A stretch of 64,000 nucleotides of DNA from an uncultured Candidatus Saccharibacteria bacterium (GTDB lineage: Bacteria; Patescibacteriota; Minisyncoccia; Phycocordibacterales; Zambryskibacteraceae). Below, one piece after another: positions 1-64,000 of this stretch. The stretch lies in the NCBI GenBank assembly GCA_964516975.1, contig CAZFAS010000001.1, positions 18,823 to 82,822 of the forward strand, read 5' to 3'. The notes below the pieces were generated by a model. It ran no database searches, was not told the DNA's origin, and worked only from the letters and a program-made list of their open reading frames with translations. How positions within the stretch are numbered: position 1 is the stretch's first letter; the number at the start of each line of letters is the position of its first letter. The position numbers and the translations under genes were made by a program.

Positions 1-993
1 TGGCAGTCGCTTATGGTACAAGTTCCAAATGTACCCGACGTCTCAGTGCCAGAGGGTGATAGCGACGCCGAAAATAAAGAAGTTAAAGTATGGGGAGAGA
101 AGCCAGTTTTTGACTTTGAGCCAAAAAATCATATTGAGCTCATGGAAAATCTTGATATGGTTGATTTTGAACGTGGTACGAAGGTAGCAGGATTTCGTGG
201 GTATTTTTTGAAAGGTGACGGTGTTCTTTTGAATATGGCATTGTGGAATTTTGTAATGGATCATTTTTTAGAGAAGGGAGACTTTATGCCACTTATGACA
301 CCATCAATGGTACGACGAGAACCATTCATGGGAACTGGATATTTACCACAAAGTGAAGAAGATTTGTATAAGACTCAAGATGGTGATTATCTTTCTGGCA
401 CCGCAGAAGTTGCAACTATGGGATTTCTTATGGATGAAGTGATTCCAAAAGAGAAATTACCAATGAAGTTTATCGCATTCTCACCATGTTTTCGACGAGA
501 AGCAGGAAGTCATGGAAAAGATGTAAAAGGTTTGTATCGTGTGCATGAGTTTTTCAAACTTGAGCAAGTCGTACTCTGTGAAGCAAGTCACGAAACATCA
601 GTTCGTTTTCATGAGGAGCTCACTATGAATTCTGAGGAGATGCTTCAGAAACTCAATATTCCATATCATGTTGTGGTAAATTGTGGCGGAGATCTCGGCC
701 TCGGACAGGTTAAGAAATACGACATAGAGTCGTGGAGACCTGGCCAAAATGCATACGGTGAAACTCATTCGTCTTCATATTTTCATGATTTTCAAACAAG
801 AAGATTAAATATTAGATACAAAAATGAGGATGGTAGATTACAATTCGTGCATTCTCTTAATAATACTGCACTCGCGACTCCAAGAATCCTTATTTCAATT
901 ATTGAAAATTATCAGCAGGCAGATGGTTCAATAAAGATCCCTGATGCACTTGTGAAATACATGGGGGGTAGAACTGTAATAACGAAGAAGTAG
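1..993 (+). CDS. serS: seryl-tRNA synthetase, C-terminal catalytic core; 5' end lies outside the window (partial)
   Basis: Class II aaRS motifs (FRGYFLKGDG, FSPCFRREAGSHGKDVKGLYRVHEF, TALATPR). The ORF track opens at 13, but the protein lacks the N-terminal coiled-coil arm, so the gene continues upstream. Confidence 0.85.
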   Translation, partial: WQSLMVQVPNVPDVSVPEGDSDAENKEVKVWGEKPVFDFEPKNHIELMENLDMVDFERGTKVAGFRGYFLKGDGVLLNMALWNFVMDHFLEKGDFMPLMTPSMVRREPFMGTGYLPQSEEDLYKTQDGDYLSGTAEVATMGFLMDEVIPKEKLPMKFIAFSPCFRREAGSHGKDVKGLYRVHEFFKLEQVVLCEASHETSVRFHEELTMNSEEMLQKLNIPYHVVVNCGGDLGLGQVKKYDIESWRPGQNAYGETHSSSYFHDFQTRRLNIRYKNEDGRLQFVHSLNNTALATPRILISIIENYQQADGSIKIPDALVKYMGGRTVITKK

Positions 994-994
994 T

Positions 995-1807
995 ATGCGA
1001 CAACTACGGTCGCCCAAATTAGTACAAAAAAGACGCCAGCGCCTTATCATAAGGACTATGTTCGTGGTACTCGCAGTTTTTATTATTGTTGGCATTCCGG
1101 TTTCAATCGCAAGCATTCCATCAATGAGAGTTAGTGATGTTTCAGTTACTGGTGCAGTGGTGGTGCCTCAAGTTGATATTCAGAATTTCGTAAAACAGAA
1201 AATTTCTGAAAAGCACTTATTCCTGTTTCCAAAGAGCAATGTCGCACTTTTTCCTGAGAAAGAAATTGAAAATCTAATCACTAAGAATTACCCAAGAGTT
1301 GAAACTGTTACGATTACATTCCCCACATTTAAAAGTGCTCGAATCGAGATTGCTGAGAGAAAAACTTTTGCAATATGGTGTAAGAGTGAGGATTCACAGG
1401 ATTGTTATAGTTTAGATTCGCATGGATATATTTTTGATCACGCACCAATTGTAACTCCGAGTGTATTTTTCATATATCGTGGAGAGGTTGCAGATAATCC
1501 TGTAGGACAGACATACCTCGCTAACGGATTATTTGAAAAAATGAATACTTTTCTTGAGAGAGTGCACAAGCTCGGTCTTGCAATAGAAAGTGTTTCAAAT
1601 ATTGGAGATGATCAATATGAGCTTTTTGTGAAAGATGACACTAAAATACTTTTTACCCTACGTGATGGAAATGAGAAAATGATTTCTAACCTAAGTTCAA
1701 TCATTGAGAATAAAACAGTGACAGTGCAAAATGATGGAACACTCGATGTTTCACTGGTTGATTTACGACATGGGAACAAAGTTATAATAAAGAAAAAAGG
1801 TGAGTAG
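995..1807 (+). CDS. ftsQ: FtsQ/DivIB-like cell-division protein (basic N-terminus, one TM, POTRA-like domain)
   Basis: Layout is KR-rich cytoplasmic tail, a hydrophobic TM (FVVLAVFIIVGIPVSIA), then a POTRA-like segment (VSDVSVTGAVVVPQVDIQNFV). It starts 2 nt after the serS stop. Confidence 0.5.
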   Translation: MRQLRSPKLVQKRRQRLIIRTMFVVLAVFIIVGIPVSIASIPSMRVSDVSVTGAVVVPQVDIQNFVKQKISEKHLFLFPKSNVALFPEKEIENLITKNYPRVETVTITFPTFKSARIEIAERKTFAIWCKSEDSQDCYSLDSHGYIFDHAPIVTPSVFFIYRGEVADNPVGQTYLANGLFEKMNTFLERVHKLGLAIESVSNIGDDQYELFVKDDTKILFTLRDGNEKMISNLSSIIENKTVTVQNDGTLDVSLVDLRHGNKVIIKKKGE

Positions 1808-1865
1808 GTAGACATAATCCACCGTTAGTTGTGCGTATATTAATGAGACGAGGTATAATTTCTAT

Positions 1866-2252
1866 ATGTATTTTTTGCTATTCTTACCATATTATATTCG
1901 CTGGCATTATAGTAGAGCGATATCTGATCTCACATCTAATCTTAAAGAGATAGTAACTTTTATACTTCGTTTCTTTTCAGTAGCAATATTATTTAGGACT
2001 TTATTTGCGCCGTGGAAAAGGTTGGGGGAAGGTTATGCAAAGGGATTTGATCCTGCAGATTTTTTTCAAACATTGTTGCTGAATATTATATTGCGCATTG
2101 TTGGTCTAGTAATACGCTTGGTTACAATTATTATTGCGTTGTCACTCTTTGTAATTGGAGTTGCTTTGTCTCTAATAATTTTTGCTATTTGGGTATTATT
2201 CCCAATATATTTGGCATTTATTTTGGCGCTCTCTATTAAATATTTCTTCTAA
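1866..2252 (+). CDS. small integral membrane protein (hypothetical)
   Basis: 128-aa ORF with three or four hydrophobic helices. Its stop directly abuts the ATG of the following gene. Confidence 0.35.
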   Translation: MYFLLFLPYYIRWHYSRAISDLTSNLKEIVTFILRFFSVAILFRTLFAPWKRLGEGYAKGFDPADFFQTLLLNIILRIVGLVIRLVTIIIALSLFVIGVALSLIIFAIWVLFPIYLAFILALSIKYFF

Positions 2253-2253
2253 T

Positions 2254-4617
2254 ATGAACTTCCAGCATTTCAAACAAGGGCTTCAAGATTTTGTTCCAGC
2301 TATTTATCTTGAAAAAAGCATATCTCACCGCGCAAGAAGGGCAATTATCGATATTCTTCTTGTTCTTTCTGTAATTGCACTATTATTTAGTTCAGGTTTA
2401 TTTATAGAAGTGAAATCGGGTGTAACAGGACTATTTTTTCTTCTTATATTTGCTGCGAGTATCTTTATTGCTATTGATTCTTTTTATTACTCTTTATTTT
2501 TTCGAGAAAATGAGGAGAAATATTTGTTCGAACTAACAATGATGTCATTATCTGGAAAGGATAGTGATGCTACAAAGGCGTTTATACTTTCAAAGTTCGG
2601 TTCGAAGATACTGTATAGACTTGGTGTTGAAAGTAATTCAGTAGCAGATTTTTTAAATTCAAGGAAAAATGTTATTTCAAAAGAATCACTTCAGTTTGGC
2701 GGAGGAGTAACAGTGGAGTCATATTTCGAGGCGCTTCTAAATGCAGATACGGAATTTAAGAACTTCCTATCGCTTCACGGTGCAACACTTGAAATTATCG
2801 TTCATACTGCAAAACTAGTTTTTAGTCTTGATAGGGTAATAGTAAATAAAGAACGCTGGTGGTCATCAAATAATCTTAGAAATATTAAGGCAATAGGTAC
2901 CGACTGGGCATACGGAGCCGCATACACACTTTCGCGTTGGAGTTCTCCATTACAATTTTCAGCTTCTTTAAACGATGAGTTGCATGAGAAAGAAATTATT
3001 AGCTTAGAGAACATTCTTTCAAAAAGTAAGGGGACTAACGTCCTACTTGTAGGTGAAGAAGGTTCTGGGAAAATGGAAGTTCTCGAAGGATTAGGCAGAA
3101 AAATAGAAAGAGGAAGTAGCTCGACACTAAGAAATAAAAAAATCTTGGTACTTGATGGATCAGGGTTTGCAGCATATGCAAATGAAAAATCTGCATTTGA
3201 AAAACTTTTGATTGAATTACTTATTGATGCACAGCATGCTGGAAATATTATTCTTGTAATACCAGATTTTCCAGCACTTATTCGAGATGGTCTAGCGCTC
3301 GGTATAGATATTCAGAGTTTATTAAATCCATATCTATCTGCATCAAACATACAACTTGTTGGGATAAGTGATGAAGCAGAGTTTCATAAGATAATTGAAC
3401 CAAATCAAAGTATTACAACACACTTTGAAACACTTGCTGTGAAGAGTGAGGGTGTCGATAAAATACTTTCCATATTCGAAGATGAAATTTTGGAGCTCGA
3501 AGGGCGTGAAGGAGTTACTTATTCATATCCAGCTTTATTTGAGGCAGTAACTGATGCAGAGCGATATTTCGTAGGATCATCACTCTTCGCTCGGGCTCAA
3601 GAACTTCTCACTGAATCAGCATCAAAAGCTCGTAGTTTAGGAAGGGGAGTTGTACTTCCGGAAGATATCCTTTCACTTATAAAAACAAAAACTGGCATAC
3701 CAACAGGAGTTATAGATTCAATTGAGAAGGAAAAGTTACTGAACTTAGAGACTATGCTTCATGAAAGAGTTATTGGTCAAAATGAAGCAATAAAATCGAT
3801 TAGCGATGCACTTCGCAGGGCGCGAGCTGGTATTGCAAATCCCAAAAGACCAATGGGATCTTTTCTCTTTCTTGGCCCAACTGGTGTTGGTAAAACAGAA
3901 ACAACAAAGGCTCTTGGTGAAATATTCTTTGGACAAAATGCAAAGATACTAAGGCTTGATATGTCTGAGTACAATACTCCCGACGCTCTAAACCGGCTAA
4001 TTGGATCATTTGATAGTGGTACACCAGGAGTATTAACCTCTATGATACGAGAAAATCCGTATGGCGTGCTCCTCCTCGATGAATTTGAAAAGACTGATCG
4101 AAAAGTTCTTGACCTCTTTTTGCAAATTCTCGATGAAGGAATATTTTCTGATGTTCAAGGCAGAAGAGTGAGTGCACGCAACCTTATTGTTATAGCAACA
4201 TCAAATGCTGGAAGCCAAAATATTTTCGAAACAGTACAAGCTGGTAAAGATCTAGCTTCTAGCAAGGATGCAATCATCGAGTCTATTGTTCGTGAGGGTA
4301 TTTATAAGCCAGAACTTCTTAACCGTTTTGATGGGGTAATACTTTTCCATCCACTTACGGAGTCTGACCTAAAAGAAGTTGCCAAGATTATGCTTAAACG
4401 TTTGGAATGGAGACTTAAAGAAAGAAACATAACTCTTGTAGTGAATGACGCACTCGTGCAATTCCTTGTGAAAAAAGGTAGTGATCCAAAGTTCGGTGCG
4501 AGACCTCTTAATCGCGCAATTCAGGATACAGTGGAAAAGATCATTGCAGATAGAATAATTGCTGGAACTTTAACTCCTGGATCGTCACTTGAACTTACTG
4601 ATGCAGATTTAGTTTAA
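2254..4617 (+). CDS. ClpA/ClpB-family AAA+ ATPase with an N-terminal two-TM membrane anchor and a degenerate first ATPase module
   Basis: The D2 module is canonical: GPTGVGKTE Walker A, LLLDEFEK Walker B, sensor and arginine finger, and the ClpB-type C-terminal domain (GARPLNRAIQ). The D1 module carries GEEGSGKM and ILVLDGS in place of GxxGxGKT and hhhhDE. The N-terminus has two hydrophobic helices. The start was moved to the ATG at 2254 because the track start at 2182 overlaps the previous ORF. Confidence 0.8.
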   Translation: MNFQHFKQGLQDFVPAIYLEKSISHRARRAIIDILLVLSVIALLFSSGLFIEVKSGVTGLFFLLIFAASIFIAIDSFYYSLFFRENEEKYLFELTMMSLSGKDSDATKAFILSKFGSKILYRLGVESNSVADFLNSRKNVISKESLQFGGGVTVESYFEALLNADTEFKNFLSLHGATLEIIVHTAKLVFSLDRVIVNKERWWSSNNLRNIKAIGTDWAYGAAYTLSRWSSPLQFSASLNDELHEKEIISLENILSKSKGTNVLLVGEEGSGKMEVLEGLGRKIERGSSSTLRNKKILVLDGSGFAAYANEKSAFEKLLIELLIDAQHAGNIILVIPDFPALIRDGLALGIDIQSLLNPYLSASNIQLVGISDEAEFHKIIEPNQSITTHFETLAVKSEGVDKILSIFEDEILELEGREGVTYSYPALFEAVTDAERYFVGSSLFARAQELLTESASKARSLGRGVVLPEDILSLIKTKTGIPTGVIDSIEKEKLLNLETMLHERVIGQNEAIKSISDALRRARAGIANPKRPMGSFLFLGPTGVGKTETTKALGEIFFGQNAKILRLDMSEYNTPDALNRLIGSFDSGTPGVLTSMIRENPYGVLLLDEFEKTDRKVLDLFLQILDEGIFSDVQGRRVSARNLIVIATSNAGSQNIFETVQAGKDLASSKDAIIESIVREGIYKPELLNRFDGVILFHPLTESDLKEVAKIMLKRLEWRLKERNITLVVNDALVQFLVKKGSDPKFGARPLNRAIQDTVEKIIADRIIAGTLTPGSSLELTDADLV

Positions 4618-4655
4618 GAATTTGTTTCTTTTTCAAATTCTAGTATATTCCTCGT

Positions 4656-5693
4656 ATGAATACTTCAGGGTTTTGGGATAAACTTCATAAACCAATTTTT
4701 GTATTGGCGCCAATGGCAGATGTCACTGATGCGTCTTTTCGCTACATTATTGCAAAATATTCAAAGTATGCGGGAAAAGATATTGGTGCCTATGGAGAGA
4801 AAAATATTCCACATGCAGAGAATGAATATCCCCATGTATTATGGACTGAGTTTGTTTCTGCAGATGGATTAGTTCTTGCGCCTGAGGAGGGAAAAAAGAA
4901 ACTTATGCGTGATCTTATGTTTACGCCCGCTGAGAGACCAATCGTTGCTCAATTCTTTACTTCGAAACCAGAAAATATGCGAAAGGCAGCTGTAATAGCA
5001 AAAGAGCTTGGTTTTGATGGAGTAGACATCAATATGGGCTGTCCAGATAAAGGTATCGAAAAACAGGGTGCTGGTGCTGCAATGATAAAAACACCCAAAC
5101 TCGCAAGAGAGATAATCAGAGCTGCGAAAGAGGGAGGACAAGATCTTCCAGTCTCTGTGAAGACTCGTATTGGATACAATAGAGATCAACTTGAAGAGTG
5201 GCTTCCAGAATTACTTGCTGAGGAGCCAGCTCTTATCACTATTCATGCAAGAACTCGAAAAGAAATGTCAAAAGTTCCAGCACGATGGGAACATGTAAAA
5301 AGAGCGGTTGAAATTCGGGATCAGTTAAAAAGCAAGACTCTTATTTTTGGAAATGGAGACGTTCTCAGTATCGAGGACGCAAGGAAGAAAGTTACAGAAA
5401 CAGGGTGTGATGGTGTGATGTTGGGTAGAGCAATATTTGGGAATCCATGGGTCTTTCGTGATCCTGTGTATACTCCGAGTATTAAGGAAAAATTGGAAGT
5501 ACTCATAGAGCATACGAAACTCTATGAAAAACTTCTTGGTGATATAAAAAGTTTTTCTATAATGAAGAAACATTTTAAAGCTTACGTGGACGGATTTGAT
5601 GGTGCAAAAAAACTTAGAGTTGAACTTATGGATACACAGTCCGCTTTAGAAGTAGAAGTAAAAATTCGAGAGTTTCTTGAGAGCTGTGCATAG
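4656..5693 (+). CDS. dus: tRNA-dihydrouridine synthase (Dus family, TIM-barrel flavoenzyme)
   Basis: VLAPMADVTDASFR, DINMGCPDK, and a C-terminal helical tRNA-binding domain. Confidence 0.8.
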   Translation: MNTSGFWDKLHKPIFVLAPMADVTDASFRYIIAKYSKYAGKDIGAYGEKNIPHAENEYPHVLWTEFVSADGLVLAPEEGKKKLMRDLMFTPAERPIVAQFFTSKPENMRKAAVIAKELGFDGVDINMGCPDKGIEKQGAGAAMIKTPKLAREIIRAAKEGGQDLPVSVKTRIGYNRDQLEEWLPELLAEEPALITIHARTRKEMSKVPARWEHVKRAVEIRDQLKSKTLIFGNGDVLSIEDARKKVTETGCDGVMLGRAIFGNPWVFRDPVYTPSIKEKLEVLIEHTKLYEKLLGDIKSFSIMKKHFKAYVDGFDGAKKLRVELMDTQSALEVEVKIREFLESCA

Positions 5694-5791
5694 CTATTTA
5701 CAAAAAAAACAGGAGTAGTATAGTTTTTTAAGAGTAGTACATGTGGTACCAGTTTAGATCCTGCAGTTTCGTCCAACACACAGGAGAAGGT

Positions 5792-6079
5792 ATGGCAAAG
5801 GGAAAGGGTGGGAAAGAGAGCAAAGAACGGGAGCATGCACCAAGTGTTCCGCAACTGCCCGCAGTGTTCCGTGATGTGGAAAGGAAGATGAATACCAGCT
5901 GGGCGTCTCGAATAGCAACTGGTGAGTTCAACATCGAGAATCTTCATGGGGATGATCCCTCTGAGGGATTAGAAACCCAAGATTTCGACGATTTGAGCTT
6001 GCAAGAGCTGTCGGGATTCCAGGTATTCCCAACCATGAACCACTTCAAGCGAAGCCTCATGAGTAAGAGGAATCGCTAG
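5792..6079 (+). CDS. hypothetical small acidic protein (GC-richer than surroundings)
   Basis: RBS AGGAGAAGG precedes the ATG at 5792 (the track ORF begins at 5741). A hairpin terminator follows. No recognisable domain. Confidence 0.35.
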   Translation: MAKGKGGKESKEREHAPSVPQLPAVFRDVERKMNTSWASRIATGEFNIENLHGDDPSEGLETQDFDDLSLQELSGFQVFPTMNHFKRSLMSKRNR

Positions 6080-6106
6080 AGTATGAGGGAAGAGATCTGA
6101 AAACAA

Positions 6107-6137
6107 GGGCGAACCAATGTGGTTCGCCCTTTCTTAT
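6107..6137 (+). terminator. rho-independent terminator (gggcgaacc/ggttcgccc stem plus T-run)
   Basis: Perfect 9-bp stem with a 5-nt loop, followed by tttcttattt. Confidence 0.6.
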
Positions 6138-6225
6138 TTACTTTGTGAGTTAAATGTGTTATTTTCTAACAAGGTTTTTTCCGTAGTTCTTTCTATCACG
6201 AGTTTCTTTCATCAGGGGCTGGAAT

Positions 6226-6891
6226 ATGAACATAAAGGCGGTTTTGCAACTCCTACCGTGTGTTGCTATCTTGGCTTCGTGTGGAAACACGACTAAGGTA
6301 TACATCACGAATCCGTCGTACCCGCCAGAGCAACAAGGAAGTTATAGACTCAGAATTGCACCACATCAGTTTGTTGGTGAGATGGGCGATAAGATTCAGA
6401 TCATTATCGATCGGTCAGTGCCGGTCGGTGTTTCTGACTCTGTTATCTTCCGAACGAGTTCATCAAGCACAGTAAGTGTGTCCGCAAATGGTATCGTGTC
6501 ACTTAATTCGCCAGGTTTGGCGAGAGTGTATGCGAAGCTGTTCGCCGATAGTGCGTATGTTGATACACTTGTTGTTACTGTGAACAATCGTACAGCACTT
6601 ACGATTAAGTTCGGAGCAGACTCAGTTCGTGTTCAAGTTGGCAAGAGCTACGATATTCCGGTTCAAGTCAAAGGAAAGGCAGGAGTCACTACTGACTTCA
6701 CCTGTGCTTCCTTGGATGTTTCGGTAGTACGTGCTAATGCCGTGCTTACAGACGGGGTCTGCAGGGTTACACCGGTTGTGGTGAATCCGAAAGGTTCGAA
6801 TTCACCCGTAATTGTCACTGCAACTACGGTTGCAGTCGATGCTGTTACTGGTCGTATGACAACCGGTACTCGTGTATACGTTGATCCATAG
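6226..6891 (+). CDS. lipoprotein with Ig-like (Big_2-type) beta domains
   Basis: Lipobox signal peptide (MNIKAVLQLLPCVAILASCG). The rest is beta-rich with a V/T repeat pattern. It is moderately GC-rich. A bidirectional terminator follows. Confidence 0.5.
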   Translation: MNIKAVLQLLPCVAILASCGNTTKVYITNPSYPPEQQGSYRLRIAPHQFVGEMGDKIQIIIDRSVPVGVSDSVIFRTSSSSTVSVSANGIVSLNSPGLARVYAKLFADSAYVDTLVVTVNNRTALTIKFGADSVRVQVGKSYDIPVQVKGKAGVTTDFTCASLDVSVVRANAVLTDGVCRVTPVVVNPKGSNSPVIVTATTVAVDAVTGRMTTGTRVYVDP

Positions 6892-6895
6892 GATC

Positions 6896-6929
6896 TAAAC
6901 AAAAGCGGAGCAAGTGCTCCGCTTTTTCT
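6896..6929. terminator. bidirectional hairpin terminator between convergent genes
   Basis: aaaagcggagcaagtgctccgctttttc, with A-run and T-run flanks. Confidence 0.55.
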
Positions 6930-7942
6930 TATGCTTCTTTATGTTTTGAAAATGTGAGATAGATACCAATCGGTACCCAAATCCAATATGAGACAAGGCG
7001 GAAAAGGAGTGTTGCAAGTATTGCATTGTGAGATTCAATTCCAAATGCGCTAAAAATAAGCACGAGTGATGCTTCAGTTACTCCCGGTTGTCCAGGAATA
7101 AGTGTGAGGAGTGAAAGGAGAAGTGAGAGAAGATATCCAAAGATTACGAGTGCATAGGGGACAGAAGTTCCAAATGCAAGGAAAGATATATAGAGCATAG
7201 TAATATCGAGGAGAAAATAAATTGTAAATAGAAAGAAAACAGCTGCTGCTCTTTTGCCCTGAGCAAAAAAAAGTGGGAAGTTCTCTTCAAGTTTATTTAT
7301 ACCACTGACAATTTTGGAGGTTACATCATCCTCCTCAAATGCAAACGGAATTACATAGCGAATAACATGAATAATTTTTTCTATAATTCTATGAAGAAGG
7401 GCACCTTTATTTTTTTTAATCAGGAAGTACCATAAAAAGATTGCCCCAATTACAGCAACTGAAAAAATAAGAAGTGCTACTTTAGGAATAAGCGAAATAT
7501 AATTATGCGGAATGATAAGTGCGCTTAAAATGAAGAAGATGACATATTGTGAGAATAGCAGAACCACCCACGCTGTTTCAAGAAAGATAATCGATGATAT
7601 TGAGAGCTTAAGACGCTTATAGGCAATGTAACTTGTGATAGATCCACCTGCAATTGGCATGATCTTATTACCAAATTCATTCATAATTGAGATTTTAAAA
7701 TTATTTATGAGTGATGTTTTTTCCCCGACAAAATCAAGAAGGGTGTTTGATGTTACAGCATTCACTGCGAAGCTTAAAATCTGAAGCGCAAAAACTGTAA
7801 GTAAGAGCCATTTGTTTGATTCAAGAAAAATCGATCTAATTTCTTTCGGGTCTTTGAGCATAATATACGAAAGAAAGGCAATAGAAATAATAATAAGTAT
7901 AAAACTCATTATTTTGCGTTTTGTATCCTTACTTTTTGCCAT
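6929..7942 (-). CDS. UPF0104 / lysyl-phosphatidylglycerol-synthase-TM-like (flippase-like) polytopic membrane protein
   Basis: About 8 TM helices and the family motif NxFGNKIMPIAGGSITSYIAYKRL. The start was set at the ATG at 7942 (MAKSKDTKRK). The track extends the ORF to 8260, which overlaps the pilin gene and encodes an implausible W/Y-rich peptide. Confidence 0.5.
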   Translation of the reverse strand: MAKSKDTKRKIMSFILIIISIAFLSYIMLKDPKEIRSIFLESNKWLLLTVFALQILSFAVNAVTSNTLLDFVGEKTSLINNFKISIMNEFGNKIMPIAGGSITSYIAYKRLKLSISSIIFLETAWVVLLFSQYVIFFILSALIIPHNYISLIPKVALLIFSVAVIGAIFLWYFLIKKNKGALLHRIIEKIIHVIRYVIPFAFEEDDVTSKIVSGINKLEENFPLFFAQGKRAAAVFFLFTIYFLLDITMLYISFLAFGTSVPYALVIFGYLLSLLLSLLTLIPGQPGVTEASLVLIFSAFGIESHNAILATLLFRLVSYWIWVPIGIYLTFSKHKEA

Positions 7943-7947
7943 CACAT

Positions 7948-8115
7948 TTATTCGAAGTTTTTTGCTAGTGTGTATCCTACCCAGATACCTGCAAGCCCAC
8001 CGCATGCAGAAAGGATTATTGATGAAAACGATATGTTGCTGATGCCCCAAAAAGTTGGTATGTATCCACCAATAATAGATCCAATGGTAATACAGAGAAA
8101 AATCAATTTCTTCAT
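7948..8115 (-). CDS. GlsB/YeaQ/YmgE-like small stress-associated membrane protein (55 aa)
   Basis: Not in the ORF track because it is under 60 aa. Sequence: MKKLIFLCITIGSIIGGYIPTFWGISNISFSSIILSACGGLAGIWVGYTLAKNFE. Two hydrophobic helices carry Gly-zipper motifs. Confidence 0.4.
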   Translation of the reverse strand: MKKLIFLCITIGSIIGGYIPTFWGISNISFSSIILSACGGLAGIWVGYTLAKNFE

Positions 8116-8183
8116 ATTTTAAGTATAACAGGGAATTGAGGTCAATTGAGTTAACAAAAAAACCGCCAAGGGCGGTTTTTTTG

Positions 8184-8672
8184 TTAGCGAACAACCTCCA
8201 GTGCCGTTGTTCTAGGTATCGATGGCTCAGTTGTTGAGGCGATAACATGAACTCTCCCATTCGATTCTACGTATACTTGATAGCCAGTATCGTTTCCTGA
8301 AGCTGATGTTGGGTCTGAGGGCATAATAGACATATACATTGGTACTAAACATGAGAGATCTATGCCTGTTCCAGCGCCATTTGATATTTGCTGAGCGCTG
8401 GCAGGTAAAGTTGGGCAACTAATACTTGCAGTTGGAGAGTTGAATACTCCTTTGTTGTCTGCCATTCTCTGCCCAATAGCATTCAAAATAGTATTGATGT
8501 TGCTGTGTCTTTGAGAATCTCTTGCTTGAGCAAACTGTCGTGCTGGGTTAATAGCAACTATAACGATAGCAGCAAGTACTGCTATGATTCCAATAACAAC
8601 AAGAATTTCAATAAGTGTAAACCCTTTTGAGCCAACTTTTTTTGATACAGCTGGCTTATGAAAGATATTCAT
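8184..8672 (-). CDS. type IV pilin / pseudopilin (prepilin-type N-terminal cleavage/methylation domain)
   Basis: Prepilin motif ...GSKG|FTLIEILVVIGIIAVLAAI, and a C-terminal Cys pair (the disulfide loop). The ATG at 8672 is preferred. The track start at 8705 is a GTG that adds 11 aa to the leader. Confidence 0.8.
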   Translation of the reverse strand: MNIFHKPAVSKKVGSKGFTLIEILVVIGIIAVLAAIVIVAINPARQFAQARDSQRHSNINTILNAIGQRMADNKGVFNSPTASISCPTLPASAQQISNGAGTGIDLSCLVPMYMSIMPSDPTSASGNDTGYQVYVESNGRVHVIASTTEPSIPRTTALEVVR

Positions 8673-8811
8673 ATATTTGGTATAATTTAATAAATAAGTA
8701 CTCACATGTACTTGTGAACACTGTATACCAATGATTACCTGAGTTCAAGGAAATCAGAATTTGCCAAGTATGAAAGAATATGTGTTATTTATATACTAAA
8801 TAAACTAATAT

Positions 8812-9054
8812 ATGAAAAAGACAATGTGTGAAAGCTGTATGATGCCGTTCGATAAAGATACTGGTGTGCGTGAATCAGATAAATATTGCAGCCTTTGTTT
8901 TAAGAACGGGAAACTATGTTATGAGGGAAATGATTTGAAGGAGTTTCAAGCGGTATGTTACAAAAGTATGAGGTCAAGGGGAATAGGTTTACTCAAAGCA
9001 AAATTATTTACTTTTATGATACGATTTGCTCCACGCTGGAAAAATAATACCTAG
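8812..9054 (+). CDS. small zinc-ribbon domain protein
   Basis: N-terminal CxxC...CxxC pattern (MKKTMCESCMMPF...KYCSLCFKNGKLCY). Confidence 0.45.
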   Translation: MKKTMCESCMMPFDKDTGVRESDKYCSLCFKNGKLCYEGNDLKEFQAVCYKSMRSRGIGLLKAKLFTFMIRFAPRWKNNT

Positions 9055-9109
9055 TTATTTTTTATAGCATTGTCTATCGAAATCAAGTAATTCAGCATAT
9101 AATATTTAT

Positions 9110-9508
9110 ATGAAAGGATATAAACAAAATATTGAATCAGTTGTGCGTGAAAATTCTGATTTCCGAAGAGTTTTATATACAAGCAAGTTTAGCCAGTTAG
9201 TTGCTATGAGTCTTTTGCCATTAGAGGAAATTGGTTTAGAGGTTCATGAAACAAATGATCAGTTTTTTCGATTTGAGAGCGGAGTTGGCAAAGTAATTAT
9301 CAATGAAAACGAATATGATGTTGCTGATGGGGATGCAGTTATAGTACCCGCAGGAAGTAAACACAATGTGATAAATACATCTACTGATCAAAGTCTTAAG
9401 TTATATACTATATATTCTCCTGCACACCATAAAGATGGGATTGTTCGTGCAACAAAACATGAAGCTGAACAGGATGGCCCAGAATTTGATGGAGTGACAA
9501 CAGAATAG
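9110..9508 (+). CDS. cupin-fold small protein
   Basis: GDAVIVPAGSKHNVINTS is a cupin motif-2-like strand. 132 aa, beta-rich. Confidence 0.6.
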   Translation: MKGYKQNIESVVRENSDFRRVLYTSKFSQLVAMSLLPLEEIGLEVHETNDQFFRFESGVGKVIINENEYDVADGDAVIVPAGSKHNVINTSTDQSLKLYTIYSPAHHKDGIVRATKHEAEQDGPEFDGVTTE

Positions 9509-9509
9509 T

Positions 9510-10475
9510 ATGAAAAAAAAATCCAAAGGATATACAACACTAACGCTAGTACTTGTGAGTGCATTTGTTATTGCTATAGGAGTTTTCTTTTATATGAGAT
9601 CCGGTAATTCAGAAAACGCTCTTCTTAAAAAACAGGCGGATTTGAAAGCTCAACTTGCAAATGCAAAGTCAAAGCTTGGAAATGAGAAAGATAAGTTAAA
9701 TGATGCAGAAAAGGCTTTTCGTGTAGCATTTCCATTTTATGACTTTGTAGATGATCAGCTTGTTGCAATGAATCAGGCAGTAAATAGAACTGATGTACTT
9801 TTTCAAAATCCACTGACAGAAAATCCAGTATTAAAAATAAAGACAAGTAATCCAGAAGTACAAAAGAATATTGAAGATAAGAGAACGATAATAAATGAGA
9901 TTCTTCAGGATTGGAGAAGTAGGGTTGATGTAACACTTGCTGGGAAAATAGATAAGGCAACACTTGATCAATTAAAAAAGGATTCGCTCACTATAGAGTC
10001 GTATGTAAATGATTTAAATGCATATGTTGATTCACTTACTCCTGCAAACTCCGGACTCTCACAGTCTCAGATTCAAAGTTATCAGCAAATGATTGACTCT
10101 GTTATTCAGGAAATTAAAGATGCGATTAATTCCATAGATACAACTGGTAGTACTCTTCAGAATCCTGATCCAAGTGCTCAGCAAAATGTTCAATCCCCAA
10201 CAACTCAACAAACAGTAGTGAATAATGCTCAAGCAGAGGTTACTTTTATTGAGCAACAACTAGCTAATGTTGAAGCTCAAATAGATGCAAGTAATCAAAA
10301 TGATCCACAGTCACAAAATCAAACTCCAGTAGATCAAACTCAGCCCACAGTAGGGGACCAAAGCACTGACAATTCAAATGCAACAGATACTGGGACAACA
10401 ATCTTTTTCCCAACACAACCAATCAATGTAACCCCAGGCGCCCCTCGACTTATACAGGGTACAAATAAGGACTAG
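9510..10475 (+). CDS. membrane-anchored coiled-coil, Gln-rich protein (hypothetical)
   Basis: Its start overlaps the cupin stop by 1 nt. The N-terminus is a hydrophobic anchor that is pilin-like but lacks E5. It continues with a long helical KQADLKAQLANAKSKL... region and a Q/T/N-rich low-complexity tail. Confidence 0.5.
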   Translation: MKKKSKGYTTLTLVLVSAFVIAIGVFFYMRSGNSENALLKKQADLKAQLANAKSKLGNEKDKLNDAEKAFRVAFPFYDFVDDQLVAMNQAVNRTDVLFQNPLTENPVLKIKTSNPEVQKNIEDKRTIINEILQDWRSRVDVTLAGKIDKATLDQLKKDSLTIESYVNDLNAYVDSLTPANSGLSQSQIQSYQQMIDSVIQEIKDAINSIDTTGSTLQNPDPSAQQNVQSPTTQQTVVNNAQAEVTFIEQQLANVEAQIDASNQNDPQSQNQTPVDQTQPTVGDQSTDNSNATDTGTTIFFPTQPINVTPGAPRLIQGTNKD

Positions 10476-10529
10476 TATAATACTAAGATAGTATTGACAA
10501 ATACATTAAATTATGTATAATTTTTTATT

Positions 10530-11438
10530 ATGCAAATAATTAGATCAGCTGCCTTTTCTGTGCAAATAGGGGCACCAGAAACAATACTTAATTTTCAGGA
10601 ATATAGCCAATTTAAATATGGGCATAAGCCTACCATTTTGAAATTTGCTAAAAAAATGGTTGATGGGTTGTTTGCGATTATGCCAATTTCTAAATTAATA
10701 AAAAATAATCAGGATATAGTGATTATCACATCTCCATTCTGGCATACCCCACCGTCAGTATATCCACTTGCACTTGAGGTACATAAATTAATTAATGAGA
10801 AGCTTTTGGATAATAAAGCAAATGCAATTAAGTTCGTTAAGATTAGCCGCTCATCTGCACCATCTTGTGATTTTAGTAAGTTAACCGTTGAAGAAAGAAA
10901 ACTTAATATGCAAAGGAATAAGCTTTCTATTGATGAAGATTCTGTGAGAGATAAGACTGTTATTTTTATTGAAGATGCGAGAATTACAGGCGCGCATGAA
11001 GAAAAAACCATTGTCTGTTTAGAACAGGCGGGGGCAAAAAAGGTCATTTTGCTTTACCTTATTGATGTTAAAAATGGAAAAAATGACCCTGATATTGAAA
11101 ATAGATTAAACCATGCCGTGATTAATTCAATTGATGAATTGTATAAATTAATGAGAAAACCTGATGAATATGTTTTAAACAGCCGTTCTGTTCGTTTTGT
11201 CTTATCTTGGGCTGATCATAAGGAACTTAAAAAGTTTTTTGCAAAAATTTCCTCGGTTATTTTAGATGAACTATACAGTGCGTCTATTACCGATGGGTAT
11301 GGACTTATGGAGAAATATGCGCAAGGATTCGAATTGTTACGTGCAGAGGTCAAAAGTAGAAACAAACAACAACTTGTACCTAGTCTCATAAATAAGGCAA
11401 ATGCTTTTATCAAGAAAGCATACGTCTTAACATTCTAG
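10530..11438 (+). CDS. phosphoribosyltransferase (PRTase)-fold protein, paralog A
   Basis: Degenerate PRPP-binding loop KTVIFIEDARITGAHE. It shares motifs with the ORF at 12140 (QEYSQFKYGHKP vs QAYSKFKYGD; DARITGAHEEK vs DIRITGTGERK; YGLMEKYAQGFELL vs YSVLSKYGQSYGLL). Confidence 0.5.
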   Translation: MQIIRSAAFSVQIGAPETILNFQEYSQFKYGHKPTILKFAKKMVDGLFAIMPISKLIKNNQDIVIITSPFWHTPPSVYPLALEVHKLINEKLLDNKANAIKFVKISRSSAPSCDFSKLTVEERKLNMQRNKLSIDEDSVRDKTVIFIEDARITGAHEEKTIVCLEQAGAKKVILLYLIDVKNGKNDPDIENRLNHAVINSIDELYKLMRKPDEYVLNSRSVRFVLSWADHKELKKFFAKISSVILDELYSASITDGYGLMEKYAQGFELLRAEVKSRNKQQLVPSLINKANAFIKKAYVLTF

Positions 11439-11442
11439 TTAT

Positions 11443-12135
11443 ATGAATACAATCACATGTGTTTGTTTTGATGTCTGGAACACGATTTTACAAAGTAATC
11501 CAGATTTCAAAAAACAAAGAATTCAAATTATTGCAGAGGCGTTTTCTTCTGAACCGTCTATAATTGCAAAAATTGCAAATGAAATCGATATCGAATTCGA
11601 TAAGATTACTGATCTCACTGGTCGGGATTTTAATTGTGCCGATAGATTAAAATTGATTGCTTCGAAACTTAAAAAGGATTCGTATTGTAATGAAGAGTTT
11701 TTGAAACAATTGGAGGATAATATCGATCAAGCTTTTTTGCGATTTCTACCTTCTCTCAAAAGTGATGATGTGATCATTGCGCTTGAACAACTTAAACAGA
11801 AGAACGTGACTATTTGTTTGTTGAGTAATACGGGTTTTATTAGTGGGGTATACATGAGAAAAGCACTTGGTCTGCTTGGAGTTATGAAATTTGTTGATTA
11901 TTCATTTTTTTCAGATGAAATCAAAATTGCAAAGCCAAACCCAGAAATATTTGCTTTTGTGACTCGTACAATGGGTTGCATGCCATATAACGTGTTGCAT
12001 GTTGGAGATAATGTTCTAGCTGATTATGAAGGAGCCATAAAATTTGGTATGAACGCTTTGCTTCTGAATACAAAAGAGACCATTTCAAACAGCGCAACTA
12101 TACATTCACTATCTGAGCTTCTTGTAAAAATATAA
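11443..12135 (+). CDS. HAD-superfamily hydrolase
   Basis: Motif I-like CFDVWNTIL, motif II LLSNTG, and motif III/IV K...GDNVLADYEGAIKFGMNALLL. The second motif-I Asp is replaced (DVWNT). Confidence 0.65.
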   Translation: MNTITCVCFDVWNTILQSNPDFKKQRIQIIAEAFSSEPSIIAKIANEIDIEFDKITDLTGRDFNCADRLKLIASKLKKDSYCNEEFLKQLEDNIDQAFLRFLPSLKSDDVIIALEQLKQKNVTICLLSNTGFISGVYMRKALGLLGVMKFVDYSFFSDEIKIAKPNPEIFAFVTRTMGCMPYNVLHVGDNVLADYEGAIKFGMNALLLNTKETISNSATIHSLSELLVKI

Positions 12136-12139
12136 AATT

Positions 12140-13012
12140 ATGAACAGTCTAAAACAAAGTATATTGGCTTTATCTACTCTGCACATTGAACAAGGCACGG
12201 TTTATGATGAAGAAGGTAATGTGTTTGATGCGCAGGCGTATAGTAAGTTTAAGTATGGTGACGCAAGGGAGGCGGAGCGTTATGGTATTAAACTTGCACA
12301 AGAGTTTATTAAACAAAATCAAGATATTTTTTTAGGTGAAGACCATGAAACAAATTTTATAATTGCCGAGCATCCTCGTAAGTATATTCTCAAGGGAGCA
12401 AATGTTATTTCTCGACATTTTCAAAACTATTTGAATTTATATCTGGTATCAAACGGAAAGAACCCAATTATGTCAGTCCCTATATTTATGAGCTCTGTTT
12501 TTGAAGGGGATTACGGAACCTTTGATAAGGTAATTCGGGACAAGGTTATGAGTAAACAACAGTTTTTTACATCAACAGAATTATTTCAAAATAAACACAT
12601 CATATTAGTGGATGATATCCGGATTACAGGAACAGGGGAAAGGAAGATCGCATCATTTTTAGAAGAGTTGAATCCTGAGAGTGTTCACTTCTTGTATGTT
12701 GCAAAATTAAATCAAAACCAAGCAGATAGTAATCCAGAAATTGAAAGTCTGATTAACCATGTTTGGATGAATGATCCAGAAAGACTTATAGAAATCATGA
12801 ATACAGACTATTTTGCACTAAACGCACGGGTTGCAAAACATGTACTTACTCTTAATGGTCAAACACTTGTTCAATTTCTTTCAAAAATAACAGACACGCG
12901 TATTAAAGAATTATATTTTGCAGTTATCTCTGATGGTTACTCAGTTTTGTCAAAATATGGTCAATCTTATGGTCTATTGGAATATGAGTTTAATAAACGT
13001 TTTCGGAATTAA
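12140..13012 (+). CDS. phosphoribosyltransferase (PRTase)-fold protein, paralog B
   Basis: Good type-I PRTase PRPP loop KHIILVDDIRITGTGE. Paralog of the ORF at 10530..11438. Confidence 0.55.
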   Translation: MNSLKQSILALSTLHIEQGTVYDEEGNVFDAQAYSKFKYGDAREAERYGIKLAQEFIKQNQDIFLGEDHETNFIIAEHPRKYILKGANVISRHFQNYLNLYLVSNGKNPIMSVPIFMSSVFEGDYGTFDKVIRDKVMSKQQFFTSTELFQNKHIILVDDIRITGTGERKIASFLEELNPESVHFLYVAKLNQNQADSNPEIESLINHVWMNDPERLIEIMNTDYFALNARVAKHVLTLNGQTLVQFLSKITDTRIKELYFAVISDGYSVLSKYGQSYGLLEYEFNKRFRN

Positions 13013-13037
13013 AGCAAATAAAAGGTTAAAAATAACC

Positions 13038-13065
13038 TTGACAAATCCTTATAATCTGCTATAAT
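13038..13065 (+). promoter_or_regulatory. sigma-70-like promoter (TTGACA, 16-nt spacer, TATAAT) at the low-GC/high-GC boundary upstream of terC
   Basis: Exact consensus hexamers at 13038-13043 and 13060-13065. An ~85-nt leader with a hairpin (acgcgtgtctca...tgagcacgcgt) precedes the terC ATG. Confidence 0.5.
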
Positions 13066-13156
13066 ACCGCTAGATTTACTGATGGAACCTTGAATGCCGC
13101 GTGTCTCATTTTGAGCACGCGTATGTGGGAAAACAACAACTCCTGGGAGGAACCCG

Positions 13157-14038
13157 ATGGACGCTGTTCATGGCCTCATCACGAACTTCATGACTCATCT
13201 GCCCTCGGCGGCGGAGCTCATGAGTGCAGTGCCAGTGATTCTGTCATTGGTGTTGATCGAGGGCTTGCTCTCGGTAGATAATGCCATGGCGATTGCCGCC
13301 ATGGCTTCGGTGTTACCGAAGAACAAGCAGAAGCTCGCACTTCGGCTGGGTATCATCGGAGCGTACGCGTTTCGCGGTATTTCGCTGGGGTTCGTCGCGT
13401 TCATCGCGGAGAACCACTGGCTGAAGTTCGCTGGTGCCTGCTATCTGGTGTACCTCATGTGCCATGGGCTTCTCATTGAGGAGTCTGAAGACGAGGGTAG
13501 TCATGGGACTGTGGTGCAGAAGTCGATGTTGGTCACGATCATACAGATCGAGATCATGGATCTCTCGCTTTCGCTTGATAATGTTGTCGCTGCAGTAGCG
13601 ATGGACAAGCGATTGTGGGTGGTGTGCACGGGTGTCTTCATCGGCATCTTAGCCTTGCGGTTCATCGCGGGCTACTGCATTCGACTCATCGAAAGGTTCC
13701 CGATCTTGAAAAAGACGGCGTTCCTCTTGATTGGGTTCGTCGGCGCAATCTTGGCCTTCGAGCTCACGATGGACATGGTAAATAACCATGTCGAAGTCAC
13801 GAGCTTCGAGAAGTTCCTCGGCATCATCACGATCACTACGATGTCTCTGCTCTACGGCCACACGGTCGCGGGACGCAAGTGGCTTGGCCCGGTTGTCACG
13901 ATCGGGATGCCGGCTGTCGTCGTTCTGAACAAGGTGTTGTCATATGCTTTGTTGCCGTTTGAGATGGTCTTTGTGGGTCTCAAGAAGACCTACAAGTTCA
14001 TCACTGGCGGCGACAAACCCCACACGCACGTCGCGTAG
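13157..14038 (+). CDS. terC: TerC-family integral membrane protein
   Basis: Duplicated TerC signature (EGLLSVDNAMAIAAMAS and DLSLSLDNVVAAVAM), about 7 TM helices, RBS GGGAGG. GC-rich codon usage. Confidence 0.8.
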   Translation: MDAVHGLITNFMTHLPSAAELMSAVPVILSLVLIEGLLSVDNAMAIAAMASVLPKNKQKLALRLGIIGAYAFRGISLGFVAFIAENHWLKFAGACYLVYLMCHGLLIEESEDEGSHGTVVQKSMLVTIIQIEIMDLSLSLDNVVAAVAMDKRLWVVCTGVFIGILALRFIAGYCIRLIERFPILKKTAFLLIGFVGAILAFELTMDMVNNHVEVTSFEKFLGIITITTMSLLYGHTVAGRKWLGPVVTIGMPAVVVLNKVLSYALLPFEMVFVGLKKTYKFITGGDKPHTHVA

Positions 14039-14191
14039 TAGACGAATGGAAGCGTAAGCTTCCCGGAATACTCTGGGTGAGTCCGTTAAGCTCACCCTCT
14101 TTAACGAGAATCTGATCGAATGATCGGAACCTCGTAGAGAGCAATGGTGCTTTCTATGTTCGTTGAAAACTTCAACCATAGGTAAATCGAC

Positions 14192-15385
14192 ATGGGCAAG
14201 CCAACTGTGTTTGGCCTGACCTCGGTGCGGCCGGTACTTGACGCAAGTCAAGCAAACCTGCCAGTGCCAGTGAGTCAGATCGACACTGGCGCTATCGTGC
14301 TCAAGGAAGCTCAGCTTCCCGATGCCGAACAGCGCCTTGCGAAACTCGACTTCCGGTCGATTTCGCAAGCTGAGATCGTCACGATCGGTCTTCCGGAGGA
14401 ACAGCACCTTTCCACAACTCTCGATGGTTTCATGGCTCGTCTTAACAGGACTGATGCCAAGGAAACATTCGAACTCTTCACGCAAGTGAAGAAGGGAGTG
14501 GAAGATGCGAAACTTCCGGAGATAATCGAGAAGATTCAGAGTCCTGTGGAGCCTGGTATGTTTGCCAAGTTCACAGGTATGTTTCGCGGGAAGTCCGCGT
14601 CACAACTCAAAGACGAGTTGTTCAAGTCGATCAGTGACATGATTACTGGTCGCACAAAGACACTCGCCGATCTTCTCGCCAAGATGGAAGGGGAGATCAA
14701 GAGTAAACTCGCAGGTCTCCTTTCCGAACTTCAAGTGCAACAGCGCTTGAAGGAAAGCTACCTGATTCACTTTGGTGAATTCACGGTAGCTGCGGCGGTT
14801 GCGCGGGCCTTCCTTGAGAAGGCTCGTGCGGACGTTGCAGAAGAAGAAGCGACACTCGCTGCAAATCCGACGGATTCCGTGCAGCAAGCACGAGTCCAGG
14901 AGTTGCAGTCGAAGTTGGTTTTGCTCGAATCAAGGGCGCTTGCGCTCGAAGGGACGTACACTCGTTTGCCTGCAGACGCGCTGGTCATCCAGCAGTTGCA
15001 GCAAGCAGGTGTGAGTACGGTTCAGGAAGTTGCTACCACAATGAACCAGCGATTGTCATCCATCAAGATGACATTGTTGGCCATCAACGGCACGTTTCAA
15101 ATTCAAGGTGTGCAGATGCTCGCAGAGCGTTCTGCCACCATGGATCAGCAGTTGCTCGATGCACGCGGTCAGCTTTTGAAGCAGGTCGCGGGTACCGCAG
15201 CAGCTGCGCCCGGCAACAACCGCTTGGCTCAGGCCAAGCAGATCGAATCGGTTATCGCGCAGGTGCGTGAAGTCGATGAGATTGTCACCAAGGCACGTGA
15301 AGAATCAACCCAGAGGATGGCGGAGGCACGGACAAGTTTCGCTGCCGCCCGTCAGGAGCTCGCACGACTCGGCTCAGGCAACTGA
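14192..15385 (+). CDS. telA: TelA-family (toxic anion resistance) all-alpha protein
   Basis: Length and motif order match TelA: MFAKFTGMFRGKSASQL, then IDxI.....L-type helices, YLIHFGEFTVAAAVARAFLE, LESRALALEGTYTRLPADALVIQQLQQ. GC-rich. Confidence 0.6.
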   Translation: MGKPTVFGLTSVRPVLDASQANLPVPVSQIDTGAIVLKEAQLPDAEQRLAKLDFRSISQAEIVTIGLPEEQHLSTTLDGFMARLNRTDAKETFELFTQVKKGVEDAKLPEIIEKIQSPVEPGMFAKFTGMFRGKSASQLKDELFKSISDMITGRTKTLADLLAKMEGEIKSKLAGLLSELQVQQRLKESYLIHFGEFTVAAAVARAFLEKARADVAEEEATLAANPTDSVQQARVQELQSKLVLLESRALALEGTYTRLPADALVIQQLQQAGVSTVQEVATTMNQRLSSIKMTLLAINGTFQIQGVQMLAERSATMDQQLLDARGQLLKQVAGTAAAAPGNNRLAQAKQIESVIAQVREVDEIVTKAREESTQRMAEARTSFAAARQELARLGSGN

Positions 15386-15444
15386 TCGAGTGTTGTAGAA
15401 GTTTCCCTGTAGTTTATCGAAGTTCACTCAACTGGAGAATTCAC

Positions 15445-16056
15445 ATGGCGCTCAACCTGCCCCTTTCGAAGCCTGGCGACACTCATGTTCCGCTGAAGCT
15501 CAACCTTGCAAAGGGTGAACGCTTCACGGTCGAGCTCGCCTGGGACTCCAAGCACGACTTGGACGCGCACTGCCTCCTCATGGAGGATACGGGCGCGGGC
15601 AACAAGGTCACCTCGATGGAGAAAGTGCTTAGCACGTATAACAGCAGGAAGACCAACCGCAGTGGTGTGCTCGTGACGAACCCGAACGGTTCGTTCAGCA
15701 CGCCGTGCGGTTCGCTCACTCACTCGGGTGATGCTCGCGACGGTACCCTCACGGGTGTCGACGAGACCATCACTATCGAGGGGTCGAAAGTCCCCATGAA
15801 CATCGTCGAGATTCCGATCTTCGTCACGATTCATCCCGCATCGAGCGGGTTGTTCAAGGACGTGAAGGAAGCGACGATCAAGATCAAGGACGACAGCGGC
15901 AAGGAGCTTTGCTCTTTCCGTCTCACGTCCGAGTTCGCCAGCTTCAATGCTGTGCAGATGGGCTCGCTTCTGGTCGGCGCTAACGGCTGGGAGTTCTCAG
16001 CGGTCGGTGTCGGCTTCAACGGCGATTTCAACTCAGTCCTCGGGTCCTTTTCCTGA
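15445..16056 (+). CDS. terD: TerD-domain protein (tellurium-resistance TerD/TerE/TerZ family)
   Basis: Strong colinear match to TerD: LAKGERFTV, ELAWDS, DLDAHCLLM, LTHSGDARDGTLTGVDETITIEGSKVP...VEIPIFVTIH (Ca-binding GDN-type loop), WEFSAVGVGFNG. RBS GGAGAA. Confidence 0.85.
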   Translation: MALNLPLSKPGDTHVPLKLNLAKGERFTVELAWDSKHDLDAHCLLMEDTGAGNKVTSMEKVLSTYNSRKTNRSGVLVTNPNGSFSTPCGSLTHSGDARDGTLTGVDETITIEGSKVPMNIVEIPIFVTIHPASSGLFKDVKEATIKIKDDSGKELCSFRLTSEFASFNAVQMGSLLVGANGWEFSAVGVGFNGDFNSVLGSFS

Positions 16057-16068
16057 TACGGAGGCTAG

Positions 16069-17190
16069 ATGATGCCGGAGGAGAATTCAAACCTCTCCTC
16101 CGGCATCACGCCCGAGGAGAGGAAAGGGCCAACAGTCATTAAGACTGGAGGCCAAGAACGGAAACCGACTGTTATGGGAGGAGGGCAAACACCCACCTCC
16201 GTAACGCCGGCAGCACACAAACCAACGGTTATTACGGTCGGTGAACAACCTATCGAAAAACCTGAGGCGAAGGTAGTAAAGGCGAGTGTGATAGTTCCGC
16301 CAGTGGTAACAACGGTGAAAACCAATGTACTACATGGTGGCTCTCAACCTACGACGATGATCGGTTCGAAACGGAAGCGGCTTGCCGTGACGTTTGCAGA
16401 ACTTGAATCAAAGAATGTAGGGACAGAACATGAAGTGCTCAACGCTGCACTTGATCTTATCTTGATCACAAATCTTGATGAGTTAAGTGATAGAGATGTC
16501 GTGATGTGGGGGCATGAACTCCAACATCGCTTCGCAGGGCATGTCACTGAATGTCTCACACTCAGTCAGTCGGAGGATCTCAAAAACACGAGTCGTAACT
16601 TGTCTCGCATGTTGGAGATTCTTGAGTCAATCGATCTTCAAGCGGTATTCGTACCGCAAGGGGGTATTCTTTCTCGCTTCATGGCGAGATCGAACAAAAA
16701 GATTGACACCATCGAGGAACTTAAATTGGCTTGCGAAGAGATTCAACAGCTGATCGTGTTGCTCGATAAACGTCTCGATGGACTGCTGACACTCAAAGGA
16801 GATCTCGACACAGTGTCGAGAAAGATTGAGAGTGTTGGTAAGGAAATTGAGATGTCGATGATTGCAGCGTTGTATCTTGCAGATTATTTGTCACAAGGAG
16901 CTGATGCGAACCCTGTTCTCTCGCAACGCTTTGCGGAGCGAGGAATGAGTTTGACTCAGTCACTTGTACAAATTCGTACGAGCAGCTCGATGAGAGATAT
17001 TCAAATCGAGCAACCCCTTGCCATGATTGGAAGGGTGCAGGACGTAGCACTCGTTTTGGTTCCTGGTTTGATCGGGACAATCACATCTCTCAAGATGATG
17101 ACCGAACAAAATCAGAAACCAACAGTGACGACCGTCACTGAACTCGCAGACCAACTTGGACATATCGTCCAAAAACTCGGAGGTAGGTAG
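16069..17190 (+). CDS. TelA-like helical protein with an N-terminal Pro/Thr-rich KPTV tandem repeat
   Basis: Residues 20-75 carry three copies of an [RK]KPTV[IM]xxG(G)xQ motif. The remainder resembles the central TelA region (GGILSRFMARSNKKIDTIEEL...LLDKRLDGLLTLKGDLD...MIAALYLADYL). Confidence 0.4.
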   Translation: MMPEENSNLSSGITPEERKGPTVIKTGGQERKPTVMGGGQTPTSVTPAAHKPTVITVGEQPIEKPEAKVVKASVIVPPVVTTVKTNVLHGGSQPTTMIGSKRKRLAVTFAELESKNVGTEHEVLNAALDLILITNLDELSDRDVVMWGHELQHRFAGHVTECLTLSQSEDLKNTSRNLSRMLEILESIDLQAVFVPQGGILSRFMARSNKKIDTIEELKLACEEIQQLIVLLDKRLDGLLTLKGDLDTVSRKIESVGKEIEMSMIAALYLADYLSQGADANPVLSQRFAERGMSLTQSLVQIRTSSSMRDIQIEQPLAMIGRVQDVALVLVPGLIGTITSLKMMTEQNQKPTVTTVTELADQLGHIVQKLGGR

Positions 17191-17952
17191 ATGGCGCTCA
17201 GCCTCGATCTCAACAAGGCAGCTGCAAAGCTGTCGCTCGACCTCACCAAGAAGGGGGTCGACATGACCCAGATCTCTGCGGAGGTATCCTTCTGTCTTGA
17301 CGTTTCCGGTAGCTATCAGGACGAGCAGGAAGATGGTTCTACGCAGAAGTTACTCGAGCGGCTCGTGCCGTGGAGCATGGTGCTCGATCCGGACAAGCAG
17401 ATGGACGTGTTCACCTTCAGCAATGGTGAGGAAAACGCTCACCACGCTGGCATGATCACCCCGCAGACCGTCGACGGATTCATTCGCCGTAGTGTCATTG
17501 GCCGGGTTCCCGGATACGGCGGTGGTACGGACTACTCGTACGTGCTCGAGAAGAACCTTCGTCACTTCGGATGGTTGCCCAAGGCTTCGTCCGAGGCTCC
17601 CAAGAAGGGGATGTTCGGAGGACTGTTCGGTGGATCGAAGCCTGCATCGCAGGTGGCGGTCGCCAAGCGTCGCTCGTTGGTGATTTTCAACACCGACGGC
17701 GAAAACAACGACAAGTCACGAGTGACGCGCGTACTCGAGGAGTCCGAGCGTCGCAGCGATCTGGTGTACTTCCTCTTCATCGCGTATGCGAATGGAGGGG
17801 GCAAGTTCCCGTTCCTGCAGGAGATCGGCGATCGTTTCAGCAACACCGGGCTCGTGGTCATCAACGACATCAATCGTTGGTGTGCCCAGCCCGATGACGT
17901 GATCAACGAGCAGCTCATTGGCGAAGAACTCGTCGCATGGTTGAAGAAGTAA
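17191..17952 (+). CDS. von Willebrand factor A (vWA) domain protein, Ter-associated type (TerY / TerF-C-like)
   Basis: MIDAS DxSGS (CLDVSGSY) and a second metal-site segment LVIFNTDGENND. The ATG overlaps the previous stop, so the two genes are translationally coupled. Confidence 0.65.
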   Translation: MALSLDLNKAAAKLSLDLTKKGVDMTQISAEVSFCLDVSGSYQDEQEDGSTQKLLERLVPWSMVLDPDKQMDVFTFSNGEENAHHAGMITPQTVDGFIRRSVIGRVPGYGGGTDYSYVLEKNLRHFGWLPKASSEAPKKGMFGGLFGGSKPASQVAVAKRRSLVIFNTDGENNDKSRVTRVLEESERRSDLVYFLFIAYANGGGKFPFLQEIGDRFSNTGLVVINDINRWCAQPDDVINEQLIGEELVAWLKK

Positions 17953-17992
17953 AGCTCTTTCGATAGAGTGACCTTCGGGTTACTCTATCAAA

Positions 17993-18021
17993 GCGGCGCA
18001 CGTAAGTGTGCCGCTTTTTTT
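17993..18021 (+). terminator. rho-independent terminator closing the Ter island (preceded by a second hairpin at about 17962-17990)
   Basis: gcggcgcacgtaagtgtgccgc followed by TTTTTTT. Confidence 0.65.
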
Positions 18022-18143
18022 GACTTGGAAAGAAAAGTCTGGTATGTTTTTTTGAGTTCTTTACATCGAGAGATTGATAACCCTGCTCGGCACAGGTTTA
18101 TCACAGTGTCATTTGCCGAAACCCGCATGGAGCGTAACCGTAC

Positions 18144-18803
18144 ATGAGATGCTACACTTTCGCTGGTGGGGAATTCAAGCCTGGTATTGATGTAATTCAA
18201 GACCAGGGCACACATGCAATCCTTCTCGGTGACAAAATCGCTGAGCGAGGAGAGCGACTTCTTCTTCACCTTGATCAGGTGAATCTTCCCGAACTGAAGG
18301 ATGGAATGGTACATGAAGCTTCTCTCACTGAGAGATTTTTCATGGGAACCAACCACACTGTCATTTCAGGATCACCGTCATCTGAAAAGGGTGTCATTAT
18401 TCGTGCCAATGCAAGCACGAATGCAAAGTCGCGTGTTGCATGTCGAAGTGGTATCTTCCTGAAAAAAGGAGATCAAAAGGCCTCAATCCCGACAGAAATT
18501 GCTTCAGGACTTGTTCCTCATTTTTCTGAAGATGAGGAATTCATTGGCTTCGCTGTCGATGGTGTCTTTCAGCTTTTGGAGGGTACCCATCTTGTGGTAA
18601 GGCCATTTGGTGTCAAACATGATGACTATGAAAAGCAGATTGTCATCGTGTGTAGGATTGAGGATGGAATCGCTATCGCGAAGAAGTATTCATTTGCTAA
18701 GTTTCGCGAGTCTGTAAGGAAGTCGACTCCGATTACTGTGGTGGATGATCACAGGAATCATCCTCTTCGTATGACTAGGCTCCAAGCAACTTCTGTGCAC
18801 TAA
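18144..18803 (+). CDS. hypothetical protein (intermediate GC)
   Basis: 219-aa ORF with no recognised motif. A strong terminator follows. Confidence 0.4.
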   Translation: MRCYTFAGGEFKPGIDVIQDQGTHAILLGDKIAERGERLLLHLDQVNLPELKDGMVHEASLTERFFMGTNHTVISGSPSSEKGVIIRANASTNAKSRVACRSGIFLKKGDQKASIPTEIASGLVPHFSEDEEFIGFAVDGVFQLLEGTHLVVRPFGVKHDDYEKQIVIVCRIEDGIAIAKKYSFAKFRESVRKSTPITVVDDHRNHPLRMTRLQATSVH

Positions 18804-18813
18804 TCTCTCGAAA

Positions 18814-18852
18814 CGCCCCGTCCCGCAAAACTGCGGGACGGGGCTTATTTTT
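18814..18852 (+). terminator. rho-independent terminator (cgccccgtcccgc / gcgggacggggc)
   Basis: 12-bp GC stem followed by TTATTTTT. Confidence 0.7.
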
Positions 18853-19189
18853 ACAAAATTATCTGGTCAATCTTTGAAGCAAGTATGTAATCATTGTCAG
18901 AGAGTCCTCCGATAGCATGTGTAGTTAGAGAAAGTTTTACTTTATTCCATCCAAAAAGAAGAATATCCGGATGATGATTTTCTTGTTCTGCGATTTCTGC
19001 GACTTTGTTTATGAATTGGATAGCTTGTGCGAAATCTTTAAAAAGTAATATTTTTTCTATAGAAATGTCTTCATTCAAGTGCCATTCATTAATTCTCTTT
19101 AGGTGTTCAAGATTACTTGGTGTACTAAACTTCGGTACGTTTCCTTCACAAGGGACACAATGCTTTTGGTAGAGAGGAATATCACTCAT
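18851..19189 (-). CDS. pterin-4a-carbinolamine dehydratase (PCD/DCoH)
   Basis: EWHLNEDISIEK, ENHHPDILLFGWNKVKLSLTTHAIGGLSDNDYILASKID (the HHPD catalytic motif). Its ATG overlaps the LOG stop (TAATG). Confidence 0.75.
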   Translation of the reverse strand: MSDIPLYQKHCVPCEGNVPKFSTPSNLEHLKRINEWHLNEDISIEKILLFKDFAQAIQFINKVAEIAEQENHHPDILLFGWNKVKLSLTTHAIGGLSDNDYILASKIDQIIL

Positions 19190-19947
19190 TATTCGATTGG
19201 GTTAACTTTGAGTCCATCATAAGGAAGCATTCTGCGTATTGGAGCATTTTTAATTAATGAAATAATTTCGGTATCATCCTCAATGATATGAAAAAGATCT
19301 AGATCTTCAGCTTCGATCGTTCCACGAGAAAGTAATGTATGTTTGAAAAACTCGAGTACTTCTGTCCAATAGTCCTTACCAACAAGGATGACAGGAACTC
19401 TCGGAACTTTATGTGTTTGGAGTAATGTGACTATTTCTGCGAATTCATCGAGAGTTCCGAATCCTCCAGGGAAGAAAAGGAATGCCTCTGCAGAATATGC
19501 AAGACACACCTTTCTACTAAAGAAATAATAAAAATCCACATGATTTGTTAAGTATTGATTCATCACTTGCTCTCGAGGTAATCGGATTGTAAGTCCGATA
19601 GAGTTTCCTCCCGCTTCTTTTGCGCCTCGGTTTGCAGCTTCCATGATCCCAGGACCACCTCCACTTACAACTGTGTAGCCGAGATCCTTGACTATCCTTT
19701 TTGCCAATTCACGAGCATGAATATAGTACGGATGATCCTCTTTGAATCGTGTTGAACCAAAGAATGTTACTGATCTTGGGTAGCCTTCTAGAAACTGGAA
19801 TCCCTGACTGAATTCTCGGGATATTTCATAAATGCGTTCTACTGTTGCTTCCTGCATATCCGCAATACTAATAGGGTTTGGAGTCAGGAATTTTGTTGAA
19901 ATGTTTACAATTTTTTGTTCGTCCATGTATCTATAGTAGTCTCTCAA
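19189..19947 (-). CDS. LOG-family protein (TIGR00730; cytokinin-riboside-5'-phosphate phosphoribohydrolase-like Rossmann fold)
   Basis: VTFFGSTRF, GYTVVSGGGPGIMEAANRGA and PGGFGTLDEFAEI are LOG signatures. Confidence 0.8.
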   Translation of the reverse strand: MRDYYRYMDEQKIVNISTKFLTPNPISIADMQEATVERIYEISREFSQGFQFLEGYPRSVTFFGSTRFKEDHPYYIHARELAKRIVKDLGYTVVSGGGPGIMEAANRGAKEAGGNSIGLTIRLPREQVMNQYLTNHVDFYYFFSRKVCLAYSAEAFLFFPGGFGTLDEFAEIVTLLQTHKVPRVPVILVGKDYWTEVLEFFKHTLLSRGTIEAEDLDLFHIIEDDTEIISLIKNAPIRRMLPYDGLKVNPIE

Positions 19948-20029
19948 AAGCTCTTTTGCAATAAAATGTCAGTCTTTTACATTTAGTCTGTCATTGTTAT
20001 ACTAGTGTCATACAATATAAATATTTACT

Positions 20030-20527
20030 ATGCAAAAAATGAACAAAAAAACATGGATTGCTGTTACTGTTGCAATCTTTGTTGTAGGATTTTTCATGTT
20101 CGGGGGAGATATTATTGGTTTTTTCCAAGGAAAAGATACCACTCAAGTTGCATCAACTGAAAATGCTACGAATTTCATGCCTCAAAGTGTGGTGGTACAG
20201 GATGTCGTGACTGGCACTGGTGATGAAGTTGTGAATGGGGCACTACTTAGTGTTCATTATGTTGGTATGCTTTCAGACGGAAAAGTATTCGACAGTTCTC
20301 TAGCGAGAAGACAGCCATTTGAGTTTATTTATGGTGGTGGTCAGGTTATTTCTGGTTTGGAGCAGGGTATGGCTGGTATGAAGGTTGGAGGAAAGAGAAG
20401 AATCGTTATTCCACCAAGTCTCGGATATGGAGATAAAGATGCTGGACCGATACCTGCTAATTCAACGATCATTTTTGATATTGAACTTCTAAAGGTTACA
20501 AAACCGACCGGGTCAATCCAACGATAA
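20030..20527 (+). CDS. FKBP-type peptidyl-prolyl cis-trans isomerase with an N-terminal membrane anchor/signal
   Basis: LSVHYVGMLSDGKVFDSS...PFEFIYGGGQVISGLEQGMAGMKVGGKRRIVIPPSLGYG...IIFDIELLKV. Confidence 0.85.
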   Translation: MQKMNKKTWIAVTVAIFVVGFFMFGGDIIGFFQGKDTTQVASTENATNFMPQSVVVQDVVTGTGDEVVNGALLSVHYVGMLSDGKVFDSSLARRQPFEFIYGGGQVISGLEQGMAGMKVGGKRRIVIPPSLGYGDKDAGPIPANSTIIFDIELLKVTKPTGSIQR

Positions 20528-20536
20528 ATATATTAC

Positions 20537-20572
20537 AAAACCACATCGTGTATACACGATGTGGTTTTGTAA
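20537..20572 (+). terminator. rho-independent terminator (perfect 14-bp palindrome aaccacatcgtgta/tacacgatgtggtt)
   Basis: Hairpin followed by TTTTGT. Confidence 0.65.
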
Positions 20573-20588
20573 TTAGTGATATTTATGT

Positions 20589-21809
20589 TTGTATTATGGT
20601 ATGAAGCCACTATCATTTCGTATAGTAAAGAAAATCGACGGAGCTCTCGGTAGAGCTGGTGTGATAACAACAGCGCATGGTGAAATACAAACCCCTGCCT
20701 TTGTTACGGTGGGGACAAAGGCTACAGTTAAGGCGGTTACACCAGAACAAGTAAAGGGTCTTGGAGCGCAGGTCGTGCTTGCAAATACATATCATCTTTA
20801 TCTTCAGCCGGGAGATGAACTTGTAAAAAATGCTGGCGGACTAGGAAAGTTTATGAATTGGTCGGGTCCTACTATGACTGACTCAGGAGGATTCCAAGTA
20901 TTTTCACTCGGAGCCGCGTATGGAAAAGATATTTCTAAAATAACAAAAATTACTGACCCAAGTCTTCTTATCCCTGAGAGATCAATTGATCTAGAGTCAC
21001 CACCACTCGCAAAAATTGGCGCTGATGGGGTTTCATTTCGATCTCATCTTGATGGATCACTTCACTATATAAACCCTGAGAAGTCTATTGAGATACAACA
21101 CAATCTTGGTGCGGATATTATATTTGCATTTGATGAATGTACTTCACCAGCAGAATCACTTGTGTATCAAGAAGAGGCACTGAATAGAACTCATAGATGG
21201 GCAAAGAGAAGTCTGGATTATCACAAATCAAGACCAGAATCAGAGAAACAAGCACTCTTTGGTATTGTGCAGGGTGGAAGAGATGAGAATCTTCGAAAAA
21301 ATAGTGCACGTGAGATATCAGCAATGGATTTTGATGGTTTCGGCATCGGTGGATCATTTGCGAAAGAAGACATGAATAGTGCAGTGAGGTGGGTGAATGA
21401 AGTTTTGCCGGAGGATAAGCCGAGACACTTGCTCGGTATCGGTGAACCTGAGGATCTTTTTATGGGGGTGGAGCAGGGAGTGGATCTTTTTGATTGTGTC
21501 GCACCAACGCGAAATGCAAGAAATGGAACTCTGTATACCAAACAAGGGAAAATAAATATCTTAAATGCACAATATGTAAAAGATGTAAATCCGATCGACA
21601 GTGAGTGCTCATGCTATACCTGCTCACATTATACTCGCTCGTATATCGCGCATCTGTTTCGTGCAAAGGAAATGCTAGCGGGAACACTCGCAACTATCCA
21701 TAACTTGCACTTCATTATTTCACTTGTAGATACAATGAGGGAAGCGATTATTAATGAGAAATTTCAAGATTTTAAAAGTGCATTTTTGGATGAATACCAG
21801 CATAATTAA
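20589..21809 (+). CDS. tgt: queuine tRNA-ribosyltransferase
   Basis: LANTYHLYLQPG, TDSGGFQV, the catalytic DEC, and the zinc site CSCYTCSHYTRSYIAHL. Confidence 0.9.
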   Translation: MYYGMKPLSFRIVKKIDGALGRAGVITTAHGEIQTPAFVTVGTKATVKAVTPEQVKGLGAQVVLANTYHLYLQPGDELVKNAGGLGKFMNWSGPTMTDSGGFQVFSLGAAYGKDISKITKITDPSLLIPERSIDLESPPLAKIGADGVSFRSHLDGSLHYINPEKSIEIQHNLGADIIFAFDECTSPAESLVYQEEALNRTHRWAKRSLDYHKSRPESEKQALFGIVQGGRDENLRKNSAREISAMDFDGFGIGGSFAKEDMNSAVRWVNEVLPEDKPRHLLGIGEPEDLFMGVEQGVDLFDCVAPTRNARNGTLYTKQGKINILNAQYVKDVNPIDSECSCYTCSHYTRSYIAHLFRAKEMLAGTLATIHNLHFIISLVDTMREAIINEKFQDFKSAFLDEYQHN

Positions 21810-21884
21810 TTTTTGTATATTGACATACAATATATTAGTGCTATAATTTGAAAACTGTTCTTTAAACCCTTTCCATGGTGAGTA

Positions 21885-22292
21885 ATGCGCATTTTTTTGA
21901 TGGTTCTGGTCTTTCTCGGAAGTTTTTCACTTTCGGGGTGCATCGAAGTTAACAAGTACTACCCAACTGAACCGGTAGAGGCAAAGCTGGTCCTGCCGGC
22001 TTTCGATCCGGCGACAATCGTACTTTCAACAACGACTAGCGTAGAGTACTTGCAGGCAATCACGGTTGTTCCGCCTACGGGCGTGAACGTATGTGATGAC
22101 GTGATGTGGACCATTGTTGGTTCATCGATTCAGGAATCGGCAAGAATTTGTGAGAGATACCCAGATGGGAGCACTCGGATCGCGACTTCATTCCATACTC
22201 GTGCCCCGGGTGAGTCGAGAATTACCCTCACTCCCAAAAGCAATCCGAAGGGTGCAACTACCCTCCGGATCATCGTCAACGAAAAGGGATAA
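21885..22292 (+). CDS. small lipoprotein (hypothetical)
   Basis: Signal peptide plus lipobox LSGC. 135 aa, GC about 50%. A hairpin terminator follows. Confidence 0.45.
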   Translation: MRIFLMVLVFLGSFSLSGCIEVNKYYPTEPVEAKLVLPAFDPATIVLSTTTSVEYLQAITVVPPTGVNVCDDVMWTIVGSSIQESARICERYPDGSTRIATSFHTRAPGESRITLTPKSNPKGATTLRIIVNEKG

Positions 22293-22297
22293 TTGTA

Positions 22298-22327
22298 GCC
22301 GCAGGTCTATATGACCTGCGGCTTTTC
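22298..22327 (+). terminator. rho-independent terminator (ccgcaggtc/gacctgcgg)
   Basis: 9-bp stem, 5-nt loop, TTTTCG tail. Confidence 0.55.
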
Positions 22328-22598
22328 GTATCTATTGACATATATTGCATATGTGCTATTTTATAAAAGCATGAATAATTTCAGAGCACATACAAATAGT
22401 TTCGCTAAAAAGCACGAGTATAAGGCCCACACTCTCGTTGCTTATTTAGCCTAGCTGTTGTTATGTACATTATTCACATCTCTACACAAAAACGTCTCGG
22501 CTAGGTAAGCAGGGACGTTTTTTGTTTACCTAGGTTTGTTCTTTCACACATATGGTTGCTCTACCGTGGACATTGTCCAAAAAGAGCAGGAGTTTCAA

Positions 22599-23414
22599 AT
22601 GTCTGGTACAGAGAAGAAGTATCGCATTCTTGTAATTGAGGATAAACCCAGTAATCAGGAATCTGCAAGAAAGACTTTGGCAGGTCATGAAGTGACAATT
22701 ATCTCGAGTTTTGATGAGGCAATGGACATCATGTCAGTCAGGTACGACGAAGATAAGGTTGCAGAAATTCTATTTGCTGCAGGATTCCTTACTTTACCAG
22801 CACATGTACCAATTGACGTCAGGATTGCCTATAATAAGGCAACAAAGGAAGCTGAAAGTCAGTCAATCATACCATTCGAGTTTGATGTTGTGTTAACGGA
22901 TATGATGATGCCTGCAAGTTTAAGGACACTCGGTCCAAACGTAATCGATGATTTACGCAAACAGGTTCCATACGGGTTTATTATTGCACTTCGTGCATCA
23001 ATGATGCCGAGCGTAAAGTTTATTGCGATGGTCACTGATACAAATCATCATCAAGGTGTGATGAGTGCAGCACTCGATAACATCAGTAATGCATACTACC
23101 ACAAGGGATTCAAGCCAAACTTTGTTATTAATGGTAAGACAGTTATGTTTGTGCATTCTCCATTTATTTCTGAGGAAATTGGCTTAGGACCTTGTACTTG
23201 GTGCAAGGGTACTGGTGTTTGCGATACTTGCAATGGAAGGGGTGACTTTTATGGGAGAATATGTAGTTGTGTAGAAAAAGTTGGGCTTGGTATTTGTTCG
23301 TTCTGTAAGGGTACAAAGCAGAGTATGCAGAAGGAAGACCGAAAAGATTGGGGCACTGTGCTTCGTGACCTGACTGGAGGTGCCTGGTCAGAAAGTGAAC
23401 TGAGTGAAGAGTAG
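22599..23414 (+). CDS. receiver (REC)-like domain fused to a Cys-rich CxxCxGxG (DnaJ-type) zinc-finger tail
   Basis: KKYRILVIEDKPSNQ...VLTDMMMP gives a CheY-like acid pocket and phospho-Asp context. The C-terminus reads CTWCKGTGVCDTCNGRGDFYGRICSCVEKVGLGICSFCKGTKQ. The start was chosen at MSGTEKK. Confidence 0.45.
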   Translation: MSGTEKKYRILVIEDKPSNQESARKTLAGHEVTIISSFDEAMDIMSVRYDEDKVAEILFAAGFLTLPAHVPIDVRIAYNKATKEAESQSIIPFEFDVVLTDMMMPASLRTLGPNVIDDLRKQVPYGFIIALRASMMPSVKFIAMVTDTNHHQGVMSAALDNISNAYYHKGFKPNFVINGKTVMFVHSPFISEEIGLGPCTWCKGTGVCDTCNGRGDFYGRICSCVEKVGLGICSFCKGTKQSMQKEDRKDWGTVLRDLTGGAWSESELSEE

Positions 23415-23441
23415 ACAAACTCTGTTAACAATCAAAGTGAG

Positions 23442-23477
23442 CCCCGGAGCGCGTAGCGCTCCGGGGTTTTTGTTTTG
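23442..23477 (+). terminator. rho-independent terminator (ccccggagcgc gta gcgctccgggg)
   Basis: 11-bp GC stem followed by TTTTTGTTTTG. Confidence 0.7.
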
Positions 23478-23516
23478 TATTTTCATATTATGGCGTTCTC
23501 TGTATACTAGGATTCA

Positions 23517-25553
23517 ATGAGAGGAAGCCAAAAATTCAAAATCCGCACAGAGCATAAGCCGGCTGGAGATCAGCCAAAAGCTATTTCTGCGCTTGTCGAT
23601 GGTATCAGCAAAGGTCTGCAATATCAGACTCTATTAGGTGTGACAGGTTCAGGAAAAACATTTACAGCGGCAAATGTGATTGAAGCAGTGGGAAAGCCGA
23701 CACTTGTAATCGCACACAATAAGACTCTTGCTGCTCAGCTTGCTCAAGAGTACAAGGAATTTTTCCCAGACAATGCTGTGCACTATTTTGTATCGTATTA
23801 CGACTACTATCAGCCAGAAGCGTATATGCCTGTTACTGACACGTATATTGAAAAGGAAGCGCAGATAAATGAAGAGATAGAAAGACTTCGTCATGCTTCG
23901 ACACAGGCACTCTTAACGCGAAGTGATGTTATTGTGGTTGCATCGGTATCGTGTATTTACGGTTTGGGAAGTCCTATTGAATATGAAAAAGTAAATTTAA
24001 AGATCGCAAAGCGAGATAAGATTTCTCGCACAGATTTTATTCGAAAATTAGTGAACATTCATTTCGAGCGAACAAATGCAGATTTAACTCCTGGGACATT
24101 TAGAGCGCTCGGTAACGCCATAGAGATTATGCCTGTGTCTGAGAAAGTTGTATATCGTATTGAGATTAGTGGAAGTGAAATCGATACGATACAAAAGATT
24201 GATTCTGTTTCGAGAACAATATTAAAAGACATCGACGTGTTTTATTTGTTCCCAGCAAAACATTTTATTACTGCACCAAGTGAGCTTGAGCGAGCAATGA
24301 AAGAGATAAAGCGAGAACTTGATATACAACTTAAGAAATTTGATAAAGAAGGAAAGTTGCTTGAGGCTGAGCGACTGAAAAGAAGAACTTCATATGATCT
24401 TGCAATGATTCGTGAGATTGGCTATTGCTCGGGTATCGAAAATTATTCGAGACATTTTGCTGGTAAAAGGGAAGGAGAAGCTCCAGATACACTTCTTTCG
24501 TATTTTCCACATAAATCAGATGGTACGCCAGATTTCCTTACTATTATTGATGAATCCCATGTGAGTATTCCACAAATTGGAGCTATGTATAACGGGGATC
24601 AAGCAAGAAAACAGACGCTTGTAGAGCATGGCTTTAGATTACCGAGTGCAAAGGATAATAGACCATTACAGTTTCACGAATTTGAAGAAAGAGTTGGTCA
24701 AGTTATTTTCACTTCCGCCACACCTGGTAAATATGAAAAAGAAAAAAGTGAGCAAGTTGTTGAACAGGTGATTCGTCCAACCGGACTTGTCGATCCGGTG
24801 GTAGCAGTACGTCCAATTCAGGAAAAAGGTGCATATAAAGGCCAGATACTAGACTTTATTAGTGAAGCAGAAAAGACTATTGAAAAAGGTGGGAGAGTTA
24901 TTGCTACGACACTTACGAAAAAAATGGCTGAGGATCTGAGTGAGTATCTAAAGGAAAAAAAGATAGAAGCAAAGTATCTTCATAGTGATGTTAAAACAAT
25001 TGAAAGAATCGAGATTCTTACGGCATTTCGAAAGGGGGAGTTTGATTGTCTTGTTGGTGTAAATTTACTTCGAGAGGGCCTTGATTTGCCAGAGCTTTCA
25101 TTTATCGGGATACTTGATGCAGATAAAGAAGGTTTTTTACGATCTGAAACATCGCTTATTCAGATTATTGGACGAGCAGCACGAAATGTTAATGGAAGAG
25201 TGATACTGTATGCTGACACCATGACCGGATCTATGGAACGTGCGATCAGTGAAACAAATCGTAGAAGGACACTGCAACTCGAATACAATAAAAAACACGG
25301 TATTACTCCAAAAACTATTATCAAAAAGATTAAAGATATTACAGAAGAATTAAATCGTGAGCATGGAAAGGCGGTTGCAAGTCAACTTGCTATTGATGAT
25401 GTGATGTTTAAGAAAAATCCGCGTAAACTGATTCGTCAAAAGGAGTTACAGATGAATGCGGCGGTTAAAATCCTTGATTTCGAGTCTGCAGCGCTCTTGC
25501 GAGATGAGATTGCACAACTTGAAGCACGGTTAAAATCTGAAGGAACAAGATAA
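23517..25553 (+). CDS. uvrB: excinuclease ABC subunit B
   Basis: Helicase motifs GVTGSGKTF, DESH and the beta-hairpin region. The C-terminal UVR domain is DEIAQLEARL. Confidence 0.95.
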   Translation: MRGSQKFKIRTEHKPAGDQPKAISALVDGISKGLQYQTLLGVTGSGKTFTAANVIEAVGKPTLVIAHNKTLAAQLAQEYKEFFPDNAVHYFVSYYDYYQPEAYMPVTDTYIEKEAQINEEIERLRHASTQALLTRSDVIVVASVSCIYGLGSPIEYEKVNLKIAKRDKISRTDFIRKLVNIHFERTNADLTPGTFRALGNAIEIMPVSEKVVYRIEISGSEIDTIQKIDSVSRTILKDIDVFYLFPAKHFITAPSELERAMKEIKRELDIQLKKFDKEGKLLEAERLKRRTSYDLAMIREIGYCSGIENYSRHFAGKREGEAPDTLLSYFPHKSDGTPDFLTIIDESHVSIPQIGAMYNGDQARKQTLVEHGFRLPSAKDNRPLQFHEFEERVGQVIFTSATPGKYEKEKSEQVVEQVIRPTGLVDPVVAVRPIQEKGAYKGQILDFISEAEKTIEKGGRVIATTLTKKMAEDLSEYLKEKKIEAKYLHSDVKTIERIEILTAFRKGEFDCLVGVNLLREGLDLPELSFIGILDADKEGFLRSETSLIQIIGRAARNVNGRVILYADTMTGSMERAISETNRRRTLQLEYNKKHGITPKTIIKKIKDITEELNREHGKAVASQLAIDDVMFKKNPRKLIRQKELQMNAAVKILDFESAALLRDEIAQLEARLKSEGTR

Positions 25554-25556
25554 AAA

Positions 25557-25585
25557 ATCGCCACCTCGTAGAGGCGGCGATTTGA
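25557..25585. terminator. bidirectional terminator between uvrB (+) and a convergent lipoprotein gene (-)
   Basis: atcgccacctcgtagaggcggcgat, flanked by A-run and T-run. Confidence 0.6.
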
Positions 25586-25591
25586 ATTATT

Positions 25592-26299
25592 TCAGTCTCG
25601 AATTGTCATCTGTGCGTATTCTTCGGGACTAATACCAAGCTCTTTTGCGCTGAGCTTGAAGTCCTTAATGAAATTATTGAGACCCATATCACATGGCCAG
25701 CATTCAAGCAGGGCACCATTGTTAGCAGCAAGGTCGCCACTCATTATCCTGCTTGCGAATTCGTGAACTGTGCTATAGCTAAAGCCAAATGCTAGCGGAT
25801 CAAGCCCAACCTCATCTATAAGAAGGATTAGACTTTGCATTGTACCTAAAGCGTAGTCATCGCATAACATAGTTACGGCAGGTTCCTGTGTTACGTTCTC
25901 TGCATTTGGCTTTGTTTGGATGATCTCATGAGCTGCTTGTGCTAAGTTCTTTTCAATGTGTTCTAGGATTTCCGCACTATCAATAGGGATGGAATCTTTC
26001 CACTCACTTTTTCTTGCAATCATGTTTCGAACACCCACCCATTCTGTCGCTCTTTCCTTGCTACTACATAGATCACTACCAATTTTTGTAACACCGAATG
26101 CAATTGAGTCAGCTGAGAGGTTTTCCTTCACAACAAATTTCAAGAGTTCTATTGAGTCGCTTTTGGCTCGAAGATGCAATACTGGTGATGCATCAACCAT
26201 AACTTCTGGTGTCGTATCATTTTTGTCATTACTGTTATAACCACAGCAAGACATGATGATAACAACAGATCCTGTTAGAAGTAATGATATCGCCTTCAT
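25592..26299 (-). CDS. lipoprotein (hypothetical)
   Basis: Signal peptide with Cys (LLLTGSVVIIMSCCGYN). 235 aa, no recognised domain. Confidence 0.5.
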   Translation of the reverse strand: MKAISLLLTGSVVIIMSCCGYNSNDKNDTTPEVMVDASPVLHLRAKSDSIELLKFVVKENLSADSIAFGVTKIGSDLCSSKERATEWVGVRNMIARKSEWKDSIPIDSAEILEHIEKNLAQAAHEIIQTKPNAENVTQEPAVTMLCDDYALGTMQSLILLIDEVGLDPLAFGFSYSTVHEFASRIMSGDLAANNGALLECWPCDMGLNNFIKDFKLSAKELGISPEEYAQMTIRD

Positions 26300-26456
26300 A
26301 CTTACTCCTGGTATGTGTGGGATGTACTAAAAAGGGCATTCCGAGAATTAAAATATAAGTATTTTATATATCAGTCAAACGAGTAGTGCCTATTTCGAAA
26401 GATTATGTATAATATGGTTTCACCCCCCCAATGTCTTGAAAAGGGGACATTTTTCT

Positions 26457-29096
26457 ATGGAAAAACATACAAAACAGTTGAAATCCGATGAAAAGATTGT
26501 GGTGAAAGGTGCTCGTACGCACAATCTTAAAAACATTACAGTAGAAATGCCACGAAATAAGATGGTGGTTTTTACTGGTTTATCAGGATCAGGAAAATCA
26601 TCACTCGCATTCGATACTATTTTTGCTGAGGGGCAGCGAAGATACGTTGAGTCGCTTTCATCGTACGCTCGTCAGTTCCTACGACAGATGCAAAAACCAG
26701 ATGTAGATGAAATCCAAGGTCTTTCTCCTGCTATTTCAATCGATCAAAAATCAAGATCAAATAATCCGCGTTCAACCGTTGCAACAATAACCGAGATTTA
26801 TGACTACCTCAGAATTTTATTTGCGCGTGTTGGTCACCCGCATTGTTTGATATGTGGCGAAGAGATCAAAAGACTTTCAAATGAAGAAATAAAGAACTTT
26901 ATATTAGAGAAAATATGGGAAAAGAATGAATCATTAGCGAAAGAGAAGCGCTCGATCGATTTTCCATATTATGCTGAAATTTTTGCGCCAGTAGTTCGTG
27001 GAAGAAAAGGGGAATATTACCAGCTTCTCTATGATCTTCTTGGTAAGGGATATACAGAAGTAATGATTGATGGCTCAAGAAAGAAGCTTCGGGATCAGAT
27101 CATACTTTCAAAAACAAAACGACATGATATTGATGTTCTTGTAGATCAGATCAATGTAGCTGATTTCAAAGATGATGAAAGAAATGCTGAAGAAAGACTT
27201 TCTGAGTCGCTTGAAAAGGCGCTTTCCGAGTCTGATGGTCTTGTAAAGATAGTCTTTCGAGATATGAAATTGAAAAAAGATGATAGTCCAGAAGAATTCC
27301 TTATGTCCTCGAAGTTGTCATGTCCAAATGATGGATATTCATACCCTGAAGTTGAACCACGACTCTTTTCATTCAATTCTCCATATGGAGCATGTCCAGA
27401 ATGTAATGGTCTTGGTACGCAACACTTCTTCGGAGAGGAGCCATGTACAAGATGTAAGGGAGCTAGGCTTCGTGATGAAGCTCTTCATGTGCTTATCGCT
27501 GGGAAAAATATTGTGGATGTCTCATCACTTTCTATTAAGGATGCGAAAGAGTATTTTGAAAAAGCAAAATTAACACCCCGCGAAAAAAATATTTCGAAAG
27601 TAGTTCTTAAGGAGATTGAGTCGAGGTTAGACTTCATGATTAATGTTGGTATTGAGTATTTATCACTCAGTCGTAGAGCCCACACGCTTTCAGGTGGTGA
27701 GGCACAAAGAATTAGACTAGCCTCACAACTTGGTTCAGGACTTGTCGGCGCACTCTATGTGCTCGATGAGCCAACAATCGGCCTTCATTCTAGAGATAAC
27801 GATCGACTCATTAGGACACTTTTAAATTTGAGGGATTTAGGAAATACAATCATCGTTGTAGAGCACGACGAAGATACTATTTACGCTTCTGATTATATTA
27901 TCGATATTGGACCTGGTGCAGGGGTGCATGGAGGAAGTGTTGTTGTGTCTGACTATCTAGATAAACTTCTCATGGCGAAGAAGAATGATAGTGGCTCGAG
28001 CACTCTTGCATATCTTCGAGGGGAGGATCAAATAGAAATTCCAGAAAAAAGAAAAACAACAGAAAAAGGTTCAATCAGTATTCGTGGAGGAAAAGTATTT
28101 AATATAAAAAATCTTAACATCGATGTGCCACTTGGTCGCATGATAGCAGTTACAGGAGTATCGGGATCCGGGAAGTCATCTTTTGTGTACGAGATACTCC
28201 ACAGAAATCTTCAGGCTCGATTTGATAGACGGTACAGAACAGCTGAAGTGTATAACTGTAAGACATTCACTGGTACAGAATATCTCGGAAGATCAATTTT
28301 GATTGATCAGTCGCCGATTGGAAGAACGCCTCGATCTAATCCTGCAACATATACCGGAGCTTTTACTTTTATTCGTGAACTGTTTGCCGAAACGAGTGAA
28401 GCGAGAGCGCGTGGGTGGAAGGCGAATCGATTTTCATTCAATGTGAAAGGAGGACGATGTGAGACATGTCAGGGAAATGGAGAAATCGAAGTTGAAATGC
28501 ACTTCTTACCGACTGTGTATGTGCCATGTGATGTATGTAATGGAAAGCGATTCATGAAGGAGACACTAGAAGTGAAATATAAAAAGAAAAGTATTTACGA
28601 TGTGCTTCGTATGACGGTAGAAGAAGCACTCGATTTCTTCGAAGATATTCCTGCAATTTATGACAGACTAAAGACGATGAATGAAGTGGGGCTTGGATAT
28701 CTTGAGCTTGGGCAATCTGCAACAACACTTTCTGGAGGAGAGGCTCAGCGCGTGAAAATATCTGCAGAACTGTATAGACCACACTTACAAAAGACAATGT
28801 ATCTACTTGATGAGCCAACTATCGGTTTGCATTATGATGATGTAAAAAAACTCATCGAGATCTTGCAAAAACTTGTTGATAAAGGTAACACTGTGCTTGT
28901 TATTGAACATAACCTTGATCTTATTAAAAGTGCAGATTATGTTATCGATATTGGACCTGAAGGTGGTGATGGTGGTGGTCAGATTGTTGCGAAGGGGACA
29001 CCAGAGGAAGTTGCAAATGTTGATAAGTCCTATACCGGACAATATTTACGAAAAGCACTGAAGCAAAGATCGAGGCGAACAAAAAAGGATGAATAA
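26457..29096 (+). CDS. uvrA: excinuclease ABC subunit A
   Basis: Two ABC modules ([26 protein letters not shown]; LSGGEAQR twice) and zinc modules (CPECNG...CTRCKG; CETCQGNG...CDVCNG). The ATG at 26457 is preceded by a GGGGA RBS. Confidence 0.95.
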
Positions 29097-29130
29097 AAGA
29101 ACGGCCGAGACAAAGTCTCGACCGTTTCTA

Positions 29131-29325
29131 TTATCGGAGCATCTCTCCGCATTCTTCGCATGATCCGTCACCTCTCACCAGTCTTGTTGGGTCGAGGTGA
29201 TGAGGGCAGTTCCTGCGTAGTTCTTCGATTCGTTGTCGTTCTTCTGCAGTCGAACACTTGCGTTCTTTGATGCTGGTCATGATTTGACCGATTTGAGCCG
29301 CGACGCTTATCTGCTGTCCGTTCAT
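29131..29325 (-). CDS. small zinc-ribbon-like protein (64 aa), paralog 1
   Basis: The C-terminus reads RRNCPHH...GSCEECGEML, a C-x-H-x13-C-xx-C pattern. It resembles the ORF at 29741..29938. Convergent with uvrA. Confidence 0.35.
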   Translation of the reverse strand: MNGQQISVAAQIGQIMTSIKERKCSTAEERQRIEELRRNCPHHLDPTRLVRGDGSCEECGEMLR

Positions 29326-29389
29326 GGAAGTCTCCTTGGTTGTACTATCTACGTTGAAGTATAGTACACAGATGCAAATTATGTATATG

Positions 29390-29417
29390 TTGACAAAGTG
29401 CGTATTTAGTGTATTAT
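29390..29417 (+). promoter_or_regulatory. sigma-70-like promoter (TTGACA, 16-nt spacer, TATTAT)
   Basis: -35 at 29390-29395 and -10 at 29412-29417. It drives the small ORF at 29458. Confidence 0.5.
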
Positions 29418-29457
29418 GCTATATGGAAGTATATTCAAAACCCCTAGGAAAGGAGAG

Positions 29458-29664
29458 ATGATGCGTATTTTTAGTCGCTTCATGTCGGCGATTGCGATGC
29501 TCGCACCGAGCATCCCAGTCATCCCTCCGGAGCTCATCTCGAAGGTGAGTTCCAAGCGGCGACATGAGAGCAACGGTATCATTCGTCGCATCAGCAAGAA
29601 GCAGATGCGATCGGATTTCCGGGCCAAGGCCCGGGGGGCGAAGAGTTTCAAGGGTATGCGGTAG
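29458..29664 (+). CDS. small basic protein (68 aa, hypothetical)
   Basis: Strong RBS AGGAAAGGAGAG, then ATGATG. Flanked by a consensus promoter and a clean intrinsic terminator. The track ORF at 29416 is a longer version. Confidence 0.4.
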   Translation: MMRIFSRFMSAIAMLAPSIPVIPPELISKVSSKRRHESNGIIRRISKKQMRSDFRAKARGAKSFKGMR

Positions 29665-29667
29665 TGA

Positions 29668-29701
29668 GGCGCCCATCCACTATGTGGATGGGCGCTTTTT
29701 C
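29668..29701 (+). terminator. rho-independent terminator (gcgcccatccac tat gtggatgggcgc plus TTTTT)
   Basis: 12-bp perfect stem. Confidence 0.7.
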
Positions 29702-29740
29702 ATATAGAAAAAAGCCGGAGAAAATCTCCGGCTGTCTTGA

Positions 29741-29938
29741 TTACTCAAGATATGCACCACATTCACCGCACTGTGTTCCAGCTGGGTCGATTGACTGCTT
29801 CTTATGTGGAAAGTGCGAGCATGATCTTTGCAGTGAGGTAAGCTCTGCTTGTTCATGCTGAGCAAGGTCTACAGATCTTGCTCTAAGAACAAGCTCCCAT
29901 GCACGTAAGCTATGTGCAGTTCTATCAATTTTGCTCAT
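29741..29938 (-). CDS. small zinc-ribbon-like protein (65 aa), paralog 2
   Basis: QRSCSHF...GTQCGECGAYLE, with the same C-x-H...C-xx-C spacing as paralog 1. Its start overlaps the stop of the upstream ORF (ATGA). Confidence 0.35.
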   Translation of the reverse strand: MSKIDRTAHSLRAWELVLRARSVDLAQHEQAELTSLQRSCSHFPHKKQSIDPAGTQCGECGAYLE

Positions 29939-30225
29939 GTTTCCTCCGGATCGCTTCTGAGAAAGGACTTACCAGTCTTCAGGTCAAATTCACCGAAGCT
30001 TGAAAGAAATTCCTCCGCTGCCTCAATTAGAGTGTTGAGTTGCGATGGAATTACGCTGTAGCCGTTTTCGATTAGTGTAGGATCTCCTATAGGGCAATTA
30101 AGTTGATTTACTAACTGCCGAATGCATATGGCTGCTGACAGGGTGATCTCAGTAAGGGTGTTTTCACCTGCAACAAGGTCAATATATACGGCGTCTTGAT
30201 CTCTAAGTTTCCTTAGATGAACCAA
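29935..30225 (-). CDS. hypothetical 96-aa protein (TTG start only), co-oriented with zinc-ribbon paralog 2
   Basis: No internal Met. The only start is the TTG at 30225. The palindrome tacctgcgtatggcaggta sits immediately upstream. Confidence 0.3.
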   Translation of the reverse strand: MVHLRKLRDQDAVYIDLVAGENTLTEITLSAAICIRQLVNQLNCPIGDPTLIENGYSVIPSQLNTLIEAAEEFLSSFGEFDLKTGKSFLRSDPEET

Positions 30226-30231
30226 TAAATA

Positions 30232-30250
30232 CCTGCGTATGGCAGGTAGA
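30232..30250. promoter_or_regulatory. perfect palindrome (acctgc-gtatg-gcaggt) in the divergent promoter region between the small-protein operon and uvrC; candidate operator
   Basis: 7-bp arms with a 5-nt spacer. Confidence 0.3.
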
Positions 30251-30364
30251 ATCCATTGATGACCTGCTTTCCCAGCAGTCTAGTAATGTCTTCTGATTCG
30301 TTATGGCCAGATGCTCTGAGTATTTTCCCAAAGTTTACACCACCCATACTGTTGTATCTCCTTA

Positions 30365-31693
30365 TTGTGGAAGGAACTTGCGAAAACCCAAATAATTAGT
30401 ATCATAGATGTCGTGACTAGTCAAGATTTCCAAAAAACAGAGCTTCCGGAAACTCCCGGTGTATATTTCTTTCGGAAGGGGAAGGAAATTCTTTATGTAG
30501 GAAAAGCAACTTCTCTCAAAGATAGGGTTCGAAGTTATTTTTCTCGAGACCTTATCAACACTCGGGGTCCTTTTATTGTCAGTATGGTTGAAGAAGCAGA
30601 AAGTATAACGTATGAGCAATCAGACTCTGTGCTTGAAGCACTGATCATGGAAGCTCAGTTCATAAAGAAACTTCAACCAAAATATAATTCACGCGAAAAA
30701 GACGATAAAAGTTATAATTATGTTGTCATTACTGATGAAAAATGGCCACGAGTGCTCGCAGTACGCGGGAGGAATGCACTTCAGAAGTCACTTTCATATA
30801 CAGTGAAAGAAAGCTTCGGCCCATTTCCACAAGGTACGCAACTCAAACTTGCACTTAAAATAATAAGGAGGATTTTTCCATATCGAGATGAAAAATGTAC
30901 ACCTCTTGAGATTCAGAAAGAGGCAAAATCATTTCGATTACCGAAGGCATGCTTTAATCGTCAGATTGGGTTATGCCCTGGTGTGTGCACAGGAGATATA
31001 ACTGCTACAGATTACAAAAAAACAATTCGACATATTACGCTTTTTTTTGAAGGCAAGAAAACAAAGCTCATAACAGAACTTGAAAAAGAAATGAAACTTG
31101 CCGCAAAGCAAAAGAAGTTCGAATTAGCCCAAGATATAAAAGGTAAGATCTTTGCACTTGGACATATTCAAGATGTATCCCTCATTAAAGAAGAGGTAGC
31201 ACAAAGAGAGCTTATTAAACACGATAGTGTGTATCGCATAGAAGCGTATGATATAGCGCATTTATCTGGAAGAAATACAGTGGGTGTGATGGTTGTAATG
31301 CAAAATGGGGAGTTTGAAAAAAATGAATATAGAAAATTTAAAATTCGGGGTAAAGGCGGAAAAGTAACGGTTGATGATACAAAAAATCTAAGAGAAGTGC
31401 TTGAAAGAAGACTTGGTCATGCTGAATGGAAATTGCCAAATCTTATCGTAATAGATGGTGGTGTCGCTCAGTATAATCTCGCGCACGAGGTGCTAAAGGA
31501 AAGAGGTTTTAATATTGAAATTGTGAGCGTTGTAAAAGATGATAAACATAAAGCAAGAGAAATACTTGGTAAAAAAGGGAAGATCCATGCTCATGAAAGA
31601 GAAATATTGCAAATCAATCTAGAAGCACATCGATTTGCTATTGCGTACCATAAAAATCTTAGAAAATTTCCTTTTCGGATACCAAAAAAATAG
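30365..31693 (+). CDS. uvrC: excinuclease ABC subunit C, short form lacking the C-terminal (HhH)2 domain
   Basis: GIY-YIG (PGVYFFRKGKEILYVGKATSLKDRV...), the UvrB-interacting UVR segment (ELAQDIKGKIFAL), and the RNase-H-like endonuclease domain (LIVIDGGVAQYNLAHEVL). The protein ends about 60 aa after that domain. Non-ATG start (TTG or an in-frame GTG). Confidence 0.85.
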   Translation: MWKELAKTQIISIIDVVTSQDFQKTELPETPGVYFFRKGKEILYVGKATSLKDRVRSYFSRDLINTRGPFIVSMVEEAESITYEQSDSVLEALIMEAQFIKKLQPKYNSREKDDKSYNYVVITDEKWPRVLAVRGRNALQKSLSYTVKESFGPFPQGTQLKLALKIIRRIFPYRDEKCTPLEIQKEAKSFRLPKACFNRQIGLCPGVCTGDITATDYKKTIRHITLFFEGKKTKLITELEKEMKLAAKQKKFELAQDIKGKIFALGHIQDVSLIKEEVAQRELIKHDSVYRIEAYDIAHLSGRNTVGVMVVMQNGEFEKNEYRKFKIRGKGGKVTVDDTKNLREVLERRLGHAEWKLPNLIVIDGGVAQYNLAHEVLKERGFNIEIVSVVKDDKHKAREILGKKGKIHAHEREILQINLEAHRFAIAYHKNLRKFPFRIPKK

Positions 31694-31727
31694 TAGCGAA
31701 CCACATATTCCCTGTGATGTGGTCTGC

Positions 31728-31766
31728 AGAGCCGTTCATCGTTTCGATGAACGGCTCTTTCCATTT
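31728..31766 (+). terminator. rho-independent terminator (agagccgttcatcg/cgatgaacggctct)
   Basis: 14-bp stem followed by ttccattt. Confidence 0.6.
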
Positions 31767-31867
31767 ATATAAAAATTAAAATTTGCTATATTTTTAGAAA
31801 TGTTGTGTAACGTGATTGTGGATAACTTTTTGTTGACAGGAAATATGTATATGCTACATTAGTCTCT

Positions 31868-32422
31868 ACCTCAAGAGCACCGCAAGGTACTCGAAAGGTA
31901 ACCGGTAGTACCTTCAAATTCCCTAATGCTTCAAGCGTTCCCAGACTAGTCCCCTCAAAAGGACAATCCGGAATTGCATCCGAAGCCTAGGGTTGGCTCA
32001 CAGTGAGCCAGTTAGTAGGGGTGAAAATCCTCTACAAACAAAATGGTTCGTAAAACCAAATTATGTTGCGAGTCGAAAGACAACCAACACAAAATGGCGA
32101 TACTACCTCTGGTAGTATCACGATAGTTCGTACCGTGATGGCGACCCAAAAAGTCGTCGAATGGGATCAAAATATCCTGACACAGGCCAAGCGACCTCAA
32201 AAATCGCAAAGCACTGATCAAGACCAAAGATTACCCAGCCATGGTATGGGTCATGTACGCGCTGCCTCACTCGAAAGAGAACGGCAAGCCGGCACGCTCC
32301 CTTGGAGCGAAGTGCACACGCACTGACCACGCAGTGGGGCTCCACTGCAGTGACTAGCTTTTCCAAGGAAAAGCACCATATCTGTAACGGCCTGTCATCC
32401 TTGCGATGGCAGGCCGTTTTCT
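31868..32422 (+). ncRNA. rnpB: structured ncRNA, candidate RNase P RNA (promoter at 31833-31861, intrinsic terminator at 32387-32422)
   Basis: About 550 nt with no credible ORF; only short overlapping ORFs appear on both strands. GC-rich relative to flanks. Contains P4-like AAAGGACAAUCCGG (31957-31971), compared with bacterial AGGAAAGUCCGG. Contains UAGGGGUGAAAAUCC (32026-32040), compared with AGGGUGAAA. Contains AGAGAACGGCAAGCCGGC (32276-32293), compared with ACAGAANCCGGCUUA. Upstream TTGACA, 16-nt spacer, TACATT. Confidence 0.4.
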
Positions 32423-32453
32423 CATTGAGAATTGAGTGTATAATAAAGTCACT

Positions 32454-33437
32454 ATGTCACTTGGAATTTCACATCCAGGAAAAATTCGAGTTGGAGTTCT
32501 CCGTGGTGGGAGATCTCATGAATACAGCGTCTCTATGCAGACGGGCTTACATGTCTTGAAAAACTTACCTGAAAAGTATGTCCCGATAGATATTTATATT
32601 TCAAAGGAAGGTGTATGGCATGTCGGTGGTCTTGAAAGAAATCCAACAAAAGCACTTGAACAGGTTGATGTGGTCTGGAATGCATTGCATGGTAAATATG
32701 GCGAGGACGGCAAGGTGCAAACTATTTTAGACACTCTTAAGAAACCATATACAGGCTCTCGAGCGCTCGCGAGCAGTATGGGAATGCATAAAGGCTTTTC
32801 AAAGGCCGCGTTTTCAATGTTTGGATTACAAACACCACATCATATAATCCTGAGTCCGAAGGATAATGTAAGGAAGAATTTGATTGAAATATTCCAATCA
32901 TTTCCACAGCCGTCAATTGTTAAACCAGTCGATGGGGGATCATCAATCGCTGTTACGGTGACGTATGATTTTTCTTCATTTGAAAGAGCAGTTGAATTAG
33001 CTTTTCGGCATTCTGGTTCGGTAGTTGTTGAGGAGTACATAAAAGGACGTGAGGCAACATGTGGTGTTATAGAAGGGACTGATAATAAGTCGATATTTGC
33101 ACTTATACCAGTTGAATTAGTTCCAGACGAGTCGAAACTTTTTTTTGATTATCAAGCAAAGCACGGCAATGGTGGAAGTATGGTATGCCCGAGTACTTTT
33201 TCAGAAGATATCAAACAAGAAATTCAAAATTTAGCAATTGAGGCCCATAGAGCACTTGGATTGCGTCACTATTCAAGATCAGATTTTATCGTGTCACCAC
33301 AACGTGGAATCTTTTTACTTGAAGCGAATTCGTTACCAGGATTGGCGCAAGGTTCTTTGTTTCCAGTTTCTCTTGAGGCAAGCGGACTTACTCTTTCAGA
33401 TTTTCTTGATCATGTCTTAACATTAACTATAAAATAA
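32454..33437 (+). CDS. ddl: D-alanine--D-alanine ligase (ATP-grasp)
   Basis: N-terminal VGVLRGGRSHEYSVSM, central EEYIKGREATCGVI, C-terminal NSLPGL. A TATAAT at 32439-32444 lies inside the track's longer ORF, so the ATG at 32454 was chosen. Confidence 0.85.
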   Translation: MSLGISHPGKIRVGVLRGGRSHEYSVSMQTGLHVLKNLPEKYVPIDIYISKEGVWHVGGLERNPTKALEQVDVVWNALHGKYGEDGKVQTILDTLKKPYTGSRALASSMGMHKGFSKAAFSMFGLQTPHHIILSPKDNVRKNLIEIFQSFPQPSIVKPVDGGSSIAVTVTYDFSSFERAVELAFRHSGSVVVEEYIKGREATCGVIEGTDNKSIFALIPVELVPDESKLFFDYQAKHGNGGSMVCPSTFSEDIKQEIQNLAIEAHRALGLRHYSRSDFIVSPQRGIFLLEANSLPGLAQGSLFPVSLEASGLTLSDFLDHVLTLTIK

Positions 33438-33484
33438 GGCTAATTAGAGCCATATTGTGATTATTGAAAGAAGTGTTATGATTA

Positions 33485-34486
33485 GTGTTACGTATGAAAT
33501 TTCCAGTAATTATTCGACAGAGTCCTCTTGTACTTATACAAAGAATAATTGGAGTTGATTTTGTATTCTCTTTCTTTCTATTTTTTGTTTCTTTTTTGAC
33601 AAACTATCAGGCTTTGTATCAGGAGACACTCGGACATCTTTTTAAGCGATATGATATTTTCCTTTTCTTGTTCGCGTCTGTAAGTCAGCTCGCTATCACG
33701 CTCATTGTTTTCTTTTTTTGGCAAAATGAAGAATATAGAATTAAGGAAAAAGAATTACTTTTTCGTGGCGGATTTTTTTCAAGCAAAGAGCATTCAATAC
33801 TATTAAAGAATGTTACTGCAGTTGAATACAAGAAAAGCCTACTTGAGATGTTGCTTTCATATGGAACTATAGTCGTGCACTATGTTGGGTCTGCAAAGCC
33901 TTTTTATATTAGAAGTGTAGAAACTGCCGAAATTTACGCAAATATTATTAAAGATGCAGTAGATCGGTCACTTTCACGAAAACCCGAAGAAAGTAAAAAG
34001 ATGCCAATATTGGATTTAGTTCTTGAAGGGGAGAGTTCAAAACTAGAGCTCAAACAGACCTTTCGTTGGGATGTAAAGCTTAAAGATACCAATAAGGCAC
34101 TTGAAAAAGCTGTTATAAAAACGGTCGCCGCTTTTCTCAATTCTGATGGAGGAAACTTAATTATTGGTGTCGATGATAGTGGAAGTATTTACGGTCTTGA
34201 GGATGACTATAATTCACTTGTGAGAAAAGATAGGGATGGATTTGAAAATCATTTCAATCAAGTGATTAAAAATATGATAGGGGCAGAATTCCGAAGGTAC
34301 ATAGATTTGAGTTTTGAGAAAATTGAGGATAAGGATGTCTGTCTTGTGAGTGTTTCGCCATCTCCTAAGCCTGTATATGTAACTGTAAATGGTGATGAAG
34401 AATTCTTTATTCGTACGGGTAATACTACAAGTCCTCTAAAAGTAAGTGAAGTGAATTCTTATATTGAAACTCGTTGGCAAAAATAG
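33485..34486 (+). CDS. membrane-anchored protein: two TM helices, a bacterial PH (bPH_2/YdbT-like) domain and a C-terminal AlbA_2/Schlafen-type DNA-binding domain
   Basis: Two N-terminal hydrophobic helices, then FRGGFFSSKEHSILLKNVTAVEYKKSLLEMLLSYGTIVVHYVG (bPH_2-like). The C-terminus reads LEGESSKLELKQTF...AVIKTVAAFLNSDGGNLIIGVDDSGSIYGLE (AlbA_2 signature). Confidence 0.55.
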   Translation: MLRMKFPVIIRQSPLVLIQRIIGVDFVFSFFLFFVSFLTNYQALYQETLGHLFKRYDIFLFLFASVSQLAITLIVFFFWQNEEYRIKEKELLFRGGFFSSKEHSILLKNVTAVEYKKSLLEMLLSYGTIVVHYVGSAKPFYIRSVETAEIYANIIKDAVDRSLSRKPEESKKMPILDLVLEGESSKLELKQTFRWDVKLKDTNKALEKAVIKTVAAFLNSDGGNLIIGVDDSGSIYGLEDDYNSLVRKDRDGFENHFNQVIKNMIGAEFRRYIDLSFEKIEDKDVCLVSVSPSPKPVYVTVNGDEEFFIRTGNTTSPLKVSEVNSYIETRWQK

Positions 34487-34517
34487 AAACTCCGCACCTT
34501 GTGGTGCGGAGTTTTCC
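34486..34517 (+). terminator. rho-independent terminator (ctccgcacc/ggtgcggag)
   Basis: 9-bp stem with a ttgt loop and TTTTCC tail. Confidence 0.6.
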
Positions 34518-34796
34518 TAACGGAACTGCTCATAGTCCGGATGACCAGAGCAATGTCCAACATACCGAATCATGGGGATTATACCGAACTTTTTTCTGAG
34601 CATCTCTGTACCTTTGAGGCAAAGAAACGGTCCTCCATTTTCCGATATGAATTCTGGGTCATAGCTGACATGAAGAAAGGGACATTGTACTTCCTTCCCA
34701 TGCATACACGTGTGGCCTTCATGATCTCTGGGAAACATGGTTGTCCTTTCAAGGGTTCTCATACAAGAATAGTGTTTTCACTATTTTAGTCAAATT

Positions 34797-34825
34797 AAAA
34801 CCCCCGCCTAAGGGCGGGGGGTTTT
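34797..34825. terminator. bidirectional terminator (aaaacccccgcc taa gggcggggggtttt)
   Basis: Perfect stem with A-run and T-run flanks. Located 3' of the minus-strand SWIB gene. Confidence 0.65.
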
Positions 34826-34832
34826 AATAGCT

Positions 34833-35087
34833 TTATGAGAGATGCTTTGAAACAAGTTTTGTCATTTCAAACATATTTACCGTAGCCTTTCCTCCAAACA
34901 CCTTCTTGAGAGTCTCATCAGCATTGATGTTTCTCTTATTCTTAGCGTCTTGAAGATTGTTACTCTTAATATATACCCACAATTTCTTCACAACTTCTGA
35001 TCGAGGCATAGGACCTGCTCCCACAACTGCTGCGAGATCAGAGCTTATGTTCATCGGCTTCATAAATGCTGAATTAGGTTTTGCCAT
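34833..35087 (-). CDS. SWIB/MDM2-domain protein
   Basis: PSDLAAVVGAGPMPRSEVVKKLWVYIKSNNLQD is a canonical SWIB-domain core. 84 aa. Confidence 0.7.
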   Translation of the reverse strand: MAKPNSAFMKPMNISSDLAAVVGAGPMPRSEVVKKLWVYIKSNNLQDAKNKRNINADETLKKVFGGKATVNMFEMTKLVSKHLS

Positions 35088-35239
35088 TGTTTTCTTTTAT
35101 GCCACACCATGCGGTATAGCGGATTAATACTAAACTGACCTATATATACTGGCCTATAAGGGGAATTCTTGCAAGTACCCCTATGGGGAGGGGGAAAGTC
35201 TTTGTAATCGCGGCTTGGTATCGTGAATGACTATTCACG

Positions 35240-35560
35240 ATATACCTGCGCGCTTCACACAAGCACAAAATCTCTTGCAGAGCAGGTGTTTGTGGTCACG
35301 AATAACCCGTAGCTCGACAGCTACGGGTTTTCTCGACCCCGCCTCGTCTGTTTTGTGTACTCACAAAACATGACTGCGGCTTCCACAAACGCACAAAATC
35401 CCGCGCAGGGGTATGTCTTTGTGGTCAGGAATAATTTTGATTTCGTCAAATCAAAATTTTCACGACCCTGACTCGGCTGTCCCGCTTACTAGCGGGACAT
35501 GCCTCCGTCTTCCACAGCATCAAAAAAACCTGCCGCAGGGCAGGTGTTTTTTGTATGCTG
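35240..35560. repeat. about 2.7 degenerate tandem copies of a ~126-129-bp hairpin-rich unit, ending at the 3' end of tRNA-Ala
   Basis: Unit cores align at 35251-35305, 35377-35434 and 35506-35563: c(g/t)(c/g)cttc(c)acaaa(c/g)(g)cacaaaat...gcag(a/g)gcaggtgt.tttgtgg. Each unit contains inverted repeats, for example ccacaaa...tttgtgg, cccgtagc...gctacggg and aattttgattt cgtc aaatcaaaatt. Confidence 0.6.
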
Positions 35561-35633
35561 TGGACCCTACCGGATTCGAACCGGTGACCTCCTCATTGCA
35601 AATGAGGCGCTCTACCAACTAAGCTAAGGGCCC
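35561..35633 (-). tRNA. tRNA-Ala (anticodon UGC), 73 nt, no encoded CCA
   Basis: The reverse complement folds as a cloverleaf: acceptor GGGCCCU/AGGGUCC with G3:U70 (the Ala identity pair), D-arm GCUU-AGUUGGUA-GAGC, anticodon stem CCUCA, loop UUUGCAA, stem UGAGG, T-arm ACCGG-UUCGAAU-CCGGU, discriminator A. Confidence 0.85.
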
Positions 35634-35735
35634 AAAAAAATGCAGAAAACTTGAACTAAACAAGTATAGTCAACAAGGGCTCAAAAATCAAGAAATAGGC
35701 TCTGAGATACCCACAATTCTACTACAGGAAAAGCT

Positions 35736-36185
35736 TTGGTGGTGTATACTATACCCATGTCTACAGATTATACTCACGCGCGTTCAGCACCTGTTATTGT
35801 CATTTTTGTCAAATACAGGGAAAAATTTTTATTAGTAAAGAGAAGTCCAAAGATGTTGACCTATCAGGGCTTATGGTCATGTCTTGCAGGTTTTGTTGAT
35901 GATGAGAAGACGATGGAAGAAAAAGTTATTTTTGAAATTGAGGAGGAACTCGGTCTTAAGGCATCAGATGTTAAGGAAATTAAGAAGGGTGATACTTATC
36001 TCTTTGTTGACAATGATTTGAATCGTGAATGGATAAGACATATATATTTAGTAGAAATTATGAACCCAAATGTAAAGCTTTCGTGGGAGCATACTGAGCT
36101 TGTGTGGGTAACTCCGGAAGAAGCAAAAACCTACGAATCAACTCCTGGTTTTAAAGAGGATTTAGATAAGATATTAAAGATGTAG
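35736..36185 (+). CDS. NUDIX hydrolase
   Basis: Nudix box GFVDDEKTMEEKVIFEIEEELGL. Confidence 0.75.
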   Translation: MVVYTIPMSTDYTHARSAPVIVIFVKYREKFLLVKRSPKMLTYQGLWSCLAGFVDDEKTMEEKVIFEIEEELGLKASDVKEIKKGDTYLFVDNDLNREWIRHIYLVEIMNPNVKLSWEHTELVWVTPEEAKTYESTPGFKEDLDKILKM

Positions 36186-36194
36186 TTTATTTGC

Positions 36195-37448
36195 ATGAAA
36201 TTCTCTTACGGTTCTAGTTCTACTTCGCATCAAAATATATCTTCAGACTTACATTCTGAATTAATTTCAAAGTCGCTCGAACTCAAAAAACATGCTACAT
36301 GTACAGATTTTTCACATCCTGAGGATTTTATTTCTCTGGTAAGTGGTGGAACAGATGTTGCTTTAGCTGAAGAAATAATAAGTAAGCTCGGATCAAGTGT
36401 ACGATGGGTATTTGTTGTTGGAATTGGAGGTACTAATCTAGGTGCTGAAGCAGTATATGAAGCACTGAAGTTAACTCGAGACACGCAGTATCCGGAAGCA
36501 ATATTCTTTGATGCAATAGACGATCTGCAGATGGATGCTTTTCAAACAACTCTTGGAAAAATAGAATCAAAAGATTTATTTGTTCTCCTTATTATCAGTA
36601 AATCTGGGGAAACGCTTGAGACTTTGGCAAATGCACACATTGTAAGTAAAAAACTTGAAGAAAAATTCGGATCAATCGCAGAGAGAACTGTTGTTCTTAC
36701 GAAAGAAGGTTCACCATTGTGGAACGAAGTAGCCCCACAGACAAATAAAGTCCCTCTGAGAGATTCGATTTCTGATCGCTACTCAGTTTTTAGTGTTATC
36801 GGGCTTTTACCGTTAGGACTTCTTGGCTTCAATATTGAGCTATTCGTCTCAGGCGCAAAGAATGTGCTGACTGATTTTAGTAGCAATGAATCAAATCATG
36901 TTATCGATTCATCAGAGTTCGTGCAAAATCAATACATGCTTGGCAAAACAATTCGAGACTATTTCTTTTTTGTTCCCGAACTAGAAGTCTTAGGAAAATG
37001 GAATCGGCAATTGGTTGCGGAGAGTTTGGGTAAGGATGGCGAGGGGATACTACCCACAGTATCGATTGGCACCACAGATCTTCATTCTATGGCCCAACTG
37101 TATTTCGCTGGAAATACAAATAGGATGACCACATTTGTAGTTGTACATACAATGAATTCAAATCCTATTTCAAACACTGAGGTTATCCAAGGTGACGGTC
37201 TCGATGGTAAGAATACGGAGGTCATAGTCGATACAATTTACGAAAGCGTGAAGCGATCTTACGTAGAACATGATCTTGTATTTCAAGAAATTGCACTCGA
37301 TGGAATAAACGAGGATGCGATTGGTGAGTATATGATGAGTATGATGCTTGAAACAGTTATGGTTGCCTATGTGTGGGGTGTGAATGCATTTAACCAGCCC
37401 GCAGTGGAGGATTATAAAAATCGTGCCCATGAGTCGTTACTTTCGTAG
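36195..37448 (+). CDS. pgi: glucose-6-phosphate isomerase (short archaeal/bacterial-type PGI)
   Basis: SIS-domain signatures VFVVGIGGTNLGAEAVYEAL and LIISKSGETLETLAN. Confidence 0.7.
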   Translation: MKFSYGSSSTSHQNISSDLHSELISKSLELKKHATCTDFSHPEDFISLVSGGTDVALAEEIISKLGSSVRWVFVVGIGGTNLGAEAVYEALKLTRDTQYPEAIFFDAIDDLQMDAFQTTLGKIESKDLFVLLIISKSGETLETLANAHIVSKKLEEKFGSIAERTVVLTKEGSPLWNEVAPQTNKVPLRDSISDRYSVFSVIGLLPLGLLGFNIELFVSGAKNVLTDFSSNESNHVIDSSEFVQNQYMLGKTIRDYFFFVPELEVLGKWNRQLVAESLGKDGEGILPTVSIGTTDLHSMAQLYFAGNTNRMTTFVVVHTMNSNPISNTEVIQGDGLDGKNTEVIVDTIYESVKRSYVEHDLVFQEIALDGINEDAIGEYMMSMMLETVMVAYVWGVNAFNQPAVEDYKNRAHESLLS

Positions 37449-37460
37449 TACAATAAGAAC

Positions 37461-38297
37461 ATGAATATTTTATTTGATATTGGTGGCACTCGTACTCGAA
37501 TTGCAAAATCTCATGGTGCAGATTCTTTTGATGAACCTGTAATTTTTGAAACACCAAAAAGTTATACTGAAGGCATTGAACAGATAAAAAAAGTTATACA
37601 AAATATTGCAGGTGAAGAAAAAATCGATCTTGTTGTCGGAGGGTTTGCTGGACCTATCGATCGTAAAACTTCTACTATTATTGCAAGTCCAAATCTTCCT
37701 GATTGGGTAGAGAAGCCTTTGAAAAAGGATTTGGAAGATTTTACTCACAGTGCGGTATATCTAGAGAATGATTCTGCGATGGTAGGGCTAGGTGAAGCAT
37801 TGTATGGATCAGGTAAGGGTTTTCCTATTGTAGTGTATATCACGATAAGTACTGGAGTTGGTGGGGCTAGGATTGTGCATGGGAAAATCGACGAGCGTGT
37901 TATAGGGTTTGAACCTGGTCATCAGATTGTGGACATGGACAATAGTGTATATCCGGATAATGCAGGCCACGATCTGGAGTCTATGATTGGGGGAAGGTGG
38001 GTAGAGGCTCGTATGGGAAAAAAGGCTCACGAAATCACTGATGAGGCGTTTTGGGACACAATAGCTCGAATTTTAGCCGTTGGACTAAATAATACGATTA
38101 TGCACTGGTCTCCCGATGTAGTAGTTTTAGGGGGTTCAATGATGAAAAAGATAGGTGTTCCAATTGTGAGAGTTGAAGCACACCTAAGACAAATGGTAAA
38201 AATATATCCCGTACTTCCACCAATCGTGAAAGCTGAGTTTGAGCATGATGGGGGACTCTATGGCGCATTGGCTTATATAAAAAATTTAAAATCTTAA
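37461..38297 (+). CDS. ROK-family sugar kinase (glucokinase-like)
   Basis: N-terminal FDIGGTRTRIA, LENDSAMVGLGEALYGSGKG, GGARIVHG. Confidence 0.75.
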   Translation: MNILFDIGGTRTRIAKSHGADSFDEPVIFETPKSYTEGIEQIKKVIQNIAGEEKIDLVVGGFAGPIDRKTSTIIASPNLPDWVEKPLKKDLEDFTHSAVYLENDSAMVGLGEALYGSGKGFPIVVYITISTGVGGARIVHGKIDERVIGFEPGHQIVDMDNSVYPDNAGHDLESMIGGRWVEARMGKKAHEITDEAFWDTIARILAVGLNNTIMHWSPDVVVLGGSMMKKIGVPIVRVEAHLRQMVKIYPVLPPIVKAEFEHDGGLYGALAYIKNLKS

Positions 38298-38304
38298 AAA
38301 CAGA

Positions 38305-38532
38305 ATGCTAAAAAATTTCTTAATGAGAAAGTTAATAGAATCAAAGATGAAGGATGTTCCGAAAGAGCAACAGGAAATGATTTTCTCAATGCTTGAAAAG
38401 AACCCTGAATTTTTTGAAAAAATTGCCACCGAAATTCAAGCAAAAATTTCTGGTGGAATGGATCAAATGGAAGCAACAATGAAAGTGATGCAAGCTCACG
38501 AAGCAGAACTAAGAGCCATAGCAGGAAAGTAA
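38305..38532 (+). CDS. small helical protein (hypothetical)
   Basis: 75 aa. A bidirectional terminator follows. Confidence 0.35.
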   Translation: MLKNFLMRKLIESKMKDVPKEQQEMIFSMLEKNPEFFEKIATEIQAKISGGMDQMEATMKVMQAHEAELRAIAGK

Positions 38533-38540
38533 ATAAAACA

Positions 38541-38566
38541 AACCGCGCAAAAGCGCGGTTTTATTA
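38541..38566. terminator. bidirectional terminator (aaccgcgc aaaa gcgcggtt)
   Basis: Perfect 8-bp stem with A/T flanks. Confidence 0.6.
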
Positions 38567-38791
38567 AATGTCCATTTGAATCCGTTTACCATCATTACAA
38601 CGAAAAAGCTTTGGGTTATCACCGCCACATTGATTCAAAACTTGACGGACAAAATGTAGTGCTTTTGCATCAGGTTCATTTTGCTCTTCAGCAGTAATTG
38701 AAATTTGAACAGTTTGCAGATCCTCGCTACCGTCGGACTTTTTTATGTCACGGTAAAAGATATACGCAATTCTGTTTACAGTAGGTGGCAT
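38564..38791 (-). CDS. hypothetical 75-aa protein
   Basis: ORF only. It is convergent with the upstream genes and divergent from the giant gene. Confidence 0.3.
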   Translation of the reverse strand: MPPTVNRIAYIFYRDIKKSDGSEDLQTVQISITAEEQNEPDAKALHFVRQVLNQCGGDNPKLFRCNDGKRIQMDI

Positions 38792-39384
38792 AAAGGCCTC
38801 ATGATTTAGTTAAGAACTCACTGCAAAGAATATATCATCACGAGAATTTATGTCCAATTTTAAATTTCTAAATATATAAGTGTTGATAACTTTTTTCATA
38901 AAAATTTTAGAACTGTGTCAAAAAAAATTGAAGAGTGTAAAAGTGAAAAAACTTTTTTCTTTGAGTTGTAAAAATAGGGTATATATTTACTAAGAAATTC
39001 TTAAATATAAATAAATTCGGTTCTTAATCCGAGATGAGTGAGCGCACTTTGAGTTTCACAAATAAATATAAATTCACTACCATAAGTCACATGCAGTTAT
39101 CGCTAAATAGTAAGGTTTATAAATGTTTATATATGTTATTTTTAGTAATTCTCGATTAAACTTTTGTGAAACAAGCTATATAAAATGCATTTGATTATAT
39201 TTCGAGAAATAATTCTTAGATAATACAGTGAATTTTCCATTATGAATTATTTGCCTTTGAAAGTATTTTGTATTGTATTTTTTTGAAACAGAAATACCAC
39301 AAATTATTTTCTATAAAATTTAAAAAATTGATTCAAAATATGCTTACAAATCTGACCAAATTTAATTTACCCTCAGAGTGAATA

Positions 39385-42300
39385 TTGATACCATTTGTGT
39401 GTATGTTTTTTCGATTTTTACCAAGGCAAATTTTAAAAATATCTTCAGTATATTTTACTGTTGTTCTTGTACTTATTTTTGCAATTGCTCCACGCATAAT
39501 TTTTGCTGACGAAGCAAGTAATGTTGATGCCATTGTGACAACCGAAGTGAGTAGTGTGGTTACTTCGACCGTTCCTGAACAGCAAGGCGCGCAACAGGAG
39601 AACTCTATTGTAGATCCAGTTGTTAGTACATCAGTACCAGAGGTTGTTGGCAATGATTCAGCTACCACGTCAAATGTCGAATCAAGTTATGAGGCTGGAG
39701 ATGTTATAGCAACTTCCACATCGGAAATAGCTGTTTCAACAACAACGGATTCAACATTGCCAAATAATGTGGTGATTGATGAATCGGGATCGTCGACTCC
39801 TTCTTTCGCTGCTACTTCTACTCCGAACTCTAGTGATTCTTCTTTTGTACCGAGTCTAGATGCTGTAAGTGGCGCTTCTAGTAGTAGTGTGCCAACATCA
39901 ACGGTTCCAAGTATTGTCGAGCAAGACACACAGACAGGAAAGACTTTGACGATCTCAGCAACCCCCGAGCAAGAGCTTATTACTCCTATGGTTAATATTC
40001 CCGTAAAAACGGAGATACCAGAGATCTTTAAAATTGGTCAGGAAAACCAAATACAAGTGAAGTGGCAGAACAACGGAAATCAGGAAATGCAGTTTACTGC
40101 TCTTGATGAAGACGGAAATGGATACATTGATCATATTGAGTGGATCGTACCTCATTTATCTACGCAGACGTTTTCTATTATTTACATTTCGCATGCGCTC
40201 CAGCTTGATCCAAACAAGAATGTCATTGCTGATATTTATGACCAAGTAAAGGATAAAGATGGTACCTATGCTTATCTATCTGATAGTCAATTCGTTCGTG
40301 CGACATTTGAACATATTTTGGATAATACGAAAGATATAACATTGTATGCTAAGCCACATAATGAAGGATCATCAGTAAAGATTGAAGTATATACTTTGAA
40401 TGGTGATTTAGTTGCTGTATTCGATGCAATAGACCATGAAGGTAAGTATCGAGTATTGCTTACTAACTTGTCTACATCTACTGACACTTTTGATTTGAAA
40501 ATAATAGGCGATGTTGATATTGATCAAATTATTGATCCGGCACCAGCAACAGCTTATTGGGTTGGCGGAACGGGTAATTGGTCAGATGCTGCAAATCACT
40601 GGGCATCTTCATCTGGCGGAGCTCCTGGCGCCGGTAACGCTCCTGATGCTACGAGTAATGTAGTTTTCGATGCTTCATCAGGAGGAGCTGCGACAGTTGT
40701 CACCATTGATTCAAGCGCTACTGTTGGTTCAATGACAATTAGTGCATATACAGGCACCATTATTCAAAATGCAAATCTCACGATAACAAATTCTGGCGGT
40801 CAATCTGGAAATTATGTACAAAATTCCGCAGTTACATTTACTGCAACAAATCCTGGAACAAATACACTTACTGTCACGGGAAGTTTTGCAATTAATGCGG
40901 GAACTTTTAGAAGATACACAGGATTAGGAATTAGTTCAGATCCTTTTCTTATTTATGATGTGTATGGTTTGCAAGGAATGAAGACTTCAACTTCAAGTGC
41001 ATACAAATTAAATAATAATATTAATGCTGCTACAACTACTGGGTGGAATTCTGGTGCAGGTTTTGATCCAATCGGAAATGGATTCCCAAATACCTTCGGA
41101 GGAATTTTCGACGGTAATGGTTACACGATTAGTAACTTATTTATTAGTACTACCACATCAAGTTATGTTGGTTTGTTTGGATACATTACAAATGTCGTTA
41201 AGAATGTAAATCTTTCGAATGTTACTATCGCAGCAACAAGTACAAATGGAACAGCAGGATCAACAGGTTCATCAGGTTCTGATGGATCTGCAACATCAGC
41301 TGGAACAGCAGGTGGTGCTGGTACGGCAGGAAGTACTTTATATTTAGGAGGTATTGCTGGTTATAACACTGGAACAATTACAAATGTAAGTGTGACAGGA
41401 AGTATTACCGGTGCAGGTGGTGCTGGTGGAAATGGTGGAAATGGTGGTAATGGAGGAAATATAAATAGCGGATCAAACACTGCCGGGGCTGGAGGAAATG
41501 CGGTAAGTAATGCGGCTGCTACTGGTGGACTCGCATATGTGGGAGGAATTGTCGGGTATTCACAACAAGGAAGTATTACGACTGCCACAAGTTCGGCAAC
41601 TATTTTAGGTACTGGTGGTGCTGGCGGATCGAGTGGTAATGCAGGTAACGGTGGAAACGGATCAGTTGGGGGTGTTGGAACAGGTATTGGAGGAGCCGGT
41701 GGTGCTGCGGGAGTTGCGGGTGCAGGAAACATTGCATATGTTGGCGGACTTGTTGGCTGGGTTCAGACTGGGACGATCACTTCATCATTTGCAACTGGAA
41801 ATGTTACAGCAAAGGGAGGTGCGGGAGGTAATGCTGGTACATCGGGAACTGGAGGAAATGCTGGTGTTGGCGCTGGAGGTGCAAATATTGGTGGTATTGG
41901 AGGCGCAGGTGCGGCAGGAGGTGCAGCTGGCGCATCATATGCAGGTGGACTTGTTGGAAACAATTTAGGGACAATTCAAAATGGAAGCTTTGCAACTGGT
42001 AATGTTCAATCGATTGCAGGAACACCAGGTACAGCATCGGCAGGAAGTGCAAGTGGCGCCTCAGCTTCAGGTTCAATAGCAACTGCTGCATCAAGTGCAA
42101 CCGCAACAGGAGGAGCCGGAGGTGCAGGAGCAATAGCATATGCTGGAGGACTTGTTGCTCAAAATGGTACATCTGGAATCATAACCGGTACATCTACCAT
42201 TGTGTATGCAAGTGGAACAGTCACAGCCACTGGATCAGCGGGAAGAAATGGTGCTGCTGGTGGTGCCGGTGGTAGTGCTAGTTTAACTACATCAGGTACT

Positions 42301-45300
42301 GGAGGTGTTGGGGGTGCTGCCGGAAATGGTGGTGCGGGGGGTGCTGTATACGCAGGTGGATTAGTTGGTTTGAATGCGGGGACTGTAATTTCCGCAAGTT
42401 CAAATACTGGGCTCATCACAGTAAATGGCGGTAATGGTGGAATCGGTGGTACAGGTGGTGCAGGAGGAGCGAAGGGTTCAGCTGGTACATCAGGTGCAGG
42501 TGGCGCTTCTGGTACAGGAGGATCTGCAGCTGTTACTTCAACATACGCTGGTGGATTAGTTGGTAGTAACACTGGATTTATACAAACGGCATCTTCGACA
42601 AATGCAGTTAGTGCACAAGCTGGTACTGGCGGTGCCGGGGGAACTGGAGTGGCAGCACAAACAGGACTTGCAGGTCTTGCCGGGGGAACTGGAGGAGCTG
42701 CTGGCATACTATATATAGGAGGTATTGCGGGTAACAGTACCCTTTCAATAGCTGATAGTTATCACACTACTGGTGCTATAAATGGAACTGCGGGAAATGG
42801 AGGTGCAGCAGGAGCAGGTGGTGCCGGTGGTACATGGTCAGGAGGAACTGCTGGTGCTGCAGGAACTGCAATTATCGGAGGTGTTGTATATGCGGGAGGT
42901 ATTGTTGGAAATAATACAGGTACAACAATCATTAATTCGTATTCGACATCTGATGTTACCGGAACATCAGGAACTGGTGGTGCGGGAGCAAACGGTGGTG
43001 ATGGTTATACATTTACAGCAGGTGTGGCTGGAATTGGTGGAAGTGTCGGTTTAACAGGAGGTATTGCTTATGTTGGTGGTGTCGTTGGATATTTGAACAA
43101 TGGTGAAATTACAAATTCATATTCAACTGGGATAATTACAGCAGACGGTGGTAACGGAGGAAATGGTGGTAACGGAGGAAATGGTGGCGCTGGGTCAGCA
43201 GGAACTGGAGGAGCGGGCGGTGCTGGTGCAGCGGGTGGTGCGGGAGGAGCTGCATTCGCTGGTGGAGTTGCAGGAAATATAGTACTTGGTGTTGTTACAA
43301 ATAGTTACAATACTGGAAATGTAATTGCAATTGCAGGAAATGGCGGTAATGCAGGAAATGGCGGTAACGGAGGAAATGGTGGTACAAATTTTGCAGGTGG
43401 AACTGGAACTGTTGCCGGTGCTGGTGGCGCTGGTGCAGTTGCAACAGCAGGAGGTGTTGCTGGACAAAGTGCGGGAGTAATTCAAGCAAATTCGTATTCA
43501 ACAGGAAATGTAACTGCAACTGCAGGTAGTGCACAAGTTGGCGGAACTGGTGGTAACGGAGGTGCGTCAGCTGGAACATTTGTTGGTGCTGGAGCTGTAG
43601 GTGGTGCAGGTGGAGCGGGTGGCGCTGGTGCAATTGCATATGCTGCAGGTATTGTTGGAAACAACACAAACACTATCCAGAATTCTTATGCGGGTGGGAC
43701 AATTTTGGCGACAGCATCAGCGGGTGCAAATGGTGGCGCTGCTGGTCTTGGTGGAAGTAATGCAACAGGAGGTTCATCAAGTACTGGAGCAGCAGGTGCA
43801 AACGGTGGAGCAGGTGGAGCAGGTGCAGTTGCATACGCAGGAGGTATAGCAGGATTAAATACAGCAATAATTACAAATACATATATTGAATCTGGATCAG
43901 CAACTGCCGCTGGAGGTGCAGGTGGTGCTGGTAATACTGGAGGTGCAGGTGGAGTAGCAGGCACAGGTGCATTGGGCGCTACTGGAGGTACAGGTGGAGC
44001 AGGTGGAGCAGGAGCAATCGGTTACGCTGGTGGATTAATTGCATTTAATTCTGCAGGAACAATAAATAACTCTCATGCATTTATACTTGCAAGTTCAACT
44101 TCGGGCTCTTCGGGTAATGGTGGAACTGGTGGTGCTGGTGGTTATGCAAGCACTGGCGGAACAGGTGGTATTGGTGTTGTGGGTGCTGCAAGTTATGCAG
44201 GAGGTGCTGTTGGAATGAATACTGGAATAATAAGCAATGTATATGCAACAGGAAATGTGATTGCACGTGGTGGTGCAGGAAGCTCAAATGGTGGTGGTGG
44301 AAACGGTGGAACAAGTAGTACTTCAGCAGGAGGTGCGGGAGGTGCAGCTGGTGCTGCTACAACGAACCTCGGAGGAGTAGCATACGCTGGTGGACTTGTT
44401 GGTTTTAATTCAACAAACGGAATTATTCAAAGCGCTTCACATGCAAGTGGCAATGCGACTTCAACAGGTGGTGTTGGTGCAAGTGGTTTAACAGGCGGAT
44501 CTGGTGGTACGTCAACAGGTGCATTTACTGGAGGTGTCGGCATTGCTGGAGGTCCAGGACTTTCAGGTGGAGTTGCAGCTTCAGGGGGTTTAGTTGGATT
44601 TAATTCTGGATCTGTCGCTTCAGATTCTTATGCAAGTGGAAGTGTTTATGCAAATGGCGGTGCTGGTGGTAATGGGGGTAATGGAGGTAATGGAGGCGCG
44701 AGTGGAGCAGGTGTTGTTGGAGTTGCAGGAGTTGGTGGTGGAGTGGGACTTGCTGGAGGTGCTGCATACGCAGGAGGAGTGATTGGAAACGATAGTGTAC
44801 TTGGTACAACAATTTCAATTCCGAATACTACTGGAAGTGTGAATTCACTTGGTGGCACTGGTGGCAACGGCGGAAACGGAGGTAATGGAGGTAATGGTGG
44901 AAGTTCAACTGGTGCAATAGGAGGAGCGGGAGGAATAGCAGGTGCAGGAGGAAACGGTGGACTTGCAGCAAGTGGAGGAATCATGGGACTAAATGTTGGA
45001 GTAATCCATGATGTCACGTATACGATTACATCAATTAATGCACTTGGCGGTGTTGCTGGAACGGGTGGTACAGGAGGAAATGCTGGTGCATCAGGAAATG
45101 TTTCTGGTTCAGCGGGAGCAACTGCGGGTGCTGGTGGTGCTGGTGGAATTGGAGGTGCAACATACATTGGCGGACTTGTCGGAGACAACTCTGGTGTAAT
45201 TGTTGATTCAATAGTAATTGGAAGTTTAACTGCAACTGGTAGAAATGGTGGAAATGGTGGCGTGGGAGGTACTGGTGGAGATGGAACGTTAGGTACTGGT

Positions 45301-48300
45301 GGACATGCTGGTGGTGTGGGTGGTGCTGGTGGTAACGGTTCATCTGGTGGAGCTGTGTACATTGGAGGACTTGTTGGACAGGGAAACGGTAATATTCAAA
45401 AGTCGCAAGCAGTTGGTGGAACAATAACAGTAACTTCAGGTGGAAATGGCGGTACTGGTGGTGCGGGTGCTGCAGGAGGTGCAGGAGGTACTGGTAGTGG
45501 AAAAAATGGAGTAGGTGGAGCAGGTGGTACTGGAGGAGTTGTAGGACCTGTATACGCTGGCGGTGCTATAGGATTCAATTCATTAGTATCAGTATTAATT
45601 GATACAGTTTATTCAACGAATAATGTGTCCGTTACTGCAGGTTCAGGAGGAAATGGGGGTGCAGGTGTTGCTGGGGTAAACGGAGCAGCAGGAAGTGCAG
45701 GTGGTGGAGGGGGTGGAGGAGGTGCAGTTGGTGTTGCGGTATATGGTGGAGGACTTGAAGGATATAACTCTGGTGCTGCACAAAATATTTTTAATTCATA
45801 TGCAACTGGCAATGTTACTGTAAATGGTGGCAATGGTGGTACAGGGCAAGTTGGAGGTACAGGAGGTGCAGCAATAAGTGCAGTTGTTGGAGGTGCAGGA
45901 GGTGCAGGTGGAATTGGAGGTGCAGGAGGTTTTGCATATGGTGGTGGACTTGTTGGGTTTACAAATGCATTAGTATCAATCGCATCAACATCTGCAACAG
46001 GTAATGTCACTGTTATTGCAGGTAATGGCGGTAATGCTGGCAATGGCGGAGCAGGTGCACTTGGCGGAGCAGGTCAGGTTGGAGGTGCTGGCGGAGCAGG
46101 AGGTGCTGCTGGACTAGGTGGAGCGTCATACACCGGAGGTTTGGTTGGTCTCGTAACTTCAGGTGACATTGTAAATTCATTTTCAACTGGAATAATTCAA
46201 GGTACATCAGGTAATGGAGGTAACTCTGGCGCAGGAGGTGCTGGAGGTGCGGGAGGTTCAGGAGTGACAGGAACAATTGGTACCGCAGGAACACTTGGAG
46301 CAAATGGAGGTGTAAATTACACAGGAGGTTTAGTTGGTGATAACACCTCATCAATTGTTAGTTCATATCATAGTGGTGGTGCTATCTCTGCTACAAGTGG
46401 TAATGGTGGTAATGGTGGAGCGGGCGGTAATGGTGGAGCATCTGGAAGTATTACGAACGGTACAGCTGTTGCTGGCGGTGCAGGTGCAAACGGTGGAGTT
46501 GGCGGTGCGGTTTCTGTTGGAGGTCTTGTGGGAAGAAATGGAGTAACAGCATTATCTGCAGTTATTACGAGCTCGTATGCGACAACAAATGTTACAGCTC
46601 TTGGTGGTAACGGAGGAAATGGAGGAGTTGGAGGAAATGGAGGTGATGGATCTTCAGGTACAAATCATATTGGTGGAGTTGGCGGTGCGGGAGGAGCAGG
46701 AGGTGCTGCAGCAACTGGTCTTGCAGGATCAGTACAGGCTGGTGGACTTGTTGGTCAAAATATTTTAGGAACAATTACTGGTAGTTATGCTCAGACTGGT
46801 ACAGTAACAGCGACAGGAGGTACTGGCGGTTCAGCTGCACTAGGTGGAACTGGTGGAGTGGGAACAGGTACGGCAGTATATGGTGCTGGTGGAGCAGGTG
46901 CTGCAGGAGGCGCAGGTGGATCTGTATATGCAGGTGGACTTGTTGGTTATACAACTGGTGTTGTTGAGGGCGGATCATATTCTAAAACGACACTTAATCT
47001 ATTTGGTGGATCTGGTGCAAATGGTACAAATGGTATTACTGCAAGTGCAAATACCGGAGCTGCGGGAAGTGTTCCTGGTGGTGGAGGTGCATCTGGAATA
47101 ATTTATGCTGGTGGACTTATTGGATACACAACTTCTGATGTTGTTTCTTCTTATGCAAGCTATGATGCTGGCACGGGAAAAGGCAATATCACAGTAACTG
47201 GAGGAACTCCAGGTAATGGTGGTAATGCAGGAAGTGGTGGATCTGGTCTTGTTGCAGGTGGAGCAGGTGGTGCGGGAGCAGTAGCTACGCTTGGAACAGG
47301 AGGTGCATCATCAGGAGCATTTGTTGGAGGACTTCTTGGATTTAGCTCAGGAGTAATAACATCATCATACGCAGAATCTCTCAGTATTTCTGGAACTGAG
47401 CAGACTGGTGGAACAGGAGGTAATGGGGGAAATGGAGGTGCGGGTGTTGGAGCAAATAACGGAGGTGTTGGTGCAATTGGTGGTGCAGGTGGAGCTGGAG
47501 GTGTGAGAGGTTTCGGTGGACTTGTTGGTGATTACTTACCAACACTTGGTTCAATACAGGGTAATTCATATTCAACTGTAACAATTTCAGTAGTTAGCGG
47601 TAATGGTGGTAATGGAGGTAATGGTGGTAATGGAGGAACATCTGGTGCGAGTCAATCAAGTGGAACTGCTGCTGTTGCGGGTGTTGGTGGTGCAGGTGGA
47701 GCAGGAGCGGCTGCATATGGTGGTGGGCTCGTAGGACGTATCACAGGTACCACACAGGTTATACAAGTTGCAAATTCATACGCAAGTGGAAACGTTTCAG
47801 TTACAAGTGGTAATGGTGGTAATGGTGGTACAGGTGGAAATGGAGGAAATGGATCAACAGGAAGTTCAACTCATGCTGGAGCAGCTGGTGGACTTGGTGG
47901 AGTCGCGGGTGTTGGCGGTGAGGCAGATGCTGGCGGTCTTGTTGGGCTCAGTAACTTAACAACAGGATCCGTAGATTATATTTCTGTATATGCAACGGGT
48001 TATGCAAGTTCAACAGCAGGAAACGGTGGGACACAAGGGACTGGCGGTAATGGTGGTGCATCTGCTAGTGGTGCAGCAGGTGGAGCTGGAGGTGGAGCAG
48101 TGTTAACTCCACCAGCTGGAGGTGCGGCTTATGCAGGAGGGCTTATAGGCATAAATAGAATTACAACAACGCCAGGACAAAGTGACATAATAAATTCATA
48201 TTCAACTGGTTTAGTAAGTGCAAAGGGAGGAGTAGGTTCTATTGGGAATCAAGGAGGTAATGGTGGTACTGGAGGAACAATCGGTGGTGCAGGTGGAGCT

Positions 48301-51300
48301 GGAGGTGCATCAGGAATTGGTGGTGAAGCAGATGCTGGAGGTCTTGTAGGATTATCAAGTGTGACAACTGGTTTTGTGCATTATCAAAATAGCTTTGCAA
48401 CAAATGGTACAGTTACTGCAATTGGTGGAGCATCAGGTGCTGGTGGAAGTGCAGGAAGTTCAACTGCAGGTGGGTCAGGTGCAGGAGGAACAACAGGAGC
48501 ATCTGGTGCAAGTGCGGCTGGAGGTGCGGCATATGCTGGAGGATTAATTGCACAACTGAACGCAACAGCAAGTAATAACCAATTAGTTACAGCAAGTTAT
48601 TCAACTTTATCAGTAAGTGCAACTGGTGGAGCAAGTGGTAATGGTGCAAATGGAGTAATTGGTGGCGCTGGTGGAACAGCATCAATCGGAGGTGTTGGTG
48701 GATCAGGTGGAGTGTCTGGAGCTGGAGGTGCTGCGTATGCAGGAGGGCTTATTGGTACAAACGGAACAGCAGCACTTGCTGGTGGTGGTGTAATTGAAAG
48801 TGGATCCTATGCTACTGGTGATGTTAATTCAATAAGTGGTGTTGTTGGATCTGCGGGTACTGGTGGCGCTGGTGGAGCAAGCAATAGTGGTACTGCAACG
48901 TTAGCGGCTGGTGGAGGAACAGTTGGTACCACTGGTGCTGGAGGTGCAGCATACGCAGGTGGGCTTGTTGGAATTAATGCAGCAACCGGCGTAATTCTTA
49001 ATTCATATGCAGCTGGAAGTGTAACTTCGCTTGCAAGAAATGGTGGTCAGGGTGGTACAGGTGGAAATGGAGGTGATGCATCATTAAGTACAGGTACGGG
49101 AGGACCCGGAACAATTGGAGGTGCTGCTGGTGCAGGTGGCGATAGCTATGCGGGAGGACTTATCGGATATAACGTAAATGCACTTAACACAGTTACAACG
49201 AGTTATTCAACTGGCACAACGATAAGTGGAACAAGTGGAAATGGAGGTCAAGGTGGTACAGGTGGAAATGGAGGAAGTGCAGGTATAGCTGCTGCGGGTG
49301 GAGCTGCTGGTGCAGGTGCAACTGCTGGTGCTGCTGGCACATTATATGTAGGAGGTTTGATTGGAAGAAATGATGGAACCGTACTTCTATATTCATATTC
49401 GACATCAAATGTTGTTGGAGTTGCGGGTACTGGTGGCGCTGGTGGAAACGGAGGTAATGGTGCAAATGGTGCAGTTGGAACATCGGGTAATGGAGGAAAT
49501 GGAGGAGTAGGTGGCTCAGCCACTGCTGGAGGCGCAGGAGGTATCGCTTATATTGGTGGATTTGTTGGAAGAAATGAGACCACAAGAGTAATAAAAGATT
49601 CATACGCTCTTGGAACCGTGACTGCAAGTGGTGGTGCTGGAGGTGCAGGAGGTGTTGGTGGCAATGGTGGCAATGGTGGTAATGGTGCGTCTGCAGGAAC
49701 AGGTGGTACAGGAGGCAATGCAGGCGCAAGTGGTGCAGGGACGGTAGGAGGTGTTAAGTATGGTGGAGGATTTGCAGGTTATAATTTCGGTACAATTTCT
49801 ACTGTTTATTCTGTTGGTACAGTTTCTGTCACAGGATCAAATGGTGGTGCCGCTGGTAATGGTGGTAATGCAGGTAATGGAGGTAATGGAGGTGCAAGTG
49901 GTGCAGGTGGTATAGGTGGAAATCAGGGAGCAACATCAAATGCTGGAAATGGAGGAGTTCTTCATGCTGGAGGTTTGATCGGATATAATTTTACTGCAGG
50001 TGTACTTTCTAATTCATGGACAGCTGGAAGTGTTGTAACTTTTGGAGGTGCGGGTGGTGCAGCAGGTATTCGAGGAACAGCGGGAACTGGTGGAGATGGT
50101 GGAACTCTTGCGGGTGGAGCTGGAGGTGCAAGTGTTGTTGGAAGTGCAGGTGGAGCTGGCGGAGCAAGTATAGCGGGAGGTCTCATTGGTTCAAATATAA
50201 CCACAGGATCATTTAGTAATAGTTATGCATCCACAACTGTGACGATGACTGGTGGAAATGGTGCAGATGGTGGCGTTGGTGGATCTGGTGGTAATGGAGG
50301 AACTGGTGGATCCGGCGGATCTGGAAATGGCGGTGCAGGTCAAGCTGGCTCATTAGGAGGTGCTGGTGGTAATGGTGGCGCAGTAACAGGAGGAGGTTTG
50401 GTTGGTGATAATACAGGTGCAATTACTAACGCGTATGCATTAGGAAATATTATTGCGAGCGCGGGTATTCCTGGTGCTGGTGGAATTGGAGGTGCTGGTG
50501 GTAATGGTGGCGCAGCTGGTGGTGGAAGTGTTGGCTCAAATGGAAGTGGTGCGAATGGTGGAGGAGGTGGAGCGGGTGCAAACGCTTTAGTTGGAGGGTT
50601 GCTTGGTAGCCATGCAACTTCACTTGCATCAAGTACGTATTCTGTTGGCGTACCAACAGCAACAAAGTCATCAGGTGGCGTAGGTGGGGCAGGTGGTGCA
50701 GCAGGAACAGGAGGTTCAGGAGGTAGCGCTGGCTCAACTGGAGCAGCCGGATCTTCAGCAGCACTCCAGTATGCGGGTGGTATTGTCGGCAATCCTGTAA
50801 GTGGAACGTGGGCATCAAGTTATTGGGATGTTACAACTTCAGGAAAAACTGATGGAGCGGGGAATGCAACAACTCCGACAAACACAGTAGGAAAAACTAC
50901 TACGCAGATGAAACAGCAAGCAACATTTGTTGGTTGGGACTTCACCATTTTCCCAGTTTGGGACATTGTGGCGGCATCAACATATCCATACTTTAATTAT
51001 CAAACTTCTCCAGATGCTCCAACAAATGTTACTGCTATTGCTGGAAATGGTCAGGCGACAATCACGTTTACTCCGCCAGCAAATATGGGAGGTGGGCAAA
51101 TACTATCTTATACCGTAACATCTTCTCCTGGTGGATTTACAGCAACTGCAGGGGCTTCACCTATAGTTGTTACTGGTTTAACAAACGGCGTTGTGTACAC
51201 ATTTACTGTTACAGCAACAAATGCAAATGGTACCAGCGTCTCTTCAGCAACTAGTAACGCTGTCACACCAGCAACAGTTCCGGATGCACCAACAATCGGC

Positions 51301-54300
51301 ACTGCAACTGCTGGAAATGGTCAGGCAACAATAACCTTTACTCCGCCTGTTTCAAATGGAGGTTCAACGATTTTGTATTACACAGTTTCGTCTAATACGG
51401 GAGGATTTACAGTATATGCTGGGTCATCACCTGTCGTTGTAACTGGTCTCTCAAATGGCACACCATATACATTTACCGTGACAGCAACAAATGCAGTTGG
51501 GACAAGTTCAGCATCAGCAACTACAAATTCTGTCACACCAGCAACAGTTCCGGATGCACCAACAATTGGCACTGCAACTGCTGGAAATGGTCAGGCAACA
51601 ATCACATTTACTCCACCAGTATCAAACGGAGGAAGTGCTATTACGTATTACACAGTCACATCAAACTCAGGCGGATTCACTGCGTATGGTGGTTCATCAC
51701 CAATTACAATCACAGGTCTCTCAAATGGAACACCATATACATTTACCGTGACAGCAACAAATGCAGTTGGGACAAGTACAGCATCATCTGCAAGTAATTC
51801 AATTACACCTGCCACCGTCCCAGACGCACCAACTTCTGTTACGGCAGTTCGAGGAAATGGTCAGGCAACAATCACATTTACTCCACCAGTATCAAACGGG
51901 GGGAGTGCTATTACGTATTACACTGTGTACTCAAACACGGGTGGATTCACCGCAACTGGTGGAAGTTCGCCAATTACGATTACAGGATTAAATAATGGAA
52001 CGGCATATACATTTACTGTAAAAGCTACAAATGCGATTGGTACAAGTTCTGCTTCTGCAACAAGTAATTCCGTGACTCCGGCAACAGTTCCGGATGCACC
52101 GACAGGTGTAACAGCAGTTCGAGGAAATGGCGAAGCTACGATTTCATTTAGTGCACCTTCATCTGATGGAGGTTCATCAATTATTAGATATACGGTTACT
52201 TCAAGCATTGGTGGGTTAACTGCAACTGGTGCAAGTTCGCCAATTACAATCACAGGTCTTTCTAATGGGACTTCGTATACGTTTACTGTTACTGCCACAA
52301 ATGCGATTGGCACAAGCACAGCATCATCTGCAAGTAATTCGATTTCACCTGCTACTGTTCCAGATGCACCAATTATAGGAACTGCAACTGCAGGAAATGG
52401 CGAAGCTACGGTTACATTTTCGCCACCAGTAAATGATGGATATTCATCAATCCTGTATTACACTGTTTCGTCTAATACTGGTGGATTTACAGTATATGCT
52501 GGGTCATCACCTGTCGTTGTAACTGGTCTCTCAAATGGCACAACATATACATTTACTGTAACTGCCACAAATGCAGTTGGTACAAGTACAGCGTCAAGTC
52601 CGACAAATTCTGTGATGCCAGTTACTGTACCAAGTGCTCCAACATCTGTTAGTGCTACAGCCGGAAATGGTGAAGCTACGATTTCATTCACAGCATCTGC
52701 ATCTGATGGTGGTAGTGCGATAACAACGTATACTGTCACTTCTAATACTGGTGGATTCACTGCAACCGGTGGAAGTTCACCAATTACAGTAACTGGCCTC
52801 TCAAATGGCACAACATATACATTTACCGTGACAGCAAGTAATGCGTACGGAACAAGTTCTGCCTCCGCAACTACAAACTCTGTTACACCTGCCACCGTCC
52901 CAGACGCACCAACTTCTGTTACGGCAGTTCGAGGAAATGGTCAGGCAACAATCACATTTACTCCACCAGTATCAAACGGGGGGAGTGCTATTACGTATTA
53001 CACTGTGTACTCAAACACGGGTGGATTCACCGCAACTGGTGGAAGTTCGCCAATTACGATTACAGGATTAAATAATGGAACGGCATATACATTTACTGTA
53101 AAAGCTACAAATGCGATTGGTACAAGTTCTGCTTCTGCAACAAGTAATTCCGTGACTCCAGCAACAGTTCCAGATGCACCAACAATCGGCACTGCAACTG
53201 CTGGAAATGGTCAGGCGACAATCACATTTACTCCACCATCAAATACTGGAGGCTCGTCTATTTCATACTATACAGTATCGTCTAATGTCGGTAATTTTGT
53301 CGCTTATAGTGCAAGTTCACCAGTAACTATTTCAGGGCTTTCGAATGGCACAACATATACGTTTACTGTAACTGCCACAAATGCAGTTGGGACAAGTACA
53401 GCGTCAAGTCCGACAAATTCTGTAGTGCCTGCTACGGTTCCTGATGCCCCAACTTCTGTTACAGCAGTACGAGGTGATGGTCAGGCAATAATCTCATTTA
53501 CTCCGCCTGTTTCAAACGGAGGTAGTACGATTACAACATATACAGTTGCATCAAATATTGGCGGATTTGTTGCTACGGGTGGAAGTTCTCCAATCATAAT
53601 TACCGGTCTTTCCAATGGGACTTCATACACATTTACTGTTACAGCAAAAAATAGTGTTGGTACAAGTGCGAGTTCAACACCATCAAATTCTATAACACCT
53701 GCTTCTACGCCAGGATCACCGACAGGTGTAACAGCAGTTCGAGGAAATGGTGAAGCTACGATTTCATTTAGTGCACCTTCATCTGATGGAGGTAGTGCTA
53801 TTACATATTACACAGTCACATCAAACACGGGTGGATTCACTGCGTATGGTGGTTCATCACCAATTACAATCACAGGTCTTTCAAATGGAACACCATATAC
53901 GTTTACCGTGACAGCAACAAATGCAGTTGGTACAAGTTCTGCTTCTGCAACAAGTAATTCCGTGACTCCAGCAACAGTTCCGGATGCACCAACTTCTGTT
54001 ACTGCCGTACGTGGTGATGGTGAGGCAACAATCACATTTACTCCATCAGTATCAAACGGAGGGAGTGCTATTACGTATTACACTGTGTACTCAAACACGG
54101 GTGGATTCACCGCAACTGGTGGAAGTTCGCCAATTACGATTACAGGATTAAATAATGGAACGGCATATACATTTACTGTAAAAGCTACAAATGCGATTGG
54201 TACAAGTACTTCATCTGGAACAAGCAATGCTGTAACTCCGGCAGGTGCACCTGGAACACCAACAGGTGTAACTGCCGTACGTGGTGATGGTCAAGCAACA

Positions 54301-55959
54301 ATCTCATTTACTCCGCCTGTTTCAAACGGAGGCAGTGCGATTACTACATATACCGTTACTTCTAATATTGGTGGATTCACAGCAACGGGGGGTTCATCAC
54401 CAATTACAATTACAGGATTAAATAATGGAACAACGTATACATTTACGGTGACTGCAAGTAATGCAGTTGGTACAAGTACTGCATCGAGTGCTTCAAATTC
54501 TGTAACTCCAGCAACAGCACCAGATGCACCCACAAATGTCGCTGCAAGTATCGGAGATACAAGTGCAACAGTGACATGGTCAACACCAGCATTTAATGGA
54601 GGATCTGCAATTACTCTATATACAGTAACTGCAAGTAGTGGGGGCCATACTGCCACGAGCACAGGAAATTCAGCAGTGGTTCTTGGTCTCACGAATGGCT
54701 TTTCGTATACATTTACTGTAACTGCAAGTAATGCAGTTGGAACAAGCACATCATCAGGAACAAGTAATGCTATTACTCCAGCAACTGTACCAGGTGCACC
54801 GACAAATCTTGCAGCTACTGTTCAGGATAGCAGTATTGATTTGTCATGGACCGCACCAGCATCAAATGGCGGTACTCCAATAACCGATTATGTTATCGAA
54901 TACAAACTTTCAAGTGGAGGCACATGGGCAACATTTAGTGATGGTGTAAGTACAAGCCCATTTGTTACAGTCACAAGTCTTTCAAATGATAATTCGTACG
55001 ATTTTAGAGTTGTAGCAAAAAATTTGATTGGACTTGGTGCATCTTCTACTCCAGTAAGCGCAACTCCAGGTGCACCAGCACAGGTTTTGATACAAGGATT
55101 TTCAAATACGACTGTTCCAACAATTGGAACAAATGTTCGAATAACAAATGAAGGTTCAGTTGCGTATGAATATCAATATACGTGGTGCATTACAGATTCA
55201 AGTAGTAATCAATGTGGTGGAGGAGATGATATTTTTAGTTCAACAGCTGCAAAACTAGTTCAACCAGCTGAAAACTTCGATACCACATTAAATTCTACTG
55301 TTCCAACTCCTGGAAATTATTGGTTTCATATAAATGTAAATTTTGGATCAGATTCATCACAGGCTAGTCAATCATTTACAGCTATTCCATCTGGACCTGC
55401 TACAGCTCCTGGCGCACCGACAATTGGAACCGCAACAGCAGGTGATGGTCAAGCAGTTGTAACATTTAGTGCGCCAATAAGTAATGGTGGGTCAGCAATT
55501 ACGTATTACACAGTAACATCAGATATTGGGAATTTTGTAGTATATGGCGCTTCATCTCCAATAACAATTACCGGTCTTTCTAATGGAACAGCGTATACAT
55601 TTACTGTTACCGCTACAAATGCAGTTGGTACAAGTACTGCATCGAGTGTTTCAAACTCTGTAACTCCAGCTGCTGCTTCAAATGGTAATACTGGCGGTGG
55701 TAGTTCAGGTGGTGGTGGAGGGGGAGGGGGCGGAGGTTCATCCACACCAGTGCCAATTTCCAATGTTCCAGGCACCTATAAGCTTTCAGATTTAAATAAT
55801 GATGGAAAAGTAAATTCAGTCGATTTCTCTATTTTACTTGCATTCTGGAAGACAAAAGGTCCATTTAAAAATCCAAAAGTCGATATAAATAAAGATGGAA
55901 AAGTTGACTCTATTGATTTTTCAATCATGTTGTATGATTGGGATAAAAGAAATTTCTAA
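39385..55959 (+). CDS. giant secreted surface protein (5,524 aa): signal/anchor, Ser/Thr-rich linker, ~190-aa beta domain, dozens of GLUG-type Gly-rich repeats, 16 FN3 domains, poly-Gly linker, C-terminal dockerin
   Basis: Uninterrupted 16,575-nt ORF. N-terminus MFFRFLPRQILKISSVYFTVVLVLIFAIAPRIIFA|DEA. Recurrent [AY][AV]GG[LI]VGxNxGxIxNSY[AS]TGxV...GGxGGxGGxGG units (GLUG motif as in IgA-protease-like surface proteins). 16 units of about 90 aa match FN3 (PDAPTxVTAxxGNGQATITFTPPxSNGGSxITxYTV...GLxNGTxYTFTVxATNAxGTS). Tail DLNNDGKVNSVDFSILLAFW...DINKDGKVDSIDFSIMLYDW. The track start is a TTG at 39385; the first ATG is at 39403. Confidence 0.85.
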   Translation: MIPFVCMFFRFLPRQILKISSVYFTVVLVLIFAIAPRIIFADEASNVDAIVTTEVSSVVTSTVPEQQGAQQENSIVDPVVSTSVPEVVGNDSATTSNVESSYEAGDVIATSTSEIAVSTTTDSTLPNNVVIDESGSSTPSFAATSTPNSSDSSFVPSLDAVSGASSSSVPTSTVPSIVEQDTQTGKTLTISATPEQELITPMVNIPVKTEIPEIFKIGQENQIQVKWQNNGNQEMQFTALDEDGNGYIDHIEWIVPHLSTQTFSIIYISHALQLDPNKNVIADIYDQVKDKDGTYAYLSDSQFVRATFEHILDNTKDITLYAKPHNEGSSVKIEVYTLNGDLVAVFDAIDHEGKYRVLLTNLSTSTDTFDLKIIGDVDIDQIIDPAPATAYWVGGTGNWSDAANHWASSSGGAPGAGNAPDATSNVVFDASSGGAATVVTIDSSATVGSMTISAYTGTIIQNANLTITNSGGQSGNYVQNSAVTFTATNPGTNTLTVTGSFAINAGTFRRYTGLGISSDPFLIYDVYGLQGMKTSTSSAYKLNNNINAATTTGWNSGAGFDPIGNGFPNTFGGIFDGNGYTISNLFISTTTSSYVGLFGYITNVVKNVNLSNVTIAATSTNGTAGSTGSSGSDGSATSAGTAGGAGTAGSTLYLGGIAGYNTGTITNVSVTGSITGAGGAGGNGGNGGNGGNINSGSNTAGAGGNAVSNAAATGGLAYVGGIVGYSQQGSITTATSSATILGTGGAGGSSGNAGNGGNGSVGGVGTGIGGAGGAAGVAGAGNIAYVGGLVGWVQTGTITSSFATGNVTAKGGAGGNAGTSGTGGNAGVGAGGANIGGIGGAGAAGGAAGASYAGGLVGNNLGTIQNGSFATGNVQSIAGTPGTASAGSASGASASGSIATAASSATATGGAGGAGAIAYAGGLVAQNGTSGIITGTSTIVYASGTVTATGSAGRNGAAGGAGGSASLTTSGTGGVGGAAGNGGAGGAVYAGGLVGLNAGTVISASSNTGLITVNGGNGGIGGTGGAGGAKGSAGTSGAGGASGTGGSAAVTSTYAGGLVGSNTGFIQTASSTNAVSAQAGTGGAGGTGVAAQTGLAGLAGGTGGAAGILYIGGIAGNSTLSIADSYHTTGAINGTAGNGGAAGAGGAGGTWSGGTAGAAGTAIIGGVVYAGGIVGNNTGTTIINSYSTSDVTGTSGTGGAGANGGDGYTFTAGVAGIGGSVGLTGGIAYVGGVVGYLNNGEITNSYSTGIITADGGNGGNGGNGGNGGAGSAGTGGAGGAGAAGGAGGAAFAGGVAGNIVLGVVTNSYNTGNVIAIAGNGGNAGNGGNGGNGGTNFAGGTGTVAGAGGAGAVATAGGVAGQSAGVIQANSYSTGNVTATAGSAQVGGTGGNGGASAGTFVGAGAVGGAGGAGGAGAIAYAAGIVGNNTNTIQNSYAGGTILATASAGANGGAAGLGGSNATGGSSSTGAAGANGGAGGAGAVAYAGGIAGLNTAIITNTYIESGSATAAGGAGGAGNTGGAGGVAGTGALGATGGTGGAGGAGAIGYAGGLIAFNSAGTINNSHAFILASSTSGSSGNGGTGGAGGYASTGGTGGIGVVGAASYAGGAVGMNTGIISNVYATGNVIARGGAGSSNGGGGNGGTSSTSAGGAGGAAGAATTNLGGVAYAGGLVGFNSTNGIIQSASHASGNATSTGGVGASGLTGGSGGTSTGAFTGGVGIAGGPGLSGGVAASGGLVGFNSGSVASDSYASGSVYANGGAGGNGGNGGNGGASGAGVVGVAGVGGGVGLAGGAAYAGGVIGNDSVLGTTISIPNTTGSVNSLGGTGGNGGNGGNGGNGGSSTGAIGGAGGIAGAGGNGGLAASGGIMGLNVGVIHDVTYTITSINALGGVAGTGGTGGNAGASGNVSGSAGATAGAGGAGGIGGATYIGGLVGDNSGVIVDSIVIGSLTATGRNGGNGGVGGTGGDGTLGTGGHAGGVGGAGGNGSSGGAVYIGGLVGQGNGNIQKSQAVGGTITVTSGGNGGTGGAGAAGGAGGTGSGKNGVGGAGGTGGVVGPVYAGGAIGFNSLVSVLIDTVYSTNNVSVTAGSGGNGGAGVAGVNGAAGSAGGGGGGGGAVGVAVYGGGLEGYNSGAAQNIFNSYATGNVTVNGGNGGTGQVGGTGGAAISAVVGGAGGAGGIGGAGGFAYGGGLVGFTNALVSIASTSATGNVTVIAGNGGNAGNGGAGALGGAGQVGGAGGAGGAAGLGGASYTGGLVGLVTSGDIVNSFSTGIIQGTSGNGGNSGAGGAGGAGGSGVTGTIGTAGTLGANGGVNYTGGLVGDNTSSIVSSYHSGGAISATSGNGGNGGAGGNGGASGSITNGTAVAGGAGANGGVGGAVSVGGLVGRNGVTALSAVITSSYATTNVTALGGNGGNGGVGGNGGDGSSGTNHIGGVGGAGGAGGAAATGLAGSVQAGGLVGQNILGTITGSYAQTGTVTATGGTGGSAALGGTGGVGTGTAVYGAGGAGAAGGAGGSVYAGGLVGYTTGVVEGGSYSKTTLNLFGGSGANGTNGITASANTGAAGSVPGGGGASGIIYAGGLIGYTTSDVVSSYASYDAGTGKGNITVTGGTPGNGGNAGSGGSGLVAGGAGGAGAVATLGTGGASSGAFVGGLLGFSSGVITSSYAESLSISGTEQTGGTGGNGGNGGAGVGANNGGVGAIGGAGGAGGVRGFGGLVGDYLPTLGSIQGNSYSTVTISVVSGNGGNGGNGGNGGTSGASQSSGTAAVAGVGGAGGAGAAAYGGGLVGRITGTTQVIQVANSYASGNVSVTSGNGGNGGTGGNGGNGSTGSSTHAGAAGGLGGVAGVGGEADAGGLVGLSNLTTGSVDYISVYATGYASSTAGNGGTQGTGGNGGASASGAAGGAGGGAVLTPPAGGAAYAGGLIGINRITTTPGQSDIINSYSTGLVSAKGGVGSIGNQGGNGGTGGTIGGAGGAGGASGIGGEADAGGLVGLSSVTTGFVHYQNSFATNGTVTAIGGASGAGGSAGSSTAGGSGAGGTTGASGASAAGGAAYAGGLIAQLNATASNNQLVTASYSTLSVSATGGASGNGANGVIGGAGGTASIGGVGGSGGVSGAGGAAYAGGLIGTNGTAALAGGGVIESGSYATGDVNSISGVVGSAGTGGAGGASNSGTATLAAGGGTVGTTGAGGAAYAGGLVGINAATGVILNSYAAGSVTSLARNGGQGGTGGNGGDASLSTGTGGPGTIGGAAGAGGDSYAGGLIGYNVNALNTVTTSYSTGTTISGTSGNGGQGGTGGNGGSAGIAAAGGAAGAGATAGAAGTLYVGGLIGRNDGTVLLYSYSTSNVVGVAGTGGAGGNGGNGANGAVGTSGNGGNGGVGGSATAGGAGGIAYIGGFVGRNETTRVIKDSYALGTVTASGGAGGAGGVGGNGGNGGNGASAGTGGTGGNAGASGAGTVGGVKYGGGFAGYNFGTISTVYSVGTVSVTGSNGGAAGNGGNAGNGGNGGASGAGGIGGNQGATSNAGNGGVLHAGGLIGYNFTAGVLSNSWTAGSVVTFGGAGGAAGIRGTAGTGGDGGTLAGGAGGASVVGSAGGAGGASIAGGLIGSNITTGSFSNSYASTTVTMTGGNGADGGVGGSGGNGGTGGSGGSGNGGAGQAGSLGGAGGNGGAVTGGGLVGDNTGAITNAYALGNIIASAGIPGAGGIGGAGGNGGAAGGGSVGSNGSGANGGGGGAGANALVGGLLGSHATSLASSTYSVGVPTATKSSGGVGGAGGAAGTGGSGGSAGSTGAAGSSAALQYAGGIVGNPVSGTWASSYWDVTTSGKTDGAGNATTPTNTVGKTTTQMKQQATFVGWDFTIFPVWDIVAASTYPYFNYQTSPDAPTNVTAIAGNGQATITFTPPANMGGGQILSYTVTSSPGGFTATAGASPIVVTGLTNGVVYTFTVTATNANGTSVSSATSNAVTPATVPDAPTIGTATAGNGQATITFTPPVSNGGSTILYYTVSSNTGGFTVYAGSSPVVVTGLSNGTPYTFTVTATNAVGTSSASATTNSVTPATVPDAPTIGTATAGNGQATITFTPPVSNGGSAITYYTVTSNSGGFTAYGGSSPITITGLSNGTPYTFTVTATNAVGTSTASSASNSITPATVPDAPTSVTAVRGNGQATITFTPPVSNGGSAITYYTVYSNTGGFTATGGSSPITITGLNNGTAYTFTVKATNAIGTSSASATSNSVTPATVPDAPTGVTAVRGNGEATISFSAPSSDGGSSIIRYTVTSSIGGLTATGASSPITITGLSNGTSYTFTVTATNAIGTSTASSASNSISPATVPDAPIIGTATAGNGEATVTFSPPVNDGYSSILYYTVSSNTGGFTVYAGSSPVVVTGLSNGTTYTFTVTATNAVGTSTASSPTNSVMPVTVPSAPTSVSATAGNGEATISFTASASDGGSAITTYTVTSNTGGFTATGGSSPITVTGLSNGTTYTFTVTASNAYGTSSASATTNSVTPATVPDAPTSVTAVRGNGQATITFTPPVSNGGSAITYYTVYSNTGGFTATGGSSPITITGLNNGTAYTFTVKATNAIGTSSASATSNSVTPATVPDAPTIGTATAGNGQATITFTPPSNTGGSSISYYTVSSNVGNFVAYSASSPVTISGLSNGTTYTFTVTATNAVGTSTASSPTNSVVPATVPDAPTSVTAVRGDGQAIISFTPPVSNGGSTITTYTVASNIGGFVATGGSSPIIITGLSNGTSYTFTVTAKNSVGTSASSTPSNSITPASTPGSPTGVTAVRGNGEATISFSAPSSDGGSAITYYTVTSNTGGFTAYGGSSPITITGLSNGTPYTFTVTATNAVGTSSASATSNSVTPATVPDAPTSVTAVRGDGEATITFTPSVSNGGSAITYYTVYSNTGGFTATGGSSPITITGLNNGTAYTFTVKATNAIGTSTSSGTSNAVTPAGAPGTPTGVTAVRGDGQATISFTPPVSNGGSAITTYTVTSNIGGFTATGGSSPITITGLNNGTTYTFTVTASNAVGTSTASSASNSVTPATAPDAPTNVAASIGDTSATVTWSTPAFNGGSAITLYTVTASSGGHTATSTGNSAVVLGLTNGFSYTFTVTASNAVGTSTSSGTSNAITPATVPGAPTNLAATVQDSSIDLSWTAPASNGGTPITDYVIEYKLSSGGTWATFSDGVSTSPFVTVTSLSNDNSYDFRVVAKNLIGLGASSTPVSATPGAPAQVLIQGFSNTTVPTIGTNVRITNEGSVAYEYQYTWCITDSSSNQCGGGDDIFSSTAAKLVQPAENFDTTLNSTVPTPGNYWFHINVNFGSDSSQASQSFTAIPSGPATAPGAPTIGTATAGDGQAVVTFSAPISNGGSAITYYTVTSDIGNFVVYGASSPITITGLSNGTAYTFTVTATNAVGTSTASSVSNSVTPAAASNGNTGGGSSGGGGGGGGGGSSTPVPISNVPGTYKLSDLNNDGKVNSVDFSILLAFWKTKGPFKNPKVDINKDGKVDSIDFSIMLYDWDKRNF
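40540..50800 (+). repeat. GLUG-motif / glycine-rich repeat region of the giant protein (roughly 50 degenerate units of about 60-70 aa)
   Basis: Periodic YAGGLVG...NSYSTGNV...GGNGGNGGNGG pattern at the protein level. The DNA is dominated by GGT/GGA/GCA/GCT codons. Confidence 0.7.
51804..52079 (+). repeat. 276-bp segment identical to 52884-53159 (copy 1)
   Basis: Base-for-base identity by inspection of the sequence lines. The offset is exactly 1,080 bp, which equals four FN3 units. Confidence 0.85.
52884..53159 (+). repeat. 276-bp segment identical to 51804-52079 (copy 2); a third, ~190-bp identical copy lies at about 54025-54213
   Basis: Same as above. The ORF track also shows duplicated antisense ORFs with identical translations at 51918-52319 and 52998-53192. 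Confidence 0.85.
55746..55956 (+). other. dockerin module (two Ca-binding loop-helix segments) at the C-terminus of the giant protein
   Basis: DLNNDGKVNSVDFSILLAFW and DINKDGKVDSIDFSIMLYDW match the DxNxDGxVNxxD-F/helix dockerin repeat. A GGGSSGGGGGGGGGGSS linker precedes it. Confidence 0.75.
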
Positions 55960-55960
55960 G

Positions 55961-56845
55961 ATGAGAAGTTTATTACAAAAATTAATTTTACTGAGCGTCT
56001 TAACTTATGTTGTACCAACGTATGCATATGGTTCTACTATTTTTCTTACAACAGAATCAAAGAAAATTTCTGTGGGTGATACAGTCGTTGTTTCGGTAAT
56101 GTTAAACACAGAAGACGTGCTCACAAATGCGGTTGAAGGGTCAATCATTTTTGACCCAAAGGACGTAAATTATACAGTGGATGTAAGTGATGCGGGATCA
56201 AAACTTTCAATTTGGCCTACAAAACCAACATATAATCAAGTTGGCCATATCATTACGTTTGTTGGCGGAGAGCCACTCGGCTTTACGTCAAAGTCTGCGA
56301 AACTTTTTGATATTATTATCACTCCACAAAAAGCTGGGAATATAACTTTAAAGCCAAGTAATTTTTTAAGTTATAGAAATGACGGAAAGGGAACAGTCGA
56401 TAAATCATCTGTAAGTAGCTTCACGTTATCTGTTGAACAATTGGGTAGTGGTGAGCAAAATCATAATGAGTGGAAAGATGTTGTGGCGGCAGATAAGACA
56501 TCACCTGAGGAATTTATAATTGAAAGTGGCAGCGATCCCTCTGTTTTTGATGGAAAAAAATTTATAACTTTTCATACTAAAGACCTTGAGTCAGGGATCG
56601 ATCATTATGAAGTCATCGAAGGTGATCTACCGGCTGTAAGATCTGATGGGCAATATGTATTACTAAATCAGAATGCAAATCAAAAAATTACAGTCATTGC
56701 ATATGATAAAGCGGGAAATAACAGAGTAGTAGTTTTTAATTACGAAAATATGCAAACAAGTAGCAAGCAAATCTTTTTTGGTGTATTTCTTGCAATACTT
56801 TTAATGGGAATAATTGTATTATATAGAAAGCAGAAAAATAATTAG
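55961..56845 (+). CDS. cohesin-domain protein 1: signal peptide, cohesin-like beta-sandwich, second beta domain, C-terminal TM anchor
   Basis: The ATG at 55961 is 2 nt after the giant-gene stop (the track start at 55895 overlaps the giant gene). Signal MRSLLQKLILLSVLTYVVPTYAYG. Domain ...ISVGDTVVVSVMLNTEDVLTNAVEGSIIFDPKDVNYTVDVSDAGSKL...LFDIIITPQKAGNITL. C-terminal TM FFGVFLAILLMGIIVLYRKQKNN. Confidence 0.65.
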   Translation: MRSLLQKLILLSVLTYVVPTYAYGSTIFLTTESKKISVGDTVVVSVMLNTEDVLTNAVEGSIIFDPKDVNYTVDVSDAGSKLSIWPTKPTYNQVGHIITFVGGEPLGFTSKSAKLFDIIITPQKAGNITLKPSNFLSYRNDGKGTVDKSSVSSFTLSVEQLGSGEQNHNEWKDVVAADKTSPEEFIIESGSDPSVFDGKKFITFHTKDLESGIDHYEVIEGDLPAVRSDGQYVLLNQNANQKITVIAYDKAGNNRVVVFNYENMQTSSKQIFFGVFLAILLMGIIVLYRKQKNN

Positions 56846-56850
56846 TTCAT

Positions 56851-58587
56851 ATGATTCGTTCACAGTACTCATATCGTTTCTTTCAAAGAATTATTTATAT
56901 AGCTTTATTGCTTTGTGTTTTTATACCACAAAGTAATGTTTTTTCAGCGACTTTATCTATTATCCCGAGCCTGTCACAAGTAAATGCAGGTAATATCATC
57001 AACGTGTCAGTTGCAGTAAACACACAAGGTGTTGCTGTAAATAATAGTGAGGCAATAATTCAGTTCCCTCCAGATTTACTCCAAGTAGTTTCTGTGGACA
57101 ATAGTAGCTCTATATTTTCACTTTGGGTTGAAAACCCATCTTTCTCAAACTCTACTGGACAAGTTTCATTTAATGGCGGCGCTCCTAATCCTGGCTACAC
57201 AGGTAATAATGGTAGAATTTTATCAGTTACTTTTTTAGCAAAAAAAGCAGGAACCGCAACAATTCTTATTGGCGATTCATCAGTGAGAGCAAATGATGGA
57301 TTAGGTACTGATGTTTTGTCGACTAAATCTTCAGCAACTATTAACATTAGTAATTCTGCAGTACCAGTTTCCCAGCCTGAAGTTGCAGTACCAAGTCAAC
57401 CAAAGAATGATCAGGCGCTTATTGTTACGTCCTCAACTCATCCACAACAAAAAACATGGTACAACCTAAAGACAGCACTTCTTTCATGGAATAACCCAAG
57501 TGATGCCACTGCAATAAAGACTTTTTTTGGCTCTCATGCTGATTCTGATACGAGTGTTCTTTATACACCAGCAATTTCTAGTAAAAAAATTGAATCAATT
57601 GATGATGGAATTTGGTACTTCCATGTAAATTATAAGACTGCTCGTGGCTGGTCACCAATTACTCACTACAGACTCCAGGTTGACTCAACAAGTCCAAAAG
57701 ATTTTTCAATGCAACTTAAGAAAAGTGATTTTGGAGGTGCAACTGTGGTTCTTCAGGCTTCAGATGCTTTGTCAGGCGTCGATCACTTTACTATATCTGT
57801 TGATAATGAGAAGCCGATCGTTGTACCTGCAGATCAGAGCGGTTCTGCATCAACGTATCTTCCAATCAATTCGACAGGTACACATACTGTTGTAGGAAGG
57901 GTATACGATAGTGCTGGAAATGTTTCTGAAACTTCTTCAAATATTGAAACAAGTGTCCCGGCCTCACTTACAATCGACTCATATCCATCTGCAATTAAGG
58001 TAAATGAAGTCATCGACTTAACTGGCACTTCGCCATATCCAAATGCAACTCTTTCAGTATCAATTCAAAGGGGAGCTGATTCCATACAAACCTTTAATGT
58101 AACGTCAGATGGTTCATCAAAGTATCACTTTGTAAGTAGACCAATTGAACAAACAGGTGCGTATACAGTATGGGTCAATCTAATACAAGATGACGGAAGT
58201 ATTATTTTGACATCAAGAAAGGTAAAAATTGAGGTTTCAAAACCTATTATTCTTCAGATTGGATCATATACGACAACACTTATGACAGTTCTTACACCAC
58301 TTCTCGCACTTATTATTCTATTTATACTTCTTATATATTATGGCTGGCATAGGTTCTTTATCTTGAGAAAGAAAATGAGGGGAGACCATAAACTTATTGA
58401 GGAAAAAGTTCATCGATCACTTAAAATGCTATCTGAAGAGGTCACGAAGCAACTTTCGGCTGTTGAGAAAACAAGTTCTCGCAGAAAAGTATCTGCTGAT
58501 GAGAAAAAAGCCATCCTTGAACTTAAGAGTGCAATTGCAGATATTGATTCTTATATCGAAAAACAGATAGATTCATTAGAAAAATAA
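56851..58587 (+). CDS. cohesin-domain protein 2: signal peptide, cohesin-like domain, Ig-like domains, C-terminal TM plus cytoplasmic coiled-coil tail
   Basis: Signal MIRSQ...LLLCVFIPQSNVFSA. Cohesin pattern TLSIIPSLSQVNAGNIINVSVAVNTQGVAVNNSEAIIQFPPDLLQVVSVDNSS...GRILSVTFLAKKAGTATILIGDSSVRAND. TM LMTVLTPLLALIILFILLIYYGW, followed by a charged helical tail. Confidence 0.7.
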   Translation: MIRSQYSYRFFQRIIYIALLLCVFIPQSNVFSATLSIIPSLSQVNAGNIINVSVAVNTQGVAVNNSEAIIQFPPDLLQVVSVDNSSSIFSLWVENPSFSNSTGQVSFNGGAPNPGYTGNNGRILSVTFLAKKAGTATILIGDSSVRANDGLGTDVLSTKSSATINISNSAVPVSQPEVAVPSQPKNDQALIVTSSTHPQQKTWYNLKTALLSWNNPSDATAIKTFFGSHADSDTSVLYTPAISSKKIESIDDGIWYFHVNYKTARGWSPITHYRLQVDSTSPKDFSMQLKKSDFGGATVVLQASDALSGVDHFTISVDNEKPIVVPADQSGSASTYLPINSTGTHTVVGRVYDSAGNVSETSSNIETSVPASLTIDSYPSAIKVNEVIDLTGTSPYPNATLSVSIQRGADSIQTFNVTSDGSSKYHFVSRPIEQTGAYTVWVNLIQDDGSIILTSRKVKIEVSKPIILQIGSYTTTLMTVLTPLLALIILFILLIYYGWHRFFILRKKMRGDHKLIEEKVHRSLKMLSEEVTKQLSAVEKTSSRRKVSADEKKAILELKSAIADIDSYIEKQIDSLEK

Positions 58588-58599
58588 ATGCATATAAAT

Positions 58600-58627
58600 A
58601 GCCACCTCTATGAGGTGGCTTGTTTTC
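58600..58627 (+). terminator. rho-independent terminator (agccacctc tatg aggtggct)
   Basis: 9-bp stem followed by tgttttc. Confidence 0.6.
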
Positions 58628-58869
58628 AGTCGATGAAGGTCTCGTGTACCTTCGGGTTCATTATGAATTCTCGTAGCCATAGGAAGGCTCGAAAAATCTG
58701 ATTCGGGAAGATTACACTTACTGAAAAAATGCCCAGGATAATCGCGGCACTTCTTATAACGCTTATCATGTATACTCCCGTTTGATTTTCTTTTGAAATA
58801 ATATCACAAATATCTATCTTGTCTAGTAATATACATATGCTACTATTAACACTCATATTTTTAAATATT

Positions 58870-59871
58870 ATGAAATTATCTATTGGAATTGTGGGCTTAC
58901 CGAATGTTGGCAAATCAACATTGTTTAATGCCCTTACAAAAAAATCTGTACCAGCAGAAAACTATCCATTTTGCACAATCGACCCATCGGTTGGTGTAGT
59001 TCCTGTACCCGATGAGAGACTTGGAAAGCTTTCAGCTTTTAGTAATTCAGCAAAAACAATTCCAGCAGTAGTTGAGTTTGTAGATATCGCAGGTCTTGTA
59101 AAAGGAGCTTCAGAAGGCGAAGGTCTAGGAAATAAGTTTCTTTCAAATATTCGAGAAGTTGATGCCATAGCAGAGATGGTTCGAACATTTAAGGATGATG
59201 ACATCATCCACGTCCATGGAAAAGTTGATCCATTGTCTGACATAGGTGTAATTAATCTCGAGCTCGTGCTTGCTGACAGTGAAACAGCAACGAAAAGACT
59301 AGGAAATATCGGAAGAGATATCAAGAGTGGGAGTAAAGAGGCAGTTGCAGAAGAGGCAGTATTGAGAAAGATCGATGAAGTATTAAAAGCTGGAAATCTC
59401 GCTCAGACTGCAAATCTCACTGATGATGAAGAAAAGATTATTCGTGGTATGCATCTTCTCACCATGAAACCAATTCTCTATATATTGAACACTTCTGAAG
59501 CAAATGAGAATGTTGCTGATGAGATTGCAAGCCAAATACATGGTAAGACGGTGAAAGTTGATCCAGTGTTCGGAACAGGATTTGATGATCTGATAACGTC
59601 TAGCTATGAGTTACTTGGTCTCATGACGTATTTTACAACCGGTGAAGATGAAACACGTGCGTGGACAGTGCCGATCGGTTCTATAGCACCAGAGGCGGGA
59701 ACAGCGATTCATACTGACTTTAAAGATAAATTTATCCGTGCTGATGTTATTGCCTGGGATAAACTCCTTGAAGCTGGATCATATGCAAAAGCAAAGGAAA
59801 AAGGCTGGGTGAGAACAGAAGGGAAGGAATATATTGTCCAAGACGGTGATGTTATTGAGTTTAAAGTTTGA
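58870..59871 (+). CDS. ychF: ribosome-binding ATPase YchF (Obg-family GTPase)
   Basis: IVGLPNVGKSTLFNALT (G1), DIAGLVKGAS (G3), NxxD, and the C-terminal TGS domain (EGKEYIVQDGDVIEFK). The ATG at 58870 was chosen; the track's TTG start adds an implausible hydrophobic leader. Confidence 0.9.
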   Translation: MKLSIGIVGLPNVGKSTLFNALTKKSVPAENYPFCTIDPSVGVVPVPDERLGKLSAFSNSAKTIPAVVEFVDIAGLVKGASEGEGLGNKFLSNIREVDAIAEMVRTFKDDDIIHVHGKVDPLSDIGVINLELVLADSETATKRLGNIGRDIKSGSKEAVAEEAVLRKIDEVLKAGNLAQTANLTDDEEKIIRGMHLLTMKPILYILNTSEANENVADEIASQIHGKTVKVDPVFGTGFDDLITSSYELLGLMTYFTTGEDETRAWTVPIGSIAPEAGTAIHTDFKDKFIRADVIAWDKLLEAGSYAKAKEKGWVRTEGKEYIVQDGDVIEFKV

Positions 59872-59914
59872 GAAATTTGACAAAATTCTATTATATGATA
59901 TTTTCTAAGTAGTC

Positions 59915-60160
59915 GTGTCCTTAACCTACAGATGGAGATCTCAACTAATGAAGTCTGAAACTTCGAGCAAAGAAATTGTTAGTTGGATTGTTATGTTTGA
60001 AGTGCCAGATTGTCCCGGGGCACCTTTTACTACAATTAGTGAAAGAAGAGCAACAATCGAGGCTCCAGATGATTATGAAGAAGCCAAGAAAATTGCAATT
60101 TCTTATCTCAACGGGCTTAAGAATGGAGCGAAGGGCCGAGGTTTGTGGAGAAAGGAGTGA
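59915..60160 (+). CDS. hypothetical small protein (81 aa)
   Basis: ORF only. A hairpin follows (ccccacca...tggtgggg). Confidence 0.3.
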   Translation: MSLTYRWRSQLMKSETSSKEIVSWIVMFEVPDCPGAPFTTISERRATIEAPDDYEEAKKIAISYLNGLKNGAKGRGLWRKE

Positions 60161-60252
60161 TTAGTAATTACCCCACCAGTAACAAAAGTGAATGGTGGGG
60201 TTTCTCTTTGTTAACATACTAAATTAGTACTACAATACTCAGCAGATCTTCT

Positions 60253-60435
60253 TTGGGAGAGTTCTGTATGAAAATTATCATAACCAAGCGTGGAACTGGA
60301 TATCACGCTGAAGTAGAAGGTCGTACAGAGATCTTCGGCAATGGGAAGACTTCTGACGAGGCGCTTGGTGAGCTCATTCATGCAAGTGCAGGCTTATTTA
60401 ACATACAGCTTGAGTACAGAGATAAGGTCAAATAG
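60253..60435 (+). CDS. hypothetical small protein (60 aa)
   Basis: ORF only. A hairpin follows (ccccactg...cagtgggg plus TTTTT). Confidence 0.3.
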   Translation: MGEFCMKIIITKRGTGYHAEVEGRTEIFGNGKTSDEALGELIHASAGLFNIQLEYRDKVK

Positions 60436-60502
60436 TCTAAAGCCCCACTGATAAGCTACGGCAAACAGTGGGGTTTTTCATATTTAGGAGTATAATTGCT
60501 TT

Positions 60503-61468
60503 ATGGAACCACAAAATACAAATAATCCTGTTAAACAGGAAATGGGCGCACCAAAGATGTCAGCACTCGATTTCTTCCTTCATTTAGGAGTTATTGTAGT
60601 GCTATATGTCATGGTTGGATTTTTACTTAATCTCGTTTTTACAGTTATTAATGTTGCGTATCCTCAGGTAGCTACAAATTATTACTATTATCAACCTTCT
60701 ATAAGTTTCCCTGTTGCAGCACTTATTGTGTTATTTCCTTTATTTGTTTTGCTTTCTTGGCTTGTGTACAGGAGTTATGACGTAGATATAGCAAAAAAGC
60801 ATTTAAGTGTAAGAAAATGGCTTACGTATTTAACACTATTCCTTACTGGTGGTGTTATTGCAGGAGATTTAATCACAGTTATTTATTACTATCTTGATGG
60901 TCAAGAGTTGAGTGTGTCATTTATGCTCAAAGCACTCACACTCCTACTAGTGTCGTTAGTTATATTCAGCTATTATCTTCGAGATTTGCAGAGTAAAATT
61001 AGTTCAGCTCAAAGGAAAATCTGGACGATTATTGCTGCTGTTATGATATTACTTTCGATTATTGCTGGTTTTTGGGTTATAGGTTCACCTCGGAATCAGC
61101 GACTTATGCGATATGATGCACAAAAAGTTTCTGATCTTCAGAATATTCAGAGTCAGATTTTGTCATACTGGCAGATGAAAGGAATTCTTCCAGTTACTCT
61201 TGATGCATTGAGAGATTCGACAACGTATTTTTCTATTCCACTCGATAGTCAAACTGGAAAACAATACGAATATAGTACTGATGGAAAACAATCGTTTAGA
61301 ATGTGCGCTACGTTTAATCTAAAATCTGCTAATGAAAATACTTCCCCAAGAGTAAGTAATGCGATGTACTATGTTGGTATGGAGAATGAAAATTGGAAAC
61401 ATGATGCAGGGTATACTTGTTTTTCAAGAACAGTCGACCCAGAACGGTATCCCGTCATAAAAAGATAA
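60503..61468 (+). CDS. polytopic membrane protein with a C-terminal soluble domain (hypothetical)
   Basis: Four or five N-terminal TM helices and a ~130-aa hydrophilic C-terminal domain. A strong terminator follows. Confidence 0.5.
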   Translation: MEPQNTNNPVKQEMGAPKMSALDFFLHLGVIVVLYVMVGFLLNLVFTVINVAYPQVATNYYYYQPSISFPVAALIVLFPLFVLLSWLVYRSYDVDIAKKHLSVRKWLTYLTLFLTGGVIAGDLITVIYYYLDGQELSVSFMLKALTLLLVSLVIFSYYLRDLQSKISSAQRKIWTIIAAVMILLSIIAGFWVIGSPRNQRLMRYDAQKVSDLQNIQSQILSYWQMKGILPVTLDALRDSTTYFSIPLDSQTGKQYEYSTDGKQSFRMCATFNLKSANENTSPRVSNAMYYVGMENENWKHDAGYTCFSRTVDPERYPVIKR

Positions 61469-61473
61469 GGATG

Positions 61474-61506
61474 AAAAAAGCGACTTTGTCAGAGTCGCTT
61501 TTTTCT
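61474..61506 (+). terminator. rho-independent terminator (agcgact ttgtcag agtcgct plus TTTTTTC)
   Basis: 7-bp stem with a strong T-run. Confidence 0.65.
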
Positions 61507-61525
61507 TGTAGTATGAGGAAAATCT

Positions 61526-63841
61526 ATGAAATCATACGACCATTCAGATATTGAGAAAAAGTGGCAGAAAAAGTGGGATGATGAAAGGCTGTACGAAGCA
61601 AAAAATTCTCCTGACAAAGAAAAATACTACGTGCTTATGGAATTTCCATATCCATCTGGTGAAGGACTTCATACTGGTCATGTACGTGGATATACCGCGA
61701 TGGATATAGTCGCTCGTAAGAGGCGCATGGAGGGGAAAAACGTACTATTTCCCGTTGGTTGGGATGCATTTGGTCTACCTACAGAAAATTATGCTATCAA
61801 AACAGGACTACAACCGACCGTTATTACGAAGAAGAACACTGATAATTATCGAAATCAATTCAAATCTCTCGGTATGTCATTTGACTGGTCTCGCGAGATA
61901 AATACAACAGATCCAAAGTACTACAAATGGACGCAGTGGCTTTTCCTTCAATTCTTAAAACATGATTTGGCATATAAGTCGAAAATGCCTATCAATTGGT
62001 GCCCGAAAGATAAAATTGGTCTTGCCAACGAAGAAGTGGTAGATGGGAAATGTGAACGCTGTGGTACATCTGTAGAAAAAAGAGAGAAGGAGCAATGGAT
62101 GCTCGCTATTACAAAGTACGCGGATCGACTCGATAGTGATCTCGATACAGTGAATTATCTCGAGAGAATCAAGACTCAACAGCGAAATTGGATCGGAAAG
62201 AGTGAAGGAGCTGAAATAAGTTTTAAGTTGCAAGTTTCAAGCTCCGAAGATAAATACATAAAAGTTTACACAACACGTCCTGATACGATTTTTGGCGCAA
62301 CGTATCTTGTTGTGTCTCCAGAGCATGAAATTCTTAAAAATAATGAATTAGGGATTATAAATTACGATGAAGTTATGGCATACGTCGCTGACGTAAAAAA
62401 TAAAACAGATATTGAGAGAACTTCGGAAGTTAAAGAGAAAACCGGTGTTGAATTGAAAGGAATAAAAGCTATCAATCCTGCTACAAATGAAGAAATCCCA
62501 GTGTGGGTAGCAGATTATGTGCTTGTACATTACGGAACGGGTGCAATCATGGCTGTTCCGGCAGATGATGAAAGAGACAGCGCGTTTGCAGAAAAATTTG
62601 GTCTTCCCATTATCCGTGAATACAAAAAGGCAGGTTTCAATGATTTTGGAACAAAATCAGTCCGATTTAAACTTCGTGATTGGGTATTTTCAAGACAAAG
62701 ATATTGGGGGGAACCTATTCCAGTTATACATTGTGAAAAATGCGGGATTGTACCTGTTCCCGAGAAGGATCTCCCTGTCGTACTTCCAGAAGTTGAGAAT
62801 TACCAACCAACTGATAATGGAGAATCGCCACTTGCTACGATTGAAAGCTGGGTAAATGTAACTTGTCCTCAGTGTGGTGGCATGGCAAAGCGGGAGACTG
62901 ATACGATGCCAAATTGGGCTGGCTCATCATGGTATTTTTTGCGATATACCGACCCTCATAATGATGACTATTTTGCAGGGTCAGATGCATTAAAATATTG
63001 GACTCCTGTTGATTGGTATAACGGTGGAATGGAACACACAACACTCCACCTTTTGTATTCAAGGTTCTGGCATAAGTTTCTCTTTGATTTGAAGCTTGTT
63101 CCTACAAATGAGCCTTACATGAAGCGAACTTCGCATGGCTTTATTCTCGGTGAATCAGGAGAAAAAATGTCTAAATCAAGGGGGAATGTCATTAATCCTG
63201 ACGATGTTGTGAAAAACTTTGGGGCAGATACGCTCCGGTTGTACGAAATGTTCTTAGGCCCATTTGATCAATCTGCATCGTGGTCTACTGATGGTATTGT
63301 CGGGCCAAGGAGGTTTATTGAGAGGGTGTGGAGATTGAGAGAAAAAATCAACGAGAATGTTGAACAATTTGTAACTGATAAAATTGAAGAATCATTACAC
63401 AAAACTCTCAATAAAATAAATATTGATATTGAAAGGTTTGGTTTTAATACCGCAGTGGCATCATTGATGGTTTGTTTAAATGAGATTGAACGGTTTGAGA
63501 TTATTAGAAAAAATGATTTTGAATTCTTCTTGAAGCTTCTTGCTCCTTTCGTTCCTCATGTTGTGGAAGAACTTTGGGAATCTCTCGGAAATCAAGGAAG
63601 TATCCATAGTACTGCGTGGCCTACTTACGATGAAAGTATGGTTAATCAAAGTGGAGTGACCATCGCAGTCCAAATAAATGGGAAAGTAAGGGCTACCATT
63701 GACGTGTCTGCCGAAATAGGTCAAGAAGAGCTTGAAAAAATTGTACTGGACTTGGACGAAGTGAAGAAGTGGGTTGGGGATAACACAATTTCTCGTATTG
63801 TCTATGTAAAAAATCGCTTGATAAATATCGTTTTGGCTTAA
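61526..63841 (+). CDS. leuS: leucyl-tRNA synthetase
   Basis: HIGH-type motif HTGHVRGY, the KMSKS motif (KMSKSRGN), the CP1 editing region and the zinc motif CERCG. Confidence 0.95.
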   Translation: MKSYDHSDIEKKWQKKWDDERLYEAKNSPDKEKYYVLMEFPYPSGEGLHTGHVRGYTAMDIVARKRRMEGKNVLFPVGWDAFGLPTENYAIKTGLQPTVITKKNTDNYRNQFKSLGMSFDWSREINTTDPKYYKWTQWLFLQFLKHDLAYKSKMPINWCPKDKIGLANEEVVDGKCERCGTSVEKREKEQWMLAITKYADRLDSDLDTVNYLERIKTQQRNWIGKSEGAEISFKLQVSSSEDKYIKVYTTRPDTIFGATYLVVSPEHEILKNNELGIINYDEVMAYVADVKNKTDIERTSEVKEKTGVELKGIKAINPATNEEIPVWVADYVLVHYGTGAIMAVPADDERDSAFAEKFGLPIIREYKKAGFNDFGTKSVRFKLRDWVFSRQRYWGEPIPVIHCEKCGIVPVPEKDLPVVLPEVENYQPTDNGESPLATIESWVNVTCPQCGGMAKRETDTMPNWAGSSWYFLRYTDPHNDDYFAGSDALKYWTPVDWYNGGMEHTTLHLLYSRFWHKFLFDLKLVPTNEPYMKRTSHGFILGESGEKMSKSRGNVINPDDVVKNFGADTLRLYEMFLGPFDQSASWSTDGIVGPRRFIERVWRLREKINENVEQFVTDKIEESLHKTLNKINIDIERFGFNTAVASLMVCLNEIERFEIIRKNDFEFFLKLLAPFVPHVVEELWESLGNQGSIHSTAWPTYDESMVNQSGVTIAVQINGKVRATIDVSAEIGQEELEKIVLDLDEVKKWVGDNTISRIVYVKNRLINIVLA

Positions 63842-63935
63842 TCTTGACAGCTACTTGACTCATTTTCCATAAAATGATACAACAAACAGTACGTATTTCG
63901 GATAAAACACATTATTTATAGTAAAATAGCAAATC

Positions 63936-64000
63936 ATGAGTGATTCAAAGACCATAAAATTCAAGCCAAAACAAGTCACAAAACGACTTCTTTCGGTGTT
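63936..64000 (+). CDS. 5' end of an ORF running off the window (MSDSKTIKFKPKQVTKRLLSV...), unassigned
   Basis: ATG at 63936 in an open frame to the window end. No recognisable motif in the ~21 aa visible. Confidence 0.2.
   Translation, partial: MSDSKTIKFKPKQVTKRLLSV

Follow-up and report, generated by a model that had tools for sequence, protein, structure and literature searches.

A single open reading frame (ORF) of 16.6 kb, located in the 64,000-nt stretch of DNA analysed here (the window) from an uncultured Candidatus Saccharibacteria bacterium, probably codes for a surface fibre; this fibre would be the 'cargo' in a display cassette of the cohesin-dockerin type that is conserved across Patescibacteria. 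Judged from their sequences, two membrane proteins encoded directly downstream most likely hold this fibre on the cell, and an adhesive function may be proposed for it. A preceding reading without database searches (the sequence-only reading) had recognized a very long, extended and secreted repeat protein, and its GLUG motifs, 16 FN3 domains and dockerin were confirmed by Pfam. Missing from that description were a folded N-terminal CBM32-like domain, a beta-helix prelude with N-cap, a C-cap and the two cohesin-like membrane proteins directly downstream, which provide a candidate partner for the dockerin and define the conserved cassette.

The giant gene and its orthologues

The ORF (39385..55959) lies on the + strand, as do all features located below, and comprises 5,524 codons counted from a TTG. 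As had been stated earlier, it is uninterrupted, the ORF scan of the window finding no internal stop. The true start is likely the ATG at 39403 (MFFRFLPRQ...), which gives a protein of 5,518 aa. A mass of ~498 kDa and a pI of 4.3 were computed from the sequence for the mature protein. The full-length product carries a single hydrophobic segment, at the N-terminus. The gene represents ~1.7% of a ~1-Mb genome; the chromosome that bears an orthologue measures 977 kb. Minus-strand ORFs within the giant gene (e.g. 44646..45362) were dismissed as by-products of GGN codons in a region with a GC skew of 0.35-0.45.

In a second species, a collinear orthologue of 5,497 aa aligns with 83% identity in a single HSP and has the same 49 GLUG and 16 FN3 repeats; the 49 + 16 count refers to this fully reconstructed orthologue, and a comparison of 13 species covers the 49 GLUG units. 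All 49 are kept in 13 of 13 species, with an array length of 3,158-3,183 aa, 0.6% gap cells and 61-85% identity, and the glycine positions of the linkers are 93.6% conserved among orthologues. In every contig of sufficient length, orthologous ORFs stay open for >3,900 aa, up to where the fetched 10-kb flank ends. Measured against the orthologue, dN/dS is 0.07-0.13 along the giant gene and dS is ~1 throughout. The key role that had been proposed for the protein fits the strong purifying selection seen in these dN/dS values and the near-invariant length across 13 species.

The sequence-only reading had named an assembly artefact, a different repeat number or hidden frameshifts as grounds on which its interpretation would fall. 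Collapsed or expanded repeats, or frameshifts hidden by polishing, would be consistent with the observation that short-read assemblies of the same organism break within the giant gene, and with a 277-bp exact repeat that joins FN3 unit 4 (51803..52079) and FN3 unit 8 (52883-53159). The latter two units are just 74% identical to each other in the orthologue, and the repeat reflects either a recent gene conversion or a local assembly/polishing effect; at most, this one assembly leaves some doubt about the number of FN3 units (four) between its two copies. Such an origin has scarcely any probability for the gene as a whole, given that an independently assembled species aligns in one piece with few gaps and shares the 49 + 16 architecture, every GLUG unit is kept in 13 species, a complete 977-kb chromosome carries an open orthologue of >3,960 aa, and dN/dS is ~0.1 at a dS of ~1 throughout. 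The repeats are far beyond chance and recur position for position in other species, 49 + 16 units in all. By these sequence comparisons, the giant ORF is not an assembly artefact.

The dockerin end, the FN3 stalk and the downstream membrane proteins

The C-terminal part of the protein begins with 15 tandem FN3 domains in a 90-aa register (51007..55059), namely 14 similar units and one divergent unit. Unit 14 shares 48-62% identity with the others and unit 15 shares 16-23%. A two-Cys module of 115 aa (..TNEGSVAYEYQYTWC......C..; 55060..55404) separates these domains from the 16th FN3 domain (55405..55674). The count of 16 given previously was thus right (Pfam fn3, PF00041, 465.3 bits over 16 stretches), but the proposed order, 16 tandem domains followed by a Cys insert, was not. 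Orthologous FN3 pairs are 81-96% identical and paralogous pairs mostly 55-84%. The two-Cys module corresponds to no Pfam family; among 1.84 billion proteins, 284 cluster representatives contain it. It is common to the cargo genes of other cassettes and occurs also in other FN3, LamG or PKD surface proteins. Its presence in proteins that lack a recognizable dockerin is a point against the reading preferred here.

A poly-Gly/Ser linker (GGGSSGGGGGGGGGGSS...; 55675..55785), found before the dockerin in other cassette cargos as well, leads to a type-I dockerin with two Ca-loop/helix repeats (55786..55956). The C-terminal dockerin had been named from the sequence, and Pfam Dockerin_1 (PF00404) bears it out: aa 5468-5515 score 37.0 bits, where 22.9 is the cut-off. 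Its loops DLNNDGKVNSVD and DINKDGKVDSID (nt 55789 and 55882) follow the pattern DxNxDGKVxxxD and are the only dockerin loops within the 64-kb window, both in the giant ORF.

Separated from the giant gene by 1 nt, and starting 2 nt after its stop, the next gene encodes a 294-aa membrane protein (55961..56845) that comprises a signal peptide, a cohesin-like N-domain, an Ig-like domain and a C-terminal TM helix (aa 268-290). After a gap of 5 nt follows a 578-aa membrane protein (56851..58587) with a signal peptide, a cohesin-like N-domain (~aa 33-166), Big_13-like Ig domains and a TM helix (aa 473-505) that precedes a charged cytoplasmic tail of ~75 aa. The two proteins are paralogues (28% identity, E 4e-14). 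A terminator-like hairpin (58600..58620) closes the three-gene unit, and no terminator-like sites were found between the three genes.

Neither downstream protein of the window gives a Pfam Cohesin match even at E<=10, the 294-aa protein has no Pfam match of its own, and PDB sequence searches with both proteins and with a family profile returned no useful match. Their putative cohesin-like identity is transitive via homologues. The family of the 578-aa protein has at least 362 members, some of which are named 'cohesin domain-containing protein' by NCBI, and Pfam Cohesin (PF00963) is found in 12 of 35 full-length homologues (25-31 bits against 24.1, residues ~30-145). These homologues match the window protein at E ~1e-100, with Cohesin in the equivalent N-domain.

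The order of a cargo gene whose product ends in Cys module, poly-Gly and dockerin, a ~300-aa gene and a ~575-aa gene recurs in all six other contexts with a complete cargo (458, 503, 537, 1,408, 1,923 and 5,497 aa). In a seventh context (L057), which the contig end truncates, both anchor genes are still present. Across all seven cassettes, the cargos agree at their C-terminal end (Cys module, poly-Gly, dockerin) and differ in their N-termini, as would be predicted for attachment by the C-terminus. The upstream genes PGI and ROK were not counted as part of the system because synteny there is common to the closest species only. No account of the protein or the cassette turned up in the papers searched for GLUG, cohesin or dockerin in Patescibacteria.

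The N-terminal region

The only hydrophobic segment belongs to a signal peptide or signal anchor (39403..39507; aa 7-41, ...APRIIFA|DEAS), for which cleavage before DEAS is predicted from the sequence. It is followed by a low-complexity stretch rich in Ser, Thr, Val and Glu (39508..39969; aa 42-195, defined by composition), the fastest-evolving part of the protein (dN/dS 0.29), whose length differs among orthologues. Ser/Thr-rich segments often serve as wall spacers. Together with the considerable length of the hydrophobic segment (~30 aa), this would suit a reverse orientation, in which an uncleaved N-terminal anchor holds the protein, the Ser/Thr stretch crosses the wall and the distal dockerin engages cohesins on sister cells or other proteins as a cell-cell linker. 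This arrangement appears quite improbable in view of an A-x-A-like site (IFA|DE) behind the hydrophobic core, of cohesin-like partners that belong to the same apparent operon and have membrane anchors of their own, and of the part of the cargo that all seven cassettes conserve, which is the C-terminal one.

Attachment by the C-terminus, the preferred reading, places a folded N-terminal 'tip' at the free end (39970..40560; aa 196-392). This segment shows the beta-sandwich jelly-roll fold of a galactose-binding-like / CBM32-type module and carries a DxDxNGxID loop. The matched CBMs are just 6-19% identical to it in sequence, and Pfam scans of the tip found no CBM family. CBM-like folds are also known in non-lectin roles. 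The tip (dN/dS 0.075) is under purifying selection as strong as that on the shaft.

Between tip and GLUG array lie a beta-helix prelude (YWVGGTGNWS...) and an N-cap (FDGNGYTISNL...VGLFG), together 40561..41331 (aa 393-649). The window copy of this region has no Pfam matches of its own; its homologues carry PF05342 (Peptidase_M26_N) and PF07581 in precomputed Pfam annotation. A phage origin was considered and rejected: viral contigs gave three partial matches, all of them to the 'WVGGxGNWS' prelude.

The GLUG shaft

The shaft consists of 49 tandem GLUG units of ~65 aa (41332..50874; aa 650-3830), delimited by internal alignment and profile scans. Each unit contains a ~30-aa core (xxYAGGLVGxNxGxIxNSYxTGxV) and then a ~35-aa linker made of two runs of GGX triplets. 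The array totals 3,181 aa with a median period of 65 aa (range 57-75), so that the total of ~3,400 aa proposed earlier was too high. A C-cap (SYWDVTTSG...TTTQMKQQATFVGWDF..VW......YPYF; 50875..51006, aa 3831-3874) ends the GLUG domain and is kept in P0121-P0123 and all long orthologues.

With the 28-position Glug HMM (PF07581), 500-aa pieces of the protein reach 35.9 and 24.5 bits against a gathering cut-off of 20.5; of single units, unit 1 reaches 26.1 bits and 10 of 49 match at E<=1. No match was obtained with pieces of at least 1,500 aa, with the whole protein or with later 500-aa pieces; for the whole-protein and 1,500-aa scans, the HMMER handling of compositional bias is the most likely cause. 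Units without a Glug match of their own were assigned to the array through the internal alignment. A further alignment of internal repeats used non-overlapping blocks, overlapping ones being mis-registered on identical segments.

The linkers are 47.5% glycine, and the probability of a glycine three positions after another is 0.70, compared to 0.37-0.39 at +1, +2 and +4. The shaft as a whole is nearly uncharged (DEKR 2.0-3.4%), rich in Gly, Ala, Ser, Thr and Asn, and poor in Pro (0.4-0.5%). It had been argued that the glycine runs are not collagen and have no strict periodicity. The first part is correct, because the linkers are GGX triplets without Pro (best collagen score, PF01391, 14.1 bits where 27.2 are needed); the second is not, the period of 3 being strong. 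In AlphaFold2 models, the GLUG cores are predicted as beta-strands (pLDDT 75-86) and the Gly-rich linkers have a pLDDT below 50. Of the two solenoids suggested previously, the beta-helix fits the strands predicted for the cores. The RTX-type beta-roll is excluded by four GGxGxD motifs in 5,524 aa, a period of 3 instead of 9, the lack of a HemolysinCabind match and 2% charged residues. Likeness to PE_PGRS proteins is confined to composition and period, as 2 of 49 units touch Pfam PGRS (PF21526, E 0.046) and no PE domain was found. An autotransporter/TPS reading of the protein was also rejected.

Searches for relatives of the shaft gave marginal results. With the unit profile, the top match of a PDB sequence search was the Streptococcus pneumoniae IgA1 protease (marginal, E 0.05), and a search with one GLUG piece gave nothing useful. 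Foldseek of the GLUG-block model found no significant neighbour (best E 7.7e-3, TM <= 0.21, query-normalised); the weak matches included 7JJV (top), antifreeze PPII bundles, IgA1 proteases and right-handed beta-helix enzymes. Gly-rich candidates overwhelmed a homology search with a GLUG block (aa 3387-3875), which produced only three matches, all over the C-cap and FN3.

The presence of right-handed beta-helix enzymes and IgA1 proteases among these matches, and of Peptidase_M26_N in homologues of the N-cap, could indicate an enzyme or toxin that degrades the host envelope, either a catalytic beta-helix of the pectate-lyase/tailspike depolymerase type or a relative of the M26 IgA1 proteases. 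This is highly improbable. Every structural match has an E above 1e-3, the charged residues of the shaft (2%) are too few for repeated acid/base active sites, and Pfam scans across 5,518 aa found no catalytic domain; neither a peptidase family nor a Peptidase_M26_C match occurs anywhere in the protein, on which ground an M26 IgA1-specific metalloprotease was rejected.

A model of the fibre

The cassette suggests the following picture. The ~500-kDa protein would be exported by Sec via its N-terminal signal peptide. From the domain identities and the gene order, its C-terminal dockerin is predicted to bind, with Ca2+, the cohesin-like N-domains of both downstream anchors, and the fibre would therefore be held by its C-terminus. 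Outward from the cell, a poly-Gly hinge and the two-Cys module may lead into the stalk of 16 FN3 domains. An FN3 domain usually measures ~3.5 nm, which would give a stalk of ~55 nm. Beyond it, a capped and almost uncharged solenoid is envisaged, with 49 GLUG beta-helix rungs and a GGX-triplet linker after each. At the usual beta-helix rise of ~0.48 nm per coil, it would extend ~24 nm with looped-out linkers and ~47 nm with linkers that each add a coil of their own. The distal end would present the CBM32-like beta-sandwich behind the Ser/Thr-rich tail, and its fold suggests that the tip might recognize a glycan carried by a host cell or a surface. Near-invariant unit number and lengths across species suggest a rigid spacer of defined length and not a slippery low-complexity tether.

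A fibre without any host recognition is unlikely but deserves consideration. Together with its cohesin-like anchors, it could form a coat, brush or spacer of the envelope, for instance a canopy associated with an S-layer, a protective sieve or a distance keeper. Its constant length across species suits a structural spacer, the widespread cassette with interchangeable cargo is what a general envelope component would show, and the nearly uncharged shaft, with its Gly, Ala, Ser, Thr and Asn, points the same way. On the other hand, a CBM32/lectin-like fold occupies the free end, the tip is constrained as strongly as the shaft, and one ~500-kDa monomer would be a costly coat material.

Taking the displayed fibre as the preferred reading, a bolder proposal can be made, if only tentatively: the shaft would be an undescribed composite solenoid and ruler, and the three-gene unit a general surface-display system of Patescibacteria. 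In the shaft, a GLUG beta-helix rung would alternate with GGX segments of the polyglycine-II type, folded as a hairpin or as a whole coil, and the individual conservation of every GLUG unit would make the fibre a molecular ruler of fixed length. In the cassette, a dockerin cargo and two single-cohesin membrane anchors would provide a 'plug-in' anchoring for monoderms. If this is true, these episymbionts would present very different host-contact proteins by one anchoring mechanism.

A large part of bacterial diversity belongs to the Patescibacteria, most of which live attached to other cells; to our knowledge, their contact molecules are poorly known apart from type IV pili. The conserved cassette, with its exchangeable cargo, would also serve as a rule by which to recognize surface-displayed proteins in uncultured members of the group. 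The giant gene is under purifying selection over its whole 16.6 kb. Low-complexity repeats normally gain and lose units, and a fixed repeat count is unusual for them. Objects for testing are the dockerin with its two candidate cohesin anchors, the lectin-like tip and the hybrid unit of Gly triplets and beta-helix.

Comparison with known systems

Cohesin and dockerin modules are known from cellulosomes of the Clostridium thermocellum type and also from non-cellulosomal proteins. With cellulosomal type-I anchoring, the system shares a C-terminal dockerin with duplicated Ca-loop, a co-encoded candidate partner and Pfam Cohesin N-domains in the family of that partner. It differs in that the cassette has no glycoside hydrolases and no scaffoldin, the cargo is a single fibre, and the host is a Patescibacterium with a ~1-Mb genome. 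Moreover, each proposed anchor has one putative cohesin domain and a C-terminal TM helix of its own in place of SLH or sortase anchoring, and the cohesin-like domains of the window lie below Pfam thresholds.

For the most part, giant fibrillar adhesins such as SiiE, LapA, MpIBP and Ebh are substrates of T1SS or sortase whose repeats are BIg or rigidified by Ca. Thousands of residues and a tandem Ig/FN3-like stalk are common to them and the giant fibre, which would also share a distal ligand-binding module and attachment at one end. It differs in its Sec signal, in its predicted attachment by a dockerin and in its GLUG/GGX solenoid. Across species, the number of its repeats is fixed and that of theirs is variable.

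In the solved structure of the S. pneumoniae IgA1 protease (ZmpA/IgA1P, PDB 6XJA/6XJB; PMC7695701), the beta-helix is built from GLUG motifs. The Gram-positive M26 IgA1 proteases resemble the fibre in the GGLVG...I.NSY..G.V motif, in a beta-helix with a capped end, as predicted for the fibre, and in the Peptidase_M26_N relation of the N-cap seen in homologues. The IgA1P helix, however, is a protease accessory of few rungs spaced by ~33 aa; the fibre has 49 rungs at ~65 aa, GGX linkers and no protease domain, and the match between the two is marginal.

Polyglycine-II arrays have been described for the GGAGGX repeats of PE_PGRS proteins (PMC9436101, PMC10216338). These proteins and the springtail/snow-flea antifreeze proteins (PDB 7JJV, 3BOG) have period-3 GGX runs with almost no Pro, as does the fibre. 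In the fibre, by contrast, the runs are short, two of ~12 aa per unit, and alternate with a beta-helix rung, and AlphaFold2 gives them no confident structure.

Giant genes with dockerin-type repeats have been reported from Omnitrophota in a paper that does not mention GLUG (bioRxiv 10.1101/2023.11.21.568195). Their products are likewise very large, metagenome-derived surface proteins with dockerin-like elements that fragment assemblies; they belong to another phylum, have other domains, are far larger and contain the dockerin-like folds as internal repeats. Closer to the organism studied here, a dockerin-domain protein, different from the giant fibre, was reported to be essential in a cultivated Saccharibacterium (PMC10633639), which makes a dockerin-based surface biology plausible in this group.

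The giant gene and its product

The giant gene of the window was claimed in the sequence-only reading to be a single uninterrupted reading frame, and this was borne out: 5,524 codons stand open at 39385-55959 (+). The listed start is a TTG; an ATG follows six codons further on, at 39403, and opens MFFRFLPRQILK..., the sole hydrophobic segment in the whole protein. The product is taken here as the 5,518 aa from this ATG, with a computed mass of about 498 kDa and a pI of 4.3 after removal of the signal peptide. The roughly 850 nt upstream (38533-39384) are an AT-rich spacer without a convincing ORF, in which promoter-like sites are not commoner than in shuffled sequence. A conserved 75-aa ORF (38305-38532), also present in the closest species, directly precedes this spacer. 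On the minus strand within the gene, ORFs of 150-238 aa are found at 42159-42707, 44646-45362 and 49193-49729; they lie where GGN codons produce a GC skew of 0.35-0.45 and are most simply explained as by-products, not genes.

The GLUG, FN3 and dockerin content proposed earlier was recovered by Pfam. The fn3 model matches 16 stretches (465 bits) and Dockerin_1 matches aa 5468-5515 (37.0 bits, cut-off 22.9). Detection of Glug (PF07581, cut-off 20.5) is governed by piece size: scans of long pieces gave no match, 500-aa pieces scored 35.9 and 24.5 bits, and single units reached 26.1 bits at best, with 10 of the 49 at E<=1. The protein does not qualify as a collagen, an RTX beta-roll, a PE_PGRS protein or an M26 protease.

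Domain layout and repeat units

The N-terminal part comprises a Ser/Thr-rich stretch (aa 42-195), which had been seen before, and a folded region, the tip (aa 196-392), which had been missed and which has a CBM32-like fold. A 'YWVGGTGNWS' prelude and an N-cap (FDGNGYTISNL...VGLFG) follow at aa 393-649. Three IMG/VR viral contigs (L063-L065) encode 'WVGGxGNWS' prelude matches to query residues ~192-324; the match is confined to the prelude, with none to the tip domain or the GLUG array.

Using a profile made from the protein's own motifs, 49 GLUG units were located at aa 650-3830, with a median spacing of 65 aa (range 57-75). Each unit consists of a ~30-aa GLUG core, xxYAGGLVGxNxGxIxNSYxTGxV, and a ~35-aa linker (47.5% Gly) whose consensus is two runs of GGX triplets separated by about 5 variable residues. 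The probability of finding Gly after Gly in the linkers is 0.70 at +3, 0.63 at +6 and 0.60 at +9, against 0.37-0.41 elsewhere; the earlier statement that the Gly runs have no strict periodicity was thus wrong. Its conclusion that they are not collagen stands, because the triplets are GGX, Pro amounts to 0.4-0.5%, and Pfam Collagen scores 14 bits at most against a cut-off of 27.

The array is followed by a C-cap, SYWD...TTTQMK...WDF...W...YPYF (aa 3831-3874), after which come 14 similar FN3 units of 90 aa each, a divergent 15th FN3, a two-Cys module of 115 aa, the 16th FN3, a poly-Gly/Ser hinge and the dockerin. The predicted number of 16 FN3 units was therefore correct, but not their placement in tandem before the Cys insert. 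The shaft, i.e. GLUG array (2.0% DEKR) and FN3 stalk (3.4%), is almost uncharged; DEKR content is 22% in the tip and 32% in the dockerin.

Contiguity and conservation

Concern about the contiguity of such a gene is reasonable, since independent short-read assemblies of the same organism (loci L005, L051-L056) all stop within its 3' part. For this reason the database entries for the gene from this organism are fragments of about 110-550 aa, and surveys of gene families that rely on called proteins will overlook genes of this kind or count them wrongly.

The comparative data answer this concern. Orthologues of the N-terminal 470 aa occur in about 28 species-level Patescibacteria genomes, and in every sufficiently long contig, among them the complete 977-kb chromosome CP066698.1, the orthologous ORF is open for >3,900 aa, as far as the 10-kb flank extends. 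The orthologue on CAZYGU010000002.1, called as 5,497 aa, was fully rebuilt from two overlapping loci; it aligns to the window protein in one BLASTP segment (5,521 columns, 83% identity) and likewise has 49 GLUG units and 16 FN3 domains. Thirteen orthologues (61-85% identity) are collinear across about 3,580 aa with only 0.6% gap cells, and each has the full 49 units, in arrays of 3,158-3,183 aa. Conservation in this alignment is 93.6% at linker Gly positions and 57.7% at linker non-Gly positions. Against the 83% orthologue (dS about 1), dN/dS is 0.098 for the GLUG array, 0.073 for the FN3 stalk, 0.075 for the N-terminal domains, 0.126 for the C-terminus and 0.29 for the Ser/Thr stretch. Repeats resemble their orthologues more closely than their paralogues; homogenisation of the units is thus not under way.

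Doubt attaches to one place: FN3 unit 4 (51803-52079) and unit 8 (52883-53159) share an exact repeat of 277 bp. This repeat is absent from the orthologue, whose two corresponding units have just 74% protein identity, and is due either to gene conversion in the recent past or to a local effect of assembly or polishing. An assembly artefact is the least likely of four rival explanations considered.

Structure of the shaft

AlphaFold2 was applied to aa 3387-3875 with an alignment of the protein's own non-overlapping blocks (pLDDT 61.9, pTM 0.62). GLUG cores were modelled as beta-strands (pLDDT 75-86), and the linkers fell below 50. Foldseek returned no significant structural neighbour for this model; among its weak matches, a springtail polyproline-II antifreeze protein ranks first, with IgA1 proteases and right-handed beta-helix enzymes after it. 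A catalytic beta-helix ranks third in likelihood among the rivals. The best PDB sequence match of the unit profile is the Streptococcus pneumoniae IgA1 protease (E 0.05) and falls within the region described as a beta-helix, where GLUG motifs lie ~33 aa apart (PMC7695701). Given this spacing, a 65-aa unit corresponds to about two coils of chain. Two geometries are conceivable: linkers may loop out, perhaps as PGII hairpins, for a rise of about 0.48 nm per unit, or each linker may form a Gly-rich coil of its own, with a rise of about 0.96 nm.

The proposed anchoring cassette

A 294-aa gene (55961-56845, +) starts 2 nt past the giant-gene stop, and a 578-aa gene (56851-58587, +) follows after 5 nt. 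A terminator-like hairpin (58600-58620) lies behind the latter, and none between the three genes. The two downstream proteins are paralogues (N-domain identity 28%, E 4e-14), each with a signal peptide and a C-terminal TM helix. Neither matches Pfam Cohesin. The Patescibacteria family of the 578-aa protein is large (at least 362 matches) and conserved in length; 12 of its 35 scanned members score above gathering for PF00963 at residues ~30-145, and some are named 'cohesin domain-containing protein' by NCBI.

Seven family members were examined on their own contigs, and all show the same order of a secreted cargo gene, a ~270-330-aa paralogue and a ~575-640-aa protein. The cargos measure 458, 503, 537, 1,408, 1,923 and 5,497 aa, the seventh being cut by the contig end; like the window protein, all complete ones finish with a two-Cys module, a poly-Gly run and a dockerin. 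The N-terminal parts of the other cassettes' cargos are unrelated to the window protein. Cargos of loci L058-L062 share an N-terminal domain, YQKIAPGDTVTLGEFVFDD...GWHYY...CG..GDLV, some also bearing long 'VNGHTDSATGGIAS'-type repeats; they make up another, unrelated family of passengers that use the same anchoring module. The two-Cys module is rare (284 cluster representatives in 1.84 billion proteins); dockerin proteins are not its only carriers, since it is also found within other surface proteins of FN3, LamG or PKD type.

Other features of the window

A high-GC island (13157-17952; GC 0.52-0.55 versus about 0.38 elsewhere) encodes TerC, an unknown 397-aa protein, TerD, a TelA-like protein and a vWA-TerF-like protein. 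These genes make up a ter-type cluster for stress or tellurite resistance that was probably gained by horizontal transfer. The ORF at 33485-34486 combines a bacterial PH domain (bPH_2) and a Schlafen AlbA_2 domain, a pairing reminiscent of defence-related proteins.

Proposed mechanism and comparison with known systems

In the likeliest reading, the window protein would be exported by Sec, and its dockerin would bind cohesin-like domains of the two downstream-encoded membrane anchors, so that the fibre would be attached by its C-terminus. A reversed orientation, with the N-terminal anchor uncleaved, is the second most likely rival. In the C-terminally attached fibre, the poly-Gly hinge and an FN3 stalk of about 55 nm would bear the capped GLUG/GGX solenoid of about 24 or 47 nm, assuming the usual ~3.5 nm per FN3 domain and ~0.48 nm per beta-helix coil. 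Farthest from the cell would be the lectin-like domain with the Ser/Thr tail, in contact with a glycan carried by a host cell or a surface. That both the number and the length of the units are strictly conserved suggests a rigid element of set length. Of the rivals to the adhesive fibre, the likeliest is a non-adhesive coat or spacer.

No description of the protein or cassette was found in the literature searched; a preprint on giant genes of Omnitrophota deals with different proteins (bioRxiv 10.1101/2023.11.21.568195). A dockerin-domain protein has been reported as essential in a cultivated Saccharibacterium (PMC10633639). By analogy, the window protein may act as the giant fibrillar adhesins known from other bacteria do, and may be held in the manner of cellulosomal cohesin-dockerin anchoring, the cohesin of its anchors being predicted. 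It differs from both in its composite GLUG-plus-GGX unit, its fixed repeat number and its putative TM anchors with a single cohesin each, used here by a monoderm whose genome is minimal.
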